Source of the DNA: a virus
Lineage: Duplodnaviria; Caudoviricetes
IMG/VR virus record: IMGVR_UViG_3300028833_000053
Reading direction: 5' to 3' (one strand)
Length of the DNA: 64,000 nucleotides
Of this stretch, positions 1-64,000 are shown piece after piece (the first letter of the stretch is position 1; every line of letters begins with the position of its first letter). The notes under the pieces are model-generated. The model was not told where the DNA came from and made no database searches. It saw only the letters and a program-made list of their open reading frames with translations. The position numbers and the translations under genes were made by a program.

Positions 1-283
1 AGTCCCTCTTGTACTCTGTCTCCCTTCCATCAACTTTCTCCATGAAAAGGTAGAGAAGCTGGATTGCCACGAAGTTCAACTTGCTGTCAAAGGTGGAAGT
101 GTCCTCCCACTCCCATCCGAACTGATGCTTTCCGTTCTTGTTCGGAATCTCGTATGACATCCAGTCCTCCTCGAACTTGGCATGGTCGTACATGATTCCA
201 AATGTGTCGTCCGTACCTTCCTTCACAATCACGATGAAGGAAGAGGAACTTGAATTGCTGACGTAATCTCCACGAATCTTCAT
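1..283 (-). CDS. Partial phage protein with N-terminal MKIRxDYVSNSSSSSF motif (runs off the window start)
   Basis: Manual translation from ATG at 283: MKIRGDYVSNSSSSSFIVIVKEG..., open to base 1; paralogous N-terminus to 284-673. Confidence 0.75.
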   Translation of the reverse strand, partial: MKIRGDYVSNSSSSSFIVIVKEGTDDTFGIMYDHAKFEEDWMSYEIPNKNGKHQFGWEWEDTSTFDSKLNFVAIQLLYLFMEKVDGRETEYKRD

Positions 284-673
284 TTAGCACTCCCGTCCAC
301 CATCAACATGACAGGCAATCTTGCAGTCCTTGCCGGTGAGCTTCTTGAGCAAGTCCTTGATGCGCTTCTCAAAGTCCTTCTTGGTCTCGTTGGGCTTCAT
401 GTCGGCATAGCCCAAGCCAATGCAGTACTCATCGTAGTATTCCTCAATGCCCCTGCAGAAGCGAAGGTCTGGGAACTTGTCCTCAAGGGCTTCAGCCAGC
501 TCGTAGGTATCCCAGTCATCGTAGTTGTCCTCCTCACCATCCTCCTTATGGTAATCTGACTTCACCTTGTTCAACTTCGCCATTTCAACAATGGCGTCGG
601 TTCCAAATTCACTGCCAACCACCATGAAGGAGCTGGAGCTGCTGTTGCTCACATAATCTATTCGGATTTTCAT
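284..673 (-). CDS. Phage protein with N-terminal MKIRIDYVSNSSSSSF motif
   Basis: ORF track 284..691; start moved to the ATG at 673 after an AAGGA SD; ends TAA. Confidence 0.8.
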   Translation of the reverse strand: MKIRIDYVSNSSSSSFMVVGSEFGTDAIVEMAKLNKVKSDYHKEDGEEDNYDDWDTYELAEALEDKFPDLRFCRGIEEYYDEYCIGLGYADMKPNETKKDFEKRIKDLLKKLTGKDCKIACHVDGGREC

Positions 674-687
674 TTTGCTTTCCTTTA

Positions 688-852
688 TCAAGCCCTTTTG
701 TCAACAAGTTCTTCAACTATGCCAAGAACTTCAGCGGCGAGAAAACCCACGGCAAGGGGGATTATTGCCCCGGTGTAGATGCACCAGGCACACACCCCTA
801 TCCTCAATAGGGATTTCGCAATGCTCACAAGAAGATGTCCAGTTGAATTCAC
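688..852 (-). CDS. Small membrane protein (54 aa)
   Basis: Manual translation from GTG: MNSTGHLLVSIAKSLLRIGVCAWCIYTGAIIPLAVGFLAAEVLGIVEELVDKRA; AAGGA SD; hydrophobic. Confidence 0.6.
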   Translation of the reverse strand: MNSTGHLLVSIAKSLLRIGVCAWCIYTGAIIPLAVGFLAAEVLGIVEELVDKRA

Positions 853-881
853 GTTGTTTTCCTTTATTGGTTTCTACTATA

Positions 882-2078
882 TTATACCAGATTGTCGTCG
901 TTTTGTAAAGTCATTAGCCTCTTTCGGACGTCGGTTATGACCTTCCCCATGAGGTTCTGACCCCTCCAGTTAGATGAATTCAAAATACCCTCGTCCTTTA
1001 TTCCCATCTTTATGCCCCAAATCCCATCAACTGGAGATGCCTCAACAAAGGTCTTTCCATCAAGTTCCGGGTCAAGCAGCTTCTTTCTGTGGTAGCCACA
1101 CTGCTGAAACCTCGCCAAATTGACTTCAAACATGATATTGTAGCGGACTTCATTCCACTTCTCATCGTCATAGCCCTTGACTTCCCTGCCAAGATGTTTG
1201 CACACCAGGGGGTCGTCATCTTCGTCAAGTATCTTCTGGGCGGTTTCCTCGTCGCCAAAGAACTTCGCCTTTGCCCACATGAAAGCCTGCTCGGTGCAGA
1301 AGAACTCATGCCTTTCGCCATTGAACGTCCAGAGGAACTTGCACCTTGCGAAATTGGACATGAAGCTGCCAAAGAAGAACACGTAGTTGTCAGTCACGCG
1401 ATAGCCATACTCGTACATCTTGTCCATCTTCTGCGGAGGGTCTTTGGACATTGGAGTTTTTCCCAATTCACGAAGTTCATTGAACTTCGCAAGGCGTTCT
1501 TCCCTTGTCCCATAAATGTCACGTTCCACGTTTCCTTTCAAAATGCCAGCATCTTCCAAAGATGCGATCACCTTCTTGAACAAACCATCAATCTCCTTGC
1601 GGTACTCGGCGTCCGTATCCCTGAACTTGTCATCAACTACTTTCACATTTGAGCAGTTGTCAAGGTCAAGGAACACGATTTTGTCGTAGCGTCCCATTTC
1701 CGCACAAAGCCTATCATACATCCCACACAAATCCTCGTACCTGATGTCCCCCAAAAGCCCATGTTGCCAAAGATATGTGGTATAGACATAAGCATCTAAC
1801 GGGGTTCGATCTGTCAAGTAGTTTCCATCTGGCATCTCGTCAATAATGTCAAGCTGCTCAACAAGGGTGTCGAAGATGATGTTTTGGCTTTCCCAATTCC
1901 CGTTCCTGTTTATCTTAAGTCCCTTTTCCTCAATCTTCTTTCGGTAGTCGCAACCAACGGTCTTGAACTCGTTTTCAGTTCCCTTGAACCTTTCAACAAT
2001 GTCCTTGATGAACGTGGACTTTCCAGTGTTTTGCGTCCCAACGACGCCGACGATGAATTTTCCTTCTTGCTTGCTCAT
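882..2078 (-). CDS. P-loop nucleotide kinase/AAA_28-like domain fused to NADAR (YbiA-like) domain
   Basis: Walker A GTQNTGKST and DRTPLD in the N-half; NADAR motifs SNF, EQAFMWAKAKFFGD, KHLGREV, VEASPVDGIWGI, GQNLMGK in the C-half. Confidence 0.85.
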   Translation of the reverse strand: MSKQEGKFIVGVVGTQNTGKSTFIKDIVERFKGTENEFKTVGCDYRKKIEEKGLKINRNGNWESQNIIFDTLVEQLDIIDEMPDGNYLTDRTPLDAYVYTTYLWQHGLLGDIRYEDLCGMYDRLCAEMGRYDKIVFLDLDNCSNVKVVDDKFRDTDAEYRKEIDGLFKKVIASLEDAGILKGNVERDIYGTREERLAKFNELRELGKTPMSKDPPQKMDKMYEYGYRVTDNYVFFFGSFMSNFARCKFLWTFNGERHEFFCTEQAFMWAKAKFFGDEETAQKILDEDDDPLVCKHLGREVKGYDDEKWNEVRYNIMFEVNLARFQQCGYHRKKLLDPELDGKTFVEASPVDGIWGIKMGIKDEGILNSSNWRGQNLMGKVITDVRKRLMTLQNDDNLV

Positions 2079-2118
2079 GATGAATTTCCTTTTCATACAA
2101 TTATACACAATGATAAAA

Positions 2119-2127
2119 TGGTAAATA
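2119..2127 (+). promoter_or_regulatory. TGGTAAATA late-promoter-like motif upstream of tagD
   Basis: Same 9-mer recurs just upstream of TAG-containing genes across the window. Confidence 0.65.
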
Positions 2128-2176
2128 TCAACAGGCTAAAAACGAGAAGAAAACCTGTATAAAAGGATAATGAAAT

Positions 2177-2584
2177 ATGAAAGAAAGCAAAAACGTCATA
2201 ACATACGGGACATTTGACTTGTTCCACGTTGGGCATCTCAGGCTTCTGAAAAGATGCAAGGAATTGTGCGGCCCAAATGGAAAGTTGACGGTTGTTGTCT
2301 CCTCTGACAGGTTCAATTGGGTGGAAAAGCAGAAGAAATGCGTCATTCCAGACTATCAGCGAATGGAAATAGTGGCCGCGATAAAATACGTTGACAAGGT
2401 TCTTCTTGAAGAGTCCTGGGAACAGAAGGAAAAAGACATCGTGGAAAACAACATAGACATCTTCGTTATGGGAAACGATTGGGAAGGGAAATTCGACAAC
2501 CTCAAGAAACTTTGCCAAGTTGTATACCTTCCAAGAACGGAGGGAATCTCATCATCGCAATTAAAATAGACAATCCATCAATGA
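2177..2584 (+). CDS. tagD: Glycerol-3-phosphate cytidylyltransferase (TAG at 2567 read through to TGA at 2582-2584)
   Basis: TYGTFDLFHVGH (HXGH) and RTEGISSS signature motifs. Confidence 0.9.
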
Positions 2585-2636
2585 TGTTGATCATACGAAC
2601 ATAAACTTGTCAATCTTCGGCAATTTTCCATTCATG

Positions 2637-3092
2637 TCAGATTCCCTTGTTTGCCCGTTTTGCTCCAGATACCCGTTCCAGATATTCTGAATATCCCTTC
2701 TTCCAGTTCTCCAATGGCTCGTCCTTGTGGCGGTTGTAGAACTCCATCATCCACCTTTTCGTCAGGTAAATCCTGTCATAGTGACGCAAAGGGTTTTCAA
2801 AATACGTTGACGGTGATAAATAGAAGTCACGTTCCTCAACACTCTCAATGTTGTGTTCAAGGTATCGGCGCTGCTCCCAGTATTTCATGTTTTCAATGAG
2901 TTTAGCCCCTAGTTGATACCCAGGACACCCACATCCACCTGTGTCGCCATACTGTCCGCCCTGCAATACATAATATCTGTCAGTGCGGATGTCCTCAAAC
3001 CAGTCATCCTGTTCCGCCGATTTGCCTATCAATGGCAATACCCCAATAGCGGCTATTGCGCCTATGAAATTCCGTCTTGTTGTCTTTTCCAT
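2637..3092 (-). CDS. Hypothetical protein with twin-arginine (Tat)-like signal; paralog of 3113-3544
   Basis: MEKTTRRNFIGAIAAIGVLPL; shared core DIRxDRYYxLxGGQYxDTGGxGCPG. Confidence 0.75.
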   Translation of the reverse strand: MEKTTRRNFIGAIAAIGVLPLIGKSAEQDDWFEDIRTDRYYVLQGGQYGDTGGCGCPGYQLGAKLIENMKYWEQRRYLEHNIESVEERDFYLSPSTYFENPLRHYDRIYLTKRWMMEFYNRHKDEPLENWKKGYSEYLERVSGAKRANKGI

Positions 3093-3112
3093 GTAAATCC
3101 CCTCGTAGGCAA

Positions 3113-3544
3113 TTATACTTTCTGGATGGACTTCAGATACTGGTCGTATTTCCTCTCCCAGTCCTCTTTCGTCTCGTTCTTGTGAAGGTTGTAGAACTTC
3201 ATGAGCCAATCTCGCTTCAACTGAATTTTACCAAACTGCTTCGCGTTGTCTGGACCGAAATACCCAGACACTTCAAGGTAGAAACCTTTGCCCTCAACAT
3301 TGTCTATCCATCTGTCAAGCATGTTGTAGCACTTCTGCAAATCCATTTCCTTGACAGTCCCAATTCCCAGTTCAACTCCAGGGCATCCAATTCCACCCGT
3401 ATCCTTGTATTGTCCGCCCTTGAGGATGTAGTATCGGTCAACGCGGATGTCCTGAAACTCGTCCTTCTTGGTTGCTGAACCAATGGCTGGCACTGCAATC
3501 ACGCCAACCAATGTCCCTATGAAATTCCTTCTTGTTGTCATCAT
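3113..3544 (-). CDS. Hypothetical protein with Tat-like signal; paralog of 2637-3092
   Basis: MMTTRRNFIGTLVGVIAVPAIGSA; AGGAG SD. Confidence 0.75.
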   Translation of the reverse strand: MMTTRRNFIGTLVGVIAVPAIGSATKKDEFQDIRVDRYYILKGGQYKDTGGIGCPGVELGIGTVKEMDLQKCYNMLDRWIDNVEGKGFYLEVSGYFGPDNAKQFGKIQLKRDWLMKFYNLHKNETKEDWERKYDQYLKSIQKV

Positions 3545-3578
3545 CTTGTGTAATCTCCTTGTAGGCAATTATATCCTA

Positions 3579-3767
3579 TTAGTGGATAAGCCTGTTGTAG
3601 TCGCTGTCTGAAAGATTGCTGAGCCAGTCTCTTGCTTCGTCTATCCGTCTCTGAAGTCCAGTTGGGATTGGCTTTCCCCGCCTCGTCAGCATTTCATGTT
3701 CAATCGCGGAAGACATCCAATTGTCGAATCCAGTATCAAAGTCATCGTTGGTTTTCTTCATTGGCAT
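3579..3767 (-). CDS. Small hypothetical protein
   Basis: ORF with AAGGAG SD in a tightly packed minus-strand array. Confidence 0.55.
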   Translation of the reverse strand: MPMKKTNDDFDTGFDNWMSSAIEHEMLTRRGKPIPTGLQRRIDEARDWLSNLSDSDYNRLIH

Positions 3768-3963
3768 TCTCCTTCAAATAGTCATAGTAGTTCTTCGCAT
3801 CCAATGGATTGTCAAGCAATCCATATCTTGTCCTGCAATCTTCCGGTGGTTTCCACCCAATGTCCTTTCCAACAAAGCATACTGGAACATCTTCTGGCTT
3901 AATGTAGATAACCCTCGGTTCACTTGACGTCCGCCATTCCTTGATTGTCCATTCATCGTCCAT
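3742..3963 (-). CDS. Small hypothetical protein
   Basis: Abuts upstream gene; operon packing. Confidence 0.5.
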   Translation of the reverse strand: MDDEWTIKEWRTSSEPRVIYIKPEDVPVCFVGKDIGWKPPEDCRTRYGLLDNPLDAKNYYDYLKENANEENQR

Positions 3964-3966
3964 ACA

Positions 3967-4767
3967 TCAACCCTCCAGCCATTTGTTGTCAATGACGTAG
4001 AACAGAATCAACGCAATTATTGTTAGGGGAATCCAACCCACCCAGAACAAGACATACGGCCAGAGCATATCCGTCCCTGTTTTCCTGTAGTCCTCGATGC
4101 CCATTCCAACAAGCGAGGCGTTCCCGACAAAACTCTTGTTGCGAAGGTCCGCGAATATGGTTGCCGTGAAACCGTCCTTCATGGTGTAGACAACATCGCG
4201 CTCGTTTTTGAACAAGCCGCCGCCAACCACAGTCTCCTCTTCGTGTGCGCAACCATAGTTGAACTTGCCATAGGGGAATTCCGAGCCACAGAACACCACC
4301 CTCGGCGAATTCGTAGTTGAAGTCCTTACGGTGTCCCATGACCAATAGGTTTCCGTCCTGTGGTGGACATGGGGCCGTCCCTTTGAATCGTATGTGGTGT
4401 ATGTCACAACCCTTGTGTGCATCTGATACCTCTGATGCCTGACGTGGATTCTGAGATACTCCCCCTTCACCAACTTGCTTGTCACGGGAGTCACCGCAAA
4501 CAGCTTTCCACGCACAAAGGCGTGTCCAACGTCAGTGTCCATCGCATGACGGAACTCACTCTCGCTTTGGATTGCCACCGCCTGACGGTACTTCAAGGTG
4601 ACATCATCAACCTTCTTGTCGATTGCGGAGTAGACAAGAAAGCCAATGAACGAGAAGATTCCAACAATTAGCAGGGAGAACAGGACTTCACGCAACGTGA
4701 TTTCCCAGTCAATGCAGTCAATCAAAACGATTGGCTTTTTCTTCTTGTCGTTATTGCAATATCCCAT
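3967..4767 (-). CDS. Membrane protein with two terminal TM helices and a soluble loop domain
   Basis: Hydrophobic segments near both termini; near the LemA gene. Confidence 0.75.
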   Translation of the reverse strand: MGYCNNDKKKKPIVLIDCIDWEITLREVLFSLLIVGIFSFIGFLVYSAIDKKVDDVTLKYRQAVAIQSESEFRHAMDTDVGHAFVRGKLFAVTPVTSKLVKGEYLRIHVRHQRYQMHTRVVTYTTYDSKGRPHVHHRTETYWSWDTVRTSTTNSPRVVFCGSEFPYGKFNYGCAHEEETVVGGGLFKNERDVVYTMKDGFTATIFADLRNKSFVGNASLVGMGIEDYRKTGTDMLWPYVLFWVGWIPLTIIALILFYVIDNKWLEG

Positions 4768-4778
4768 ATCCTCTCACC

Positions 4779-5273
4779 TCATTGATACATGTCTGGAATT
4801 CCATTCAAATCAATTTCCGAATCCAGATTCAGTTTGGACTCGCCCTTCTCAACCCAGGTATTTCCAACCTTGTCAACAAGTTCCCAATGCTTCTTCTCAA
4901 TGTAGAACTCATGCCTGATTTCAGCAAGTCTGTCCAAGAACCTACGCTTCACAAGGTTCATGTCCTTGGTCTTGACATGGAGGTTGAAGCAGTCTGTCCT
5001 CTGACCATCTTCCCCAATCACGGATTCAAGCGCGATTGACACAAGTTTCCTTGGGATGTTCCATGCGGACGCAATCGTGTTGTGGTTGGAGCGGCGCAGT
5101 TCATCACGCGAAAATGGGTCAGCATACCCCCAAAACCCATCGTCATCCAGAACCAGGTTGAGGTATGAACTGACCAACTGCGCGTACAGTTCCTCAAGGG
5201 TGGATGCAGAAGTCCATCCAAATTCACGGACGACTTCTGCATCAAGCGCGTCTATGTCAATCGTAGATGCCAT
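4779..5273 (-). CDS. Hypothetical protein
   Basis: 164-aa ORF overlapping the LemA stop. Confidence 0.65.
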   Translation of the reverse strand: MASTIDIDALDAEVVREFGWTSASTLEELYAQLVSSYLNLVLDDDGFWGYADPFSRDELRRSNHNTIASAWNIPRKLVSIALESVIGEDGQRTDCFNLHVKTKDMNLVKRRFLDRLAEIRHEFYIEKKHWELVDKVGNTWVEKGESKLNLDSEIDLNGIPDMYQ

Positions 5274-5815
5274 TAGAACAATTCAAGTGGCTTGGTGTCG
5301 CGCTGGGAGACTTCCGCCTCGTACATATCGTACTGCTTCACAACATACCCGGTGAGGGAGAGGAAGAAGGACGTGGGGAACTTGCGGCAATGGTAGCGGT
5401 AGTCGCGCACGGACTCGTTGTAGGCTTTCTTGTGCTGCGCCAGAGTGTTCTCGGTGATGGAGATGTCGTTCATCAAGTGCTGATAGTTCTTCTGGGACTT
5501 CAGCTCAGGATAACGCTCCTCAACACGGGAGAAAGCGGCGATGCACTGCTTGGCTTCCGTTCCGCTCATGTTCTTTCCACGGGCTTCAATGACCTTGACG
5601 AGCGTGTTGTACTCATGCTCATCGTACTTCTTGACGCAGGCCGCAAGCTCGTGGAGCTTGTTGAACCTGTTTGAGAGCTGAACGTCAATTCCGGACTTGG
5701 CGGTATTGACCTGCTCTTCAAGGTTGATGGCTCCGTTCTTGCTGGACATGACCATGCAGAGAGCCATTAGACCAATGCCGACGATTGCGGCGAGTGTTAT
5801 TAGTGCTGCTTTCAT
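5273..5815 (-). CDS. lemA: LemA family protein
   Basis: N-terminal TM helix; IDVQLxNR, ERYPELKSQKNY, EN...YNESVRDY...KFPTSFF pattern. Confidence 0.85.
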   Translation of the reverse strand: MKAALITLAAIVGIGLMALCMVMSSKNGAINLEEQVNTAKSGIDVQLSNRFNKLHELAACVKKYDEHEYNTLVKVIEARGKNMSGTEAKQCIAAFSRVEERYPELKSQKNYQHLMNDISITENTLAQHKKAYNESVRDYRYHCRKFPTSFFLSLTGYVVKQYDMYEAEVSQRDTKPLELF

Positions 5816-5842
5816 TTTTGTTTTTCTCCTGTTGTTTGTTCA

Positions 5843-6286
5843 TCAATAAGAATAGCGGTTGCCCTTTTTCAGATTGCACGGAGCGCAGAGCATCTGCAGG
5901 TTGTCGAACGTAGTAGTTCCACCCTTGGAATAGGGAACGATGTGGTCTCCGTGCATTTCATTGAATTCAAAATGCTTCTTGCAATGGGGACAAATCCCGG
6001 CCTGTTCACTGTATTTCCTCATGCGCATTTCCTTTGAGAAGTACCTGGGTTGGGGATTCTTCACCGTGGGAGTTGCCTTGCAAGGGCAAGATTCGTAGTG
6101 GATTACGGAAACACCTGCGCTTGTACGCGAACGCACTTCAAGGTATTGATGTCCATCGGACTCAAACACAACGTGGTCGTAGCCGTCCCATGACCAACTC
6201 TTGATTATCCTTGCTGGCGAGTATGTGGTTTGGGCAAACGCCCAACCAATGAACAGCAATGACACTGCCATCAGGACTTTCTTCAT
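5843..6286 (-). CDS. HNH endonuclease with predicted N-terminal signal peptide
   Basis: MKKVLMAVSLLFIGWAFA; C-terminal CPHC...GDHIVPYSKGG...NLQMLCAPCNLKKG. Confidence 0.8.
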   Translation of the reverse strand: MKKVLMAVSLLFIGWAFAQTTYSPARIIKSWSWDGYDHVVFESDGHQYLEVRSRTSAGVSVIHYESCPCKATPTVKNPQPRYFSKEMRMRKYSEQAGICPHCKKHFEFNEMHGDHIVPYSKGGTTTFDNLQMLCAPCNLKKGNRYSY

Positions 6287-6464
6287 TTCAGGTTCCTCCA
6301 TTCACGTATGATGTTTCCAATCTCAAACAGACGTTCCAGGGTTTCCTTTCCACCCGGAAATGCTATCGTTGTTGAAGTACCGTCAATGTGGAACTCCGGT
6401 CTGTTGCAAACGTTGATTTCCCTTGACAGGACTTCCTCAATGCGTTCAATGCACTCTTCCGCCG

Positions 6465-6701
6465 TCATTCGCCACCTCCATTTGAGTATGCGCCCTGTGA
6501 AGGTACGCACATTCCCTTCAACTTGGCAGCTTCCGCTTCCATCGCAGCCTCAAGGTGGTCAATGCAGTTCTCGCAAAGCTCCCAGGTCTTGACAATGTTC
6601 TTGTAGCCAGTCCAGTCCCTGATTTCCCTATAGCACTTGTGCAGATGTTCAAGGGAAACCTCCATCCCACAGCAGTCGCATACGTATATCGTCTTCGTCA
6701 T
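6465..6701 (-). CDS. Small zinc-ribbon-like protein
   Basis: CDCC ... CENC cysteine pairs. Confidence 0.55.
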   Translation of the reverse strand: MTKTIYVCDCCGMEVSLEHLHKCYREIRDWTGYKNIVKTWELCENCIDHLEAAMEAEAAKLKGMCVPSQGAYSNGGGE

Positions 6702-6949
6702 TTCCAGTAATCCTCCTCTTCATCAAAGTCCTCTGGTGGTTCTGGCTTCGCGGTGCCATTGACCTTTGCAATCTTGTAATACTCCCTTGCGAATCCATCC
6801 ACGGCGATCCTCGTTTTGGTGAAATGCGTCACCGTTCCAATCTTCAATGGAAACTTCCTGCTCTCGGAATCAACATAGTACACTATGTCCCCAACTTCAA
6901 GCTTGTTTCCAAACGCATCTTCCGTGACTTGAGGCTTGACATTCTTCAT
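6698..6949 (-). CDS. Small SH3/KOW-like phage protein; paralog of 6964-7209
   Basis: DAFGNKLEVGDIVYY...VTHFTK...AKVNGTAKPE. Confidence 0.7.
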   Translation of the reverse strand: MKNVKPQVTEDAFGNKLEVGDIVYYVDSESRKFPLKIGTVTHFTKTRIAVDGFAREYYKIAKVNGTAKPEPPEDFDEEEDYWK

Positions 6950-6963
6950 TTCAGCTCTCCTCG

Positions 6964-7209
6964 TCATAGTTCTGGTCTTGCAGTTCCATTCACCTTCGCA
7001 AGTCTGTCATAGTCACGCGCTATGCCATCTACTCCAACTTTCCATTTGGTGAAATGCGTGACAAAACCCATTCTGAGTTCATTGTATGTCTTATTGGTGT
7101 AGAGGTAGTACACCACATCCCCGATTTCAAGATGATTCCCGAACTTGTCCCTCTTATTGTGGAATTTGGGTTCAGTGTGCTTGAACTTGTCGTTTCTGCG
7201 CGGGTCCAT
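6964..7209 (-). CDS. Small SH3/KOW-like phage protein; paralog of 6698-6949
   Basis: DKFGNHLEIGDVVYY...VTHFTK...AKVNGTARPE. Confidence 0.7.
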   Translation of the reverse strand: MDPRRNDKFKHTEPKFHNKRDKFGNHLEIGDVVYYLYTNKTYNELRMGFVTHFTKWKVGVDGIARDYDRLAKVNGTARPEL

Positions 7210-7221
7210 TTCAGTTCTCCT

Positions 7222-7506
7222 TCAAGGTTTGTGGTTTATGAGTTTGTCCCTTGTGATTCCCTTTGCCTTGATGGAATAGCAGTTCCTTGCCGGAAACCAA
7301 GTAACGCCAACCCCAATCGGGACGAAATCCCGCTTGCGGACATCAGAAACCACGTTGGAAATGGCGTTCTCAATCTCATCCGGTTTCGCCACTTCAACTT
7401 TCGCGTAATAGTCCCACCCCATGTCCTCCGGTGCGTTGATGATCAACCACACCAAAAATGACACAAGCAGCACAATGAAAACAACCCAGGCTATTATCTT
7501 TCCCAT
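7222..7506 (-). CDS. Small membrane-anchored protein
   Basis: MGKIIAWVVFIVLLVSFLVWLII; AGGAGAACTGAA leader. Confidence 0.65.
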   Translation of the reverse strand: MGKIIAWVVFIVLLVSFLVWLIINAPEDMGWDYYAKVEVAKPDEIENAISNVVSDVRKRDFVPIGVGVTWFPARNCYSIKAKGITRDKLINHKP

Positions 7507-7507
7507 T

Positions 7508-7732
7508 TCAGTTCTCCTTTGCCTTGTAGAATTTTCCATATAGGAAATCAGATGCAAAATACACAATCCCTGCAACAATGGTAAGCGGCCACACCACGCC
7601 AAAAAGGATGCAACGAAACGCATCCCCAATTTCAAATCGTTCCCATTTGACCCTCATGATGATGGCAGATATGATGGTGACGACAATTGGCATTACCGTG
7701 TACATCAATGTACTTAAGATATTGCTGTCCAT
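7508..7732 (-). CDS. Small two-TM membrane protein
   Basis: Two hydrophobic stretches; first gene after the promoter at 7764-7792. Confidence 0.65.
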   Translation of the reverse strand: MDSNILSTLMYTVMPIVVTIISAIIMRVKWERFEIGDAFRCILFGVVWPLTIVAGIVYFASDFLYGKFYKAKEN

Positions 7733-7763
7733 TTCAGTTCTCCTTGATGTTCTCAACGCCTAC

Positions 7764-7792
7764 AGTATACCACATTTCGTGATCAAAGTCAA
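7764..7792 (-). promoter_or_regulatory. Sigma70-type early promoter
   Basis: TTGACT-17 nt-TATACT. Confidence 0.8.
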
Positions 7793-8976
7793 GTACCCTA
7801 CAAAAGAAATGATAAGCACCTTTTAAGTACATCTTCTGAATTCTCGTTCCAGTCTTTCTACCATACAACAAATACCTTATAACCGTATTCTGTTTCAATT
7901 GCCTTGTTCCTGGCTTCGTCCCATTGCCAAACATCTTTCGCTAATTTCGTTGTCTTCCCAGGCATGTGAATAATGCTATCTGACTCGTAAACCAGAGGAT
8001 TAGCGTGCCAATAGTCTCCGTTGAACTCAATTATCCTTCCGGTTGTCTCGTCAAAGAAATCAAAGAACACATATTTGTCAATCTCATGAAGATACTTACC
8101 GAACTCCTTGGGATGTCCATCAAACCAAACCTTATGTGAATTCAATTCTTCATTCTCCATCAGCTTGTTGAACAGTTCCATCGCAACATTGGATTGTCCG
8201 AACTGATTATAACGTTCGTTGTAGTATTCCTCATATTTCTGACGGCCCAATTCTTCTCCATATTTCCTAACAAAAGTAGCCAATGTCAGAGCTTTTCCCT
8301 TGCAGGCATTCTCATACACCTCTCGTCCTTTTTCTTCTCCATACTTGTTTATGAACCAATCCAAAGTCTCAAATCCAATATACTTGTCATGAAATTCCTT
8401 GTGCCGTTGTTTCCCTTCTTCTTCACCATACTTCATAATGAAATACTCAAGGGTGCGCTTTCCCCTCATCTGCTTACATCGTTTCTCGTATAACTCCTGA
8501 CCCTTTTCTTTCCCATATTTCCGAATCAGATTATCCAATGATAAACTCGCCCTACTTGCCTTATGTGCATTCCAGATACGCAAACCATCCGCTTTCCCAT
8601 ATTTTGCGATGCACTTTTCCAATGTCAGATAATGAGTCCTTTTCCCGTTTTCATCTGTGTGGTACTTATCCAAAGTAGCTTCGCGTTTCTCATTCTGCTC
8701 TTCCAATAACCCAACAGCAAACAAAGGTTCGTCAGGAAACTGCTTCTTGTAGTCCTGCATGGTCATATCATGCTTCTTCAGATGAGTATTGGAAATGTTT
8801 CTCAACTTCGCTCCACACACTTTGCAGTGGACAAATGTATGAGTCTTGTCATACACAATGCGTTTCTCCTCTTGGTCTTTCAACCATCTTTTCTAACACG
8901 CTGGTGAAAGTCTGATGTGAGAAGCCACACCTTTCTTGTCCTTACATTCCTTACCACAGTATTCACAGTGTTCCAT
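7789..8976 (-). CDS. Putative homing-type endonuclease: zinc fingers, KYGxxxG repeats and a Vsr/DUF559-like nuclease domain (3 in-frame TAG)
   Basis: Readthrough joins MEHCEYCGKEC...PAC*KRW to ORF 7858..8883 and continues FVVW*KDW to TGA at 7789; FDFFD...IIEFNGDYWH motif. Confidence 0.7.
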
Positions 8977-9063
8977 AATATAATCCTCTCGTCATATATT
9001 ATTTACACAGAAGGTTATGAAAAGTGCGAAGATTATTCACACCTTTCATAACCCTTATTGAAG

Positions 9064-10281
9064 TCAGTGGAAACAAGGACAATGCGCCGCAGTATCCATA
9101 TCCCTGAACTTCTGACCATCTTCCACCCAGAACTTCTGGAAGTTGAAGTCATCGGCCAAGAAGTTAAACCGCTTGAACCCGGGAAGGTGTTCACAGAAGG
9201 AACAGGTGCATCCCTCACCAAATGCGTTGATGTAGAAACTCAGCTTGAACCCCTCACACGGCTCGCAGTACTTCACCAGATAGGGCTTGCCACGTTCGCG
9301 GTAGTATTCCTGAACCATGCCACAAGAGCAGGAGTCAAAGCCATAGCCAATGCCAATCTTCTCGCAACGCTGAATCACGGTGTCAAGGGTCTCAAACGAG
9401 AGGGTGCAAGGCAGCTTGCTTGCACGTCCAACGGGTTTGCAGCGGAGGAACACGATGTTGCGCAGACCTGCCACCTTGCCACTCTCGATGTCGCCAAGCA
9501 CCTCTTCAACAAACGGAAGGTTTGCGTCGGAAAGCACGATGTGCATGTTGCAGAAATGGGGCGAACGCTCGTTGAACCTGTTGATGGTGTTGTAGCAGAG
9601 GTTCTTGTCGGTTTCATAGACGGACACCGCCACACGTCCACAGTACTTGAGGGTAGCCTCAAATATCTCGTCATTGAGATCTGCGCCAGAAAGGGTGTAG
9701 TTGGGAACGATGCCCATGTCCTCGCGCAGCCAACGGAGCATTTCCACGAAATCGGGATTGGTTTGGACGCCCGTGATGCCAATGGCAATCTGTCCAAGGT
9801 TGCGCGGGAACTTGCATACAACCTTCTGGAAGTCAGCCAGGGTTATGTTGGAGGCGGGCTTGTCGGAGTTGTTCTTGTAGCAGAACTTGCAATTCGCGCC
9901 ACCAACACGGGGGCAACCGTTTATGGAAATCTCGAAGTCAAGGATTTCGGGTCCAAGCGGACACCAAGTTGGGTCCGTCTCGGCGTCCTTGCCAAGCCTC
10001 GCGTTGAAGCCAGTGGTCTTGTTGAAAATCTGGAAGTAGTCAAGGTCCGTGTCATTCACCACGAACTTGGCCGATTCAGAATCCACAACAACCCAATGGC
10101 TGTTCTTGCCATCAACCACGATGTCGTACTCGTACACCTTGGCGTTGACCAGCTCGCTCGGCCTGATGTTCAAGAAAGCCTTTGCGTCCGGAATGGTCTT
10201 TGACGCGAAGCACTGCTTGATGTACTGGTTCACGCACTTTTGCGCGGCGGCCAAAGCCTTGTTGTTTTTGATTTCATCCAT
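9064..10281 (-). CDS. Radical SAM enzyme with CX7CX2C motif and C-terminal Cys-rich (SPASM/twitch-like) region
   Basis: CPRVGGANCKFCY; later FDSCSC, CEPCEG, CTCSFC, CPC. Confidence 0.8.
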   Translation of the reverse strand: MDEIKNNKALAAAQKCVNQYIKQCFASKTIPDAKAFLNIRPSELVNAKVYEYDIVVDGKNSHWVVVDSESAKFVVNDTDLDYFQIFNKTTGFNARLGKDAETDPTWCPLGPEILDFEISINGCPRVGGANCKFCYKNNSDKPASNITLADFQKVVCKFPRNLGQIAIGITGVQTNPDFVEMLRWLREDMGIVPNYTLSGADLNDEIFEATLKYCGRVAVSVYETDKNLCYNTINRFNERSPHFCNMHIVLSDANLPFVEEVLGDIESGKVAGLRNIVFLRCKPVGRASKLPCTLSFETLDTVIQRCEKIGIGYGFDSCSCGMVQEYYRERGKPYLVKYCEPCEGFKLSFYINAFGEGCTCSFCEHLPGFKRFNFLADDFNFQKFWVEDGQKFRDMDTAAHCPCFH

Positions 10282-10293
10282 TTCTGTTTCCTT

Positions 10294-10608
10294 TCAATTT
10301 TCACGCTTGAAAAATTCCCAGTTGTCGTTCCAGCAATCGCATTGGCAATACACCACCTGCGCATAGCCCTTGTTCAGCAGATTGTCCTTGAACTTGTCCC
10401 AATCCACGATTGTAGGTCCGTGGTCAAGGGTAGTCTCTTCGTCCTTGAACCACCCAATGCGCCTGCGCACCTGACCAAGGACATGCGCCCATGCCGCTTC
10501 CTTCGTCGGAAAGTGCCAATACTTCTCGTCCTCGATGTCACCGCGCCACCAATAGTGGATGACATATTTGTTGCGTTTGCGATTCCTCTGACGGTTGCTC
10601 ATTTTCAA
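10294..10608 (-). CDS. Hypothetical protein
   Basis: First ORF after the promoter at 10633-10661; AAGGAG SD. Confidence 0.6.
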   Translation of the reverse strand: MKMSNRQRNRKRNKYVIHYWWRGDIEDEKYWHFPTKEAAWAHVLGQVRRRIGWFKDEETTLDHGPTIVDWDKFKDNLLNKGYAQVVYCQCDCWNDNWEFFKREN

Positions 10609-10632
10609 CTCCTTGTTTCCTTCAACACCAAC

Positions 10633-10661
10633 AGTATATCATATCCGGGAGGGAAAGTCAA
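10633..10661 (-). promoter_or_regulatory. Sigma70-type early promoter
   Basis: TTGACT-17-TATACT. Confidence 0.8.
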
Positions 10662-10686
10662 GGGGGTTTCCGCTCAAATTTTTACT

Positions 10687-10890
10687 TCAAAACTCGGTGA
10701 CGTTGCCATCCTTGTCCTCAACGGCAACCGGGGTACGCTCCATAACCACAAGGTCTTGATTGAAGTTGATGTCGGTGGTCGGCCATTCCTGCATTGCCTG
10801 TTCAATGGCATCCTCCGGCGAGTTTGCCAGGATGGGCAGTGTCACGGTGCCAAACACCTCGTAGGTGACTTTGTATGGTTTCATTTCCAT
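10687..10890 (-). CDS. Small hypothetical protein
   Basis: MEMKPYKVTYEVFG...; abuts the HNH gene. Confidence 0.55.
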   Translation of the reverse strand: MEMKPYKVTYEVFGTVTLPILANSPEDAIEQAMQEWPTTDINFNQDLVVMERTPVAVEDKDGNVTEF

Positions 10891-10891
10891 T

Positions 10892-11191
10892 TCATTTTCC
10901 TTTCCGCTTGTTGGACATTTTGGAGCTGCCCTTGAAGTCGGGATGCTTCCTGCGCCATTCAACGAACTTGCGCATCCTCGGCTCGGCAAGCAGAGCCTCC
11001 TTGGTGTTGTAGAGGGTCTTCAATTCGTAGTTGGAGAACAGGGCGTGTATCTGCGAATGGCACTCTGTGCATACCCAGAGGAAATTGCCCTCGTCCGTCT
11101 TGAGGTACTTGTTCTTGTGGCGTGATTGCGAAACTGGTATAAGATGATGTACCGTCAGTTCGCATTCGTTCCCACACAATTCACACTTCAT
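10892..11191 (-). CDS. Small HNH endonuclease
   Basis: CELC...TVHHLIP...CTECHSQIH. Confidence 0.8.
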   Translation of the reverse strand: MKCELCGNECELTVHHLIPVSQSRHKNKYLKTDEGNFLWVCTECHSQIHALFSNYELKTLYNTKEALLAEPRMRKFVEWRRKHPDFKGSSKMSNKRKGK

Positions 11192-11862
11192 TTGTCAGCT
11201 CCTTTTTGACGTGCTTCAATGTTTTCTATGATTCTCTCACATGTTTGCGCCAGTCTTGAATTGTAGTAGTCAGACACCGCTTGTGCTTCTTTTACGTCAC
11301 GTTCTCTGAACTTTTCAGCTAGCCTGGTCAAATTGTTTGCATACTCAGCCCCGGCATATATGAAAATGCAAAAATGATAGCCGCACTTGTTTCCATGCCA
11401 GTTTGAACGGTATTGTAACCTATTTGACAGGCTGTCAAAGATGCCATGAAGCGTCCATGTCACGCAATCATGCTTTGTTAGCCTCCAGACGTCTCCGCCG
11501 CATTCGTCATAGAGATTGCATAGCACTTCATACATGTCCTTGAACCTGAAGAACTTGTAGGTTGGTATTATGTAGTAATACGCCAAGCATTTGCCCAAGT
11601 CGTAGTGTTCTGTATCAATTTTGCCTATGTCCTCAAATATGGGAATTGTCTTGATTCCGTAAATCAGGTCATTGCTTGTGAAATCTCTCAAATCATAAGC
11701 AGGAGGTATGTCGCCTTGTTCAAGACGATATTGGCTGTATTTAATTTTGTTAGCTATGATTTGCTTCACCATGGCTGCAATTTCATCATTCACTTTAGTT
11801 GTCTTCTTCGTCTTCTTGCCTGTTTCTTCATCGTTTATCATACACATACCTCGCTCTTCCAA
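11188..11862 (-). CDS. Hypothetical protein
   Basis: 224-aa ORF in the operon; start uncertain. Confidence 0.6.
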   Translation of the reverse strand: MEERGMCMINDEETGKKTKKTTKVNDEIAAMVKQIIANKIKYSQYRLEQGDIPPAYDLRDFTSNDLIYGIKTIPIFEDIGKIDTEHYDLGKCLAYYYIIPTYKFFRFKDMYEVLCNLYDECGGDVWRLTKHDCVTWTLHGIFDSLSNRLQYRSNWHGNKCGYHFCIFIYAGAEYANNLTRLAEKFRERDVKEAQAVSDYYNSRLAQTCERIIENIEARQKGADK

Positions 11863-12190
11863 GCATCCTCATCGTCTTTCCATCTATGTTAGTTCTCTTC
11901 AATGGCTTTTCGTCCTGGGAAAACAAGGTTATACGTAAAGCCAACAATCCCATCATTCTCCCAATATGGACATCCACTATCCTGCTTGTAAGGGACTTGT
12001 CCATCAAAAAGCAAAACAAATCGTCTTTCATCTTTTTTCCATGGAAGCCATTGACCCAAGCGCAGCCCAATGTATCAAGGTTGTTGCTGTGGGAATACAC
12101 GTCCACGCTAACAACATTACTTGTCTTGCTTTCCTTTACCAAATTCCTCAACTGGGAATTCAGTTCCTTTCTGGTGATTGTTTTCCTCAT
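11828..12190 (-). CDS. Member of 5-copy paralog family (L[MF][DE]xS...TN[IL]D)
   Basis: FLMDKSLTSRIV ... RTNIDGKTM. Confidence 0.65.
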   Translation of the reverse strand: MRKTITRKELNSQLRNLVKESKTSNVVSVDVYSHSNNLDTLGCAWVNGFHGKKMKDDLFCFLMDKSLTSRIVDVHIGRMMGLLALRITLFSQDEKPLKRTNIDGKTMRMLGRARYVYDKR

Positions 12191-12316
12191 AATAACTTCT
12201 CCAGCCATCCCATCTTGCAGATTAACGCAACCAAGCCAAGTCCAAGAACCATTCCGATCAACATGCCAGCCAACTGGCATAGGACGGAAACCAAAATGTG
12301 CTTTTTGCCCATGTCG

Positions 12317-12505
12317 TCATACCTCCAGTTTCATAACGGACTGGGACATCACACCCCAGTTGTGTCCGGTCACTTTCATGATGCGTCCCTTGATTTCCTT
12401 GATTGTGCCTTTCGCCAACAGCACCTTGCTTCCGTAGCCGGCGACCTTCTTGATGTACACAACCTTGTCGCCGACCTTGACTTCCTGATTGAATGCGTCA
12501 GTCAT
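12317..12505 (-). CDS. Small KOW-like protein
   Basis: DAFNQEVKVGDKVVY, similar to 6698-6949. Confidence 0.6.
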   Translation of the reverse strand: MTDAFNQEVKVGDKVVYIKKVAGYGSKVLLAKGTIKEIKGRIMKVTGHNWGVMSQSVMKLEV

Positions 12506-12870
12506 TTCATTGCCTTTCCGGTTCCATCGTACTCAAACCTCGTTTCCATTATACGCTCCATGAATTCACCATCAATGTTCGTTTGATATTCCTTGTCGGG
12601 CATGACTGTCAAGTTCACGCAGATTGAACTGTCCTTCGTGAACTTGACGTTCCCATACGAAATGTTTACGATTCTGTGGGTGAAGGACAAGTCCATCAAC
12701 CGCGCCACAACCTTCTCCTTCTCGGAAAGCATCTCCCTCTCGTCAATGTACATCACACCATCCTCGTCGGAGAAATTAATGGTGAACATCAAGACGGGAC
12801 TGACAGAAGATGCCATTTTCACGTCTTCAAGCTGCCTGAGAAGTTTCTTTCTGGTTGGTCGCTTCAACAC
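12502..12870 (-). CDS. Member of 5-copy paralog family
   Basis: RLMDLSFTHRIV ... QTNIDGEFMERI. Confidence 0.65.
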   Translation of the reverse strand: MLKRPTRKKLLRQLEDVKMASSVSPVLMFTINFSDEDGVMYIDEREMLSEKEKVVARLMDLSFTHRIVNISYGNVKFTKDSSICVNLTVMPDKEYQTNIDGEFMERIMETRFEYDGTGKAMK

Positions 12871-13220
12871 GCAACCCCCTTCTGGAATTCAAGTTTGGAA
12901 ATCGCGTCAATGAAATGGCTGTCTATGTTCGTGGTTGAGTTGTCATCGTTCTCAACAAGGAAGATGTAGCAGTAGGGATACATGTCACTTGGCCGGATTC
13001 CACATACGCTGTAGGAAAGGGATTTTTCAAAGAGGAATGAAACAAGGGATTCGGTGTCCCAAACAACCTCATCGTATCCCCTCTCCACTTTGCCATCCAA
13101 CTGGCACAGGTAGAACTGAACCAGAGCAACCTTGTACCCACGCGAAAACTTCCGCAGGACTGGCTTCAAGCATCTGAACAGTTCAGTCCTTGTCAATGCT
13201 CCGTTGTCTGAGTTCATCAC
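12864..13220 (-). CDS. Member of 5-copy paralog family
   Basis: FLFEKSLSYSV ... TTNIDSHFIDAI. Confidence 0.65.
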   Translation of the reverse strand: MMNSDNGALTRTELFRCLKPVLRKFSRGYKVALVQFYLCQLDGKVERGYDEVVWDTESLVSFLFEKSLSYSVCGIRPSDMYPYCYIFLVENDDNSTTNIDSHFIDAISKLEFQKGVAC

Positions 13221-13544
13221 TCAACCTCCCCACTGCCTTTTCAGAAAATCAAGGACGGCATCAATGCTCTCTGAATCCAAATTCGTGTTCAGGTATTGAT
13301 GGAGATTTTGCAGATTCAACGTCACGCAATACGTACCAATTGGTTTTATGCCACAACATCCAACACTGGACACGCCATGTGAAAGCGAAAGTTCAAACAG
13401 AAGCCCGGCCACGGTGTCTATGTCATGGCACTCGTATGTTTTCTCCAACTTCCATTCGTTCCAGACCAACACGCAAAACCGTAGTCGGTAAATGTCCGAA
13501 ACTGACAAGGCGTTGATTTCCTCTATGAACTTCTGCTTCGTCAT
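13221..13544 (-). CDS. Member of 5-copy paralog family
   Basis: LLFELSLSHGV ... NTNLDSESIDAV. Confidence 0.65.
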   Translation of the reverse strand: MTKQKFIEEINALSVSDIYRLRFCVLVWNEWKLEKTYECHDIDTVAGLLFELSLSHGVSSVGCCGIKPIGTYCVTLNLQNLHQYLNTNLDSESIDAVLDFLKRQWGG

Positions 13545-13550
13545 TTCAAT

Positions 13551-13850
13551 TCACACGTCTAGTCTTGATGACTTGAGGTCCGAAAGCCCCTTGATGGGAA
13601 CGCTCACGACACCCTTGGTGGTGTCAATCTCATTGCGGGTCAGATGCCAGAAATTCCACTCCACCGTCTCGCCATTGTCAAACTTCGGCTGGCACAAGGG
13701 TATTGCCTTGTATACGCCACCAAATCCATCAACAATGATAGCCCATTCATGGTCTATTCCGGCGCCGACACCGCAGGAGCACACGATATCCCCGACTTCA
13801 TATTCGGGGACGCGCTCTTCAACCACTTTCTTTTTCGTAAGCACTTTCAT
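13551..13850 (-). CDS. Hypothetical protein
   Basis: 99-aa ORF in the operon. Confidence 0.6.
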   Translation of the reverse strand: MKVLTKKKVVEERVPEYEVGDIVCSCGVGAGIDHEWAIIVDGFGGVYKAIPLCQPKFDNGETVEWNFWHLTRNEIDTTKGVVSVPIKGLSDLKSSRLDV

Positions 13851-13865
13851 TTCAATCTTCCCGTG

Positions 13866-14087
13866 TCACTGCTTCTCAAAACTCTTCTGCTTGATTGCTA
13901 CTTTTCCACGCAAGTCCGGCTGGTCAAAGATAATGCCTCTCCTTGCCAGTTCGGCCAGTCCTCTTGTGGTGTACTCCGTAAGGCGAAACTTCGTATCAAT
14001 GTTGAACACCGCCCATTTGCCCTGGTCTTTGAGACGCGCCTTTGGCGTACGGTGTATCTTCCGAATCCTTGGAACTGCCTTGTCCAT
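13866..14087 (-). CDS. Small basic hypothetical protein
   Basis: GAGGGG SD before ATG. Confidence 0.5.
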   Translation of the reverse strand: MDKAVPRIRKIHRTPKARLKDQGKWAVFNIDTKFRLTEYTTRGLAELARRGIIFDQPDLRGKVAIKQKSFEKQ

Positions 14088-14097
14088 CGTTTCCCCC

Positions 14098-14967
14098 TCA
14101 CCCAAGCAGATACTTCTTGATGAATGACTTCTTGGTTTCATCGTCAAACTGCGTCAGCTTCTCAAAGTACGCCATGAACAAATCCTCCTTGGAATCAAAC
14201 CCAGTCTTCTCAAAGAAGTAGTCAAGTCCCTCCTGGTTGAAGAGACGTTCCACGAACAGGGCAAGGCGGGCGTTGAACTTGTAGGAGTTGCCGACAACCT
14301 TGTTGATTTCCGCGAAAATCTGCTTGTGGCTCTTCTTGGTCTGGAACCAGTTGCGCACCCTCATCTTGTCCTTCTCGGTGGCATCGCTGCACCACTTCAT
14401 AATCCACGCCTTGAACTCAGCGGCCTTGTCGTCAGTCAAGCCCTCGTCAGTGTGGTCTGAGTCAAAGTCCGCGTCTTCCATCTTGGACACGTCAAGCAGC
14501 TTGTTGCCAGGAATGTGGAGGTCTGCGCAGGAAATGAGGATTCCAGTGATTTTGGGGTACTTGCGCATCACGGAGGCAAGGCACGGACCATACTTCTTGT
14601 ACCATGAATCAGTGGGCATCACTCCGTCCTTCGTGAACAGAATTATCTCTGACCAAATCCAAAGGGCGGCAAACTCATACGCCTTGTATGCGTTGATTCG
14701 GGTTGGGGCAAGTCCATTTAACTCGTCCATGTCAATGCCCTCGTCCTTGAGGTATTTCCTGACGAAAGTCAGCATCTTCAGCTTCGTCTCAAGGATGGTG
14801 TAGCTGCCATAGTCGTTGTGGTCAGGGACATCTTCGGCAATCAGCTCGCGGTGCTTTGACCATATTTCATCACGGGCTGCCACGTTGAAGTCTACGCCCC
14901 ACTGGAGGAACTTCTGCCGAATTTTGAAGCCCTTGGGCAGTTTGCGAACCTTGATTTCCTTGCACAT
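14098..14967 (-). CDS. Hypothetical protein
   Basis: AGGAG SD; first gene after the promoter at 15024-15052. Confidence 0.7.
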   Translation of the reverse strand: MCKEIKVRKLPKGFKIRQKFLQWGVDFNVAARDEIWSKHRELIAEDVPDHNDYGSYTILETKLKMLTFVRKYLKDEGIDMDELNGLAPTRINAYKAYEFAALWIWSEIILFTKDGVMPTDSWYKKYGPCLASVMRKYPKITGILISCADLHIPGNKLLDVSKMEDADFDSDHTDEGLTDDKAAEFKAWIMKWCSDATEKDKMRVRNWFQTKKSHKQIFAEINKVVGNSYKFNARLALFVERLFNQEGLDYFFEKTGFDSKEDLFMAYFEKLTQFDDETKKSFIKKYLLG

Positions 14968-15023
14968 GGAAAATTCTCCTGTTGAAGCACTCGTAGGGGG
15001 CTTCTTTCCCTCACAACACCAAC

Positions 15024-15052
15024 AGTATATCATATACCGATGGGGAAGTCAA
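15024..15052 (-). promoter_or_regulatory. Sigma70-type early promoter
   Basis: TTGACT-17-TATACT. Confidence 0.8.
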
Positions 15053-15070
15053 TGGGGTCTGAGAATTAAA

Positions 15071-16243
15071 TCACAGCCCCAAAGCCTCCACCAAACGAGA
15101 CGTGAGCATCTTGTCAACGTACTCCTGCGCAGAGCGCACCATAGACTCTTCCTTCTTGGTCTTCGCGTAGACTGAATCAAAGTAGGCGAACGCGAACCCG
15201 GAATACGGACGGATGGTGTTGATGGTGAACACCCACTTGGCGAAGTTCTTCTTGGTGATGGTGTCCCATTCCACCTCCATCAGCTTGTCAATGGCCTCCT
15301 TCACATCCTCCAGATCCTTTACATAGGCATCGTACTTTGCCTTTACCACGTCAAATGCAGCCTTGAACTGGGGGAAGTACACGATGTACTCCGACACCTC
15401 GTTGGCGCGGAGAATCTCCAACACGCGGGTCGGAGACCACACGCCATTGCCAGCCATGTAGTGAAGCTGGACGTAGCGCGGCGACTTCACCTTCACGCGG
15501 TTGAAGTTGGCATCCACCACCACGTATCCCTCCTCATCCTCGGGAAGAATCTTCGCCGCCTCAACGCACTGGTCAATGTTGTGGATGGGGTAGATCTTGG
15601 GCGTGTCGAAAATCTCCGCAAGGGGATGGTCGCCGAAGAACGTTTCCTTGCAAGAAACGTTGTCGCGGACGCCAATGAAGTTCATCTTCGTCTCTTCCCA
15701 ACGCACCACCACCTGATTCCAGGGGGACGTAAGCTCAAAGATGTAGGTGAACCCGGGGGCGAACAGACGGGGGAAGTCCTCCGCCTTGATGCCATAATAC
15801 TTGAAGCCCTCCATGACCAACTCGCCAAATGAGTTGAACGGACAACCCACGTTCTCGGGCAAGTTGCACTTGAAAGCGTCAATCACGCCATTCGTGGAAA
15901 TGAGGAAGTTTCCATCGAGGTTCACAATCTTGATGATGGAACCGTCCAGCTTCTGCGTCACATACGCCGTGCGCCAATCCACCTCGGCCATCCAAGGCTC
16001 TCCATAGTTGAAGAACTTGACGAAGGGGAATGAAACGATTTCCAGCGTATTGGCATCCAGAACCAACCCACGGCACTCCTTCACGATGTCAAGGGAGAAG
16101 TCGGAGCGAATCTGGTCGTACTTGAGCAGAATCAAGTCACGTCCAAACACGTTGTCACGCGAAATTGAAATGCAATAGGGCTCCGACGAGAGCAGGCACT
16201 CCCAATCGGAATTTCCACGGATGAACTCTTGAACTTTCAACAT
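15071..16243 (-). CDS. T4 Rnl1-like RNA ligase
   Basis: ECRGLVL, PFVKFFNYGE, motif I KLDGS, FELTSP, EGYVV, RVKVK. Confidence 0.85.
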   Translation of the reverse strand: MLKVQEFIRGNSDWECLLSSEPYCISISRDNVFGRDLILLKYDQIRSDFSLDIVKECRGLVLDANTLEIVSFPFVKFFNYGEPWMAEVDWRTAYVTQKLDGSIIKIVNLDGNFLISTNGVIDAFKCNLPENVGCPFNSFGELVMEGFKYYGIKAEDFPRLFAPGFTYIFELTSPWNQVVVRWEETKMNFIGVRDNVSCKETFFGDHPLAEIFDTPKIYPIHNIDQCVEAAKILPEDEEGYVVVDANFNRVKVKSPRYVQLHYMAGNGVWSPTRVLEILRANEVSEYIVYFPQFKAAFDVVKAKYDAYVKDLEDVKEAIDKLMEVEWDTITKKNFAKWVFTINTIRPYSGFAFAYFDSVYAKTKKEESMVRSAQEYVDKMLTSRLVEALGL

Positions 16244-16269
16244 GTCTTTTACTCCTTTGAACTACCTAC

Positions 16270-16298
16270 AGTATACCAAAAACGGCCCCGGAAGTCAA
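16270..16298 (-). promoter_or_regulatory. Sigma70-type early promoter
   Basis: TTGACT-17-TATACT. Confidence 0.8.
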
Positions 16299-16345
16299 TA
16301 CCCCTTGGACCGTTTTTTATAACTTCAAATTTCAATTGTTTTGTG

Positions 16346-16588
16346 TCACATAATCATTTCAAAATGGAACGAATCCCAAATGGAAAAGCCCTTGTGGTAA
16401 ACCCCGGCGGCAATCTTCTCAACCGTCTCGGGTTCAACCTCAATGCCCATTTCCTCAAAGAACTCCTCAACCGCCTCCAGGAAGTCAACTCCACGCACTT
16501 CACGGTGATAAGCCACGCACATGTTCTTGCCGACGGCCTTCTTGTCAATGACAATCAGTCCAAGTTTTTTCGTTGATTGGTTCTTCAT
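16346..16588 (-). CDS. Small hypothetical protein
   Basis: GAGGTG SD; TGTAAATA variant motif upstream. Confidence 0.55.
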   Translation of the reverse strand: MKNQSTKKLGLIVIDKKAVGKNMCVAYHREVRGVDFLEAVEEFFEEMGIEVEPETVEKIAAGVYHKGFSIWDSFHFEMIM

Positions 16589-16627
16589 ATAAATTCACCT
16601 CTTATTGATTCAAGAGTATTTACACCT

Positions 16628-16846
16628 TCACTTCACTTTTCCCATGGAACCGATCTTGTCAACAATGGCGTTGGCTTCCGTGAAGATGGTTTCAATGCGG
16701 GCAAGCAGAACCTTCTTGGTTGGCTTCTTGATGAGGTTGCTGTTCTCAATGGCGTTTTTCACTTCAAGCAGGGGATCGTTGCACTTCCTGAAGTTGTTTG
16801 ACACCGTTTCATACAAGTCTGTGATGGTCTCTTTATCCATGGACAT
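16628..16846 (-). CDS. Small hypothetical protein
   Basis: AAGGA SD; TTTACC-17-TATAAT upstream. Confidence 0.55.
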   Translation of the reverse strand: MSMDKETITDLYETVSNNFRKCNDPLLEVKNAIENSNLIKKPTKKVLLARIETIFTEANAIVDKIGSMGKVK

Positions 16847-16899
16847 TTCCTTTTAGATTTCAATTGGGTTATGTTCAATTATACCACAATCACCGGAAA

Positions 16900-16908
16900 T
16901 GGTAAATA
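16900..16908 (+). promoter_or_regulatory. TGGTAAATA late-promoter-like motif
   Basis: 5 nt before the ATG of the LRR gene. Confidence 0.65.
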
Positions 16909-16913
16909 TCTTC

Positions 16914-17561
16914 ATGGCTAGTGAAACATATACATAGAACGCATCGAAGGACATTAACTTCAACCTCACGGAAAACACGTTTGAACGTGACTTGGAAGGA
17001 TTGGTGTTTGCGGGATGGAACAAGGACAGCCCCTGGACAAATGAAGTCCAATACACGGATTGTCAAGAAGTTCGCTTCTCCCAAAACACGAAGTTGTACG
17101 CGATTTGGAAAGAACCCGATTTCAACGTGGTGTACAAATTGCCAAATGAAACCGTTGTAAACTGGAGAAACTTCGAGGGTGGTACAATACCAAGCAAGTT
17201 CTTTAGTTCCTTGAATCCATCGGGAAACCCATTACCGGAAGTGGTCAAGATATATAATGGAGTTACAACCATCGCTGAACAATCGTTCTATGATTGCACC
17301 ACGTTGAAAAAAATTGCCATGGCACGTTGCGTAACAACCATAGGAAAAATGGCTTTTATGGGATGCGGCAAATTGACAGAGATGACAATACCAAGTTCGG
17401 TAACGTCCATAGGGCAAAACGCCTTTGGAAGCACAGGGATCAGAACCTTGACATTTGATGGTATGGACAAAGCAACTGTACAGGCTTTGCCAAACTACGG
17501 AAACTGGGGATTGGGTTCAGGATGCAAACTGAAATGCACGGATGGGGATTTAACCGTATAA
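16914..17561 (+). CDS. BspA-like leucine-rich repeat protein with InlB-B/Listeria-Bacteroides-repeat-like N-terminus (TAG at codon 8)
   Basis: MASETYT*NASK... in frame with ORF 16992..17561; FAGWN...LYAIW; repeats VTTIxxxAFxxCxxLxxxxIPxSVTSIG. Confidence 0.8.
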
Positions 17562-17597
17562 TTGAATTAGGCTCACAAAACGCAAAGGAACTTTACC

Positions 17598-17816
17598 ATG
17601 GACACCACCAACAAGATAATGATGTGCATTCTCGACGACCTTTATTCGGGAAATGGAACAAGGCTTGAAGCGGAATACTCCAAATACTACGAGTCGCTTG
17701 ACCCAGAACAGTCAAAGACGGTTGTGACCGACGCACTCAAGAAACTTTTGAACGAAAATTCTGACGCATCGTGCGATTTCGGGAACACAACCTTCACATT
17801 GACAACAGAAGGTTAA
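17598..17816 (+). CDS. Small hypothetical protein
   Basis: AAGGA SD; follows the LRR gene. Confidence 0.55.
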   Translation: MDTTNKIMMCILDDLYSGNGTRLEAEYSKYYESLDPEQSKTVVTDALKKLLNENSDASCDFGNTTFTLTTEG

Positions 17817-18166
17817 AACTCCATTGATATTATAGGGATTTCAATTTTCCATCCCTTTTGGGGTTCATCTACCTCATCGTATCCGTAGTTTGGAAACATA
17901 AACTTATCTCTATATATTTTAGACTTCTCGGGATGCTCTATCCAATCCTTTACCCAACCCAAAACCCTGGAATCGGAATGGTTCAAGGGATTTGACATAT
18001 ACTCATTGACGTACTTCTTCACGTCCTCTGGCATTTCATAGTTGTGCGTCAAAATGAATTCACGGAACTCATCATCGGTGACTTCGGGAACTTGATTAAG
18101 GGACTCAATGTATTCTGGATTCAGAAACACTGAATCGGGATTTGTGCTGTCAATTTCGGTTTCCAT
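17813..18166 (-). CDS. Acidic hypothetical protein
   Basis: GGTAAATA motif (18174-18181) just upstream. Confidence 0.6.
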   Translation of the reverse strand: METEIDSTNPDSVFLNPEYIESLNQVPEVTDDEFREFILTHNYEMPEDVKKYVNEYMSNPLNHSDSRVLGWVKDWIEHPEKSKIYRDKFMFPNYGYDEVDEPQKGWKIEIPIISMEF

Positions 18167-18227
18167 GATACTATATTTACCTTAGTTTTGGTAAATAATA
18201 TAAACAACCTTAAACTGGGAAACAAAA

Positions 18228-18854
18228 ATGGCAATACACATACACACGTTAAATGGTGGAGACATCACCATAACAACTGGCGGTTCTACCCCCCCCCCAC
18301 CTACGGAACATCCCGAAACCAGATTCACACTTCAAGATGGAACCGTGGAGGAATATGACATTGAAGGAACACTTGACTTTCAATGGATGGCTGACAATGA
18401 GTTCGTTGATGTTAATGAATAGGTATGGCTAAAAACCATAACCGCAGTTGACATTGGAGTTGGCAGTCAAGAACATCCTTTGACGAGCATCGGGGAAGGG
18501 ACGTTCATGGGTTGCAGAGGACTTACGAATCTGACGATACCGGATTCCGTGACGAGCATCGAGGATCAAGCGTTCTACGGTTGCAGTGGTCTTACGAGCG
18601 TGACGATAGGCAGTGGCGTTACGTACATCGGGTGGGAGACGTTCGCCGTATGCAGCGGTCTTACGAGCATGACATTCAACAACTTTGACGTTTCAACTAC
18701 AAAAACCGAAATAACAAAGAGTTATATTTTAGGAACAGACTTCTATGATGAAAACTGGAATCGGATTGAAAAGACCATCCGTGTCAACTGCACAGATGGC
18801 TCGTTTGACATGACATTTGGAACAGACAGTTCAATAACATTCACAGACCTTTAA
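18228..18854 (+). CDS. BspA-like leucine-rich repeat protein (TAG at 18420)
   Basis: ORFs 18228..18422 and 18480..18854 are in frame and separated only by TAG; LRR_5 repeats LTIPDSVTSIEDQAFYGCSGL; TGGTAAATA at 18189-18197. Confidence 0.85.
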
Positions 18855-18925
18855 TGACAGTAACCATCATCATAAAACAACAAAGACCGGCTCTGTCAAT
18901 CATGAGCCAGCCTTTCTTCGTTAAA

Positions 18926-19010
18926 TGGGGCGGGGAATGATGAGGGCTTCTACCCCACCCCCAAGTTTACGACTCCGCTTGCGCGAATGAACTTGGAATA
19001 CTCTCCCCGC
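18926..19010 (-). ncRNA. tRNA-like RNA with acceptor stem and CCA end but no D arm or canonical anticodon arm
   Basis: GCGGGGA/TCCCCGC 7-bp stem plus C-CCA; CCAAGTT/AACTTGG stem with an internal GCAA hairpin; T-arm-like hairpin. Confidence 0.5.
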
Positions 19011-19046
19011 AGGAGCAAGTGCTTTCTCGTTGCAACGATATTTCAA

Positions 19047-19502
19047 TTATACAGATTTCTTGGTCAACCTGAGCATAATCCATTTCCTGAACCATTCAGG
19101 CTCTTCCTCAACATGCTCGGCAAGTTTCCGTATCCTACGCTTCCCCAACCTTGAATCCAGAAGGGCAAGCATCCGAATGAAGTAGTTCTCGCTTGCAATG
19201 GCTTCGTCAATCGAGAGGACATTGAGGAACTGATGGACATATTTCATGGCTTCTCCCCAGGAATTTCCAACATACCCAGTGTCCCTAATGACATTGTTGG
19301 TTTCGTTGTTCTTCCAGCCCCTCTTTCCAAGTTCAGCCCAGAACCTTGGGTCAGTGCAGAACCAGACTTCTCCATCGACACGAATGGACATTGCCTGTAT
19401 CTCGCTATTGCCATCACGGTACACATTATAATAATATCCAACCCTTCCCCTCAAGTCCTCGGGAAGTCTGCTTTCCAACGTCTGTTTTGTCTTACTCCAC
19501 AT
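19047..19502 (-). CDS. SF0329-like hypothetical protein
   Basis: MWSKTKQTLESRL...LRGRV; LSIDEAI...RMLALLDSRLGKRRI pattern. Confidence 0.65.
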   Translation of the reverse strand: MWSKTKQTLESRLPEDLRGRVGYYYNVYRDGNSEIQAMSIRVDGEVWFCTDPRFWAELGKRGWKNNETNNVIRDTGYVGNSWGEAMKYVHQFLNVLSIDEAIASENYFIRMLALLDSRLGKRRIRKLAEHVEEEPEWFRKWIMLRLTKKSV

Positions 19503-19522
19503 GTCTATTTCCTATCGTTAAA

Positions 19523-19611
19523 TGGTAGGGCCGGCGCGACTCGAACGCGCAATGTCCATACGGACGACGGATTAGAAATCCGTTGGATTCTCCAATTCTC
19601 CGCACGACCCC
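19523..19611 (-). tRNA. Atypical class II tRNA, anticodon TCT (nominally Arg)
   Basis: Acceptor GGGGTCG/CGGCCCT-A-CCA; anticodon arm ACGGA-TTTCTAA-TCCGT; variable hairpin GTCC-GTAT-GGAC; T arm GCGCG-TTCGAGT-CGCGC. Confidence 0.85.
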
Positions 19612-19622
19612 ATATAAATCCA

Positions 19623-19737
19623 CACCGCTAGGCTTTAGACCAATGGTTCTCCGTCCCCATTGGAAGACTCGCCGCGGTCATTACCCATCGCAAACCAACC
19701 CAATCCGTCAAGGGCAACAGTCTTTACTACCCGGTCA
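19623..19737 (-). ncRNA. Candidate structured RNA upstream of the tRNA
   Basis: No minus-strand ORF in the track; stems AAGACT/AGTCTT and CCAATGG/CCATTGG; TTTACA-17-TATAAT promoter just upstream. Confidence 0.35.
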
Positions 19738-19775
19738 CACATAACAATTATACGCCAAAACCAATCAAATGTAAA

Positions 19776-19997
19776 TCAATCCGTGCAATCACCGGACTCA
19801 AACTCCTTCGCCGTCTTGGAATTCCCACCCACCAGAATCAGAGCATCCCCGCCAAGAAGATCGGTGCTTGTTACGGCAATCCCAAAAGGCGCAACCTTGC
19901 CATATTCGGTCTGGATGAACACCGGAACGTTACCATGAATCTTGAGCAGTTTCTGGCAACCACGAACAAAGTCCTTCAATCCCGTGTACTTTGGCAT
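19776..19997 (-). CDS. Small hypothetical protein
   Basis: Abuts upstream gene. Confidence 0.55.
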   Translation of the reverse strand: MPKYTGLKDFVRGCQKLLKIHGNVPVFIQTEYGKVAPFGIAVTSTDLLGGDALILVGGNSKTAKEFESGDCTD

Positions 19998-20000
19998 AAT

Positions 20001-20381
20001 TCACTTCCTCTTTGAAGCTTCCCACTTTCCATCCTTGAACAAGTACCAATAGTCGGAACCCGCCCAATGCTTGAAAGCATCTTCATCCTCATGCTCGGCT
20101 GGCTTCACATCCTCCCAGTCCTCTCCACGGTCTCTGTGATAGGCAACCGTTATTCCATCAAAGCAGTGTTCAAAGGAATGCTCCACGCCCTCTGGAATGT
20201 CAACCTCCTTGTCAACGGAAGAGCAATCGCCAAGGGCAATCAACTTGTCAATCTTGGCAGGGTCTTTGTAGTTCTTCTTGAGCAGCTTTCCCAAATAGTC
20301 TGGGTAGCCGTCGCAGTTGACGTAAATGGAAGTCACAGTTCCATTGTCGTTTTTCTTTCCAACGAATGCTGGTGTTGACAT
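20001..20381 (-). CDS. Hypothetical phage protein
   Basis: MSTPAFVG...SIYVNCDGYPDYLG...AYHRDRGE; SD and sigma70-like promoter upstream. Confidence 0.7.
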   Translation of the reverse strand: MSTPAFVGKKNDNGTVTSIYVNCDGYPDYLGKLLKKNYKDPAKIDKLIALGDCSSVDKEVDIPEGVEHSFEHCFDGITVAYHRDRGEDWEDVKPAEHEDEDAFKHWAGSDYWYLFKDGKWEASKRK

Positions 20382-20430
20382 GTGTTTATTGTCCTTTCAA
20401 GTTGAAATCATCCAACAGAAGTATACCACA

Positions 20431-21117
20431 TCAGAAAGAAAATGTAAAGGCCGTTCCCACTACATGAGAAGGTTGCCATTCGTGACTTGAAGTTGATTTC
20501 AATTCAACAAGGCGGTAGAAAAGGGAAATGGCACAATTCTGATTCAATTTGACCTGAAAGCCGAAGTCCGTCCAAAACTGCCCAAACTTGTCGTTTTTCC
20601 TTATCTCCCTGTCCTTTGACCCTTCGTCAAAGTACCACTCATAGGAGACATAGGGTCTTACTGGGCATCCCCAAGCCTGCACCACCTCGGGCATTGTGAC
20701 CTTTGACAAGTTCCTGTACCTGAAATATGGACGCTCGTTTTCCAAGTCACGCATGATGAACCTTGACCTGTTCATGAAATCAAAGCCCTTGTACGATTGG
20801 TAGAAAGCCAGGTTAATTCCGGGGCGGTTGTCATGCCTGTATTTGGAAGAACTTCCAACCCTTCTCAACAACACGAAATCGTCCTGCAACCCAATTGACA
20901 TCCAATCAAGCATGCGCCAATTTACGAACAGAGTTGTATGGAATTCGTCAAGTTTTCGGTCCTTGTCAACCGTCCCGATTCTGCTTTCCTCGGACGCGCC
21001 GATGGAGAGATTGTGTGGAAATCTCTTCTGAACCTCCAAGGTGTTCCAAGTGCCAAAATCGTTGGCGAACATGGACAGTGAGAACAAAGATACTATAATT
21101 AGTGTGAGTTTTTTCAT
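20431..21117 (-). CDS. Outer-membrane beta-barrel protein (DUF2490-like)
   Basis: Signal peptide MKKLTLIIVSLFSLSMFA; amphipathic beta strands; NRSR...RYRN; C-terminal AFTFSF. Confidence 0.75.
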   Translation of the reverse strand: MKKLTLIIVSLFSLSMFANDFGTWNTLEVQKRFPHNLSIGASEESRIGTVDKDRKLDEFHTTLFVNWRMLDWMSIGLQDDFVLLRRVGSSSKYRHDNRPGINLAFYQSYKGFDFMNRSRFIMRDLENERPYFRYRNLSKVTMPEVVQAWGCPVRPYVSYEWYFDEGSKDREIRKNDKFGQFWTDFGFQVKLNQNCAISLFYRLVELKSTSSHEWQPSHVVGTAFTFSF

Positions 21118-21155
21118 GGATATGCCTTTCGTATGAACATATCCAATTATACTTG

Positions 21156-22733
21156 TCACTTGCGCAACTTCTGTGGAACTGGGGTGATTTCCCAAGGCTT
21201 GACAAGTTGCAAACGCTCCATCATCTGGGGAACCGTGTCTTTTGTTGTGCCGTTTATCATTATGGTGTGCGTGGTCTTGTAGGTATACCACGGTCCGAAG
21301 AACTGGTTGTCACCATACTCGTTCTTTTCCGTCTTTGGGTCGATTTCCTTTGTGCTGTTTGAATCAACGGGCTCATCGGGCTTCATATCATCCGTGTTGA
21401 TGACTTCCTTCTCCTTCATTTCCTCCTTGCGTCGGATGAGATAGAAGCACTGATATGGTTGGTGGCAAACCTTGTTGCCCCTTGTCAAGATGAACGTGTC
21501 TCTGTTCGCTATGGACTGTATGCAATCGTTGTAAAGGTGGCGTTGGTTGTTCCATTTCGCCTCGTCAATGAGATACAAGGTCTTGTCGTCCATAAGATAC
21601 TTCTGAAGGTCAGGCACCGACTCCTCTGCGGTGATGTCGGGGTTTGGATACAACGTGGCATCGCGCTTCGGACAGGCGTTCGGCGACTTGAACACGTTTT
21701 GCACCTTCTCGTTCAAGATAATCCTGCGCACGAACTTGTCCTTCGTTATGTTCAAGTCCCAATAGTGGCGCGTGTAGTAGTCCTTGATGAACCTAGTGTA
21801 TGACATCTTCGAGAAAGAGGTTATTGTCGGCCTCACAACCTTTGGTTCACCCGCACCCGGTTGGTAGGGGTTAACTTCGTTGTCCTGAATTTCATAAAAC
21901 CTGTTCAACTGCACAAAATTGTGCTTTGCCCTCAAACAAGTGCTGTCATCGTTGAGCTTCGCCATTCGGTACAACCGTTCCTTCTCGTCCCAAAGGATTA
22001 TGCGCGGATGGTTGTCAACGTCAAACGAACTCGGCTCCATGTACATTCGGTTTAACAGGTAGTTTATGGCGGTGAAGTAGTTGTCCTTCTGCGTTGTGGT
22101 GTAGTAGATGCATACGTCCGTCTTGCAAGGATCTTGAAGAAACGTCTTGGTTGCAACCTTCTCCAATCCAACGGCGTTTACCAAGAGACGGCAAATTATC
22201 TTCGTTATGGGTTCTGGCTCCTTCAGATTGTAGTTGGAATATTGGCACATCGAGGACAACTTGTACCAATACACTGAAATCAACTCCAAGCGGTATGTTG
22301 TGACATCAGTATGTGTGTCATGGGATATTAGCTCCATCTTGTTCACAAGGAACGTGTGGTTGAAATAGTCCTCTTTCTTGATTGGCTTCTCAACCCAATA
22401 GTCGCCAGCGGATTCCCCACGCTCGTCCTTTTTCGTTTTCTTGTCTGCAAGGTTCTCCGCCCACTGGACTTGAACCACCAAATGCGGAATTCGGAACAAC
22501 TTGCCAAGGTTTCGTTCGGTGTCCTTGTACACCAATTGACCAGTAAGGACAAGCTGATTCCACTGGTTTGTATATTCAAACAGTACTATGTTCGCCGGGT
22601 CCAGGATGATGTTCTTGTGCTTTATGTTCGTTGTGTCGAACACGATTGCCTGGAAACTCCATCCCGTTCCATCTATTACCCAATGCCCCTATGACAGTTC
22701 GGGAGCCGGCGTTGTTGAATTCGTTGTTGACAT
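21156..22733 (-). CDS. Probable virion structural protein, possibly baseplate-hub-like (1 TAG near the N-terminus)
   Basis: ATG at 22733 in frame through a TAG; late operon context; C-terminal GPWYTYKTTHTI only loosely hub-like. Confidence 0.5.
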
Positions 22734-22748
22734 ATCAATTTCCTTTCA

Positions 22749-23246
22749 TCAAATCTTCTTTATCAAGTCCTTCTCCGTTATCACCCTGAACAACTTGCCC
22801 TTGGCGGCGCATATCTTGGCGGCCATCTTCCACTTCGCCATGTTGGTTGCAAAGGTCCGCACTGATTCATTATACTGTATTGTGTTGCGTCCACGCTTCG
22901 GTGGCACGGTCTCCCCACTGTGCTTTATCTCCACCCAAATCTCCTGCAACGTCGGTCCGTTCTTCACCCACATCACGAAATCCACGATGTAGTGGCGTTG
23001 CCTCTGCTGAACGGGATCGAAATAGGGTATCGTGTTCATTGGGTTTTCGTAGTCCCATTTCAATATGTCTGGGTTGTTGTCAAGGTAGCGTATGAACATG
23101 GCTTCCAGCTTCGACTTGAACAAGATGAACTTCGCATGTTTCAAGTTCTTCTCCGGATGGGAAAGATAGTATTTGCCACGGAGGGCTGACTTGTATTTGC
23201 CCCTCGTGGACTGACCAGGATAGAATTTTCTGTTCCGCATTGCCAT
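22749..23246 (-). CDS. T4 gp4-like head completion nuclease (TnsA-like)
   Basis: KSKLEAMFIRYLDNNPDILKWDYE...IPYFDP...HYIVDF...VEIK...NMAKWKMA...FRVITEKDL. Confidence 0.85.
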   Translation of the reverse strand: MAMRNRKFYPGQSTRGKYKSALRGKYYLSHPEKNLKHAKFILFKSKLEAMFIRYLDNNPDILKWDYENPMNTIPYFDPVQQRQRHYIVDFVMWVKNGPTLQEIWVEIKHSGETVPPKRGRNTIQYNESVRTFATNMAKWKMAAKICAAKGKLFRVITEKDLIKKI

Positions 23247-23247
23247 G

Positions 23248-26200
23248 TCAGCTATACTCCTCCCTCAACGCAAGGCTTTTCTCGCGCCCAAGAATCTCGC
23301 CCTTGTACTTGTTGTAAAGCTCCACAATCAACATGTCTATCGTTTCTTGATTGACACCTATCGTCTCCTTGAACGCGGCAACGGCCTTGTCGTATTCAAT
23401 CTGTTTGTTGTCAACGTTCTTCCTCATGTTCTCCAGTGAAGTGAAGTCCTCAAGGTTTTCCTTCTTTATCTTCTTCACTTCCATCTTGAGCTTCATTATG
23501 TCCTCTTCGTTGTCCAACTTGTCCATCAAGAGCTTGTTGCGTATGTTGCGGTTACGCTCCCCAATGCAGGCGTTGAATATCTTCTTGTTGGCGTTGGTGA
23601 GTTCCACAATCTTGTCCTCTGCCTTTGCAACGCCATCAATCAACGTCTGAAGATTCTGCCTTTGCGTTGTCAACGTGTTAGTTGCCTATTCAAGGTTGTC
23701 CTTCGCCTGCTGCAACTTCCACATTTCGTATTGGATGTCACCCTGGAAATTGGCAGCTTGCTTGCGCGTTGCAATCTTCTCGATGTCAGATTCCCTTTGT
23801 ATCAAACCAAGGTACTTGAGATAGCCCAAAACGCGGCATTTCATCTTCTTTGCCTCAACGCTCTTGAGCATTTCCTCTTGCTCCTTTTCCCGCAACTTGG
23901 AATACGCCTCAACAACCTTGGATTTCCTTTGTGGTTGGACTGCCAACCTGGACTTTATGTCAGACACGGACCTTTTGCTTTCCGGTTCCTCGCTGTTGAC
24001 CTTCTTCCACGCCTCGATGACCTTCTTGACGTGTTCTATGTCCTTTGGCGATGCGTCTGCAACCGTCCATTCCTTCTCTTCCTCTTCCTTGGCATCCCAA
24101 CCATACTTGTCTTGGTAGTGCAACCTTCCCCTGTTTCCAATCTTGTCCTTCAACTCCATTATCAACTTCTCCAACTTCTCGCGTTGCACCAAAAGACTTT
24201 GCTTGTATTGGTTCTTCCTCAGATTGAACGCCACCTTGTTGCACTTCTTGCGGAACTCCATGAATTCCTCTTCGGACCCAAACCCCATTTCAGAATAGGT
24301 CTTGTTTCCGGCGTTGGCGGCGTACCAATCGTGCAGCAAGATTATTTCGCGTATGCTGGCGGACGCAATAGCGGTAAACGAGAAGTCGTGGCGGAGGGTA
24401 TGGCTTGAATCCCATATTTGCTCCTCCGTGTCGGCCATTTTCTGCGCGAAGTTATGTACAAGCCTGCGCACCTTTATGGTTGCGTCGGAGCACATGGTCT
24501 GCATCTTCTTCAACTGGTTCAATTCATATCCAAGGTTGTACATGTAGTTGCGCCACTTCTCCGTCTTGCGGATGAGTCCATTCAAATGGCCCGTCTGGAT
24601 TCTTTCAAGGCTTCCAACGGGATGTTCCTCTTCTTCCTCTTCTTCGCGTTTTGCCATTGCAGACCTTGGAGTTGCCTAATCGGCAAGATGATCGTTATAG
24701 CCAACCCACATGCTTCCTGAAGTTGAATCGGTGAGGGCATCTTTCATGTCATCTAGTTCATCCTTTCTTCCCCCCTGCTCCTGTTGAACCTTGTCGCCGT
24801 CAACCTAGTAGTCCTTGAATTCCTTGTTGTCAAGCCGTTCCTCAAACTTCTCCTTCCTTCCCTGGAAATTCGCCAATGCAGTATTCAGCGCGGCTGCCTA
24901 TTCGTCGGTCAACGCATTGGGATCTGCGTCTATTATGTCACTTATTTGCCTGTTTATTTCCTTGACATCAACATCGCGTATTTCGTCTATGCGTTCCTGT
25001 ATTTCCTTGATTGAACCTATTATGTTCTTGTTCAACTCCAATTTCACGGAACTTATCTTCTGACCAAGGGCGAGCTTTTGATCTATCTGGTTGTTCAACA
25101 AGTTGTTGTACTCTGCAACCAAGGCGTTCAATATTTCCTGCTTCTCGTCCTTTATTCCAATCAACTGCGCTTCCCTTGTCTTGAGTTCATCGTACTCGGC
25201 AAGCAAGTCGTAGTATTTCATCACAAGCTCCATCAAGGGCTTGTTCTTCGTGAACTCCTGAAACATGCGTTGAATAGCCAATGTCTCCTTGGTGAAGCAC
25301 TCCGAAATCTGAACTTCCTTCTGCCTTACGTTGCGGTTCAACTGCTCCAACGCAAGTTCCATTCCCTCCAACCTGTTTTTGAATTGAAGATAATGGCGAA
25401 CTTGTTTCAAGTCATAGTTTGGAATCCTCTGCCTGAAAATGGAATAATGCGACGAAGTTGTGGATTTCACCATGGGGACTTCATCGACAATTGTGGGACT
25501 CCATTTCCCGGTGCTCCTGCTTGGTCGGTCCAACGCCAATATGTTTCCATTTTCGGAATCAAATTGGCAGAAGTCCTCCTTGCATACGCAAAGTATGGTG
25601 TTTCTGTTGGACGCGGCTATCAACGCCATGTCAAGTTTACCGTCAGACCTGCGCTTGAACTGTCCATCCTTGTCCATCCTAGCCACGATATAGCCGTACT
25701 TTGACCCGAACTTGCGCTGAACCTTCACCAAATACTCGCCAGTGTGGTTCTTGTCCTTGTCTGGGTCAACCAAGGCAAAGGTGGAAATGGCGTTTATATT
25801 GTACTTCTTGAGTTGCTTCAGGTACTTTATGTGCTTTTCATCGTAGTACGCCCTTGAAGTCACTGGACGGAAATCAACGTGCGTGTTTGGAATCAAGGCG
25901 ATTTCCGTAGTGAAATCATTTGAATTGGTGAATGGGACATACAAGTTGTCAACATAAAACCCGGACTTCTTCGTGCCGGTGGAGTTGAATCCCTTTTTGA
26001 AGATGAGATTGAAAAACCTCAAAAGGACATTGGACATCCTCACTCCTTGGTACATCACCTCTTGCGTCCTTTTCTGTTGGTATTCAACACTGCCATTGTG
26101 AATGACCTTGCTCCAATCCGGCGCAAGGTTTGCAAGTTGTGGACGGAAGTTCTTGTTCAGCAAGAACCTTTCATACTCATGCCTTGAATACGCCTTGTGT

Positions 26201-26499
26201 TCCTTGTATGTGTATATGGAATCGTTTGACACGGACGAACTGTCCAATTTTATGATGTCCAAAGCCACGGCGTCACGCACGGTTGGATTGTCATACGAAA
26301 TGCCATACTTGGACAGAATGTCCCTCGGAGTTTCGTCGGAATAGTTCATTCTCCACGCATCCGAATCAAACAAGTCCTGAAAAACCTTTTTGATGTTGTT
26401 CTCGCCAGAGTCTGGAAGCGACTTGTCCAGTTCGGGCGTCTTGCAGACATACTTCGTCGATGAATCAACTATCTTGGTTCTGTTGTGTCCTTGGCTCAT
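23248..26499 (-). CDS. 1083-aa coiled-coil-rich late protein (4 in-frame TAG)
   Basis: Three track ORFs share one frame; gaps checked manually contain only TAG (24898, 24805, 24676, 23686); ends TGA. Confidence 0.8.
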
Positions 26500-26520
26500 G
26501 TCAAAAACGCCTCCTTGCCA

Positions 26521-28206
26521 TCAATCAATGTCTCCGAAGATGCAATCGTCAACCAACTCGTCCAAGTGGCTTCCGCTTTCACAAACTTCCTTGACAAGCC
26601 CACGTCTCTTGTTGGAAATGCAATCCTCTTCAAACACGTCATTGAACGGGTCAGTTGATTCATTTGCCTGTTCTTTCTTGTTGTCACCCGGTTCGGGCTT
26701 CTTCTCCTGTTGGTTGTCGCCCTTTTCGCCGGAATTTACACTGTCCTTGCTGGAATCCTGTTTCTTGCTCCCTTCGCCGATTCCAACTTCTTCTTCCAAA
26801 CGGTCAACACGTTGCAGTAGAGACATTAGGCTTTGCATCTACTTTTCGTCAATGTTCACGTTAGCACCCCCCGCTGCATTGCCGCCAGCCTTTCCTGCAC
26901 CTGAACTACCATTGCCTGAACCGCCATTGCCCGAAGCTCCATTTCCCGAACCACCTGCGGCTCCTTTGCCTCCAGCACCTCCTTTGCCGACGGCGCCTTT
27001 TCCATCACCGCCAGCGCCACCCTCTAGATCTTTCTTACCTTCTTCACCAACCGTTTTCCAGCCATCGTTCATGTCCGCCATTTGGAAAGCCACGGAAATA
27101 GTATTGCTTTCTTGCCCTCCAGCAAACACCTGTTGCTTCAAACGTCCAAGTATGCCCCGGTTGTCAAGTGCCTTGCTTGCCATCTTCTTTCCAAAAGCCT
27201 TGTCCTCAGTCAAAACCTGCTGAACGGGAACCTCACCACTTCCATCTTCGGCCATCTTCTTCTCCTTCTTTCTGCTCCATCCCAAAAGTTGAGCAACAAA
27301 ATCCTTTGCAACCTTGTTGGTCATCTTCCAACGAATGCTGTCCAACTTGCGCTTCTCTTCTGGCAACATTTCATCTGCGGTGTATTTATGTCCAACCCTA
27401 TTGGTGTCGTTTGCCTTGACTGTTGGAGAAGTCCTTGACATAGCGTCCGTCTTTATGGCGAAAATCATCTTGTTCAAAAGGCCGCTCTTGAACTTGTGCT
27501 TGTACCAATCATCGTTGAAATCGGTCTTTATGGTAATGCGCACTGCAAGTTCGGGCCTTGGGGTGGTGTCCTCTGCGTTCAAAGTCCCACCACTTTTTGC
27601 AGATCCCCCTGCGGCTGCCTTGCTCTATTGACCATCCACCTTGCCGCCAAAGTTAGACCATCCTTTTTCCAATCCCTCTGCCAATTTCTTTGGTTGGGCA
27701 TTCACAGCCCAAAGAGAGGAAGGGTTCTTGAATATCTTTTGCAACGCAGCCCAGGCGTTTGCGTTTTCCTTTCCAGAAGCCCCTTGTTGTTCCTATATTG
27801 CGTCAAGGTTCTTCTTGACCTCATCCCATTTAGCCTGCTTCTTCCATTCATCGTCGCGCTCGCCGGCAAACTTTATCAACGCATCACGGGCAGCCTTGAA
27901 ATCCTTGAACGTACCCTTTCCCTCCTTGAAAACAGATTCCGTAAGTTTGCTCAAATCCATCAACTCACTAATTTCGCACTTTATCAAGCTGCCATACATC
28001 TCCGCACCATACTTTTGAAGCATGTTTGCATCTGCTTGACTTTTCTTCTCCATCAACTCCTTGGTATGCACGAAATACGTCCGTCCAAGATTGTTTAGCT
28101 GGGCAATCTTGTTGTACACCTTTATGGGCTTTTCACCCTCGAAGTAGATGTCCTTCACAAGGTCTTCTTTCAATATCTTCTCGTCTGATGTGTTTATGGT
28201 TGTCAT
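26521..28206 (-). CDS. 561-aa late protein with Gly-rich linker (3 in-frame TAG)
   Basis: TAG at 27793, 27625, 26839; ends TGA; TGGTAAATA at 28236-28244. Confidence 0.8.
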
Positions 28207-28268
28207 TACAATTCACCCTTCATCTGTTATATGGGTATTTACCATTTATGACCACAAAGAAAACAAAG

Positions 28269-28292
28269 AGGGTCTGGAGAAATCCAGACCCT
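28269..28292 (-). terminator. Intrinsic terminator hairpin
   Basis: AGGGTCTGGA-4 nt-TCCAGACCCT followed by a T-rich tract on the minus strand. Confidence 0.7.
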
Positions 28293-28323
28293 TTACATAT
28301 TAGGTGAACCATATATTAAATCA

Positions 28324-28596
28324 TCAACCAACCAACTTGGACTCGTTGATGATGTAGTCAACACCATTGGGGTCGGTCCAATACATATTGTCGGAAAGCG
28401 CGTCAACAACCCCCATTTCCTCAATGAACTCGGAATCATATCCCTGTTCAGGAAGTTCCTCGTTCACAACATAGTCAATCAAAGAATCAATGTCATGTGC
28501 AACCACCGTGGATAAATCCTCGGCATTTCCCATGTTGTTCTGGTTTATGACAAGAACATAGACGTTTTTCATCTTCTTCATTGCTTTGTCTTTCAT
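28324..28596 (-). CDS. Small acidic hypothetical protein
   Basis: AGGA SD. Confidence 0.6.
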   Translation of the reverse strand: MKDKAMKKMKNVYVLVINQNNMGNAEDLSTVVAHDIDSLIDYVVNEELPEQGYDSEFIEEMGVVDALSDNMYWTDPNGVDYIINESKLVG

Positions 28597-28619
28597 GTGC
28601 GTTTCCTATCCTATTTACA

Positions 28620-29234
28620 TCAAACTTCACCAACGGGTGCCTCTTCATCGCCCTTCTCTTCGGGTCCATCCAACTCCTCATCTTCATCCTCGCCATCGGG
28701 ATGTTCGTGGCAATGCTTGCAGATGTAGGAAATCCAGCCCTTCGTCTCAACCTTGTTGTACTTGTCAAGGGGAACGCCACAAACGGCGCAAGTATCCTCC
28801 GTCATTTGATCGGCTTCACGAATGATGTTGTCCGCCAACATTTCAAGATAGTCTGCGGCCAGCCTGTGCTTGTTGGCATCAAGAACGTTCGTCATGTTAT
28901 CTGGAGGATTGGTCTCGTCATAAAGGGGAATGATCACGCCATTATCGTCAACCGTGCGAATGGTGAAGTAAAAACGCAGAGTCCCATACTTTTCCTTCAC
29001 CTGGTCTGCAACAATAGCCACGTTGTAGTTCTTGACGAATTCCATGTTGTAGAATTCAAGCACCGTGCAAAGTTGCTCAAGGATGTGATACCATCCCTTC
29101 GGGCATTCAATCCCCCAGCACATGCAAGTCTGGGTCATGTCCTTCGTCCTTTCTTGAAACAGAATGGGAAACCGCCCCATGAACTTGTCCCCGTATTCCG
29201 CATCCTTCGGTACGCCATAATATCTCAAAATCAT
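28620..29234 (-). CDS. Hypothetical phage protein with C-terminal CxxC-CxxC
   Basis: GWY...QVKEKYGTLRFY...TCAVCG...ICKHC. Confidence 0.75.
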   Translation of the reverse strand: MILRYYGVPKDAEYGDKFMGRFPILFQERTKDMTQTCMCWGIECPKGWYHILEQLCTVLEFYNMEFVKNYNVAIVADQVKEKYGTLRFYFTIRTVDDNGVIIPLYDETNPPDNMTNVLDANKHRLAADYLEMLADNIIREADQMTEDTCAVCGVPLDKYNKVETKGWISYICKHCHEHPDGEDEDEELDGPEEKGDEEAPVGEV

Positions 29235-29291
29235 AGTAAACTCCTTTGTTGTTCTTCACTGAATTATACCACAATGAAGTTTATATGTAAA

Positions 29292-29316
29292 GAAAAAGGG
29301 GAGCTTGCGCTCCCCG
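29292..29316 (-). terminator. Intrinsic terminator
   Basis: GGGGAGC-GCAA-GCTCCCC followed by TTTTT. Confidence 0.8.
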
Positions 29317-29607
29317 AAAATATATTGCACCTTGCTTTTGGATATTTAGGTTTGTAGGGAGAGCGGGTGCGGAAGAACTCCCTTGGCACACACATAAAGA
29401 TTTGGTTCAAGACATTTCACTAACATACCAAACAGAACATACACACACAACCATCCAGTCAACTAGGACACATGTCTTTTTATGGGTGAACCACTCCCAA
29501 TCGAGTTTGCATTTTCAGTCATCCAACCCGGTGAAACCCTGACCTTCACACAACACTTAAATTATACGCAAAACACAGAAACGGATATAGCCAAAACGGG
29601 AAAAATC

Positions 29608-29970
29608 TTAAAATTGTTTCAGCACTTCATGGAACCTGATTCTCACGTCCTCGTAGGGAATCTCGTCCAGCATCCTTGCCAAAGTAGCTGCAAGGGACTT
29701 GTGCCTTGTCCCCTCATGATACATTTCCCAGAGTTTCTTCCTCAATGCATCCCGTGTCTCGTCAGGATGCGTGGTGAGCTTCACCGATGGTTCAAGAATA
29801 ATCTGGTTCATCGTCCAGTCAAACCCAACGTTGCAAGATTCTACCGGAACTGTTGTAGAGCATGACAGCTGCTCCTTGTCTTGCTTGTGGACGGTGATTG
29901 AATAATCCCCAAGGTTCCTGTAATGCTGCTTGAGTCCTTCAATCTTTTTTATGAATTCATCTACTGTCAT
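29608..29970 (-). CDS. Hypothetical protein
   Basis: ORF immediately downstream of the tmRNA. Confidence 0.6.
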   Translation of the reverse strand: MTVDEFIKKIEGLKQHYRNLGDYSITVHKQDKEQLSCSTTVPVESCNVGFDWTMNQIILEPSVKLTTHPDETRDALRKKLWEMYHEGTRHKSLAATLARMLDEIPYEDVRIRFHEVLKQF

Positions 29971-29981
29971 TTTTGTCAAGT

Positions 29982-30347
29982 TGGTGGACTAGCCGGGAAT
30001 TGCACCCGGGTCTTGCTCAGGTTCAGATGCCACTTGGTCATATGCTTATGCCCATCTTGGTTTCATTCGGTACAGATAGGGCAATGACTCCCGAATGATT
30101 TTATGGGAATGGCTGCATGTGGACGTTCCCATATTCCACCACAGTTGCGTTGGTAAGTTAAGCCCAACAGGATATTCACGCACAATCTCTCCCATTGAAC
30201 TGCTGTCTTACTGATGTGTTTCAATCAAGCAGCGAGAGCATAATCGTTCTCATTTGAATTTCGGTCAATTTTTAGAGAAGCCACTTGACCAACTTCTGCA
30301 TACATAATGCCACCCTAACATCTGCCAATCGATACTAGTTCTAGCCC
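29982..30347 (-). ncRNA. ssrA: Transfer-messenger RNA
   Basis: Acceptor GGGCTAG/CTAGTCC-A-CCA with G3-U70 Ala identity; T arm CCGGG-TGCAATT-CCCGG; tag frame ...NENDYALAA-TGA ending at 30225; 366 nt. Confidence 0.93.
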
Positions 30348-30372
30348 ATAAATCGTTGTTGTCTATTTACAA

Positions 30373-30591
30373 TTATACCCGTTTCTTATCCTTCTTAGGT
30401 TTCTCGTCGGGGGTATCAATGCCGTTGATGGCGATAAACACGCCCTCAATGGATGGCAACCCCATCACCAGAAAGAACCAACACTTTTCTGTATGTCCGG
30501 CCCTGATTTCAATTCCCGCAACAAAGCACATCATACCAAACGCCAATATGCTGCACAGAACCATGAAATACTTGCCAAAGGTCATTTCCAT
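30373..30591 (-). CDS. Small two-TM membrane protein
   Basis: Two hydrophobic stretches. Confidence 0.6.
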   Translation of the reverse strand: MEMTFGKYFMVLCSILAFGMMCFVAGIEIRAGHTEKCWFFLVMGLPSIEGVFIAINGIDTPDEKPKKDKKRV

Positions 30592-30598
30592 TTTCCTT

Positions 30599-31012
30599 TC
30601 AGAACTCAATAATAACGCCCTCTGGGGACTGGAACAGAATCTGCCTGTCGGCGGTGTAGTTAATCCTGACCATTCCCTCATCCTTGAACACGCTATCCTC
30701 GTTTACCTCCCACCTCTTCACGTTCTCGGAAGCATCCAACTTGTTGAGAATGTACGGTGCATCGGTCTTCTTGACGAAAAACGCATACTCCCTCCACTTG
30801 CGGTCCTCCTGCTCCTTTTTGAACTTCTCTTCAACCAACTCGTCAATATAGTTCTCCACGCCGGTAAACCCCTTCTCCAGAAGGTACTTGAGAACGTCGG
30901 TGGAAAGGATGAAGTCATGCGCCTCCCCCCATCTGTTGTCAACCAAGGTTAACCGCTTGTCGTCCTTGTAGTTCTCCTTGCAGTTGACCGTCACTTTCTT
31001 GTTTTTCCACAT
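30599..31012 (-). CDS. Hypothetical protein
   Basis: AAGGAG SD. Confidence 0.65.
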   Translation of the reverse strand: MWKNKKVTVNCKENYKDDKRLTLVDNRWGEAHDFILSTDVLKYLLEKGFTGVENYIDELVEEKFKKEQEDRKWREYAFFVKKTDAPYILNKLDASENVKRWEVNEDSVFKDEGMVRINYTADRQILFQSPEGVIIEF

Positions 31013-31068
31013 TTCTGTTTCTCCTTGTTTTTGTTGTTAATGAATATCGCAGACGGCTGTCTCCTCTA

Positions 31069-31905
31069 TCAGGCAAACTTCAGCGTCCACTTGCAGAACC
31101 AATTGTCCCGGCAAGGCTTCACCACGCTGCTCTGGACGGTACGCGCTTTTGCAGGCTCATCATACTTGGTGAGGACATCAATGTTGACTCCACCGCTTTG
31201 ATAGGTTACGCCAATCTTGACCACGGCAACTCCATCCAAAAGGTCGGATGGAACGCACCCCTCAATACGCTCGGCAATCGTGTCGCAAGACAGACCCTCA
31301 TCATCGTGCTGCCCAAGCATCAGAACGCCATTCTCAAACCAGATGTTCTCTATGCCCCAGAAAGAGTTCTCTGCGTCCTTCGCCACGGGCATCACGGATG
31401 CGTATTGGTCTCCGAAGTCCCTGAGCGACTGGATGAGCTGCCTGAAAGTCAAGGGGGCTTCACCGCCCTTTTCTGTGGCAGCCTCGCCCTTCACCAAAAT
31501 CCTATTGACAACAGATTCCCTCATCTTGCCAAAGTCCAGTTTAGAGGAGCCAGTGTCCTTGTTGGAAATTGTATCATGTCCACGGACATTGTTGCCTTGA
31601 AGCGGGATGTATGCCCTAAGACTTCCCTCCTGCCCGATGTACAGGACGAAAGCGACTGGCAGCTCGTCAAGTCCCTGCGTGTAGCACCACGCCACAGGGA
31701 AACTTGCATCATCAGTCCCCACAATCTCGCATGTTGGAATCTCCCAGTTGATGAATCCAACAATGTCATGACCGACGTCCACCTTGGACAAATCCTTGCG
31801 AACCTTGAGTTTGTCGTTGTCAACTATCGCCTTGAGACCACCATTGTCCTCAATCATCTTCTGGATGTCAGCAATGGTCTGGTTTGGTTTCGCGTATCTG
31901 CTCAT
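31069..31905 (-). CDS. Hypothetical protein
   Basis: First gene after the promoter at 31937-31965. Confidence 0.7.
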   Translation of the reverse strand: MSRYAKPNQTIADIQKMIEDNGGLKAIVDNDKLKVRKDLSKVDVGHDIVGFINWEIPTCEIVGTDDASFPVAWCYTQGLDELPVAFVLYIGQEGSLRAYIPLQGNNVRGHDTISNKDTGSSKLDFGKMRESVVNRILVKGEAATEKGGEAPLTFRQLIQSLRDFGDQYASVMPVAKDAENSFWGIENIWFENGVLMLGQHDDEGLSCDTIAERIEGCVPSDLLDGVAVVKIGVTYQSGGVNIDVLTKYDEPAKARTVQSSVVKPCRDNWFCKWTLKFA

Positions 31906-31936
31906 GTTTTCTCCTTGTTTTCCTCAGAACACCTAC

Positions 31937-31965
31937 AGTATATCAAATCTCACGACGGATGTCAA
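31937..31965 (-). promoter_or_regulatory. Sigma70-type early promoter
   Basis: TTGACA-17-TATACT. Confidence 0.85.
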
Positions 31966-31984
31966 GGGGGTCTACATCATTATT

Positions 31985-32170
31985 TCAATGACGCTTTCCC
32001 CTGAGACGCAGGAACTTGTCCCGCTTCTTGTAGAACTCCTTGACCTTCTTGGCGTTCGGAGCCTTGCCACCGACGATGCGCCCGTTTTCATGGACATACT
32101 CGCAGTTGGCAACAATCACCTCGGAAGCCCTGCGCTCCCAACTCCTCAATACGGTGTTCTTCATTTTCAC
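31985..32170 (-). CDS. Small basic protein
   Basis: AAGGAG SD after the promoter at 32198-32226. Confidence 0.6.
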   Translation of the reverse strand: MKMKNTVLRSWERRASEVIVANCEYVHENGRIVGGKAPNAKKVKEFYKKRDKFLRLRGKRH

Positions 32171-32197
32171 TTCTCCTTGTTTTCTCTTGACACCTAC

Positions 32198-32226
32198 AGT
32201 ATACCAAATGCGGTGGGGAAAGTCAA
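32198..32226 (-). promoter_or_regulatory. Sigma70-type early promoter
   Basis: TTGACT-17-TATACT. Confidence 0.8.
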
Positions 32227-32260
32227 GGGGGGTCGGGAAGATTTATGTTGAATTCAATTA

Positions 32261-35200
32261 TCAACCAAACTTGTATTTTCTGTCGTCCAAGGCGCGGTTT
32301 ATGAGAGTTTTGCCTTGAATATGGATTGACTGGGAGTCCGTTCCATAGCACTCAAATTCCAGCATGACCTTGTTTATGTCCTTTGTGGGTTCGTTTATCT
32401 CCGTGACCTCTCCAGTCCAACGGCTTTCAAGCGCAATAGAATCATAGAAACCGTTGTTTGGAACGTCACGGTATATCTGCAAAGGTATGGAGTTGCCGGA
32501 AATCTCCACAAGTTCCACGTTACCAATTGAGATATACTTCTTGTCAATGTATATGCGCAGCTTCGTGGTGGATTCGTCAAGGTTGTTCGCCATAGTCTCG
32601 TCACCGAAATTACGCCTTGTCCTTGTGTCATCCGCCCGAACTTGCGTAGTGCCATTCTCCTTCAACGTTCCGGCAATCCTGTTCAAATACTTTGTCCTTG
32701 TTGTCGGGATGTTGATGTAGAGGTCGTAGGTGTTGTTGGAGTTGATTATGTAGATGAATGGAATCGCGTACAAGTCCATCAACGTGTTGCCCTTCTGATC
32801 ATAGATGAAGTCATAGAACTCCGTTCCCTCCAATGACGGGTTCCTTTGGGACTTTGGAAACACCTGGTCATCGTCATATGTCGTTGCTGGGTTTGACACG
32901 GCTGCCGTTATGATTCCGGGGTTGGTGTCCGTGTATGCGAACATTCCACCCGCGGCGAATATGTCCGTTGAAACTTGAATTGAATCAACTCTATGATCGG
33001 TAACTTCGTCAACGTTGTCAACGGGACTTTCCGGAATAACGCCAATGTCCTGCGTCTCCGTGAACTCGGTCGGCACCAATTGAAACGGGGAGAAATTCTC
33101 CGCATATTGGTTTACCTTCGCCGAAATAACGTCAAAGTAATACGCCTGGTCTCCGTGGTGCTTCTAGTCCATGTGCTTCTTGATGACATAGGACTTCAAG
33201 GTTTCGGATAGGGCGGTCTTCAAGTCGTCCATGTTGTCTATGGAAACCTGACCAAGTACGGTCTTGTAGAACACCTTGAAGAAGCCCTTGTTTGTCAGCA
33301 CGAAAAAACAGCTCTTGGCGTTCATCAGCTTGAAACTGCCAGCTATGATGTCGTATATCACCAAAGGTTCAACATTATTATTTCTGTTGTCTATCGTGAA
33401 GTTGCTGTTCGGTTGCCTTGAATAGTTTTGGAGAATTTCGTATATGTCTATCTTGCGATGGGCGTATAGGTCGATGTCGGGAACCGTTATTTCCCTCAGT
33501 TGTGGCTTGGTGAAGTCCTCTTCCTTGTCTTGAATCTTCGTAATGACGTAAAGTGAGTAGAGGGAATCCGCAGTTCTGAACATATGCGGGTTTATTATCT
33601 CGTATGGAAGTTTCTGGATTACACCACCATCCTTCGCTGGACGGCACTTGAAAACGGCATAGCCGTCCTCTCGTCCCTGTTGCTCATCGTGGAACATGCC
33701 ATAGTAACATCCATCTATCTCGTTGATGTCAAGGATGTCCACCATGTCCTTGTTCTTGGATATGTTCTGGAAACGCAGTTGGCTTTCGTCGAACAAGGTG
33801 TCGCCGAATATTATGTTGTTGTACCTTTGGAAGTCAATTGCAAGGTTGCCCGGACATTCGGGCCATTCCTCGATGTCAACATATTTGTTCCACTTTCCAT
33901 AAAGGCGTATAGTCCATTTCCTCGGAAGGTTGGAATCAAGTTCCTCGGTCGACCCTTCCTTGAAATTGCTCTTGTAGTCCAAGTAGATGTTCTGGAATTC
34001 AAGATCATGTGGGGTTATAAGCACGGAATGGAACGTCTCAATCTTCATCGTGGCGTTCTCCTTCTGAATCAGTATTTGCCCCTTGGAGTCCTTCAACTCC
34101 GCGGCGTGGTCGAATCTGTACAGATAGTTGTCGTCCTTGAACAACACATAGAGGCTGTCCCAATTCTGTTCATACGCCATGTCAAGTATCTCATACTTCG
34201 TGGCATATACATATCCAGTAAGGTTGGAAACGTACCACAAATCGGCCGCCGGGGGATCTGAGGGATACAGTCTTGCGTTTTCCTCGTTGTAGCACAATAT
34301 GGAATAGGAATCCTTTATGGACGTTGTGTCAACCATTGACAGGTCTCTGTTGAGGAACTTGAATATCCACTTGTTTTCAACGTCAGTGTTTATCGGGAAG
34401 TCGGTCCATTGGAAAGATGGCGTATATTGGTATTCACCGTTCACCAACCTCTTGTTCTCCAGCAACTGGCTGGCGTAGTCGCCATGTGCCAAGAACTTGT
34501 ACCACATCACGCGCTCATATTCTATCTCATCTGGATTGTCTGGATTCTTCTTCACCTGCTTCACGAAGAGGTTGTAGTACCCATCAAACACGTATGCGCC
34601 AACGACATGCCCATAGATGGTTGTCTCAATGACATTGAGATAGCGCACTATGTACGTCAAATCTTCGGTATCGGAATAGTCTCCGCCGAATATCTCAACG
34701 ATGATGTCACTGTTGTCGTCAACTCTGTTGAGACGTTTATACAACTCCAGCAAAGTGCGGTCTCTCAAGGCAAATATCCCCGTGCGAACCCCATCCAAAA
34801 CGGCGGCGCCGTTATGCGTAATGTCGGTTGGGGCCGTGCCAATCTTGTAGTATTGATCACCAAACCTTTCAACTAGATGTTTCAACACATGCAAATAGTC
34901 CCTATCGGCGAATCCCGTGATTCGCTTTTCACTGTAGTTGGAGAAGTCGTTGAAGAATTGGTTGAACAAATAGGTGTCCAGTGCCTCCTTGCTCTGGTCG
35001 TATTCCTGTGCTGCATCACCCTCTTTGTACCCAAACAAGCCAGTGGCTCCGTTCCAATCACCCTAATGCGTTGGGAAATCAACCTGCACGTCATAGTCAA
35101 ACCTGCACAGGTCACGTATGTCGGAAACAGAAAGACTTTGCACCAATTCATCGTATATCAACGTCATGAAGGAGTGGAACTGCGTCAAGAGCAACCTGAA

Positions 35201-38200
35201 ATACTCATCGTTCTTCAACGTCATGCGCGTTACAAGTTGCTGTACCTTCTCGCGCATTGCGATAGGAACAACGGTGTCAATCGCCCCCGTTGACTTGTAT
35301 ATCAAGTTCTTCCATTGATCGTCGGTTATGGACGTGCGAATGGTTTTCACAGTACTCGCAACGTCCATCCATATCTTGTACTTGCCCTCCGTGAACGCAT
35401 CGGAATCCAACGGAACATGAATGATTGGGAGGTATATGTTGTGTTCAACCTGATACTGCCTGCCATATATGTCGCCTGAAAATTGGAAACTCTCTCCTGG
35501 AGGCAGAACGGTCAAAAGCGTCGGAACGTCTATGCAACCTGAATCTATTGCCAGAGGACTTCTTTTCAACTTGATGTAGTATGAATAATCAGTCCATTCC
35601 AAATCCTCATATTTGCTCACCGTACCCAGGTTCGTTGGAATCGTGGCAAATCCATAATCCAAGTCACCTACCGACTGGCTGTTTGCGTCAATCATCGGTA
35701 TGACATTTTGCACGGACAATATTCCACTTGGGTCTTTGCTGACAAGAAGATTCTGCTGTACATATGCCTAGCCATTTGCCGGTATATGCATCCAAAGATA
35801 CTTCAACCTCTTTATCTGCAACCTGAACTTAAGAACCGTTTTGGTTTCGGTTATATATGGCGGGTCATAATCAGGATCGGTTGGGGGAACTGTATAATCC
35901 GGGTCTACCACATCGGCGGTGACAGTCTCCTTAACAACACCCATGCAAGCAACGGGTTGGTTTTCATACACGTAAAACGCCTGGTCGGTGCCACTTGGAA
36001 CGCCTGTTATTGTATAGCAGGATGTTTTTCCCTCAGAAAGTAGTTCTCCCGTTGGTTCGTCCCCCTGAAGTCCGGAAAACTTCACTTTGAAAGAACCATT
36101 AATCCCAACCCATCCGTTGTCATAGTTCACCGTATTTCCTTGACCATTAACATAAGAACCCTAGACCAAGCCAGTGAGCGGCATGACAACATCCAAAGAC
36201 TCGTCTTCACTTCCTTCTGGAATTGAATACTCAAACGATGCACTTTCATCAAGTCCTTGTCCTACAACAATATCACTTGATTCATTCTTTTGCTTGACCC
36301 ACAAAACGTCTTTTCCCCCCACTGCGGGCCAATCCTCAAAGACTATGCCTCGTGCGTCTGAATTCACGACATTATCTTTGATAAGGCAATATGTTCCCTT
36401 GCTCACAAAAGCCAAGTCGGAATTCTTGAACGTCAAATACACGTCCGCTGAATGGGAACTTCCAATTGAAGATATCTTGAAATTGGACGTGAGAAAACTT
36501 TTAGTCAGACCAGGGGCTTCATTTCCAAATGCCGCCTTTTGCGAACAATGAGCCTTCGTACCCTCTTTCTTGTGGCTGATAATGTCTTTTATATCATATA
36601 TGCCTGCGCCATCCTTTTGACCCAGATACAGTTCCTTGACTCCAGACTTGTCCCTTTCCTTCACTTGATACACGTCGCCATATATAATGGTTTCACCCAA
36701 ATTCACTTGGGTGATGGTTCCTCCAACATCCTTGTCCGACGGCAAGGGTTTGCTCAATTCCCAGATGCTGTTGTCCTCTTGCGAATTTATCAACGTTTCC
36801 GTTTCGACAAGTTTCTTTGTTATGTCTGGAGCGGTGTCGGGAACGGAGTTGTTTATCCTTATGAACAACTAACGTATGAGTTCAGGCTTAAATATTTGCT
36901 TTGATGTGTTCTCTTCCTTAAGCATTGCACTCACAATTTCTGACGTAAATCCATCATCTGGCGTTTCCCCAATATCCTTTATGGCATCTGAGCGCATCAA
37001 CCTATCACTGAATCCCGACAATGAAAACCTAATAGTGTCTTTTTGTATTGACTTGTGCTTTGTCTTCTCCTTCAAGTTGTACACAATTTGATCGTATTCA
37101 ACTTCATGGGTGTTGCTTCCACTGTCTTGCAAAATCGTATAGGTCACGAGATATTGCATCCCCCCATGACCCCTATCAAACACCGGAACAAACTTCACTT
37201 GACACACAACGTTCTTGACTATTGCATTGCATATCATGAACTTCTCGTCATATGTGCTTTCAGCGGTGTCAAGAAGATATTCCATCAACTTCTTGTTCTG
37301 CATCAAGTACAAATCAAACACGCACTCGTATGTGAACTGGTCAACCTTGGACACGCGCCTTACCTCAAACGCCGGCTTGTCAACCAATGGAATCGACGAC
37401 AACGGCGCTTTTGGTGCTGTTTTCGTCTGGAACGTGTCTTGAATCTCCTTGTACAAATACTGGTACAATCTACCGTCCTGTATATGGGAATCGTCAATGT
37501 CATGAAGGTTGTTCTTGAACACCTCTTGGTACTTGTTCTAGTCTTGACCGCTGCACCTGTTCTCCCAAGCCTGCATATAGTTGTCAAAAGAAGCACTGTC
37601 AGTGAATAGGTCAAGATAAAGGTCAAGGTTCCGTGGTGATATGGTCACTGAACTTGCCGTATTTCCAGAATAGTCCAACAGGCTTTGGACAATCTGATTC
37701 ATCATATACTGCTTTATGTTCGCCAAGAGATTGTCCCTCAACTGCTCAAACGTGTACATGGTTGAGAAATCAAACGTCAATGCGTCTATATCGGAGAACT
37801 GCAACTTGAATATGCGCATCGTGTTCAAGTTTATTATGTACCGTCCAATGCTTCCGTTCGCGCCTCTTGCCGTCAAATGTATGAACTTACCTTCGTTTCC
37901 ATTATAGTTCGTGTTGAAATCCACAATGCGCTGTCCGGTTCCATTCAACCTATCCGTTACGGCGAATCCACTTACATAGGTCAACTTGTTTCCTTCGGAA
38001 TCCGTGACGCCGCCCTTGTCCTCGGCAAGCACAGGTGCAATCTTGAGGATTTCCGGTGGGTCAAAGGCGTCCGCAGTGGAATACCAGATGACGGTCATTT
38101 CCCTTGTCTCTTCATCTTCCTCTATTTCGCCAATTCCAATTTGCTTGTTCTTTGGAGTACCATCTTCTTCAACGGGCGACTCAAGAACGTCACCACCGAC

Positions 38201-41200
38201 AATGGTATAGGTTTCGGACCACGCGGACCAATCAAGCCAAACGGAATTCACGTTGTTTCTGGCGTCCGATTCAACGTCCTTCAAGATGAACGCCTTGCTT
38301 CCTGTTTCACTTTCGGTAATCAATCCATTCGTGTCAATCGTGCCTCGGACGATTCTTCCGGGAGAAATGGACAGGTTCTTGTCGAACAAATCACCTATTA
38401 CCTGTGAACGTGTTTCGCCATTCACGTCTATTGTCATTACAAGTTTGCTGACTACATCACGTCCCTGGGTTTCATGTACAAGGCTCAATCTGCATTTTGT
38501 GTTCTTCAACAATCCAGAGAACAAAGTTCCATCCCCAAGGTTTGAAAGCGTTGCGACCGTCATTGGGTAGGATTCCCTCATCCTCTGTATTTCATTAGCC
38601 AAGTACCAGCCAAAGGTGCGGTCCTTGTTCCAAAGCAAATCCCATCTGAAAACGCCCTTATCCGCCCACATGGATTCACCAGACCCCGCATCCGTGTAGA
38701 AACTGTCGTAAATGCACCATTCGTTTGAAAGGCGGTCAATCACGGGGGTCTGAAAACGCCTAAACGCCTATATGACGTTCCAATCAATGTTCGCGCCATC
38801 CTTCAAGAACTGGAATTCAAGATTCCATTTCGGGAACGTGGCGTAGCCGTCCATTGAGACTTCCAGCATCGTAAGTTTGTTGTCGTCAACCCCTGCGTAC
38901 TTCAACCTCTTGTACTCGCCGCCCTGCTTCTCCAAAATGTACCTGATACCGTCAAACTTGAACTTGTCGTTGATGACCTCAACCTTGAACTCCTTTCCGT
39001 CAGAATCACTTGGCACAAACTCCGTCGTGGCGGCGTCGAGGGTTATCACCGTCTTTCCGTCAACAGTCTCTATGGCATACTCGCAACCGTTGATTTTGAA
39101 CTTGTTGTCAACGATTTCAATTTGATCGCAAGCCGCCTCCATGTCCTTTTGGAACTCGTTGAAGTAAAGCGCATTGATCTTTCCCTCAACTTCCACTGCA
39201 TAGTATTCAATGTCGTTGAACACAAACTTCCTGTCAATGAGCTTTATCTTGTCATAGTAAAGGTAGTATTCAAGGTAGTTCGTCAACTTGAAATAACTTA
39301 TGTCCTCTATGTCAAAGTTGTCGCCCGCTTGTCTGTCCAAATGTGAGGCATCCTTGTCCACCAGCGGGGCGGATGACTCGGGTCCCTTTCCATCGACAAA
39401 GACCAATGGATATTCAAGTCCCTCATGGTTAACATAGAACTTGTCCGTTGTACAATAGTACATATCCTCGTCTTTCGTGAAAGTCACATAATCGTCGTGC
39501 TTGAAATACGCGGGTCTGTACAATTGCGTCCTGACAAAAGCCTTCAACAACTCGCTTTGGGTTTGGTTTTCAACAGGGTACAACCAACCAGAAACCTTGT
39601 CCCATTTTCTCACGCCAACTCCCCCATCGGGATTGTTGAAACGAAGCCTTGAACCATCAAACATCTTGGACTCCTTGAGGAAGTCCACGTTGTGATCTGG
39701 AACGAACAAATTGTCTATCTTCCCCGTTTTTCCAGATGGAGCGTCATCTACCTGCACAAACAATTCCATGTACGTGTTGTAGTCGGTGAAGAACGGCATT
39801 GACTTCACGCCGGCGATGACCTCTGTTTTAACGTTGGAGGCGGACATTATGTCCATGACGTCCGGTTTTGACAGAAAAACCTTGTCTTGGTATATGTATG
39901 GTCCGATTCTGGGATAGCGGTTATTGTCCTCGGGAAGGACGTTGCCGAAAGAATCGGTTGACGTGTACTCACCCAAAATCAAGGCAGTCATAACCCTGTC
40001 CTTGATATACGCCTGTATGTTTTGAATGGTTTGCCTGAAACTGGCTTCCGTTATGGTGACAAGTCCGCCAGAGGGGAATGTATTGTAGTCGGCATGCAGA
40101 TGCTTGCGCATATATTCCCTGAAATATCCAAGTAGGGGATATGTGTCAACAAGGACATCGCAAAGATGCTCTATGAAAGCATCCCTTTGTTCTGGGGTTT
40201 CATAAAGCCCCTGAACCCAAGTTGAACCCTCGTAATATCCAGCGTATTCATCCAAGATTCTCTTCAGCAACGTTTCTTTGCTTGTCTTGCCGGAATCTGG
40301 GGTCTGTATCAACCAATTCCAACCAGCGTCTCCGGCTGCGTCTATATCCTATATGTTTTTGTCCGTGACCAGAAGGTTCAACGCATCGCAGTAGTCATAC
40401 AACGATGTCGCAGAACCGTTCTTTGACTTCACGAATTTTTCAATTGACGAGAATTTCCCGTTGTTGGCAATCAAGGTTTCCGAATGGGATGTCGCACCTA
40501 TCTTGAACGAGAGGTTGTCAAACAACTTGTTGGTGACAAGATCATTCAATGTCTTGCAAAAGTAGTTCCTTGAAGTGTCTGTTGCAGAATAATGGTTCTG
40601 CTCCAAATACCATTCACAACGCTCCGGACGTGCCACTTGGTTGTAGAGCCACTTTATGAACGCACTGACCAATCCCGGCATGGAAAACAGCAAGGTCTCA
40701 AACTGGAATTGGGTCATATGCACCAAAATTTGGATAGGATCAGTGCCCTCTTCGTCTTGATCGTAAATGGCAAAATACTTTGTTCCACCCATGAACGGGT
40801 GCGCCTTGTTTGCCAAGCTGTATATCTATGCAAGATAGGATGGATAGTCATAGTTGCCCGAACCGTGTGGTTCTTGATGTTCAGGATGTTCCTAGTCATC
40901 TGAAGTCAACACGTCTCCGACATAGAAGCACTTGTAGTAGGTATCGTTGATCTGCTTCCATATCTTGTCATACTCAACAACCTTGTCAAGTTCAACGTCA
41001 TAACGTTTATCGTCTTCTTCCAAAGAACTGTCGTTGAACATGCTTGTCGGGAATATCGTCGGAACAATGACCTTGTTTATGTGCCCGTTGTATTCCTTCA
41101 GAACCCCATCCGGATTGGAAACCGAGGGCGTATGGGTCTTGCTTGTGCGCGTGTAGGAATACGTTATGTCGCGTGTGTTGTTTGGCTCTATGTCCCAAAA

Positions 41201-42331
41201 GCCATAGTTGGTCATAAGCACGTTCACCGTGTCAAGTGTCTTTATGGAATCAACCTTGGCAAACACGTCTTTCGGATGCACAACCAACTGGTCAACCACA
41301 AGGGTGTTTACCGTACTGAATCCATACAACTTGTCATAGGACTCGTTGTTGAAATAGAAGTAGCGGTACTCGTCATCGTTCTCGCGCTTGAACACCACAA
41401 ACAACGTGAGGCGGTTGTCTATCACATGGAATCCACAGAAAATAAATTCATATACACCATCCAAGTTTGGAATCAACTTGCCTATGTCATACAAGGTCAT
41501 TCCTTGGAAAGTTGTCTTTTTGGTTCCGTCGTCAAGGGTTTCCGTTGTGTATGTTGGACTCAAACCATACAGTCCCATTGAAAGACACACTATGTACTTG
41601 CAAGCTGGTATTACCTTGCCGAACATAACTGCTGATGAAGTATCTGGCTCAATCTTGTTCCTATACAGTTGATTCTCTATTGCGGTGTTAACCCTCTATT
41701 TTGCAAATTGAAGGAACTCGTTGAACGTTTGGGGTGATGTGGTTCCAGAGAAGATATTGGCGGAAGCATCCAAGGTCAAAGGCGCATTGAAGGGGTTGAC
41801 GTTTTTCCCCCAGGGGTTGGGGTTGGTGAAGAAGTCGTTCATGCCCTCGGCTATGTTTATCTAATCATACTCCTTTTTTGCAACTTCGTCCGTTTTCCTA
41901 ACAATGCCATACCACACCGCGTCAAGGTTCAAGAAACTGATTGTACCGGGTTCATATGGAATGTCGCATACGTCATATTCGAGTTTGCGAGACTTGAAGC
42001 TTCCAACACCATCATCAACTTCAAGAATCAACTTCGTGTTGTCATCCAACTCTCGCACATCGCTCTCCTCCAATTTGCTTCTCATGTCGAAGTAGGAATC
42101 CCGCGTTCCATATACTGGAGAGTCAAGCAAGCCCCATGCATACTGCAAGTTCACGATGTAGTTTGACAAAAGCGAGTTCAACGTCACGGAGTTCGCTATC
42201 TGGTAATCGTGTATCAAGATGTCGTCACGCTCGGGCTTGCGCAATCCACTTCCGGAAGCCAATATGAACTGCTTAAGCGTGTTGCTCTCAACCAATGTCC
42301 TGTTCTTCAAGTCTGCTACGTTGTTTATCAT
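32261..42331 (-). CDS. Giant 3356-aa late (probably virion) protein with 12 in-frame TAG
   Basis: Eleven track ORFs lie in one frame; every gap checked manually contains only TAG stops; ends TGA; TGGTAAATA at 42362-42370. Confidence 0.88.
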
Positions 42332-42361
42332 GGTATTCTTCCAATCTAACCTATATAGTGG

Positions 42362-42405
42362 TATTTACCATTCCAAAACATTTTCAACTTTGACGATGGT
42401 AAATA
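42362..42405. promoter_or_regulatory. Divergent pair of TGGTAAATA motifs
   Basis: TATTTACCA at 42362-42370 and TGGTAAATA at 42397-42405 between divergent genes. Confidence 0.7.
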
Positions 42406-42425
42406 CAACGTGAAAGGTGCAAGAT

Positions 42426-43148
42426 ATGTCAGAGGAAAATCTTAACGATAGTCAACCTGTTGAAAGAGGACAAATGGGGGCGAAGATAGGTGGGCAGGCG
42501 GGAAAAGCGGCAGGTCAATCCATCGGCGCGGCATATGGCGGTCCGATAGGAAGCATGGTTGGCGGCTATATTGGAGAGAAAGTGGGTTCTTGGGCTGGGG
42601 ATAAAGCAGAGGATGCCATACTCGATCAGTTGTCGCAAACCACAGATAAAAAATCTCAAAGCAGTAATGAAAGCGGTGGTGGTTCAGGCGGCGGTGGCTC
42701 AGGTGGAGGAAGCGGCGGCCCTAGTGGAAGCAGCGATGATGGTGGAAAGCAAAAGTCTGGCGGGGGTTGCGGAGGCGGCGCTGGAGGTGCTGGCGTTGGT
42801 GAATATTCCTGCTCGGATGGTCAGTGCCACAAGACGCCGAAAACACCCTACTACAAACTTGAAATAGAGGAAAACAAACTTCCTGAAAATTGGTGGGACA
42901 AGCTGCCTGACTTTGACCCAAGGGTTTATGACGCAATCGCAATGGAACAGGCCGCCGCCTGCGTTGACTACATATTCAAGGGATTGCCTGACATGCGTGA
43001 ATTGGAGCATGAAATGGAAGCACGAAAGAACCGGAAGACTTGCCCACGTCTCAAGACACAGGTTCCAAGGACAAAGGTAATCAAGCCAAAGGAAGTTAAG
43101 TGCGAAACCACAATAGACACCTTCATCAAGAAGGACTAGACCTATTGA
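42426..43148 (+). CDS. Glycine-zipper / Gly-Ser-rich protein (TAG at 43137 read to TGA)
   Basis: GAKIGGQAGKAAGQSIGAAYGGPIGSMVGGYIG GxxxG repeats. Confidence 0.7.
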
Positions 43149-43150
43149 TA

Positions 43151-44776
43151 TTAGGCAAATTGCTCCATCTTCACAAGTTCTATCAAGGACTCTCTGAAAT
43201 TCCTTATTCCCAACGTTGCGTCATTGTACGTCAAGTGGCGGCAACGTGTCAACGATCCGGAAATGTTCTCCGGCTTGAACACGCTCTTGTGGTCAAACCT
43301 CTTTGGCGGGTCTTTCAAGTTAATCCAATTGAACCACAAAGACATCACCATGACATTTTCCTCGTTCAAGTAGTCTATCTGCTTGCACATTTCTCGGAAA
43401 TAGTGCTTGTTTATCGGGGCGAAGATATGCGGCTCGTAGAAGTAGATGTGTTCGCGCAGTCCAACGAATCTATCCAAAGTTTTCAGCAAAAGGGTGTCCC
43501 ATTTGTTCTTTCTTGAGTCTTGATAAAGCTCCTTTCTGAATTCATCATTCTGTTGAAATTCAAATATGTACCTTGGAATGAAATCTTCCCAGTCGGAGGT
43601 TTTCGTAACCAATATATCATCGGAGCAGAACAATAAATTGTCTGTCAATGTCGGGACTTTCCATATCGCAGTGAGAATCTTGAAAATGATGTTCGCGTCC
43701 TTGTTGTTCTTTGTGATGTCCGGCGTCTGGATATGATGAACCTTTGGATGGTTTATCTGGGGATCTTCCCCAATGACATATATCTCCCCAACCCAATGTG
43801 AACAGAACTTCAACATCGAAGTTATGGAAATTCGTATCTCCAAGTTGTTGTACTTGCTTCCACGTCCAAGGACGTAAACCAGGTCATGTTTTTGGGGTTT
43901 TTTCAGGTTTCGCTTGTATTGGAACAACTTGTCAATCTCAAACGTGGGACATTCCTTGAGCGTGATTTCCGGCAATCCGCTTTTGGGCTTAAGTTCCATC
44001 AAAGGAGCCGTCTTTTCCACCTGCTTTTGAATACGCTTGGGCTTTGGAGTCTTTTCATTGAACAAGCCGAAGCAATCAACGATCTAACGTCCATTTGACA
44101 GTTCGGAGATAATCGTCGCAACCGCCTAATCGTACTTTGTACCAACCATGTACCGGTAGCTTGAATGTGGCATCAAAGGCAAACGTGTAGCACCATTTCT
44201 GGATTCCCCAACGCAGTAGTTTGTGCATGGTTTCAACACAAATCCATTCAAGTAAAGGAGATAAAGATATGTCCTGTCGTCATTGAACGTGTTCAACACC
44301 TGCTTCACCATGAACTTCTCGTATCCGGCAAGCATCCTCTTCTGGAAAAGGGAATATGACGACAGCACCAGGCTGTCAATCCCCACAACTGAGTTTTGGT
44401 TTGACGTTATGGGATGTTCCTGGTCATTGTCATTGAAGTCCTTTATTCGGGATTCTATGAAGTCCTTTGGCAACAGCATATCATCGTCAATGTCTATGAT
44501 GATGTCATCGTTTTCAAGGAACGGCAAAATCGGAAAAACCTTCTTGAAAGACTTTGTGTTTTCCTCAACCCAATTCAAAATGACCCGATTGGAAGTCATA
44601 ACCAACTTGTAGAGATCCTCCGGAAGGTCTTGCTCCCAGTTTGGAAACTCGGAATGCGCCAACGTCAAATATATTCTGTCGGGAAGCAACGTGTTTGCAA
44701 GAACGGACTCTATCACCTGGACGCAATTCGTAATCCTCTTCGGATATGATGTCAATGCTATGTTTATCGTGGACAT
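43151..44776 (-). CDS. Two-domain glycan enzyme: GT-A domain plus Stealth-like phosphotransferase domain (2 TAG)
   Basis: LTSYPKR...IDIDDD; then DLVYV...EIRISITSM...LFCSDD; TAG at 44126 and 44084. Confidence 0.65.
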
Positions 44777-44791
44777 TATGTAAATGCTCCT

Positions 44792-45850
44792 TCATACGGA
44801 ATATTTACCATATTTATTGCAAAGCCCAATCACCATATTCTTCAACTAACTTCCGGTCATTCCATGCCAATCGCCACTCCTGTTCAATGCGTCCAAGTGC
44901 TCTTCAAATGGAAGGTAATCAAAATGTTCTTTGACAAATTCATTTGCCAACCCCCCGTCATTCAATATGGTCATGAAGTTCTTTGCGACATCTATAAACC
45001 AATACCCCGTGTTTGTCCATTTAAGCAAACCTTGTCCATCTTCAACTATGATATTATCCACAACTGGCAACTGGGTCATTAGCAGAAACTGTCTCTGCAA
45101 ATACGAGCGTGTCTTTACTCCACCATGCCAGAAATGGTTTACCTCAACTTCAACATCACGCAACAAGGGACGGTTATGTTCTTGACAAAAGGATTGAATT
45201 TTGTCCTATACATCTGTCCGTTTGAATATCTCGAACCAAAACTTGTCATTTCCTTTCCCCAGAATTTCATGCCAGAACAAATTGTCCCCTCCACCAAAGG
45301 GAAGGTAGTTGAAATAACCAATGTTTGACATAACCTTCTTGTGTGTTGCAAAACACATGCCTGCCGCCTATATATTCAACTGCACCTCTAAATTGTTGGT
45401 GAATATATGTGTGTATGACAGTTTCTCCTTTATTACCCTTTCATCCTTTGCCAGCATATTGCACTTTGAGAACCCCTGGGTCAGCAAACAGCCATCAAGT
45501 GCATTGCTCAATTTGCTGAACCAATCTACGTCATTCATCGGTGCTATGTCAGAATCCAAGAACATCAACTTTTCGTGTTTGGCTTTTCTAGCCATCATAT
45601 TCCACAGATGCTCCTTTTGAAAAAGATACTTGTTGGAATCGTTGCCGTCTATGCGAACGTAGTTGATGCAATCCGGGAAATCCCCCTATGAAAACGTAAA
45701 CTGTCCATTGAACCCAAGTTCAATGAACAGTATTTCGTCAGGAAGCTGTGATTGCTCCATCCAATGAGATACGGCCTTCAATGTTGCGTTTTTACGTATT
45801 GGATTTATTCCCGCGTCATAGAAAACGGATATTAGGGACAGATCAACCAC
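44792..45850 (-). CDS. GT-A glycosyltransferase paralog 1 (several TAG; start uncertain)
   Basis: FQKEHLWN...FLDSD...TQGF...GGGDNLF...HFWHG. Confidence 0.7.
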
Positions 45851-45872
45851 GTCATATGTCCTTTCTCCGTGA

Positions 45873-46631
45873 TTACCTGTCCTCGCCCCGGAACTCAATG
45901 TTCAGCTTCTTCAACGGGTCAAGCAACTTGCCCAATGGAGTGTACCTGAACATTTTTTCCAAGGCGTTGACATCCTTTGAGAATGTGTTTCCTGGATAGC
46001 CAAACTTTCCGTCCGGCCCAGGCACGTTGGTGTGCATTGGATCAACATAGGATGAACTCAACACGCACTGTCTCACAACACTGTAGTCCAAGTTGAGTTT
46101 CTTGCAGATGTCGTATATTGAATTGAAATACGTAATCTTCAAGGCACAGAACACGTTATGCGCGTACTTCGCAAGCTCTGCCTCCTCACTGGTCATTTCA
46201 ATGTATTCCTTGTTGACGAATATCTGCTTCAAAAGGTTCTTATGCTCTTCGGAACCGGTAATGACCACAGGCTGCTTGCTGAAATCCTCTAGGAACATCA
46301 CCTGGGTCAGGAAGTGTGGCATAAAATACACCGTGCGGCCTGTCTCTCCTGTCAACTTCTAGGCCGTTCCGGGAAGTATGGTGGAACGCACCCATATTGG
46401 CTTGTCAACAGGAAGCCCATTGATTACTTCCGTCAACGTGGAAAGATCCTGTGTTCCATTTTCCATCGTTGGAACGTGAATCTGGATGAAATACGCATCG
46501 CAGTCGGACACGTCATCCCGATATCCCTTCCAAGGATCATATACGCGGAGAACGCAAGATGGATTGTTTTTCTCCAACCAGTGTTTCAACGCGCTGCCTA
46601 CAAAGCCACAACCTATTATTCCTATTGTCAT
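45873..46631 (-). CDS. UDP-glucose/GDP-mannose dehydrogenase-like protein (TAG at 46359) with atypical active site
   Basis: IGIIGCGFVG, VPT, RSTILPGT, AELAKYAHN, GYPGNTFSKD. Confidence 0.8.
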
Positions 46632-46775
46632 TTCAAGTACCTCTTCATTGAGCATTGTTTTCTCGTCAAATGCTCCTTTGCATAGTATTTACCATTCATT
46701 TCATTTTTTCAAAATCATAATCTATATCCTACTGATTGCCATTGACAGAATAAACAATTACATTAGTCATAATAT

Positions 46776-47315
46776 TCACCTCAAATCAATTATTGTAACT
46801 CCATCTTTATCCAGAACAGTCTATTCATACTCAAAGTCGTGCTGGAACCAACGCCCTGTTGTGAAATCAGTCATGGGAAAGAAATTAATAAGGCGAATCT
46901 GGTCAATTCCACGGTACAGATACTTGTAGAAGTTGTAAAGAAGAAATCCTGTTGTTGGATGCTTCATATGTGGATATTTGAACTGTGGATAGAAGTATGT
47001 CCCAAAATGATGGTCTAGGTTTATTATAATGTCATAATCGTCAAACAATTCCATTTCCTTTCCATACCACTCGTCCCGTGTGAAATACAAGCGTTTCTTG
47101 GGATTCTTAAAATCCTCCACAGGAAAATTCTTCACATTGAACTGCAGATTGTTGTCAAACAACTGAGTTGCGCAAAAAAGAACCTTCCTACATGGCGCAT
47201 CTTTGAACAACTCGTAATTTGTTGCGGTATTTATAAAAACAAGTTCATCGGACTTGTTCAGGTCTTGAATTGTTTTCGTGCATTTGATATTTGATAGTAT
47301 GTATGTCATTGTCAA
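46776..47315 (-). CDS. GT29/sialyltransferase-like protein (TAG at 46821)
   Basis: PTTGF resembles sialylmotif S; HDFEYE matches the HX4E VS motif. Confidence 0.45.
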
Positions 47316-48703
47316 ACCCCAAATTTCCTTTTTGCATCAATCAACATCCTTTTTACAATGGCTATGTTCTTGTTGACATAGAAATTGTTCTGAATTCTGT
47401 CTATGGCACATTTCCAATCATTCAAGTTCACGTCATTGCCAAGCATTTGATTAGCAATCTTCATGGAATCGTTTATGCCCTCTATGTTTCCAAACATGTC
47501 ATACAACTTGGTGTTGGTTGTCTTCCATGTCAACAAGCCTATGTCGTCCACGAAAAAATAGTTTGAAAATGGAAACATCATAAGGGCAAGATATGTCCTA
47601 ACCCCATATGACCTGTTTGACAAATTACCATGATAGAAATGGAACGTGTCAACATCTACAGAGCCAATTATACTCTTACCTGTTTGTACAGACATTTCAA
47701 GCATTTTCCTATGTACGTTTTTCCTTCCAAGAATGCTTACGGATATGTTCTTCGCACGCTGTTTGCTTTTTTCGTCAAGAATCTCATTGAAGAACAAGTT
47801 GTCTCCACCACCGTAAAAACATGTCCTGTTAAATCCACCAATGGTTTCAAGCGTGGACTTTGCTATGCAAAACGCCCCCCCAGGAACAGGGTTGTTGGAT
47901 TTCTGAACCTCATTCACAATGTCATAGGTTATGGTGTTCTTGTTGAGGGTTATCTATCCATTATCGTCCAAATACATTATTCTCCTGAATCCCTGTGTGA
48001 ATAATGATTTATCAAGTTCATCATACACCTTCTTGAACCAGTCGCAATCCCCAATTGGCGACGTGTCATAGTCCAGGAACATAATCTTCTCGTTTGCGGA
48101 AAGTTTCAATCCAATGTTCCAAAGACATTCTTTCTGAAATATGCTTTTGTTGTTTTTATTCCCACTTATTCTAATATACTATATGTCAGATGGAAAATCG
48201 CTTTGTGAAAACGCAGCATCATCGTCAATCACCAATTCAAGGAAGATTATTTGACTTGGCAAATGCTTCTGCATAAACCAATTTATGATTGCCTTGTTCA
48301 TGGCACTTTTCCTCAATTGGTTCACCGTGCCACCATGGTGGCACGTAATCAGTGTCATGTCAAGGTATTTATGGTTATGTTCAACGAACTGTGGATTATG
48401 AACTTTGTTCAAAACGGTCTTTGTATTCTCAGGCGTGAAAAGAATCACTTCATAGTTCTAATCATCTTTCAATGGATTCTTCCCATCCCAAATGAACTTG
48501 ACTTGCGGATTCTTCGCAACGTATTCAAGAAGTTCCTTTGGCAAATCAAATGTGCGTCTTGGATATTCAATCTACGATAACTTCAAGAAAACAAGGTCAG
48601 GTTTTACAGTGTGGGCAAAAATGGACTCCAACGTGGAAAGGATGTTTCCCTTTCCATTGTCGGATAGCTCAACAACTATTTTCTTCTTATTTTCCATTGT
48701 CAT
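47312..48703 (-). CDS. GT-A glycosyltransferase paralog 2 with extra N-terminal module (4 TAG)
   Basis: FQKECLWN...FLDYD...TQGF...GGGDNLF...HFYHG; N-terminal module resembles the start of the 44776 gene. Confidence 0.7.
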
Positions 48704-48706
48704 CCT

Positions 48707-50224
48707 TTACCCAAACATAAACCTTCTGAATTCAATTTTACGCTCGCTCCTTTCAGGAACAAGATAATTATACGTTTTTTTGGTGCGTTCAACATTGCCA
48801 TTGAAGTGCAAGGCGTATTTATCCACCGCCCCATCCACATCCGACATGAATTTCACAAACCCCGGGGGACGTTTGGGACTTATTACCCTAATTCCCCTGT
48901 CATGGCATTGCTTCCCGAAAACCATTTCCACGTCATAGTTCTTGTCCAGTTCTTGCTATGTTACCCCGAACTTCATCAATGATGGAACAAACGCAGCTGC
49001 ACCGAGTCCAAAGCGGTAATGCGATACCGGCCAATCCGTGTAAATGTTCCGCACTCTATCTTCCGAAGAACCCTGTCTAAAATCCTTTGATGAGTGAATG
49101 AAATATGCAGCAACAACACCATCGCCATTCCGCTTGAAACAATCCAAAGTGTTCTAAACATAGTCCATTGGATAATCTATATCATCGTCACATATGAAAC
49201 AGTAATCTTCTTGAAGTTCAGGCTTGTTCAAGAACAAATACCTCCCATTTTCCCTCAAGTTCTTCTCCCCCAACGTCACATGCAACTTACCTTGGTCAAA
49301 TTTCTTCAATTCCTCGGGGATCTCCTTGTACTCATTCAACCACAAGTAGAAGTTGTCGCATTGTGGCAACAACCGCTCAATGCACTGAAGCATCCACTTC
49401 TTTCTGTACGGGAACGATGCCATCAAGATAGAAACCTTCCTGGGTTTCTTGTACATTGTTTTGTAGGGTTTGGACTTGTCAACCATATCTATTTTGAATT
49501 CATTTCTGTTTGAATAGGGAGCGTGTATGTAAACATGTCCATCCAATATCTTTATCCGGTATTTTCTTCTGGGAAGCAAGTTCAAGTTAAGGTAGTAGTT
49601 GAAATACGCCTCGTCATAGGTTGATGGTGTCTTGTATTGCCACGTCTCAAAATTGACTTTCTTTCTGTCTTGGTCTACAGAACCCTATATGAAATGCGAA
49701 ATGTCTGACAAGACATTTTTGCTTCCGATGAAATGACAGTTTTGAACATATTGGAATTCGGAGGTATTTATTCTGGAAATATCAACGGATGAGCCAACCT
49801 TGTTGCAGTACAGTCTATAAAAAGATGATTTGGGAAATGCACAATGGGAAAATACCACCAAATCCTATTCATTATCACCAACCAATTCAGACAAATACAC
49901 CGGCTTCAAACAACGTGCATTGGATTGAATGAAACAAAAATAGTCAAAGGAATACTTGTCCATGCAATCCAATATGTATTGAAACTTGTGAAGTTTGTTT
50001 TCAGGTATATTCCTGGTCTATTCTGAATTCACTTCAACGAAGTCAATGTTTTCCCCTCGGAACAACGTCAAAACTTCTTTGTTATCCGTATATACCACAA
50101 ACTGCCTATCACAATCCACAAGGTAATTTTTCTTCATAGAATAATACCAATCCACAACATTCTATGTGAAGTTGTATTTTGGATTCAAGAAATAACTGAA
50201 TACTATGACCTTTGGCTTGAGCAT
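48707..50224 (-). CDS. Two-domain glycosyltransferase: GT6-like plus GT2-like (6 TAG)
   Basis: Manual readthrough: FVVYTD, FDYFCFIQSNA, YVQNCHFIG, YDEAYFNYY; then ASFPYR...ICDDDIDYP; TGGTAAATA at 50233-50241. Confidence 0.65.
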
Positions 50225-50304
50225 GTTGCCTGTATTTACCATTCAACATTAAACGAACTGGCCGGTTCTTTCAAACCGGCCATCGTAGTTTCAATCCAAA
50301 CCCA

Positions 50305-50637
50305 TTAGACGTTTTTCACCTTGTCGAGTATCTGGGAAATCTTCTCCATCAGTTTGTTCTTCAGATTGGTTCTCAACTTGTCCGATTTGGAGAAGAACAT
50401 CTGGATGCTGTACTCAAAGGAGAACTTCACGGTTTCCACGGAACTGACATAATACCCCAACAAAGAGAGGTCAAACAACAGGGAAACCATGTCGTCCTTT
50501 GACTTGTAGTTTGACGACACCCACCTTACAAACCCAGTGCTGTCCTGATAGCAGATGTCAAGCGAGGATTTGGCAAGGCAGTCCATCTTCCCTTCCGCAA
50601 TCCTCAACTGATGGACAACCGTGTATTCCCTCATCAT
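50305..50637 (-). CDS. Member of 5-copy paralog family
   Basis: LLFDLSLLGYYV ... RTNLKNKLMEKI. Confidence 0.6.
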   Translation of the reverse strand: MMREYTVVHQLRIAEGKMDCLAKSSLDICYQDSTGFVRWVSSNYKSKDDMVSLLFDLSLLGYYVSSVETVKFSFEYSIQMFFSKSDKLRTNLKNKLMEKISQILDKVKNV

Positions 50638-50642
50638 GTCAA

Positions 50643-50963
50643 TTACTTCCTGTTTGACTTCTTCCGGAACTTGGATTTCTTGAGATTGTAGAGAACCGCG
50701 TCAAGGCTCTTCCAACAATCGTCAAAGCACATGAAATCCCAAAGGCGGAAGAGGATTTGGGTATCCCAACCATCAGACACGGTGTCCCCGTTTTCCACCT
50801 TGTACAAATTCCTGTCGCAATCCGCCTTGCAACCAAGGGCGTATGCCTGCTTTCCCAGCTTCTTCAACCTGGGCATCAAGGGCTTCAACAAGTCCATCAA
50901 CTCGGACGCCTCCTTCTGGAGGCCCGTAAACTTTTCCTCAAACTGCTCAACCTTCATTTTCAT
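50643..50963 (-). CDS. Hypothetical protein
   Basis: AAGGA SD. Confidence 0.6.
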   Translation of the reverse strand: MKMKVEQFEEKFTGLQKEASELMDLLKPLMPRLKKLGKQAYALGCKADCDRNLYKVENGDTVSDGWDTQILFRLWDFMCFDDCWKSLDAVLYNLKKSKFRKKSNRK

Positions 50964-51155
50964 CTTCCTTGTCTACGTTTGCTTCCTCGAACAATTCCTC
51001 TTCGGCCTCGTCAGCCTCGTCAGCAAGCCCAATGCTTATGCGGAGAAAGGAAACGAACCCATAGCCGGCGGCGGCAATCGCCGCAACCCCTGCGCTGCAT
51101 CCCACGATCAATACTGCACTTGCCATTTTCTTTCTCCTGTTTGTTGTTCATCTGA

Positions 51156-51185
51156 AGTATATCACAGATGGGGTGGCTTTGTCAA
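51156..51185 (-). promoter_or_regulatory. Sigma70-type early promoter
   Basis: TTGACA-18-TATACT. Confidence 0.7.
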
Positions 51186-51189
51186 GGGG

Positions 51190-54100
51190 TCATCTGATAA
51201 TAATTGCATTTATTTCATCATCCCAAGAATGGGCGGGCTTCCAACTGCCCCCGCACATCCCATGTTCCAAAGTCCCACACTGAACCATGGAGGCTTCGGC
51301 ATAGTCCTCATAGTCCGTGGAATTGTCCACCACAACATCCCAATCATCTGGGAATGCCGCAATCCTGGCTTTTAACTCTCCGATTGTCATTTCTCAATAC
51401 CTCCCGCAAATTGCAACTGCGTTCACGTCCACCATCTTTCCATTCCCGTTGAACGTGAATAGTTCATAGCTCTGTTCTCGTTGTAGTGGCCGGGACGCAC
51501 ACCCTCGGCCTCCGTCATTGTGGCGAAATCCTGGACGTTCAACACAACCTCGTAGTCACCGGGATACTGTGCAAGCTGGGCTATCAACTCGTCAACTGTC
51601 ATTTCAAGACTCCTTGATTGGATTTATGTTGCGGGTTACAAGGGAAACAATTATGGTCATGCGGTAAAGAGTGTACTTTTCATCGTTCCACAACTTTATC
51701 TCCTCCTCAGATGCCTTTTGGAAGCGGTTGTTCACGTTCAAGTCAGTCTGCCAATCCATGTTCACGTCAAGTCCCTCCGAATACCATCCACGCCTGACGC
51801 ACCCCCAATGGATGAAATCAATGTCATATCCCAGTTTCCCGTTCACATACAGCAAGGCATCTTCAATGGTCTCAAACACGCGGTCCTTCACATCGTCAAT
51901 TGGAACTTCGCAACGGTTGGGTACGTCCCAACAATTCATGCCCGTCTGAGGATTGTGATCTTCCTCGAACTCGTAGAGCAGCCTTGATATGGAAACTTTA
52001 CTTGTCATCGTCTCTGCACAACACGTCATAGACGTTTTGAATCTGAGGATTCTGCTTGAACGTTCCACCAAACTCCCCAAAGTAGTAGCGCAATCTGTCC
52101 TTGGCTTCCTGTATGGTCGCCTTCAAGTTGTTGATTTCATCTTGCAACTTCCGGTGTTCGCAGTACATGGCCCCGCGGAAGGCGCAGTCTTTGCAGTCGC
52201 AAGTCATCATTTCGCTTTTCCTATCGCAATCGGCTGGTCAATGCGGTTGAACGAACGAATCACAATCCTATCGTTGTTCTTCTTGATGAGTTCCTGCACG
52301 GACTCCGGGAGGGAGTCTTGAAGATATTGCGTAAGCGAGTCCAACAGATGATCTGCGTCAAACTCTCCCGTGATGGTGAGAATCCTGCTTCCCTCTATCT
52401 TGGCGGTATCGTATTCGCCGCCGAAATGCACAAACCAATGCCCGGTCAAGTCCACCATGTTTGGCTTCTTCTTTTTATTGCCGGATTTGGATTTAACGTC
52501 CTTCTTCATCTTCATTGTCATTCTCGTTCTCCCTCTGTTCAATCAATTGCTTTCCCTTCACCACAATCGTAACCAGCCCCTTCAAGTCAACCGTCTTGAG
52601 GTCGCAGTCAATCAAGGGCTTCTTCAACTTGGCGAAAAGGTCAATGTCCTTCTTGGCGTTGTCCAACATGTATGGATTAGCCTTTGTCATTTCGGACATG
52701 ACATCCACGGCATACTTGCCATGGGCGCAATACTGGCAAATGAATGTAAACAATTCGTTCATGCAGCGTACCTTGCGTAGATTTGTTCCAAGTCATCAAC
52801 GTAATTATAGGTGTCCGAAGTTGTGGCAACACCCTTGATGGAAAACGCCATGTGCTGGAACAGCCATCCGGACTTGAACACCTCAATGCTCAATCCTTTG
52901 CTGCAGCAATAGGCGCGTAGGTCGGCCTCCAACGGGCCAATCCACCAACGAAGTCCATCCGCAGTGTTGCGGATTGTGAACTCTCTCTTCAACGTGTCAT
53001 CCATTTCGTTTTCTCTCCTTACCTGTTGGCTCGTTCAACGGCATCCCAGTCAATGCCATCCATGATGTGGTCGAGGCATGTCCTTGGATAGTGGAACCAG
53101 AACTTTTCGTGGTCGTCGTCCTCAAGCATCAGACCGTACATGTCTGACTTTGGTCTGACCAAAAGCCTTGAACCTTGGCAATATCCAACTGCTCTGCGCT
53201 TGATTTCGCGTTCCATCGTCTTCATGTCAACGCTTTGGCGATAGTCAAGGTTGAGACGGTCACCATAATCATACTCGTAGTTGTCCCATGTGAACAACTC
53301 AGGATTCAATTCTGGAATTTCAAATGTCATTGTCAATCCTCAAACAGGCAGTCAAGTCCAATGAACCTCGTAATCCACCAATGGTTGCGCTTGTTGGTCA
53401 TCGCGGGACCGTCAAGGTTCAGCATTTCGTTGTCCTCGGTGATGTAAACGTCCTCAAACGCCTGGTTCTCCGCCCGCTTGCAGGCAATGATGCCAAGGAT
53501 GAGGGGCGAAAGGATGATTTGTATGATGAGCTGAAACGGAAAGTACAGAATCATCAATATGGTCTTTTTCACTTCTTTGCTGTTCATTGTTTACCTCCAT
53601 CACTTTGAAAGTTTCCGAGCAACGATTTTCGCCACTTCTCCGGCAACCATCTTCTCGAACTTCTTGGACTTGAAATCAACGTTTTCGACAATTCGCTCCG
53701 CGGCCTCTTCAACCTTGCAACGCAGCTTTGTCTTTATGATTTCATCAATCATCCCCAGAAGCGGACCCAAATGATTGTCTCCGTACTGCCGCCCATCCTT
53801 GAAAAGGACATAATTCAAGCTGCTGTCATCCTGCAGGATTTTCACCACCCTTTCGGTAATGTACTTGTCAAGATCAATGTGCAACTTCTTCTCCACAAAC
53901 TTGCCAACAACCCCATACGCGACGTTGGTTAAAATTCGCTCCGCGTCATTCCCATTGCACATCTTCTGCATAAGAATGTTTTCCCAAACGTCATGGGAAA
54001 TACGGCTCATTTCATCGTCGCTGAGGTAGTCCTCAAGCTTGAAGTTCATATCAACATTCATTTGTCAGATTCCCTTCATTTCCTCTTGAATGAACTTGTC

Positions 54101-54850
54101 CAAGTCCTGCAGGGTCTTGAAATGACGCTTCACGTCAACCTGCGAGACGAAGGTGTAGCCGGAACCCTTGAACTGGTCGGTCTCAATGTCGCGCTCCCAA
54201 CCAAGGTAGTTCATGGTGCAAGCCAGGACGAGGACTGCCCAGGACATGAAGTTGAACCCCCAATTTTTCACCCGTTTGTTGCCATACACAATCCAGCAAC
54301 GCTCGGTGCCCATCTTGTAGCGGCGGCAAACCTCAAAGTGCTGATGCTTGCCCTTGTCTGCGGCATACATTTCCTTCACCCACGCGGAGATGTCCTTCTT
54401 GACATCAGCCTCGTCCTTGACATCAAACTCGCGCTCGTCAACGATGTTGTCCTCGCCACGGCGGTTGTCGGTCCACTCAAAAGTCAAACGCATCTTCATT
54501 TTCACTTCTCCTTGTTTGTTTCAGTTTCCCTTGCAGAGCGCAAGGAACAACTCGTTGTCGCACTTCGCCCAAAGACGGCGATACTTCAACCCGTACTTCT
54601 CGTTGAGGGCGCAAGCCGTCTTGAAAAGCGCCGTGTTCGCAATCTCGGGGAACTTGGAAAGGGCATCCTGGCACTGTCCACACCACTCCCAACCCTGCCC
54701 ATTTCCACCCGTTATACGGTAGGTGATGCTGGCGTACTCGTCTCCGGGGTGGCGGTGGCTGGTTGTGTCATCAAAGGTGACGAACACGCGGTTGCCCTTG
54801 CGTCCACGGCCATGCAGGTCGATGTTTCCAAGATGGTAAGTTGACTTCAT
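51190..54850 (-). other. Array of about 12 small TAG-free hypothetical early genes (e.g. 51190-51390, 52493-52762, 52759-53004, 53019-53336, 53333-53587, 53600-54061, 54065-54505, 54521-54850)
   Basis: Tightly packed minus-strand ORFs with SD sequences downstream of the promoter at 54884-54912. Confidence 0.65.
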
Positions 54851-54883
54851 TTTACTACTCCTTGTTTTCCTCAGAACACCTAC

Positions 54884-54912
54884 AGTATACCAAAAACGGG
54901 TCAGGAAGTCAA
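54884..54912 (-). promoter_or_regulatory. Sigma70-type early promoter
   Basis: TTGACT-17-TATACT; leader identical to that at 31911-31942. Confidence 0.8.
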
Positions 54913-54992
54913 TACCCCTTGATAAAATAAAGAATGGTTGGAAAGTGCAATCTTTCCAACCAATTCCCCCTATTTCTTTCAATTATGGAAAC

Positions 54993-55949
54993 TTACCCAA
55001 TCTCGCAACTCCAGTCGCTTGTGTCGCAGGCGTCCCCAAACGCAGGATATGAATTGAACTCGTTTTCGCTTCCTGAAATCGGATGTGAAAGGCGCAAACC
55101 GTCCTTCTCCAAGTCTTGAACGAACTTGTCAACCATTGCAACATCTTCCGGCGTCAGGTTGCTGTCATCCCCGTACATGATATAACAAGTTGCCCAATTG
55201 GGAATTCCCTCAACAACATTGTCGTTGTCGTCAATGCCAACATCATTCCAAACCTGTTCATCGTCAATGTCTGCCATTGTCTCGAACTCCCCATCACTCT
55301 CGTCGTAGGGATAGATGTGGCGGCTAGCCTCATCACCCCAGAACTCGCGCTCGTTAGTGATGTCGAAGTCAGTCTCGTCAAAGTCCAGGTCAGGATACTC
55401 CTTGCGGATTAGGTTGCAAACTTCCTCCTTCAGGCAGTTGCTCTCCATGTCGTAGTCGTTGGGGAGAACCAAATCGTAGTCAACAACGAAGTTGTCTGTG
55501 TTCCCAGCCTCAATCCCAGCTTCGGGGAAATCCCTCGTCCACATTATCTCCACTTCACCCTCGGAAGCTGACCAGTCCCTTGGATCGTCCTCATACCCCT
55601 CCGTGAAGTTGCCACGTATGGGATTGCAGGTCTTTGACTTGTACACATCGTCTCCGTCCTCCTTCTTCTGAAGGGAATTCCACTGAACGGAAAACTCCTT
55701 GAACCCATCCCCCTCGGCATTCTTCATCGTGGTCTCGTAGAGGTCACTGTCCTGAAGCAATTCGTGGATTGTGGTGTCCGCGTTCATAAGATACTTGGAA
55801 TCCGCGTACTTGTGTCCTCTTGGATCATAGAAGAGGATAACGCCGTTTTCGTCATCCGCTATGCACTCGATGCCATTCTGTTCACAACTTGAAATGGCAT
55901 CGGCGATGTATTCAAGTCCAAGTTTACCTTCTGTTACTAAAACTTTCAT
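54993..55949 (-). CDS. Very acidic hypothetical protein
   Basis: Asp/Glu-rich 318-aa ORF; TGTAAATA variant upstream. Confidence 0.65.
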   Translation of the reverse strand: MKVLVTEGKLGLEYIADAISSCEQNGIECIADDENGVILFYDPRGHKYADSKYLMNADTTIHELLQDSDLYETTMKNAEGDGFKEFSVQWNSLQKKEDGDDVYKSKTCNPIRGNFTEGYEDDPRDWSASEGEVEIMWTRDFPEAGIEAGNTDNFVVDYDLVLPNDYDMESNCLKEEVCNLIRKEYPDLDFDETDFDITNEREFWGDEASRHIYPYDESDGEFETMADIDDEQVWNDVGIDDNDNVVEGIPNWATCYIMYGDDSNLTPEDVAMVDKFVQDLEKDGLRLSHPISGSENEFNSYPAFGDACDTSDWSCEIG

Positions 55950-55999
55950 TGTATATGTCCACCTTGATTGGTTATCAAGTGTATTTACAATGAACCACC

Positions 56000-56821
56000 T
56001 CAAAACTGGGGAATGTCTGCGTTCAGCTTCGCCTTGGCTTCGTTCCTCTTCACCCAATCGGTGCAAATGCGCTCGGTAGGCGACTGGAACGTGGAATCAA
56101 CCTCGTGGAACTGGCAACCATCAACGGGGTGGAAGTGGCAGATGAACTTGCGAACCTTGGCATCTGGCTCAATGTAGCCACCCTTCTTCAGAATGCGCTC
56201 GTACATGGAAAGCTGAAGTCCATAGGTTGTGAACTCGCAATCGGGAAGGTCATCAACCGGAGAAAGGAACATCTGCCCCCACTCGTTGTCCTTGCGTATG
56301 CGCTTGTTGGTTTTCCAGTCCACAAGAAGGTACTCGCCAGTCTGCCTGTGCTTCCCAATGAGATCAACGGTACCCGCCACGTTGATGCTTGGGTCAAAGA
56401 TGATTTTCTCGGACTCGAAATCGTAGGGGCGTTCTTTCATCTTGCGCACCACGGCAATGATTTGCTGGAACACGGTCTTCTGATCGTCCGTGAACGTGGA
56501 ATCATCGACGAACTCGCCATTGAAAATGCGCTCGGCGACGGAGTGCATCTTGATTCCGTGGTTGCAAGCCTTTTTGGAAATGTTCGCCCAACGCTTCTTC
56601 ATTTCCTCCTGCGTCACGCCCTCGCGCTGGGCGCATAGAGCAGACATTCCCTCAAGGTCAAAGGGCTTCTGGTACTTGTGTATGAGCGTTGTCACGCTGA
56701 TGGGCTTGTACTTCAACCTCTGGTCTCCGTCAAACACCTTGTAGACGTGTCCAGCCTCGCTGAACTCCACCTTCAATCCATTGTAGTTTACTATTGACTT
56801 CTTTTCCGAACTTACTGCCAT
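56000..56821 (-). CDS. PD-(D/E)XK nuclease (Cas4/RecB-like exonuclease)
   Basis: SVTTLI, GIKMH, E...AGTVDLI...LVDWKT...QLSMY. Confidence 0.85.
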   Translation of the reverse strand: MAVSSEKKSIVNYNGLKVEFSEAGHVYKVFDGDQRLKYKPISVTTLIHKYQKPFDLEGMSALCAQREGVTQEEMKKRWANISKKACNHGIKMHSVAERIFNGEFVDDSTFTDDQKTVFQQIIAVVRKMKERPYDFESEKIIFDPSINVAGTVDLIGKHRQTGEYLLVDWKTNKRIRKDNEWGQMFLSPVDDLPDCEFTTYGLQLSMYERILKKGGYIEPDAKVRKFICHFHPVDGCQFHEVDSTFQSPTERICTDWVKRNEAKAKLNADIPQF

Positions 56822-56839
56822 TGCATTGTTTCCTTTACT

Positions 56840-57544
56840 TTAATACTTCAATCTATGATACTTGTCTGGATTGATGCCAAACTTCAAGAGGGTTTCCCTT
56901 GCCTCGCGGTTGGTTTCGTGGCACTCGTTCATGGAACGCTCCACTGATTCAAGTTGGGTGCGGTTGTAGTCAAGGTTCTTTGCGATGGCGTTCTTGCGGG
57001 ATTTTATGATTCCCTTGTCGTCCTCAATCTCCTGCACGAACTTCCCAACGCGATTCAACATCATATCAACTTCCGCGGCGTCCTTAAAGTTGTGAATCTT
57101 GTCGGGAAACGCCGCTGCCACGGCCAACTCACACCCAAGAGACTCCATGAACTTCAGGGCTTTCGTGTTGAGGCACAACTCCTTGCTTGGATTCAAGAGA
57201 TTCGTACAATCGCAGACCAATCCCCTGAAGAAGATATGTCCGCTGCGCTCCACAATCTGATAGTCATATCCCGCGCCATCCACAAACGCCCTGATGATTT
57301 GGGGAGAGATTGGGACAATCTCCGGACGCATAACGTCAATGAACTTGCGGAAGAACTTCAACTCCACAAGAACATCAGAAGGATCCTTTTTGGACTGGTA
57401 GACTATAAAGCAAGCCTTGAACCGCGTGTTGATGTTCTTCACCTCCACGCCATAACGCTTCTCCGTGAACCACGCACCCCGCTTGTAGTCGGGGATCTCA
57501 ATGGCACCGGCCCGGTCAACCTTTATCTTTACCAAGTTCAACAT
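56840..57544 (-). CDS. Hypothetical protein with C-terminal coiled coil
   Basis: AGGAG SD; 234 aa. Confidence 0.65.
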   Translation of the reverse strand: MLNLVKIKVDRAGAIEIPDYKRGAWFTEKRYGVEVKNINTRFKACFIVYQSKKDPSDVLVELKFFRKFIDVMRPEIVPISPQIIRAFVDGAGYDYQIVERSGHIFFRGLVCDCTNLLNPSKELCLNTKALKFMESLGCELAVAAAFPDKIHNFKDAAEVDMMLNRVGKFVQEIEDDKGIIKSRKNAIAKNLDYNRTQLESVERSMNECHETNREARETLLKFGINPDKYHRLKY

Positions 57545-57593
57545 TGGCTTCTTCTCCTATCCACTCTATTATACCACAAATTGGCCAATTTGT

Positions 57594-58298
57594 TTACAGC
57601 ACAACCTCTATGCCATACTTCTGGCTCAAGGTGTTCATGGCGTCCGCCGCGTCGTCGCATATGTCCTGCAAGTCAGTCTCGCAACTCGCCAAATCGTCCT
57701 GACCCTTCTTCACCAACTTCAAGATGTCATTCCGTTGCTTATCAAAATACTTATCGCGTATCTGCCACTCAGTAGTGTGGAAATCGTCAAAGGCGTTCCA
57801 AGCGGTCTCCGCATCGTCCATGCTCTTCACCCCTGGGTACTTCTCCGCTATGGCAATGAGCCTCCCGGTCTCCGAAACCAAAAACGCTGGAAGGGTGGAT
57901 GCGATGGTGTCAAGGTTTATGCCCCAAACCTGCGTTTTGATGTGCGCCATGGAAAACTTGAACAGAACCCTATCGTCTTTGACAATGACTTCGGCCTTGT
58001 CCGTCCAACTATGGCCAAACCACCATTCGCCTTTCTCCGTCTTGAACAACCGATTGAAAGTTGAGGGGCTTACGGGAGTCCAAATGGTGTTGTTGTCCTC
58101 AACCCCACTGTGGAAGATCTCAAACACGACATCATGCTTTCCAAGATGGGCGGCAACGATGAACGAAAGCATGATGGAGTCCCTTCCATGCACCAGATGG
58201 ATGCGCCTGTTGTACTTGTACAAACGTGTCCTATGGTCGGGAATCTCAGCCGTTTTCAGGCAAGCAAAGTGTTCAATTATCCATTTCCTGTATGCCAT
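57594..58298 (-). CDS. Hypothetical protein with C-terminal coiled coil
   Basis: AGGAG SD; first gene after the promoter at 58331-58359. Confidence 0.65.
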   Translation of the reverse strand: MAYRKWIIEHFACLKTAEIPDHRTRLYKYNRRIHLVHGRDSIMLSFIVAAHLGKHDVVFEIFHSGVEDNNTIWTPVSPSTFNRLFKTEKGEWWFGHSWTDKAEVIVKDDRVLFKFSMAHIKTQVWGINLDTIASTLPAFLVSETGRLIAIAEKYPGVKSMDDAETAWNAFDDFHTTEWQIRDKYFDKQRNDILKLVKKGQDDLASCETDLQDICDDAADAMNTLSQKYGIEVVL

Positions 58299-58330
58299 TT
58301 ATGGTTCTCCTAGTCTGTTCAGAGACATAC

Positions 58331-58359
58331 AGTATACCATAAATGGGATGTAAAGTCAA
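58331..58359 (-). promoter_or_regulatory. Sigma70-type early promoter
   Basis: TTGACT-17-TATACT. Confidence 0.8.
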
Positions 58360-58367
58360 GTGGGTCT

Positions 58368-59165
58368 TCAATCAAACTTCACGGCAAACTCATCAGTGAG
58401 TTTCTTTTTCATTTTATCAGTAAGGGGAATCGGATGGGCAAAATGTAGATTCCCAGTTCCATTCTACTGAACCATATAAGTACCCTAATGACGAAAGTAC
58501 AAATATCCATCCTCACGTGGAATGTCAATATATGTAATTTTCCCATATCGTCCCATCTGTTGCATAGTCTTGGTGTGATTGCAAAACAGTGGACACAATT
58601 TATACCGATATTTTATTTTATGCGTATTAATAATTGATGATTGAAATATTGAATGATGTCCTCCCGTTTTCTATCTATTCCCCCAATATCTAGCCAATAA
58701 CGGTCCATTATTTCCATACGCAAATTTATATCCACTATTATATCCGCATAAAACTATGTCGGAATCCGAATTGGCTTCCAGCACGTCCCTTGTGTCCTGA
58801 ACTGAAAACTTGTTCGCAAAATCATCATCGTCTATTCTGGATAAAATGACAATATCATTTTGCTTCCAAACATTCAACATATAGTTTTCCATACACTTAT
58901 CGTGTGGCATAAACCTATACTGAAAGTTCAATTTTTGTTCTTCAAATTTTTGCTGCAATTCATATAAACGTGTGACCTTCCATTCAGGGTTGATTAGGAT
59001 CATCAACTCAAAATCCAAATTGGTTTGGTTGTTCAAAGAAGGTATTAAATTTGACATCAAATAACCAATGCGTCTCTATATCAAATTTTCATCCATCAAA
59101 TCCATACCAACACCCATATCCTACGATAATAAACGTGTCTATACTATATGCTTTATTTTATCCAT
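58368..59165 (-). CDS. Putative rhamnosyltransferase-like GT-A protein (about 6 TAG)
   Basis: MDKIKHIV*TRL...LIPSLNNQTNLDF...SRIDDDD; ends TGA at 58368. Confidence 0.65.
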
Positions 59166-59167
59166 TT

Positions 59168-60292
59168 TTAATTTTCCCTAATAGCGTAATTGTTTGCCAA
59201 CTAGCATATCCCCTAAACCCATTCATATTTTGTCAATGGATTCTACTGGTGTGAACGTATCATTTTCCACAACTACCCACTAAAATTATTATAATTCACA
59301 TGTGATTGAACCAGCATTGCCGCCCGTTCTTTTTCATTATTTACATTGGGTAATTCTTCCATAGCCTGGGCAAACCAATGTTCCTTGTCGGTCCATGACA
59401 AAAGCCCCTTGGAATCCTCGCACATTATCTTGTCCAAAACTGGATATTGGGTTGCCAGCAAAATTTGGCGTTGGATGTAGGAACGTCCTTTGCGGTCACC
59501 ATGAAAGAAATGGTTTATCTCAACACCAACGTCCTTCAAGATTGGCTTTTCCAATTTCCCTGACAATCCTTCTGCAATTTTCCTGACTTCATCGCGTGAA
59601 AACACTATGAACCAAGGTTGATCTTGCCTTGCACCATACAACTCGTTCCAGAACAAACTGTCACCGCCACCAAGAGGAAGATAGTTGAAACCCCCTATTG
59701 CATCTACAAATGTCTTTGACGTACAAAACACCATTCCAGGAACGTTCTATTGAACATCTATCGTCCTTCCATTCACGATGCAACTTGTAAACGACTCTCT
59801 ATCAACCGAATCGGGTATTCTATTATTGTCCTAGTCCAAATAATGAACGGTGTGAAAACCCTGAGTAAACAGGCAGTGGTCAAGAGCGTCACTTACCTTG
59901 CTGAACCAATCAACATCCTCCAATGGAGACATATCAGAGTCTATGAACATGAGTTTTTCATTCTTCGCCATTTTTGCGGCCATGTTCCACAGATGTTCCT
60001 TCTGGAAAAGATACTTGTTGGAATCATTGCCATCTATGCGTATGTATTTCATCTATGACGGCAAGTCGGACTTGTTGAATGTGAAAACGCCATTAAACCC
60101 CAATTCAAGGAACATCATTTCATTTGGCAAATGAGACTGTTCCATCCAATGAGATATGGCGTTCAACGTTGCCACTTTGCGGGACTTATTATGCACGGCG
60201 TCATAGAAACAACTGATGGCTGTCATATCCACCAACTAGTTGTTTTTTCTACGAAACCCGGATGCCGTCTTTGGAAGTCCAATGAATATCAT
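59168..60292 (-). CDS. GT-A glycosyltransferase paralog 3 (about 8 TAG)
   Basis: FQKEHLWN...FIDSD...TQGF...GGGDSLF...HFFHG; ends TAA at 59168. Confidence 0.7.
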
Positions 60293-60315
60293 ATATTAAT
60301 TATATGAAATTTCAG

Positions 60316-60852
60316 TCAGTACCACGGGTGGTAGAAAACCACATAGTCATCGTCCCAACGGTCCAATGCCTCCTTGAAAGCCCCGCCATAGCCGTCGGCG
60401 ACAATCATTTCCAACCCCGCCTTGCTGAAAAAGATTTCAACAAGATTATCGTTGTTGGGATCGCCATAGTTCTGTATGATGTAGTTGTGCAAGCCCCATT
60501 CCTTGCGCCAATAGCCAATCTCCTCCAACTCATCATCCTTCTCATTCAACCCAAAATCCTCTATGTTGAAGATAGGTTCATAGTTTGAATTCAACTTAAG
60601 CCCATGCTTCTTCGCAAGGCGGCGGTAGGCTCGGCGCATGTTGCGAACCCCATTTTTCTGCTCCTTGGTGTATGACTTCCAGTCACAATAGCCGAACTCG
60701 TTCCTGGGCAAAGACGACATCAACTCTTTCCACTTGGGCTTCTCCCTGAGGGTTTTTCCCTCCTCGATGAAGGCCGCCCGGATCTTGTCGAATTTCTCAA
60801 CAGCTTCCATCCGCCTCTTTGAAGTGCGGAATAGATATTGGTCAAGTCCCAT
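60316..60852 (-). CDS. Hypothetical phage protein (MGLDQYL...YWRK)
   Basis: First gene after the promoter at 60884-60912. Confidence 0.7.
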   Translation of the reverse strand: MGLDQYLFRTSKRRMEAVEKFDKIRAAFIEEGKTLREKPKWKELMSSLPRNEFGYCDWKSYTKEQKNGVRNMRRAYRRLAKKHGLKLNSNYEPIFNIEDFGLNEKDDELEEIGYWRKEWGLHNYIIQNYGDPNNDNLVEIFFSKAGLEMIVADGYGGAFKEALDRWDDDYVVFYHPWY

Positions 60853-60883
60853 AACTTCTCCTATTAGGTTCAGATACCTATAC

Positions 60884-60912
60884 AGTATACCAGATTTGGG
60901 ACGGAAAGTCAA
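60884..60912 (-). promoter_or_regulatory. Sigma70-type early promoter
   Basis: TTGACT-17-TATACT. Confidence 0.8.
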
Positions 60913-60918
60913 GTACCC

Positions 60919-62403
60919 TCATGAAAAATTGGAATGGGTGTGAACAACGTCAAAAATGTCCTTCCCCTTGTCGGAGCCAATGACGCGCAAGAGGATTTCG
61001 TTTATCTCGTCTCTGTACTTCTCGGGAAACTTTATGTTCTCCATCATCTTTCCGGAGTTCTTCTTCTTGACTATGCAGGATGGTTCAAGTTGCTGCATCT
61101 CATTGGCAATCTCCAACAGGCGGATTCTGTCCTGTCCCCTAATCTTGTTGAAGAACGTTGGCATATCGTCAAGCATACCCTTCTGGTACGTTATCTCCCC
61201 ATCGTATAGCCTCCAATGCCAATAGCAGAAACTTGAATTCAAAAAACAATATGCAAGGTCTCGCGTTTCCTCATCCTTGAACAGAATGATTCGCTTGCCA
61301 GACCTATACAAATCGGAGACATATCCAACAGTGAAGTAGCGGCAAGTTGTGGCGAAGTTGATGTAGTAGTCCCCATCTTCGTCTATGAAGTCCTTGAACG
61401 TTTCATTCTCGGAAAACTTCCGCCACCTCTGCAAAGTCTCTTCAAGTTGGGGAAAGCACTTGGCGTATCTATCTTCCCTGGGTCTCTGGGGAATGTTGCC
61501 AACCATGCTTTCCAAGAACTCGGGTTGAAGCACCTTGTCCCGCTCCCCATTCCTGAAACGAACCATCCCGGCTATGCGCAGTCCAATGCCCCAATTGCGG
61601 TTGTCCGTCACCAAAATGGCTGGACGTACCTGGTTTTGCGTGTTGGAGTTGAACACGCCATGCTTCCTCCCATTGAATATCTGACCAGGCGTGTTGTCAA
61701 ATGGAATGATGAAACCAGAATATCCCGAACTCAATTTCTTGCGCAGCAACTTGAACTTCTCGCGTCCCAAATAGTTTTGAGGTGTGAGAAGCACAGTCCC
61801 TTTGCATCCGCTCTCACATAGAATTTTCTCCATCATCGCGGCATAGAGTTCATGCGTCTCCTGCACTATCATTGTCTCCCACCAACTTTTCGGAACCTCT
61901 TCAACCTTGGCATAAGGTGGATTGGAAATCACCTTGCAGTCAACAGGAAGGTTCACGTTTTCGTCAAGAAAGTCGCCGGGCCTTGAATGAATGTACCCCA
62001 CAACGTCGTCACCATATATCTTGCCAATGGCATTGACGCAAATATAGAGGGCAAGGGCATCTTTGTCATAAAGCCACAACCTCCCAGACCTTATGAGTTC
62101 CCTCGCTTGTTCTCTTCCAATCAACTTCAAGTACGCCAATATGAGATTCCCAACGCCGCAACACACATCGCAAACGTTCTTGCCGGGAAGTTTGTCAAAC
62201 CATTTCGCCATGAGAGTTGCAACGTCATCCGGTGTGAAATACTTGCCCAAGGACTTCTTGCTGTACTTGTTGACGTGCGCAAGCCCAATCTCGTAAAGTT
62301 CCCAGTATTTTTCAACAGGGACATCCGACTTCAAGATGATGTCCCATGCTGCGTCAAAGCCAAATTCGTCTATGGCGTTCAAGTATGTTTCCACGTTTTC
62401 CAT
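60919..62403 (-). CDS. N6-adenine DNA methyltransferase
   Basis: GKYFTP, motif I DVCCGVG, motif IV SNPPY. Confidence 0.85.
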   Translation of the reverse strand: MENVETYLNAIDEFGFDAAWDIILKSDVPVEKYWELYEIGLAHVNKYSKKSLGKYFTPDDVATLMAKWFDKLPGKNVCDVCCGVGNLILAYLKLIGREQARELIRSGRLWLYDKDALALYICVNAIGKIYGDDVVGYIHSRPGDFLDENVNLPVDCKVISNPPYAKVEEVPKSWWETMIVQETHELYAAMMEKILCESGCKGTVLLTPQNYLGREKFKLLRKKLSSGYSGFIIPFDNTPGQIFNGRKHGVFNSNTQNQVRPAILVTDNRNWGIGLRIAGMVRFRNGERDKVLQPEFLESMVGNIPQRPREDRYAKCFPQLEETLQRWRKFSENETFKDFIDEDGDYYINFATTCRYFTVGYVSDLYRSGKRIILFKDEETRDLAYCFLNSSFCYWHWRLYDGEITYQKGMLDDMPTFFNKIRGQDRIRLLEIANEMQQLEPSCIVKKKNSGKMMENIKFPEKYRDEINEILLRVIGSDKGKDIFDVVHTHSNFS

Positions 62404-62461
62404 CACGGTCAATTATACCTTGGCGAATGGTAAATACTCGAAACACCAATGGGACAATGAA

Positions 62462-63055
62462 ATGGCTGAACATACATATACTAGATTCGTTTTTGACAAT
62501 GAAACGCATGAGGACTGTGAAATAACAGGAACATTGGATTAGCAGTGGTTCATAGACAAAGGTTGGTTCAGCGAAGATGAATTGGAATGGCACGTCACAT
62601 TCATTGAGATTGACATCGGAAGCACTGTTGAAAACATTGGGGACGGTGCCCTTGCCGAACAAATCGCCCTGGGGAAAATACATATACCCGATACGGTGAA
62701 GAGCATTGGAAATGGAACATTCTATGGATGCACCAAATTGGCAAACGAAGATGGATTTGTCATTGTCAGAGACTGGCTATACGATTACCGCAACGATGGC
62801 ACAAAAATAAGAATTCCCGGCAATGTCACAAACATTGGAGAGGGGGCTTTCAACTGGTGTGAAACGATTGAAGAAGTTTTCATACCCAACAACGTGAAAT
62901 ACATTGGAGAACGTGTCTTTGACGGTTGCGACAAACTTATGTGCGTGAATACGGAAAAAACCAAGGCTGAAATCCAGTCCATGAACTATCCTATTTGGGA
63001 TCTTTACCCTGGTTGCGTCATACATTGTCAAGATGGTGACATAATCATAGAATAA
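62462..63055 (+). CDS. BspA-like leucine-rich repeat protein (TAG at 62540)
   Basis: MAEHTYTRF...GTLD*QWF in frame with ORF 62582..63055; IPDTVKSIGNGTFYGC repeats; TGGTAAATA at 62428-62436. Confidence 0.85.
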
Positions 63056-63084
63056 GCCTGTCCCTTCTTTCAAGTATAATTGAA

Positions 63085-63354
63085 ATGAAAGGACAGCGCA
63101 ACATGACTGTACTCACGATATATACCAACAAATTTGATTCAAGGGAAAGCGTATTTGGAACCGGGATGTCCGGCAAGGTGTTTTTGGAAGAGGCGAATGG
63201 AAATAGCGAATCCGGACAGGAATTCAGAACAATTGACGAAGCTTTGGACTTCTGCGAAAACAAGAAAACAAAAATTGACGGAATAGAATTCATGTACTTA
63301 TCCAATGACGGAACACAGAAGTTTGCAAAGTTCGGAACGTCGAAGGAATGGTAA
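63085..63354 (+). CDS. Small hypothetical protein
   Basis: ORF following the LRR gene. Confidence 0.55.
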   Translation: MKGQRNMTVLTIYTNKFDSRESVFGTGMSGKVFLEEANGNSESGQEFRTIDEALDFCENKKTKIDGIEFMYLSNDGTQKFAKFGTSKEW

Positions 63355-63366
63355 ATAGAAACTGTC

Positions 63367-64000
63367 ATGAAAATACTTAACACATCATACAGAGACGTAG
63401 TTGCAACTGAGGACGCACTTCAAAAAACTCCCGTGTCTGAACTCCAGTTGACAACCGAACTCATTGAAAATTCCCTCATACACATAGTCCAATACATTTC
63501 GGGTGATGCGTCAAAGAACACCGCGAAATACGAATCAATGAAAATGAGGGTTCAGGACTTTGAGCAGAAGATATACGAGGCTGTGCAAAACACGTTCAAC
63601 ACCTCATATTGGGACACGCATTCGGTGGCGTGGAAGACTAGCCACGCAGACAGTACAGAAACCCTGCCAACTGCCCTGGCTGAAGCATCATTCGAGAAGA
63701 TGATTGCCTATCTTGATAGTGACGCACCAGCAGAAATTCCTGCAATTGATCCAAACCGTTTCATAAAGCATTTGTTCTTTGACTTTGACGTGGTGAAAAG
63801 ATACATAGTGAAAAAGAACAACGGGTTCAACAGAAGACTGGATGACATAGAAATACGGCTTGACTACCTTGATTGCTTTTTCCAGACCAACATGAATTTC
63901 CACACAACCGACAGCAAGGGATGGACAAGCAAATCGGTGAACCACGACAAAAACGAAAACAACGATTATTGCCAAATGGTCATCCTTGATGGAAACAAAA
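63367..64000 (+). CDS. Partial late protein (runs off the window end)
   Basis: Manual translation open from ATG 63367 to the end; TGGTAAATA at 63349-63357. Confidence 0.7.
   Translation, partial: MKILNTSYRDVVATEDALQKTPVSELQLTTELIENSLIHIVQYISGDASKNTAKYESMKMRVQDFEQKIYEAVQNTFNTSYWDTHSVAWKTSHADSTETLPTALAEASFEKMIAYLDSDAPAEIPAIDPNRFIKHLFFDFDVVKRYIVKKNNGFNRRLDDIEIRLDYLDCFFQTNMNFHTTDSKGWTSKSVNHDKNENNDYCQMVILDGNK

Follow-up and report, generated by a model that had tools for sequence, protein, structure and literature searches.

The DNA analyzed here, a 64,000-nucleotide stretch that we refer to as the window, belongs to a complete phage genome of 433,895 bp (G000; 46.6% GC) with T4-like genes for the portal, capsid (gp23), terminase (TerL), gp15 and gp55. 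The genome was compared with two relatives of about 415 kb each (G001 and G002), and all three genomes are complete. The window features that bear on the reading of TAG are the following.

7789–8976, minus strand: 395-aa Ros/MucR and REase-like gene (Pfam); TAGs at 8893, 7858 and 7798, the last two codons ahead of the TGA stop
16605–17561, plus strand: Pfam-matched gene carrying TAG
18228–18854, plus strand: BspA-type LRR gene (Pfam); TAG at 18420
21156–22733, minus strand: 525-aa gene; TAG at 22689, which is CAG in G002
23248–26499, minus strand: 1,083-aa gene from the gene call; four TAGs
26521–28206, minus strand: 561-aa gene from the gene call; three TAGs
32261–42331, minus strand: 3,356-aa ORF ending in TGA, no Pfam family; 12 in-frame TAGs at 41861, 41696, 40892, 40826, 40349, 38768, 37538, 36869, 36161, 35768, 35063 and 33164
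42417–43148, plus strand: 243-aa gene; TAG at 43137, two codons ahead of the TGA stop and CAG in both relatives
43151–44776, minus strand: 541-aa Stealth-CR2-like gene (Pfam); TAGs at 44126, which is Gln in G001, and 44084
44792–45898, minus strand: 368-aa gene of a paralog family; TAGs at 45686 (the FS*GDFP site), 45368, 45206 and 44846
45873–46655, minus strand: UDP-glucose/GDP-mannose dehydrogenase-like gene (Pfam PF03721, PF00984); TAG at 46359, codon 99
47312–48703, minus strand: 463-aa paralog with CAA (Gln) at 48203–48205 opposite TAG 45686; TAGs at 48572, 48458, 48179, which is Gln in G002, and 47954
48707–50242, minus strand: 511-aa gene from the gene call; six TAGs
50305–58298, minus strand: block of about 17 small and medium genes, most of them without TAG and readable in the standard code
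50643–51032, minus strand: 129-aa called ORF inside that block; TAG at 50973
58368–59222, minus strand: rhamnosyltransferase-like gene (Pfam PF11316); seven TAGs at 59178, 59139, 59121, 59076, 58671, 58485 and 58464
59168–60292, minus strand: 374-aa gene; eight TAGs, the last four at 59273, 59243, 59213 and 59201
62336–63055, plus strand: BspA-type LRR gene (Pfam); TAG at 62540

The gene call places 56 in-frame TAGs in 19 window genes, and three further TAG-bearing genes, all Pfam-matched (those starting at 16605, 58368 and 62336), were lost from the call as overlaps. A preliminary description of the window, made from its letters and open reading frames, had reported more than 15 genes split only at TAG; about 16 solid genes do rejoin in frame. 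The sites it named are all correctly placed, namely TAG at 46359 (LPGTA*KLTG), 18420, 62540, 45686 (FTFS*GDFP) and 7858 (VVW*KDW), and CAA at 48203–48205 (AAFSQSDFP). The dehydrogenase TAG falls inside the NAD-binding domain, where alignments to PDB structures cross it between the STxxPGT and NPEFL motifs, and the codon is AAG in G002. The rhamnosyltransferase-like gene has 95 homologs, and its 99%-identical public protein is only a 128-aa piece lying between two TAGs; at TAG 59139 a 74%-identical homolog has Gln. The longest window ORF grows from 632 to 3,367 codons stop to stop (3,356 aa from its ATG) once TAG is sense, and under table 11 it breaks up into more than 10 pieces in the same frame. 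Its homologs in both relatives (30–44% identity) span the TAGs, and a megablast search of this ORF against GenBank phages gave no match.

Across the whole genome, protein homology to G001 and G002 extends over 172 in-frame TAGs in 68 genes, with at least 10 aa on each side. Stops lying within homology, counted using scored gene calls, comprise 186 TAG, 17 TGA and 11 TAA in this genome and 321 TAG, 5 TGA and 3 TAA in the relatives, and the TGA and TAA cases fall at poorly aligned gene junctions. As the trinucleotide TGA is 3.6 times more common than TAG (9,646 vs 2,640), the excess of TAG goes beyond chance; by the same counts TAA and TGA are not read through. TAGs also sit within the Pfam domains of essential or conserved genes, including the portal (PF07230, E 5e-64, four TAGs), TerL (PF03237, three TAGs), the gp15-like gene (four TAGs), Stealth (three) and the UDPG dehydrogenase. 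Of the 443 genes in the genome set, 117 carry TAG and 326 are TAG-free. Judged from these alignments, TAG is read as a sense codon, as the preliminary description had proposed, in about a quarter of the genes (~26%); about 7% of the Gln codons in this genome would be written as TAG.

Other measures of read-through discriminated less well. Coding density, which the preliminary description had suggested comparing, rises from 87.8% under table 11 to 92.6% with TAG as sense, but it also reaches 91.2% with TGA as sense, and naive ORF length and density were set aside as evidence because this genome has long off-frame ORFs, so that reading TGA as sense lengthens ORFs too. A tblastn search against all six-frame ORFs of the relatives was contaminated by off-frame ORFs and was replaced by the scored gene calls. 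Counts of junctions at which a stop separates two long ORFs show TAG in excess after correction for trinucleotide frequency; they were kept only as weak support, because adjacent same-frame genes give a background of TGA and TAA.

The residue was assigned from what relatives carry opposite TAG. Sense counterparts were available for 63 TAG sites and gave 85 observations, 49 of them Gln (CAG 37, CAA 12), with Lys (12) and Glu (5) following and Ser 3, Tyr 1 and Leu 0 among the minor counterparts; Lys, the next best, trails Gln by 139 log-likelihood units. In the tblastn alignments, 135 well-aligned contexts gave Gln 59 times, Lys 18 times and a conserved TAG 17 times. A single transition turns CAG into TAG, so mutation has a share in the counts from close relatives, but it is unlikely to explain them entirely, given the CAA counts and the Gln columns in distant homologs. 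Of 72 distant homologs of the portal, 56 have Gln at residue 156, a TAG here, and at residue 44, also TAG, Gln is found in 9 of 9 close ones. In the gp55-like gene, TAG codon 127 aligns to the Gln of NPHAYITQACF in T4 gp55 (PDB 7d7c_F) and is Gln in both relatives. The TerL columns in distant homologs gave little information, as its TAG sites lie in variable or gapped columns. Alignments of paralogs within the genome were set aside as main evidence; Gln is again the most common residue, in counts that are small and not independent. The paralog pair at 45686 and 48203, from which the preliminary description had argued for Gln, is real but weak, as other paralogs and G002 have Lys there. That description's caution that Glu is frequent at 7858 in related nuclease domains was fair; G002 has Asp at the site, at only 26% identity. 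On these alignments Gln is the evolutionary meaning of TAG, which almost certainly stands for Gln in this phage. We conclude that the phage very probably uses TAG as a sense codon for Gln (NCBI table 15), with TAA and TGA as the remaining stops, and that decoding is most likely carried out by a CUA tRNA of its own, described below.

TAG could in addition play a dual role, encoding Gln when the suppressor tRNA is abundant and acting as a stop through host RF1 early in infection and at some gene ends. A minority of the in-frame TAGs near 3' ends would then be real, leaky stops, which adds to recoding rather than replacing it. The final decile of gene length holds more TAGs than those in mid-gene (41 vs about 22 per decile), and neither a phage RF2 nor an anti-RF1 function was found in the genome. 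The preliminary description held that all convincing genes end in TAA or TGA. These do remain stops, but at least two genes outside the window have TAG exactly where close relatives terminate (g366830_367477, at the TAA of both relatives, and g341525_343213, at the TGA of G001), and three genes keep a C-terminal TAG beyond which the tails diverge in length and sequence. In the window, gene 59168–60292 has four TAGs in its final 35 codons, past all homology and overlapping the start of the next gene, and TAG 59273 may be its real or leaky stop. However, CAG or CAA is often what relatives carry opposite those near-terminal TAGs that align (e.g. 43137 and g80586), the last 8 codons of the 443 genes contain 16 TAGs vs about 8 expected by chance, and the pattern would also arise if a stop was lost to TAG and the short tail behind it was tolerated. 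All 76 terminal stops aligned to relatives are identical, so this comparison has no power to show exchange of TAG with TAA or TGA. We regard a dual role as a serious possibility, with the balance leaning against it.

A CUA-anticodon tRNA was located by ARAGORN outside the window, at 410487–410576 of the genome on the complement strand, with a sigma70-like promoter (TGGATA-16-TATAAT) about 55 nt upstream. The preliminary description had pointed to a CUA tRNA, a GlnRS or a release factor as genes to look for elsewhere in the genome, and of these only the tRNA was found. Searches for PF00472 (release factor/RF2) and PF00749 (GlnRS/GluRS) matched control genomes and gave nothing in G000, G001 or G002. 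RF2 and GlnRS genes occur in only some code-15 phages and do not define the kind; a CUA suppressor tRNA is common among such phages but not a requirement. The tRNA is homologous to a 91-nt CUA tRNA annotated as tRNA-Gln in the crAss-like phage cr113_1 (NC_055896.1, Suoliviridae), which belongs to a family unrelated to the present phage, and copies also occur in 10 IMG/VR contigs, giving a family of 12. The anticodon arm (ACGGT-CTCTAAA-ACCGT) is identical across these copies, the D, long variable and T arms are near-identical, and CCA is encoded in all copies except one. In contrast, the acceptor stem is wholly different from that of cr113_1 yet fully paired; it varies freely in the family, with four versions among the 12 copies and compensatory changes at six pairs. 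RNAalifold supports the acceptor, D and T stems and gives no cloverleaf for the anticodon and variable region, so the long-arm cloverleaf rests on ARAGORN and the alignment to the tRNA-Sec model. G001 has a different CUA tRNA, and in the equally TAG-rich G002 none was detected by pattern search or by relaxed and intron-aware ARAGORN.

The body of this tRNA is not that of a canonical tRNA-Gln, defined by a type-I body and the E. coli-type GlnRS identity elements (G73, a weak 1-72 pair, 2-71 and 3-70). It lacks the type-I body with short variable loop and G73, having instead a variable arm of about 18 nt and A73 in 12/12 family members, a build usually seen in tRNAs for Ser, Leu or Tyr. It falls below threshold for the Rfam tRNA models, with tRNA-Sec as the best match (33.6 bits vs a cut-off of 47). 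As its structure does not mark a tRNA-Gln, we infer its role as a Gln-inserting suppressor from the codon comparison. TAG could instead be sense for another residue, either Tyr, Leu or Ser, as the long variable arm and A73 of this type-II-like tRNA would suggest, or Lys or Glu, the next most common counterparts. One site is an exception to Gln: TAG 58671 in the rhamnosyltransferase-like gene sits in an aromatic (Tyr/Phe) column, with Tyr in 51 of 71 distant homologs. The counterpart counts and the 139-unit deficit of Lys given above speak against these residues, as do the conserved Gln columns that are TAG in the portal and gp55-like genes, and the homologous crAss-like tRNA comes from a group in which mass spectrometry reads TAG as Gln (PMC9523058), though not with that exact tRNA. 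We consider a residue other than Gln very unlikely. That the TAGs are true nonsense codons in split or decaying pseudogenes, or assembly errors, has next to no probability and is already contradicted by the present data: public table-11 calls do list the fragments as separate proteins (the 128-aa P0241, truncated portal and TerL homologs), but TAG is the only interruption, no frameshift ever accompanies it, and the genes affected include essential ones (portal, terminase, late sigma); the proteins stay conserved on either side of TAG at 172 sites across the three complete genomes, and a cognate CUA tRNA is encoded.

The Gln recoding described here is real but of an already known phage kind. 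Code 15 is found in crAss-like phages, Lak megaphages and the 'gemstone' clades of Borges et al. (bioRxiv 10.1101/2021.08.26.457843; PMC9523058), and TAG-to-Gln decoding in crAss-like phages was seen by metaproteomics (PMC9523058). As in those phages, TAG is confined to a subset of genes, a phage CUA suppressor tRNA is present with Gln as the probable residue, and an aminoacyl-tRNA synthetase is mostly absent; a preference for structural genes and early genes compatible with the standard code may be further parallels. Unlike them, this is a 434-kb T4-like phage, not crAss-like nor shown to be Lak, in which RF2 was not found, TAG occurs in only about 26% of genes and is missing from the major capsid gene, and the late sigma factor itself has three TAGs. 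Its density gain of about 5 points is below the 10% cut-off that some screens use (PMC13037316), so threshold screens may overlook partly recoded lineages. TAG-to-Gln recoding is thereby extended to a T4-like jumbo phage lineage. Annotation with table 11 shatters about a quarter of the genes in this phage and its relatives; public protein sets already contain fragments of portal, terminase and glycosyltransferase, and ORFs of 3,356 and 4,834 aa would be missed.

Amber suppressors of E. coli include supE (tRNA-Gln), supF (tRNA-Tyr) and supD (tRNA-Ser), in which a CUA anticodon reads UAG against RF1. The present tRNA would read UAG in the same competition, but it is phage-borne and used genome-wide; its body resembles the type-II tRNAs supF and supD, whereas its codon meaning resembles that of supE.

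In the simplest mechanism, the CUA tRNA expressed from its sigma70-like promoter would, most likely, decode TAG after charging; with no GlnRS/GluRS gene in the phage, a host enzyme would presumably do the charging. TAG-free genes would be translatable at once in a standard-code host, while full-length products of TAG genes would have to await the suppressor tRNA. The genes left waiting would be those for the portal, terminase, gp15-like, tail and gp55-like late sigma proteins, the giant ORFs and the glycan-enzyme cluster of the window. In this scheme we infer which enzyme charges the tRNA, when decoding sets in and how efficiently TAG is suppressed in competition with host RF1. Recoding as a late switch is a published model (bioRxiv 10.1101/2021.08.26.457843). 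The free change of the acceptor stem suggests that charging may not follow canonical GlnRS acceptor-stem rules.

The distribution of TAG offers a testable link between the code change and late transcription. TAG carriers include the portal, TerL, gp15-like, tail-repeat and gp55-like genes, the last with TAG at codons 24, 127 and 149, and a late-promoter-like motif is enriched upstream of TAG genes. We speculate that recoding forms a two-layer gate on the late program, in which sigma70-type promoters would give both the suppressor tRNA and a gp55-like mRNA that stays unreadable until the tRNA, charged outside canonical GlnRS acceptor-stem rules, builds up; GTAAATA promoters would become active only then, and many genes under their control would need TAG read-through too. 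This scheme is tentative, and we think it unlikely to hold in full. Computed from upstream sequence, the association of the late-promoter-like GTAAATA with TAG genes is clear, with the motif preceding 37/117 TAG genes vs 34/326 TAG-free genes (p = 5.5e-7) and TGGTAAATA preceding 22 TAG genes vs 9 TAG-free genes (p = 8.7e-8). No TAG occurs in the gp23 capsid gene or in the gene for DNA polymerase B, so the carriage of TAG by late genes is a tendency rather than a rule.

The window corresponds to positions 201268-265267, read on the reverse strand, of one virus contig of 433,895 bp (46.6% GC), whose 127-bp terminal overlap indicates that the assembly is complete. The phage is a T4-like jumbo phage, and its genome encodes a portal of gp20 type (PF07230, E 5e-64), a large terminase of T4 type, a gp15-like tail completion protein, a major capsid protein of gp23 type, and a protein homologous to gp55, the late sigma factor of T4 (PDB 7d7c_F, E 1.8e-5). 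Two complete relatives in IMG/VR, G001 (418 kb) and G002 (414 kb), were compared with it as whole genomes. The large terminase gene, unbroken here, is split in both: in G002 (100714-104379) about 1.6 kb separates the N-terminal part (query residues 5-135) from the remainder, and in G001 (341393-343831) the two parts lie only about 0.5 kb apart. An intron, an intein, or a homing-endonuclease gene may account for the insert. Within the window, 882-2108 on the reverse strand encodes, without any TAG, a 408-aa protein in which a deoxynucleoside-kinase/AAA-like N-terminal part is fused to a NADAR domain (PF08719, E 5e-36).

The preliminary description had proposed that TAG is a sense codon in this phage, with more than 15 genes split only at TAG. 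Every one of its coordinates proved correct, and about 16 genes in the window are solidly rejoined across TAG. When TAG is read as sense, a 3,356-aa ORF with 12 TAGs, ending in TGA, opens at 32261-42331 on the reverse strand, against 632 codons from stop to stop for the longest ORF under the standard bacterial code (table 11). Pfam domains cross TAG in the following window genes:
UDPG dehydrogenase
two or three BspA-type LRR genes
rhamnosyltransferase-like gene
Stealth-like gene
Ros/MucR-nuclease gene

A codon-usage-scored gene call of the whole genome, with only TAA and TGA as stops, yielded 443 genes, 117 of which carry 292 in-frame TAGs. ORFs grow longer with TAG as sense, but in this genome the same happens when TGA is read as sense, and raw ORF lengths and coding density are therefore unable to settle the recoding. 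Homology, unlike ORF length, indicates that read-through of TAG exceeds chance. In tblastn comparisons with the relatives, 172 TAGs in 68 genes have 10 or more aligned residues on either side. Stops within homology number 186 for TAG, 17 for TGA, and 11 for TAA in this genome, where the TGA and TAA cases fall at badly aligned gene junctions and TGA as a trinucleotide outnumbers TAG 3.6-fold; the corresponding counts in the relatives are 321, 5, and 3. Public protein sets hold table-11 fragments, including a 128-aa protein 99% identical to a between-TAG stretch of the window glycosyltransferase, together with truncated homologs of the portal and the terminase.

TAG density in the window peaks, at up to 2.5% of codons, at 43151-50242 and 58368-60292 (reverse strand). 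This is a cluster of sugar-related genes with few or no homologs in G001 and G002, and contains the Stealth-like, UDPG dehydrogenase, and rhamnosyltransferase-like genes along with a TAG-rich paralog family:
44792-45898, reverse strand, TAG-rich paralog
47312-48703, reverse strand, TAG-rich paralog
59168-60292, reverse strand, TAG-rich paralog

Three lines of evidence, from codon-level, protein-level, and distant-homolog alignments, agree that TAG encodes Gln, the residue already favored from the sequence alone. Codon-level alignment to the relatives gave 85 sense counterparts at 63 TAG sites: Gln at 49 (CAG 37, CAA 12), Lys at 12, Glu at 5, Thr at 4, Ser at 3, Tyr at 1, and Leu at 0. Using each amino acid's empirical substitution profile from the same alignments, Gln scores 139 log-likelihood units above Lys. 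In the reverse direction, this genome's codons opposite the relatives' TAGs encode Q 45 times, E 17 times, and K 11 times. At the protein level 189 sites were aligned, and in the 135 well-conserved contexts the counterparts include Q (59), K (18), and a conserved TAG (17). Distant homologs escape the mutational shortcut from CAG to TAG: 56 of 72 homologs at 36-48% identity have Q at portal residue 156, a TAG here; at residue 44 (also TAG), every one of the 9 close homologs covering the site has Q; and in the gp55-like gene, codon 127 (NPFAYFT-TAG-ICW) lies opposite the Q of T4 gp55 NPHAYITQACF, with Q in G001 and G002 too. The window is fast-evolving (30-45% identity to G001 and G002), and its own TAG sites are consequently noisy, with Q, K, E, D, S, and T as counterparts in good contexts. 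About 7% of all Gln codons in the genome are TAG; in the window the share is 9%.

Recoding of TAG to Gln (table 15) is already established for crAss-like phages, where metaproteomics has confirmed it, as well as for Lak megaphages and several further clades of gut phages (PMC9523058; bioRxiv 10.1101/2021.08.26.457843). At the sequence level this phage resembles them in its TAG-only read-through in conserved genes, its Gln columns, and its CUA tRNA; the optional RF2 and GlnRS are absent. The TAG-as-Gln finding is real, its interpretation is supported, and the phage, whose T4-like genome measures about 430 kb, adds a further lineage to code 15 rather than a new kind of system. What stands out is the long-variable-arm suppressor tRNA family found in crAss-like phages as well, the TAG-bearing late sigma factor together with an association between TAG and promoter class, and hints of termination at TAG.

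Some sites depart from the Gln pattern. The TAG at 58671-58673 (reverse strand), in the glycosyltransferase at 58368-59222, lies opposite an aromatic column with Tyr in 51 of 71 distant homologs, and closer homologs lack the Tyr. TAG is one base from TAY, and this codon is also where the 99%-identical public fragment stops. The TAG at 59139 faces a hydrophobic column in distant homologs and Q in a 74%-identical homolog. TAG is also over-represented in the first and last tenths of called genes. The 5' excess is probably an artefact of starts called too far upstream, and part of the 3' excess consists of TAGs at positions where relatives stop: in g366830_367477 the TAG is opposite TAA in both G001 and G002, and in g341525_343213 it is opposite TGA in G001. 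In three more genes the TAG is kept at the end and the tails past it diverge, while 59168-60292 has four TAGs past the end of homology. Given these TAGs at relatives' stops and at C-terminal ends, it is not certain that every gene terminates at TAA or TGA. In some genes TAG may remain a leaky terminator via host RF1; alternatively, the terminal TAGs could be stop losses followed by short tolerated tails. These sites hint that TAG retains some terminator role.

The motif GTAAATA occurs within 100 nt upstream of 37/117 TAG genes and 34/326 TAG-free genes (Fisher p = 5.5e-7), and the longer TGGTAAATA precedes 22 and 9, respectively (p = 8.7e-8), with a median motif position of about -35 from the start codon. 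GTAAATA resembles the T4 late promoter TATAAATA, which is read by gp55. Conversely, the -10-like GGTATAAT is upstream of 2 TAG genes versus 26 TAG-free genes, and the strong Shine-Dalgarno AAGGAGAA precedes none of the 117 TAG genes versus 25 of the 326 TAG-free genes. In the window, AAGGAGAA stands, for example, before the mostly TAG-free block 50305-58298; upstream of TAG genes (A)ATGGTAAATA(C) is found instead. The distribution suggests that promoters and translation starts fall into two classes that follow the code. The association fits the published model in which recoding delays late functions, with timing here read from motifs only. The gp55-like gene itself carries TAGs, at codons 24, 127, and 149, and is preceded by a TGTATAAT box, which suggests that the late sigma factor would itself be gated by the code change. 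The link between TAG and late timing is a tendency, not a rule, because two genes outside the window are free of TAG, in contrast to the portal, terminase, gp15-like, and gp55-like genes, which contain it:
genome 46269-47474, reverse strand, gp23-like major capsid, 537-aa open frame
genome 24985-25815, reverse strand, DNA polymerase B, 1,008-aa open frame

A search for a suppressor, suggested in the preliminary description, was successful, as ARAGORN finds 36 tRNAs in the genome, one with anticodon CUA:
genome 410487-410576, complement (locus L019, 18487-18576), CUA tRNA, outside the window
locus L071, 294-384, further copy of the family
loci L072-L081, further copies of the family

The predicted tRNA, 90 nt long, combines a 7-bp acceptor stem and a canonical T arm with a long variable arm; its CCA end is encoded, and its discriminator base is A73. 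About 55 nt upstream is a sigma70-like promoter, TGGATA-16-TATAAT. The Rfam tRNA model misses it, the best match being tRNA-Sec at 33.6 bits against a cut-off of 47. The crAss-like phage cr113_1 has a 91-nt CUA tRNA, annotated tRNA-Gln, whose anticodon arm is identical and whose D, variable, and T arms are nearly so. Close copies lie on ten IMG/VR contigs, most of them 50-100 kb long (range 6.5-103 kb). The 12 copies have an almost invariant body and four different, mutually unrelated acceptor stems, all fully paired, with compensatory changes at six pairs. Despite the Rfam miss, this is a real long-variable-arm, A73 CUA tRNA family, common to crAss-like phages and this T4-like jumbo phage. 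E. coli GlnRS reads the tRNA acceptor end, which makes such free acceptor-stem variation odd for a supposed GlnRS substrate. Neither a release factor domain nor a GlnRS/GluRS catalytic domain was found in this genome, G001, or G002; with no phage GlnRS/GluRS, charging of the suppressor would fall to a host enzyme. G001 carries an unrelated 77-nt CUA tRNA at the syntenic site (268611-268687, complement), for which ARAGORN draws an 8-bp acceptor stem, and no CUA tRNA is detectable in G002, though it has 305 in-frame TAGs. In published surveys, only 40-60% of recoded phages carry a suppressor tRNA (bioRxiv 10.1101/2021.08.26.457843; PMC13037316).

ARAGORN finds no tRNA-Tyr or tRNA-Gly in the genome, and several tRNA-like Rfam matches in the tRNA array at genome 310623-323588 are absent from its output. 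Other tRNAs are also long: the window tRNA-Arg(TCT) at 19523-19611 (reverse strand) is 89 nt, and several tRNAs of types that normally have short variable loops (three Thr, Asn, and Ala) measure 81-91 nt by ARAGORN.

Follow-up and report, generated by a model that had tools for sequence, protein, structure and literature searches.

The window analyzed, a stretch of 64,000 nt, belongs to the complete genome (433,895 bp) of a T4-like giant phage, in which 512 genes were called with TAG read through; the gene calls and operon assignment were home-made, terminators were ignored, some starts are wrong, and the termination of all 512 genes in TAA or TGA is by construction. Two promoter motifs named in a preliminary description of the window were confirmed as real, being far above chance expectation in both the window and the genome. 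The 9-mer TGGTAAATA occurred in 11 copies in the window (0.24 expected), and TTGACW-N17-TATACT, here termed the E promoter, occurred in nine (0 expected), on the minus strand every time. Genome-wide, 60 copies of the former and 27 of the latter were found, nearly all preceding a same-strand start codon by 5–60 nt. The E promoter is part of a near-identical cassette of ∼70 nt, present in 27 copies in the genome, which comprises a near-consensus TTGACW-N17-TGnTATACT, a conserved leader and an AAGGAG ribosome-binding site. The E class corresponds to a sigma70 promoter close to consensus, with an extended -10 element. The labels early and late used below were assigned from promoter homology only.

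Along the minus strand, the E promoter at 7764–7792 drives the TAG-free gene 7508–7705, and that at 10633–10661 heads the TAG-free genes 10294–10602 and 9064–10281. The copy at 15024–15052 heads a unit without TAG that extends from 14967 to 10687, and a TAG-free T4-type RNA ligase gene (15071–16243) is preceded by that at 16270–16298. Further TAG-free genes were found behind the copies at 31937–31965 (gene 31069–31905), 32198–32226 (gene 31985–32164) and 60884–60912 (gene 60316–60810), while those at 54884–54912 and 58331–58359 head, respectively, 15 small TAG-free genes (54850 down to 50305) and the TAG-free genes 57594–58298, 56840–57544 and 56000–56821. A third motif class, GTATAATT, was represented on the same strand at 16877–16884 (as TGTGGTATAATT), preceding the TAG-free gene 16628–16846, and at 19746–19753, with TTTACA at -35, upstream of tRNA-Arg(UCU) (19523–19611).

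The late motif TGGTAAATA is located on the plus strand at 2119–2127, ahead of a cytidylyltransferase-like gene (2177–2584) with a TAG at codon 131 of 135; at 16900–16908, ahead of gene 16914–17561 (TAG codon 8), whose ATG follows after 5 nt and is near-leaderless; and at 18189–18197, preceding gene 18228–18854 (TAG codon 65). On the minus strand, the motif at 28236–28244 heads genes 26521–28206 (three TAGs), 23248–26499 (four TAGs), the TAG-free 22749–23246, and 21156–22733, in which TAG is codon 15 provided that translation begins at the ATG at 22733, which has a Shine-Dalgarno sequence. Two late motifs stand back to back: that at 42362–42370 (minus) precedes a late gene of 3356 aa (32261–42331, minus) with 12 in-frame TAGs and no family match, and that at 42397–42405 (plus) precedes gene 42474–43148, with a TAG three codons from its end. 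Further minus-strand copies precede a Stealth-like gene (motif 44802–44810; gene 43151–44776, two TAGs) and a UDP-glucose dehydrogenase-like gene together with a second gene (motif 46686–46694; genes 45873–46655 with one TAG and 44792–45850 with four). The copy at 50233–50241, also on the minus strand, lies 8 nt before the ATG at 50224 and heads genes 48707–50224 (six TAGs, the first at codon 21) and 47312–48703 (four TAGs). Near the end of the window, plus-strand motifs precede gene 62462–63055 (motif 62428–62436; TAG codon 27) and, 9 nt before the ATG at 63367, a TAG-free late gene that continues beyond the window end (motif 63349–63357). A variant of the late motif, TGTAAATA, at 9000–9007 (minus) precedes gene 7789–8883, in which the TAG at codon 342 is read as sense because the PHROG match continues past it. 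Many late starts lie only 5–10 nt from the promoter box, which suggests leaderless mRNAs.

Glycan enzymes were found in late units within the window and, across the genome, late-motif units contain genes for sheath, baseplate wedge, portal and tail. An exception is the cassette at 58368–60292 (minus), which consists of two glycosyltransferase-type genes with four and eight TAGs, one of them rhamnosyltransferase-like, and is without the late motif; TATAAT lies 6 nt before its ATG at 60292, and it begins 23 nt after the early gene 60316–60810 with no terminator between. The preliminary description had also listed six genes with a TAG close to the start: those at 16914, 50224, 60292 (TAG at codon 19) and 62462 stood, that at 22733 depends on the start chosen, and at 59165 (TAGs at codons 9 and 15) the start is uncertain.

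Both promoter classes originally proposed exist, but the scheme was incomplete, having missed GTATAATT and TGTAAATA, and the motif classes number at least four, not two. GTATAATT is a second host-type class of the -10 type, some copies of which carry TTTACA at -35, while the late motif has two variants, TGTAAATA and CGTAAATA. Genes behind host-type promoters serve takeover, accessory functions and NAD salvage, or encode replication enzymes, tRNAs and a sigma factor; GTATAATT in particular drives replication genes and tRNAs, the CUA suppressor among the latter, together with the late sigma gene. The late motif appears to be a variant of TATAAATA, the late promoter of T4: [G/T]GTAAATA matches it at six of eight positions, no conserved -35 element was seen in the sequence logo of the late motif, and [G/T]GTAAATA is probably read by the phage homolog of gp55. 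In T4, late transcription is carried out by gp55 and gp33 with the gp45 clamp at TATAAATA (Geiduschek and Kassavetis, PMC2988020; structures 7d7c, 7d7d), and late promoters of the T4 family are 8-bp -10 boxes without a -35 element, with positions -13/-12 variable in Aeh1 (PMC2988020). The present phage shares with this system a gp55 homolog, what appears to be a single -10-type box of 8–9 bp without -35 and with the TAAATA core, the location of the late element upstream of virion genes, and a similar density of late sites (about 105–128 in 434 kb vs. 50 in T4). It differs in positions -13/-12, which are GG or TG instead of the TA of T4, and in an N-terminal extension of the gp55 homolog of roughly 31 residues. 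Searches for the clamp with PF09116 and PF02916 gave no match, and the control genomes barely responded to these models (none to PF09116, one below the cut-off to PF02916).

The internal TAG content of genes was then compared between the promoter classes. As claimed earlier, TAG was absent directly behind the E promoter: 0 of 26 such genes genome-wide contained an internal TAG versus 28 of 48 directly behind TGGTAAATA (Fisher p = 1e-7). For whole units, the counts were 4/149 versus 46/83 in the genome (p = 5e-21) and 3/51 versus 10/15 in the window (p = 3e-6), corresponding genome-wide to 0.4 and 3.0 TAG per 1000 codons in E and TGGTAAATA units. When class labels were shuffled among transcription units, the association between TAG and promoter gave p = 5e-5; pooled sigma70-type units (22/306 with TAG) differed from GTAAATA units (70/174) with p = 4e-18, and the length-stratified rates pointed in the same direction. 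TAG codons are therefore not distributed independently of promoter class, an association also seen in a diverged relative. For the claim that most TAG-containing genes follow TGGTAAATA, the figure is 52% of TAG-bearing genes for the exact 9-mer, and 74% for units with the core GTAAATA at their head. At most 3 of 149 E-class genes possibly end in TAG, and units behind host-type promoters in general hardly ever contain TAG, whether as sense codon or as final stop; genes of this kind read the same under the host and phage codes. About 20 genes in GTATAATT units bear TAG; one of them encodes an LRR protein and another the terminase, for which a late motif is present as well. Genome-wide, TAG gating would extend to 94 genes, a transcription factor among them. 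TAG is lacking from about half of the late-unit genes, the gp23-like major capsid gene included (40–55% carry any), which indicates that a lock on late genes would be partial. TAG accounts for ∼9% of the glutamine codons in late units and 18% in the first 30 codons; its share in late genes is 17.7% in the first 30 codons versus 7.8% elsewhere (p = 8.5e-5), a 2.3-fold over-representation, while the share of CAA in CAA+CAG rises toward the 5' end only from 46% to 55%. All predictions of the earlier interpretation that could be examined at the level of sequence came out as expected, and it is to that extent supported.

Alignments of orthologs indicate that TAG is glutamine in this genome. With TAG-TAG pairs set aside, glutamine was the commonest partner of TAG, at 20 of 41 sites in one direction (runner-up lysine, 10) and 20 of 52 in the other (glutamate or lysine, 6 each), and 11 of the glutamine partner codons are CAA, from which TAG is separated by two changes. 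Family matches cross in-frame TAGs in the portal, the gp55 homolog and PHROG_22677, and few called genes show a plausible terminal TAG. A tRNA(CUA) was found with ARAGORN at genome positions 410487–410576, 54 nt downstream of the host-type promoter GTATAATT; its cloverleaf includes a long variable arm and a U1:A72 pair, CCA is present, and its Rfam score is below threshold. The long variable arm is unusual for a tRNA-Gln and counts against the proposal. Neither a release factor gene nor a GlnRS gene that could reinforce the code switch was found in the phage genome.

The gp55 homolog matches PHROG_234, "late sigma transcription factor" (2e-21), and T4 gp55 chain 7d7c_F (1.8e-5), with one of the three TAGs in its gene aligned to a glutamine of T4 gp55. 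In each of the six gp55 orthologs found, codons 24–33 include one TAG or more; the exact sites shift and alternate with glutamine. By our own count from the alignment, TAG occupies roughly 11 of 20 glutamine-type sites there, and GTATAATT lies 94–103 nt upstream in all six. The first 40 codons show 10 synonymous versus 8 non-synonymous differences, and the TAG cluster sits in the N-terminal extension. As a gate, this sigma gene with its TAGs may be more telling than the structural genes.

In a 414-kb relative, 40 of 74 genes in TGGTAAATA units carried TAG versus 12 of 227 in GTATAATT units, and a CUA tRNA-like gene was found 31 nt behind GTATAATT; the replication of the pattern is not independent, because the relatives are one lineage. 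The presence of TAG in a gene agrees between orthologs (odds ratio 21, p = 4e-14). The E cassette is absent from this relative, in which orthologs were found for 49 of the 149 E-class genes (33%) versus 48 of the 83 genes in TGGTAAATA units.

Based on the motifs, their association with TAG, the homologies, the reading of TAG as glutamine and the conservation in relatives, we consider a feed-forward order of expression probable, with host-type genes coming first and gp55 and the late genes following by way of the suppressor. The TAG-free genes would be transcribed by host RNA polymerase, along with the suppressor tRNA and the gp55 mRNA; completion of gp55 would wait for the suppressor to read TAG at codon 24; late promoters would fire after gp55 is completed; and many late mRNAs would need the suppressor again. 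The code switch would thus be required twice, forming a feed-forward gate. The timing, the recognition of the motif by gp55 and the selection, rather than mere tolerance, of the TAGs are what we infer here. Since late genes would already be held back transcriptionally, a translational lock on them is largely redundant. That the TAG cluster at codons 24–33 of gp55 is itself a selected gate, with late transcription waiting for the suppressor tRNA and late genes needing it twice, is put forward more tentatively, at somewhat below even chances.

The same pattern could be a by-product of timing without any regulatory function, if CAG were converted to TAG by C-to-T changes everywhere, purged from genes expressed before the suppressor and left to neutral drift in later ones. 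Such passive tolerance would fit the low number of TAG sites common to both genomes (only 7 of 48 aligned), the many late-unit genes without TAG, capsid gene included, the share of TAG below 10% of glutamine codons even in late genes, and the delay that gp55-type control would already impose. It is rather unlikely, however, given that the enrichment of TAG in the first 30 codons exceeds the general A/T ramp and that the gp55 TAG is kept in six of six orthologs despite site turnover; moreover, the TAG-dense glycosyltransferase cassette lies directly behind an early gene without a terminator, so that only translation could delay it.

Alternatively, the E cassettes might be mobile units that import standard-code accessory genes, TAG-free by ancestry, and resemble the promoter-early stem-loop (PeSL) cassettes known in T4-type phages (Arbiol et al. 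2010, PMC2839356; Comeau et al. 2014, PMC4122927). As in PeSL, near-identical copies of an early sigma70 cassette recur in variable regions, flanking small accessory genes of low conservation; unlike PeSL, its conserved part reaches downstream into the leader with the ribosome-binding site, and the likeness comes from the promoter part alone. The 27-fold repetition of the cassette, its absence from the relative and the lower proportion of E-class orthologs there would agree with a foreign origin. Yet E-class genes avoid TAG as a stop too, and TAG stops are normally more frequent in standard-code genes. The vertically inherited PolB, NrdD, DnaB and RecA genes behind GTATAATT are likewise TAG-free, and the E-class orthologs in the relative are mostly behind TATAAT-type promoters, a TAG-poor class, which makes this origin very improbable. 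An artefact of gene calling, in which TAG read-through inflates ORFs in some regions, or of regional composition has hardly any probability. At least one "early gene with TAG" is a start-codon error, and late genes are richer in A/T (CAA 50% vs. 30%; frame+1 TAG 8.8 vs. 4.6 per 1000 codons), but the class gap is ∼7-fold or more for in-frame TAG and at most 2-fold out of frame, and base composition is therefore not the explanation. In addition, standard-code ORF lists already show late genes broken up and early genes whole, the family matches cross TAGs as noted above, and the association holds after start re-assignment and in the second genome.

Recoding as a means of delaying late genes is a published general idea (Borges et al., bioRxiv 10.1101/2021.08.26.457843), and TAG-to-Gln (code 15) recoded phages in which recoding is biased toward late genes are known from the crAss-like, Lak, Garnet, Amethyst, Agate and Topaz clades (Borges et al.; Yutin et al., PMC7886860; Peters et al., PMC9523058). 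Sense TAG in conserved genes, its reading as glutamine, the phage suppressor tRNA(CUA), the recoded structural genes and the late bias of TAG place the present phage among the code-15-type recoded phages, with which it also shares code-change machinery compatible with the standard code and a proposed role in late-gene delay. It differs from them in its T4-like lineage of ∼434 kb, in which no release factor or synthetase gene was found, and in explicit promoter motifs from which the split can be read; promoters are never mentioned in the text of Borges et al. (bioRxiv 10.1101/2021.08.26.457843). It differs further in a late sigma gene with conserved N-terminal TAGs, which would couple the transcriptional switch to the code switch. 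The delay of late genes by recoding, a known idea, is here readable directly from the promoter map. If the gp55 gate is real, it would act as a feed-forward timer, and the genetic code, not a protein cascade alone, would set the T4-like early-to-late switch.

The window corresponds to the minus strand, positions 201268-265267, of a single IMG/VR virus record of 433,895 bp, which has direct terminal repeats and a 100% completeness rating. The host of the phage is probably an anaerobic bacterium of the gut or rumen. The T4-type markers were a gp23-like capsid protein, a T4-type terminase, portal, sheath, baseplate wedge and baseplate proteins, and a gp55-type late sigma factor. Many fragments join into long frames once TAG is read through (e.g., 3356 aa with 12 TAGs at 32261-42331), and 36 tRNAs, one with a CUA anticodon, were predicted in the genome by ARAGORN. 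Genes were called with a home-made procedure in which ORFs bounded by TAA or TGA were given a codon-usage log-odds score, with TAG neutral, and picked greedily; the resulting 512 genes covered 90% of the genome. A TAG was counted as internal when it was followed by 25 or more codons with a positive coding score. Each gene received the class of the nearest motif within 160 nt upstream or, where there was none, the class of its immediate same-strand neighbor upstream, these operon rules being home-made like the gene calls.

The two promoter motifs of the preliminary description proved to be real: in the window, TGGTAAATA occurred 11 times (0.24 expected; 60 copies genome-wide) and TTGACW-N17-TATACT, the E class, 9 times (0 expected; 27 genome-wide), and nearly all copies in the genome lay a few to ~60 nt 5' of a same-strand start codon. 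The two-motif scheme was incomplete, as an intergenic k-mer survey revealed two additional classes, GTATAATT (67 copies, 16 with TTTACA at -35 and the others without a -35) and TGTAAATA (45 copies), which has the core GTAAATA in common with TGGTAAATA. The promoter of the capsid operon was GCGTAAATA. T4-family late promoters consist of an 8-bp -10 box without a -35 element, number ~50 in T4 and vary at positions -13/-12 in Aeh1 (PMC2988020); the [G/T]GTAAATA of this phage matches that description. All sigma70-type (E) sites contained an extended -10 (TGnTATACT) and ran on into a conserved leader ending in AAGGAG, the whole forming a ~70-nt repeated cassette similar to the promoter-early stem-loop (PeSL) cassettes of T4-type phages.

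Behind many TGGTAAATA and GTATAATT promoters the ATG followed after only 5-10 nt, both genome-wide and in the window (16900-16916, 50224-50241 and 63349-63369), so that a considerable number of mRNAs are predicted to have little or no leader; the E-class genes, by contrast, had a conserved leader of ~25-30 nt with AAGGAG. Late motifs often formed divergent back-to-back pairs (TATTTACCA ... TGGTAAATA) spaced by 15-35 nt and driving genes on both strands, as at 42362-42405 in the window and near window-frame positions 180892/180907, 184630/184645 and 235230/235251. A composite, GTATAATTGTAAATAG, in which a host-type -10 box overlaps the late box, was present at 30364-30378 (minus strand) and in four other genome copies, and is a possible dual-timing promoter.

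As proposed in the preliminary description, the genome-wide test by motif showed that TAG use follows promoter class. Among genes directly behind a promoter, internal TAG was found in 0/26 for E, 8/59 for GTATAATT, 11/32 for TGTAAATA and 28/48 for TGGTAAATA; for whole units the counts were 4/149, 22/167, 17/64 and 46/83, with 0.4, 1.1, 1.4 and 3.0 TAG per 1000 codons, respectively. The contrast between E and TGGTAAATA was significant by Fisher's test (p = 1e-7 for direct genes, 5e-21 for whole units), persisted inside gene-length bins, and gave p = 5e-5 when class labels were shuffled among transcription units. Out-of-frame TAG differed at most 2-fold between classes, so the gap is not due to base composition. 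When pooled by core motif, GTAAATA units gave 70/174 vs. 22/306 for sigma70-type units (p = 4e-18), and within the window alone 10/15 genes in TGGTAAATA units vs. 3/51 in E units had internal TAG (p = 3e-6). After starts lying upstream of a promoter had been corrected, 94 genes contained internal TAG; the claim that most of them follow TGGTAAATA stood for the 49 in such units, the others belonging to TGTAAATA (20), GTATAATT (20) and E (3) units or being unassigned (2).

Four exceptions were initially noted in the E class, one of which was a start-codon error with the promoter inside the called ORF, and two of which were genes of a glycosyltransferase cassette at 58368-60292. The absence of in-frame TAG claimed for this class was borne out for the 26 direct genes, but not for the three E-unit genes that retained internal TAG after correction. 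A terminal TAG was conceivable in at most 3 of the 149 E-class genes, the other ends being TGA (112) or TAA (34). The description of E-class genes as plain standard-code genes was rejected, given that TAG is shunned as a stop too; avoided both internally and as a stop, it leaves these genes neutral to the code, as expected if the same reading is needed before and after suppression begins.

The E units encode a T4-type RNA ligase, NADAR/kinase, an N6-methyltransferase, NAD-salvage enzymes, an NAD-dependent ligase, a sigma70-family sigma factor and many small unknown genes. The GTATAATT units contain PolB, NrdD, DnaB-like and DEAD helicases, a RecA-like protein, chaperonin, methylases, a second sigma-like protein, the tRNA array, the CUA tRNA and gp55. 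Sheath, baseplate wedge, portal, tape-measure-like and other tail proteins are found in TGGTAAATA units, together with, in the window, a Stealth-like protein, a UDP-glucose dehydrogenase-like protein and other glycan enzymes, in agreement with the earlier placing of structural and glycan genes behind the late motif. The largest late proteins of the window (3356, 1083, 561, 505 and 463 aa) had no match in Pfam or PHROGs, and are putatively labeled structural. A PHROG_35892/18805 domain of a 1793-aa late protein (L019:9903-15284) recurs in three small plus-strand late genes (16914-17561, 18228-18854 and 62462-63055), each of which has an early TAG and is preceded by a TGGTAAATA of its own. The two phage sigma70-family sigma factors (PHROG_351; L023:15521-16285 and L020:8807-9868, both on the minus strand) are TAG-free; one lies directly downstream of an E promoter, the second in a GTATAATT unit, and they may redirect the host polymerase to GTATAATT promoters without a -35. 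The TAG-containing gene 7789-8883 (minus strand) extends with its 3' end into the E promoter at 7764-7792 (minus strand), which serves the following gene; the PHROG_22677 match of gene 7789-8883 extends beyond the TAG at codon 342, which is therefore sense and not a stop.

Orthologs were compared with the whole of a 414-kb relative (G002; mean identity 68%). TAG was mostly partnered by Gln (CAG, also CAA), and then by Lys. Only 7 of the 48 aligned TAG sites were common to both genomes, while TAG presence per gene was strongly concordant (odds ratio 21, p = 4e-14); carrying TAG is therefore a property of the gene or of its class of expression and not of inherited sites. The pattern was repeated in the relative, with TAG in 40/74 genes of TGGTAAATA units vs. 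12/227 of GTATAATT units, the compared genomes all being of one lineage. The TTGACW...TATACT cassette was absent from the relative, which uses TTTACA-N17-TATAAT instead; the E cassette is thus lineage-specific.

The tRNA(CUA) of the phage, with a U1:A72 pair, CCA and a long variable arm, begins 54 nt behind GTATAATT, which is immediately preceded by a terminator hairpin. At this locus Rfam returned no ribozyme, and a sub-threshold tRNA-Sec-like match alone. Neither release factor (PF00472) nor GlnRS/GluRS (PF00749) was matched in the genome, leaving the tRNA as the only visible element of a code-change module. In the relative, no CUA tRNA was found by ARAGORN, by blastn with the phage suppressor as the query, or by a scan demanding a canonical T-loop. 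A looser scan revealed one intergenic 75-nt CUA tRNA-like gene (G002 297906-297980, minus strand, within L044) with U1:A72, CCA and GTATAATT 31 nt upstream, which ARAGORN misses because its T-loop is non-canonical. A solitary tRNA-Arg(UCU) (window 19523-19611, minus strand), distant from the 35-tRNA array, lies behind a TTTACA-N17-GTATAATT promoter; its length of 89 nt implies a long extra arm.

The gp55 homolog is located 26 kb past the window end (window-frame 90336-90980, minus strand), and matched PHROG_234 at 2e-21 and T4 gp55 (7d7c_F) at 1.8e-5. It contains TAGs at codons 24, 127 and 149, the second of which aligns with a conserved Gln of T4 gp55. When the gene was compared with five orthologs from IMG/VR relatives, codons 24-33 included one or more TAGs in all six sequences, at sites that shift among codons 24, 25, 26, 30 and 33 and alternate with Gln, and GTATAATT was found 94-103 nt 5' of every gene. 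The first 40 codons look coding, with 10 synonymous vs. 8 non-synonymous differences, and the ATG is conserved with an AGGAAA ribosome-binding site. The gp45 clamp domains (PF09116, PF02916) had no match in the genome, and control genomes hardly respond to either profile.

The early position of TAGs that had been pointed out was confirmed in late genes, where TAG accounted for 17.7% of Gln codons up to codon 30 vs. 7.8% beyond it (p = 8.5e-5), and likewise in genes with a promoter-pinned start (p = 0.003). By inspection, many early TAGs sit after the first ATG downstream of the promoter, without an alternative start close by. A mere A/T-rich codon ramp was rejected, as the rise of the CAA share of CAA+CAG toward the 5' end of late genes (46% to 55% in the first 30 codons) was too small. 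Although late, the gene for the gp23-like major capsid protein (535 aa) and its 348-aa upstream neighbor (L056, genome 46269-47474, minus strand; window-frame 216439-219134), which sit behind the late-motif variant GCGTAAATA, were TAG-free, suggesting that genes requiring maximal output avoid TAG. Within the window, TAG density peaked in the glycosyltransferase cassette, which starts 23 nt beyond an early gene without an intervening terminator. Its only promoter signal is a TATAAT 6 nt before the ATG, so a translational block would be its only visible delay.

The association of TAG with promoter class, the homologies and the conservation are best read as a cascade, whose timing and adaptive value we infer. 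Host RNA polymerase would transcribe the early and middle units, which lack TAG and among whose transcripts are the suppressor tRNA and the gp55 mRNA; full-length gp55 would be made once suppression operates; gp55-type promoters would then become active, and many late mRNAs would need suppression again. The main rival is that TAG is merely tolerated in anything expressed after the suppressor, for which the high turnover of TAG sites and the many TAG-free late genes speak; such passive tolerance fits less well with the 5' bias of TAG, the TAG cluster retained in gp55 and the glycosyltransferase cassette.

Late-biased recoding has already been published, with promoters unmentioned in the text (Borges et al., bioRxiv 10.1101/2021.08.26.457843), and no mapping of recoding onto promoter classes was found in the literature searched. 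Stop-codon reassignment as a delay of late genes has been proposed before for recoded phages, with early and late assigned by gene function. Here the early and late programmes can be told apart by explicit promoter motifs, one of which is linked through homology to a known late sigma factor, so that the delay hypothesis yields concrete testable predictions on mRNA timing, on the suppressor need of each mRNA and on the effect of changing TAG to CAG in the sigma gene. For the annotation of such genomes, TAG should be read through behind GTAAATA, and genes behind TTGAC/TATAAT promoters are expected to be free of TAG, both internally and as a stop.
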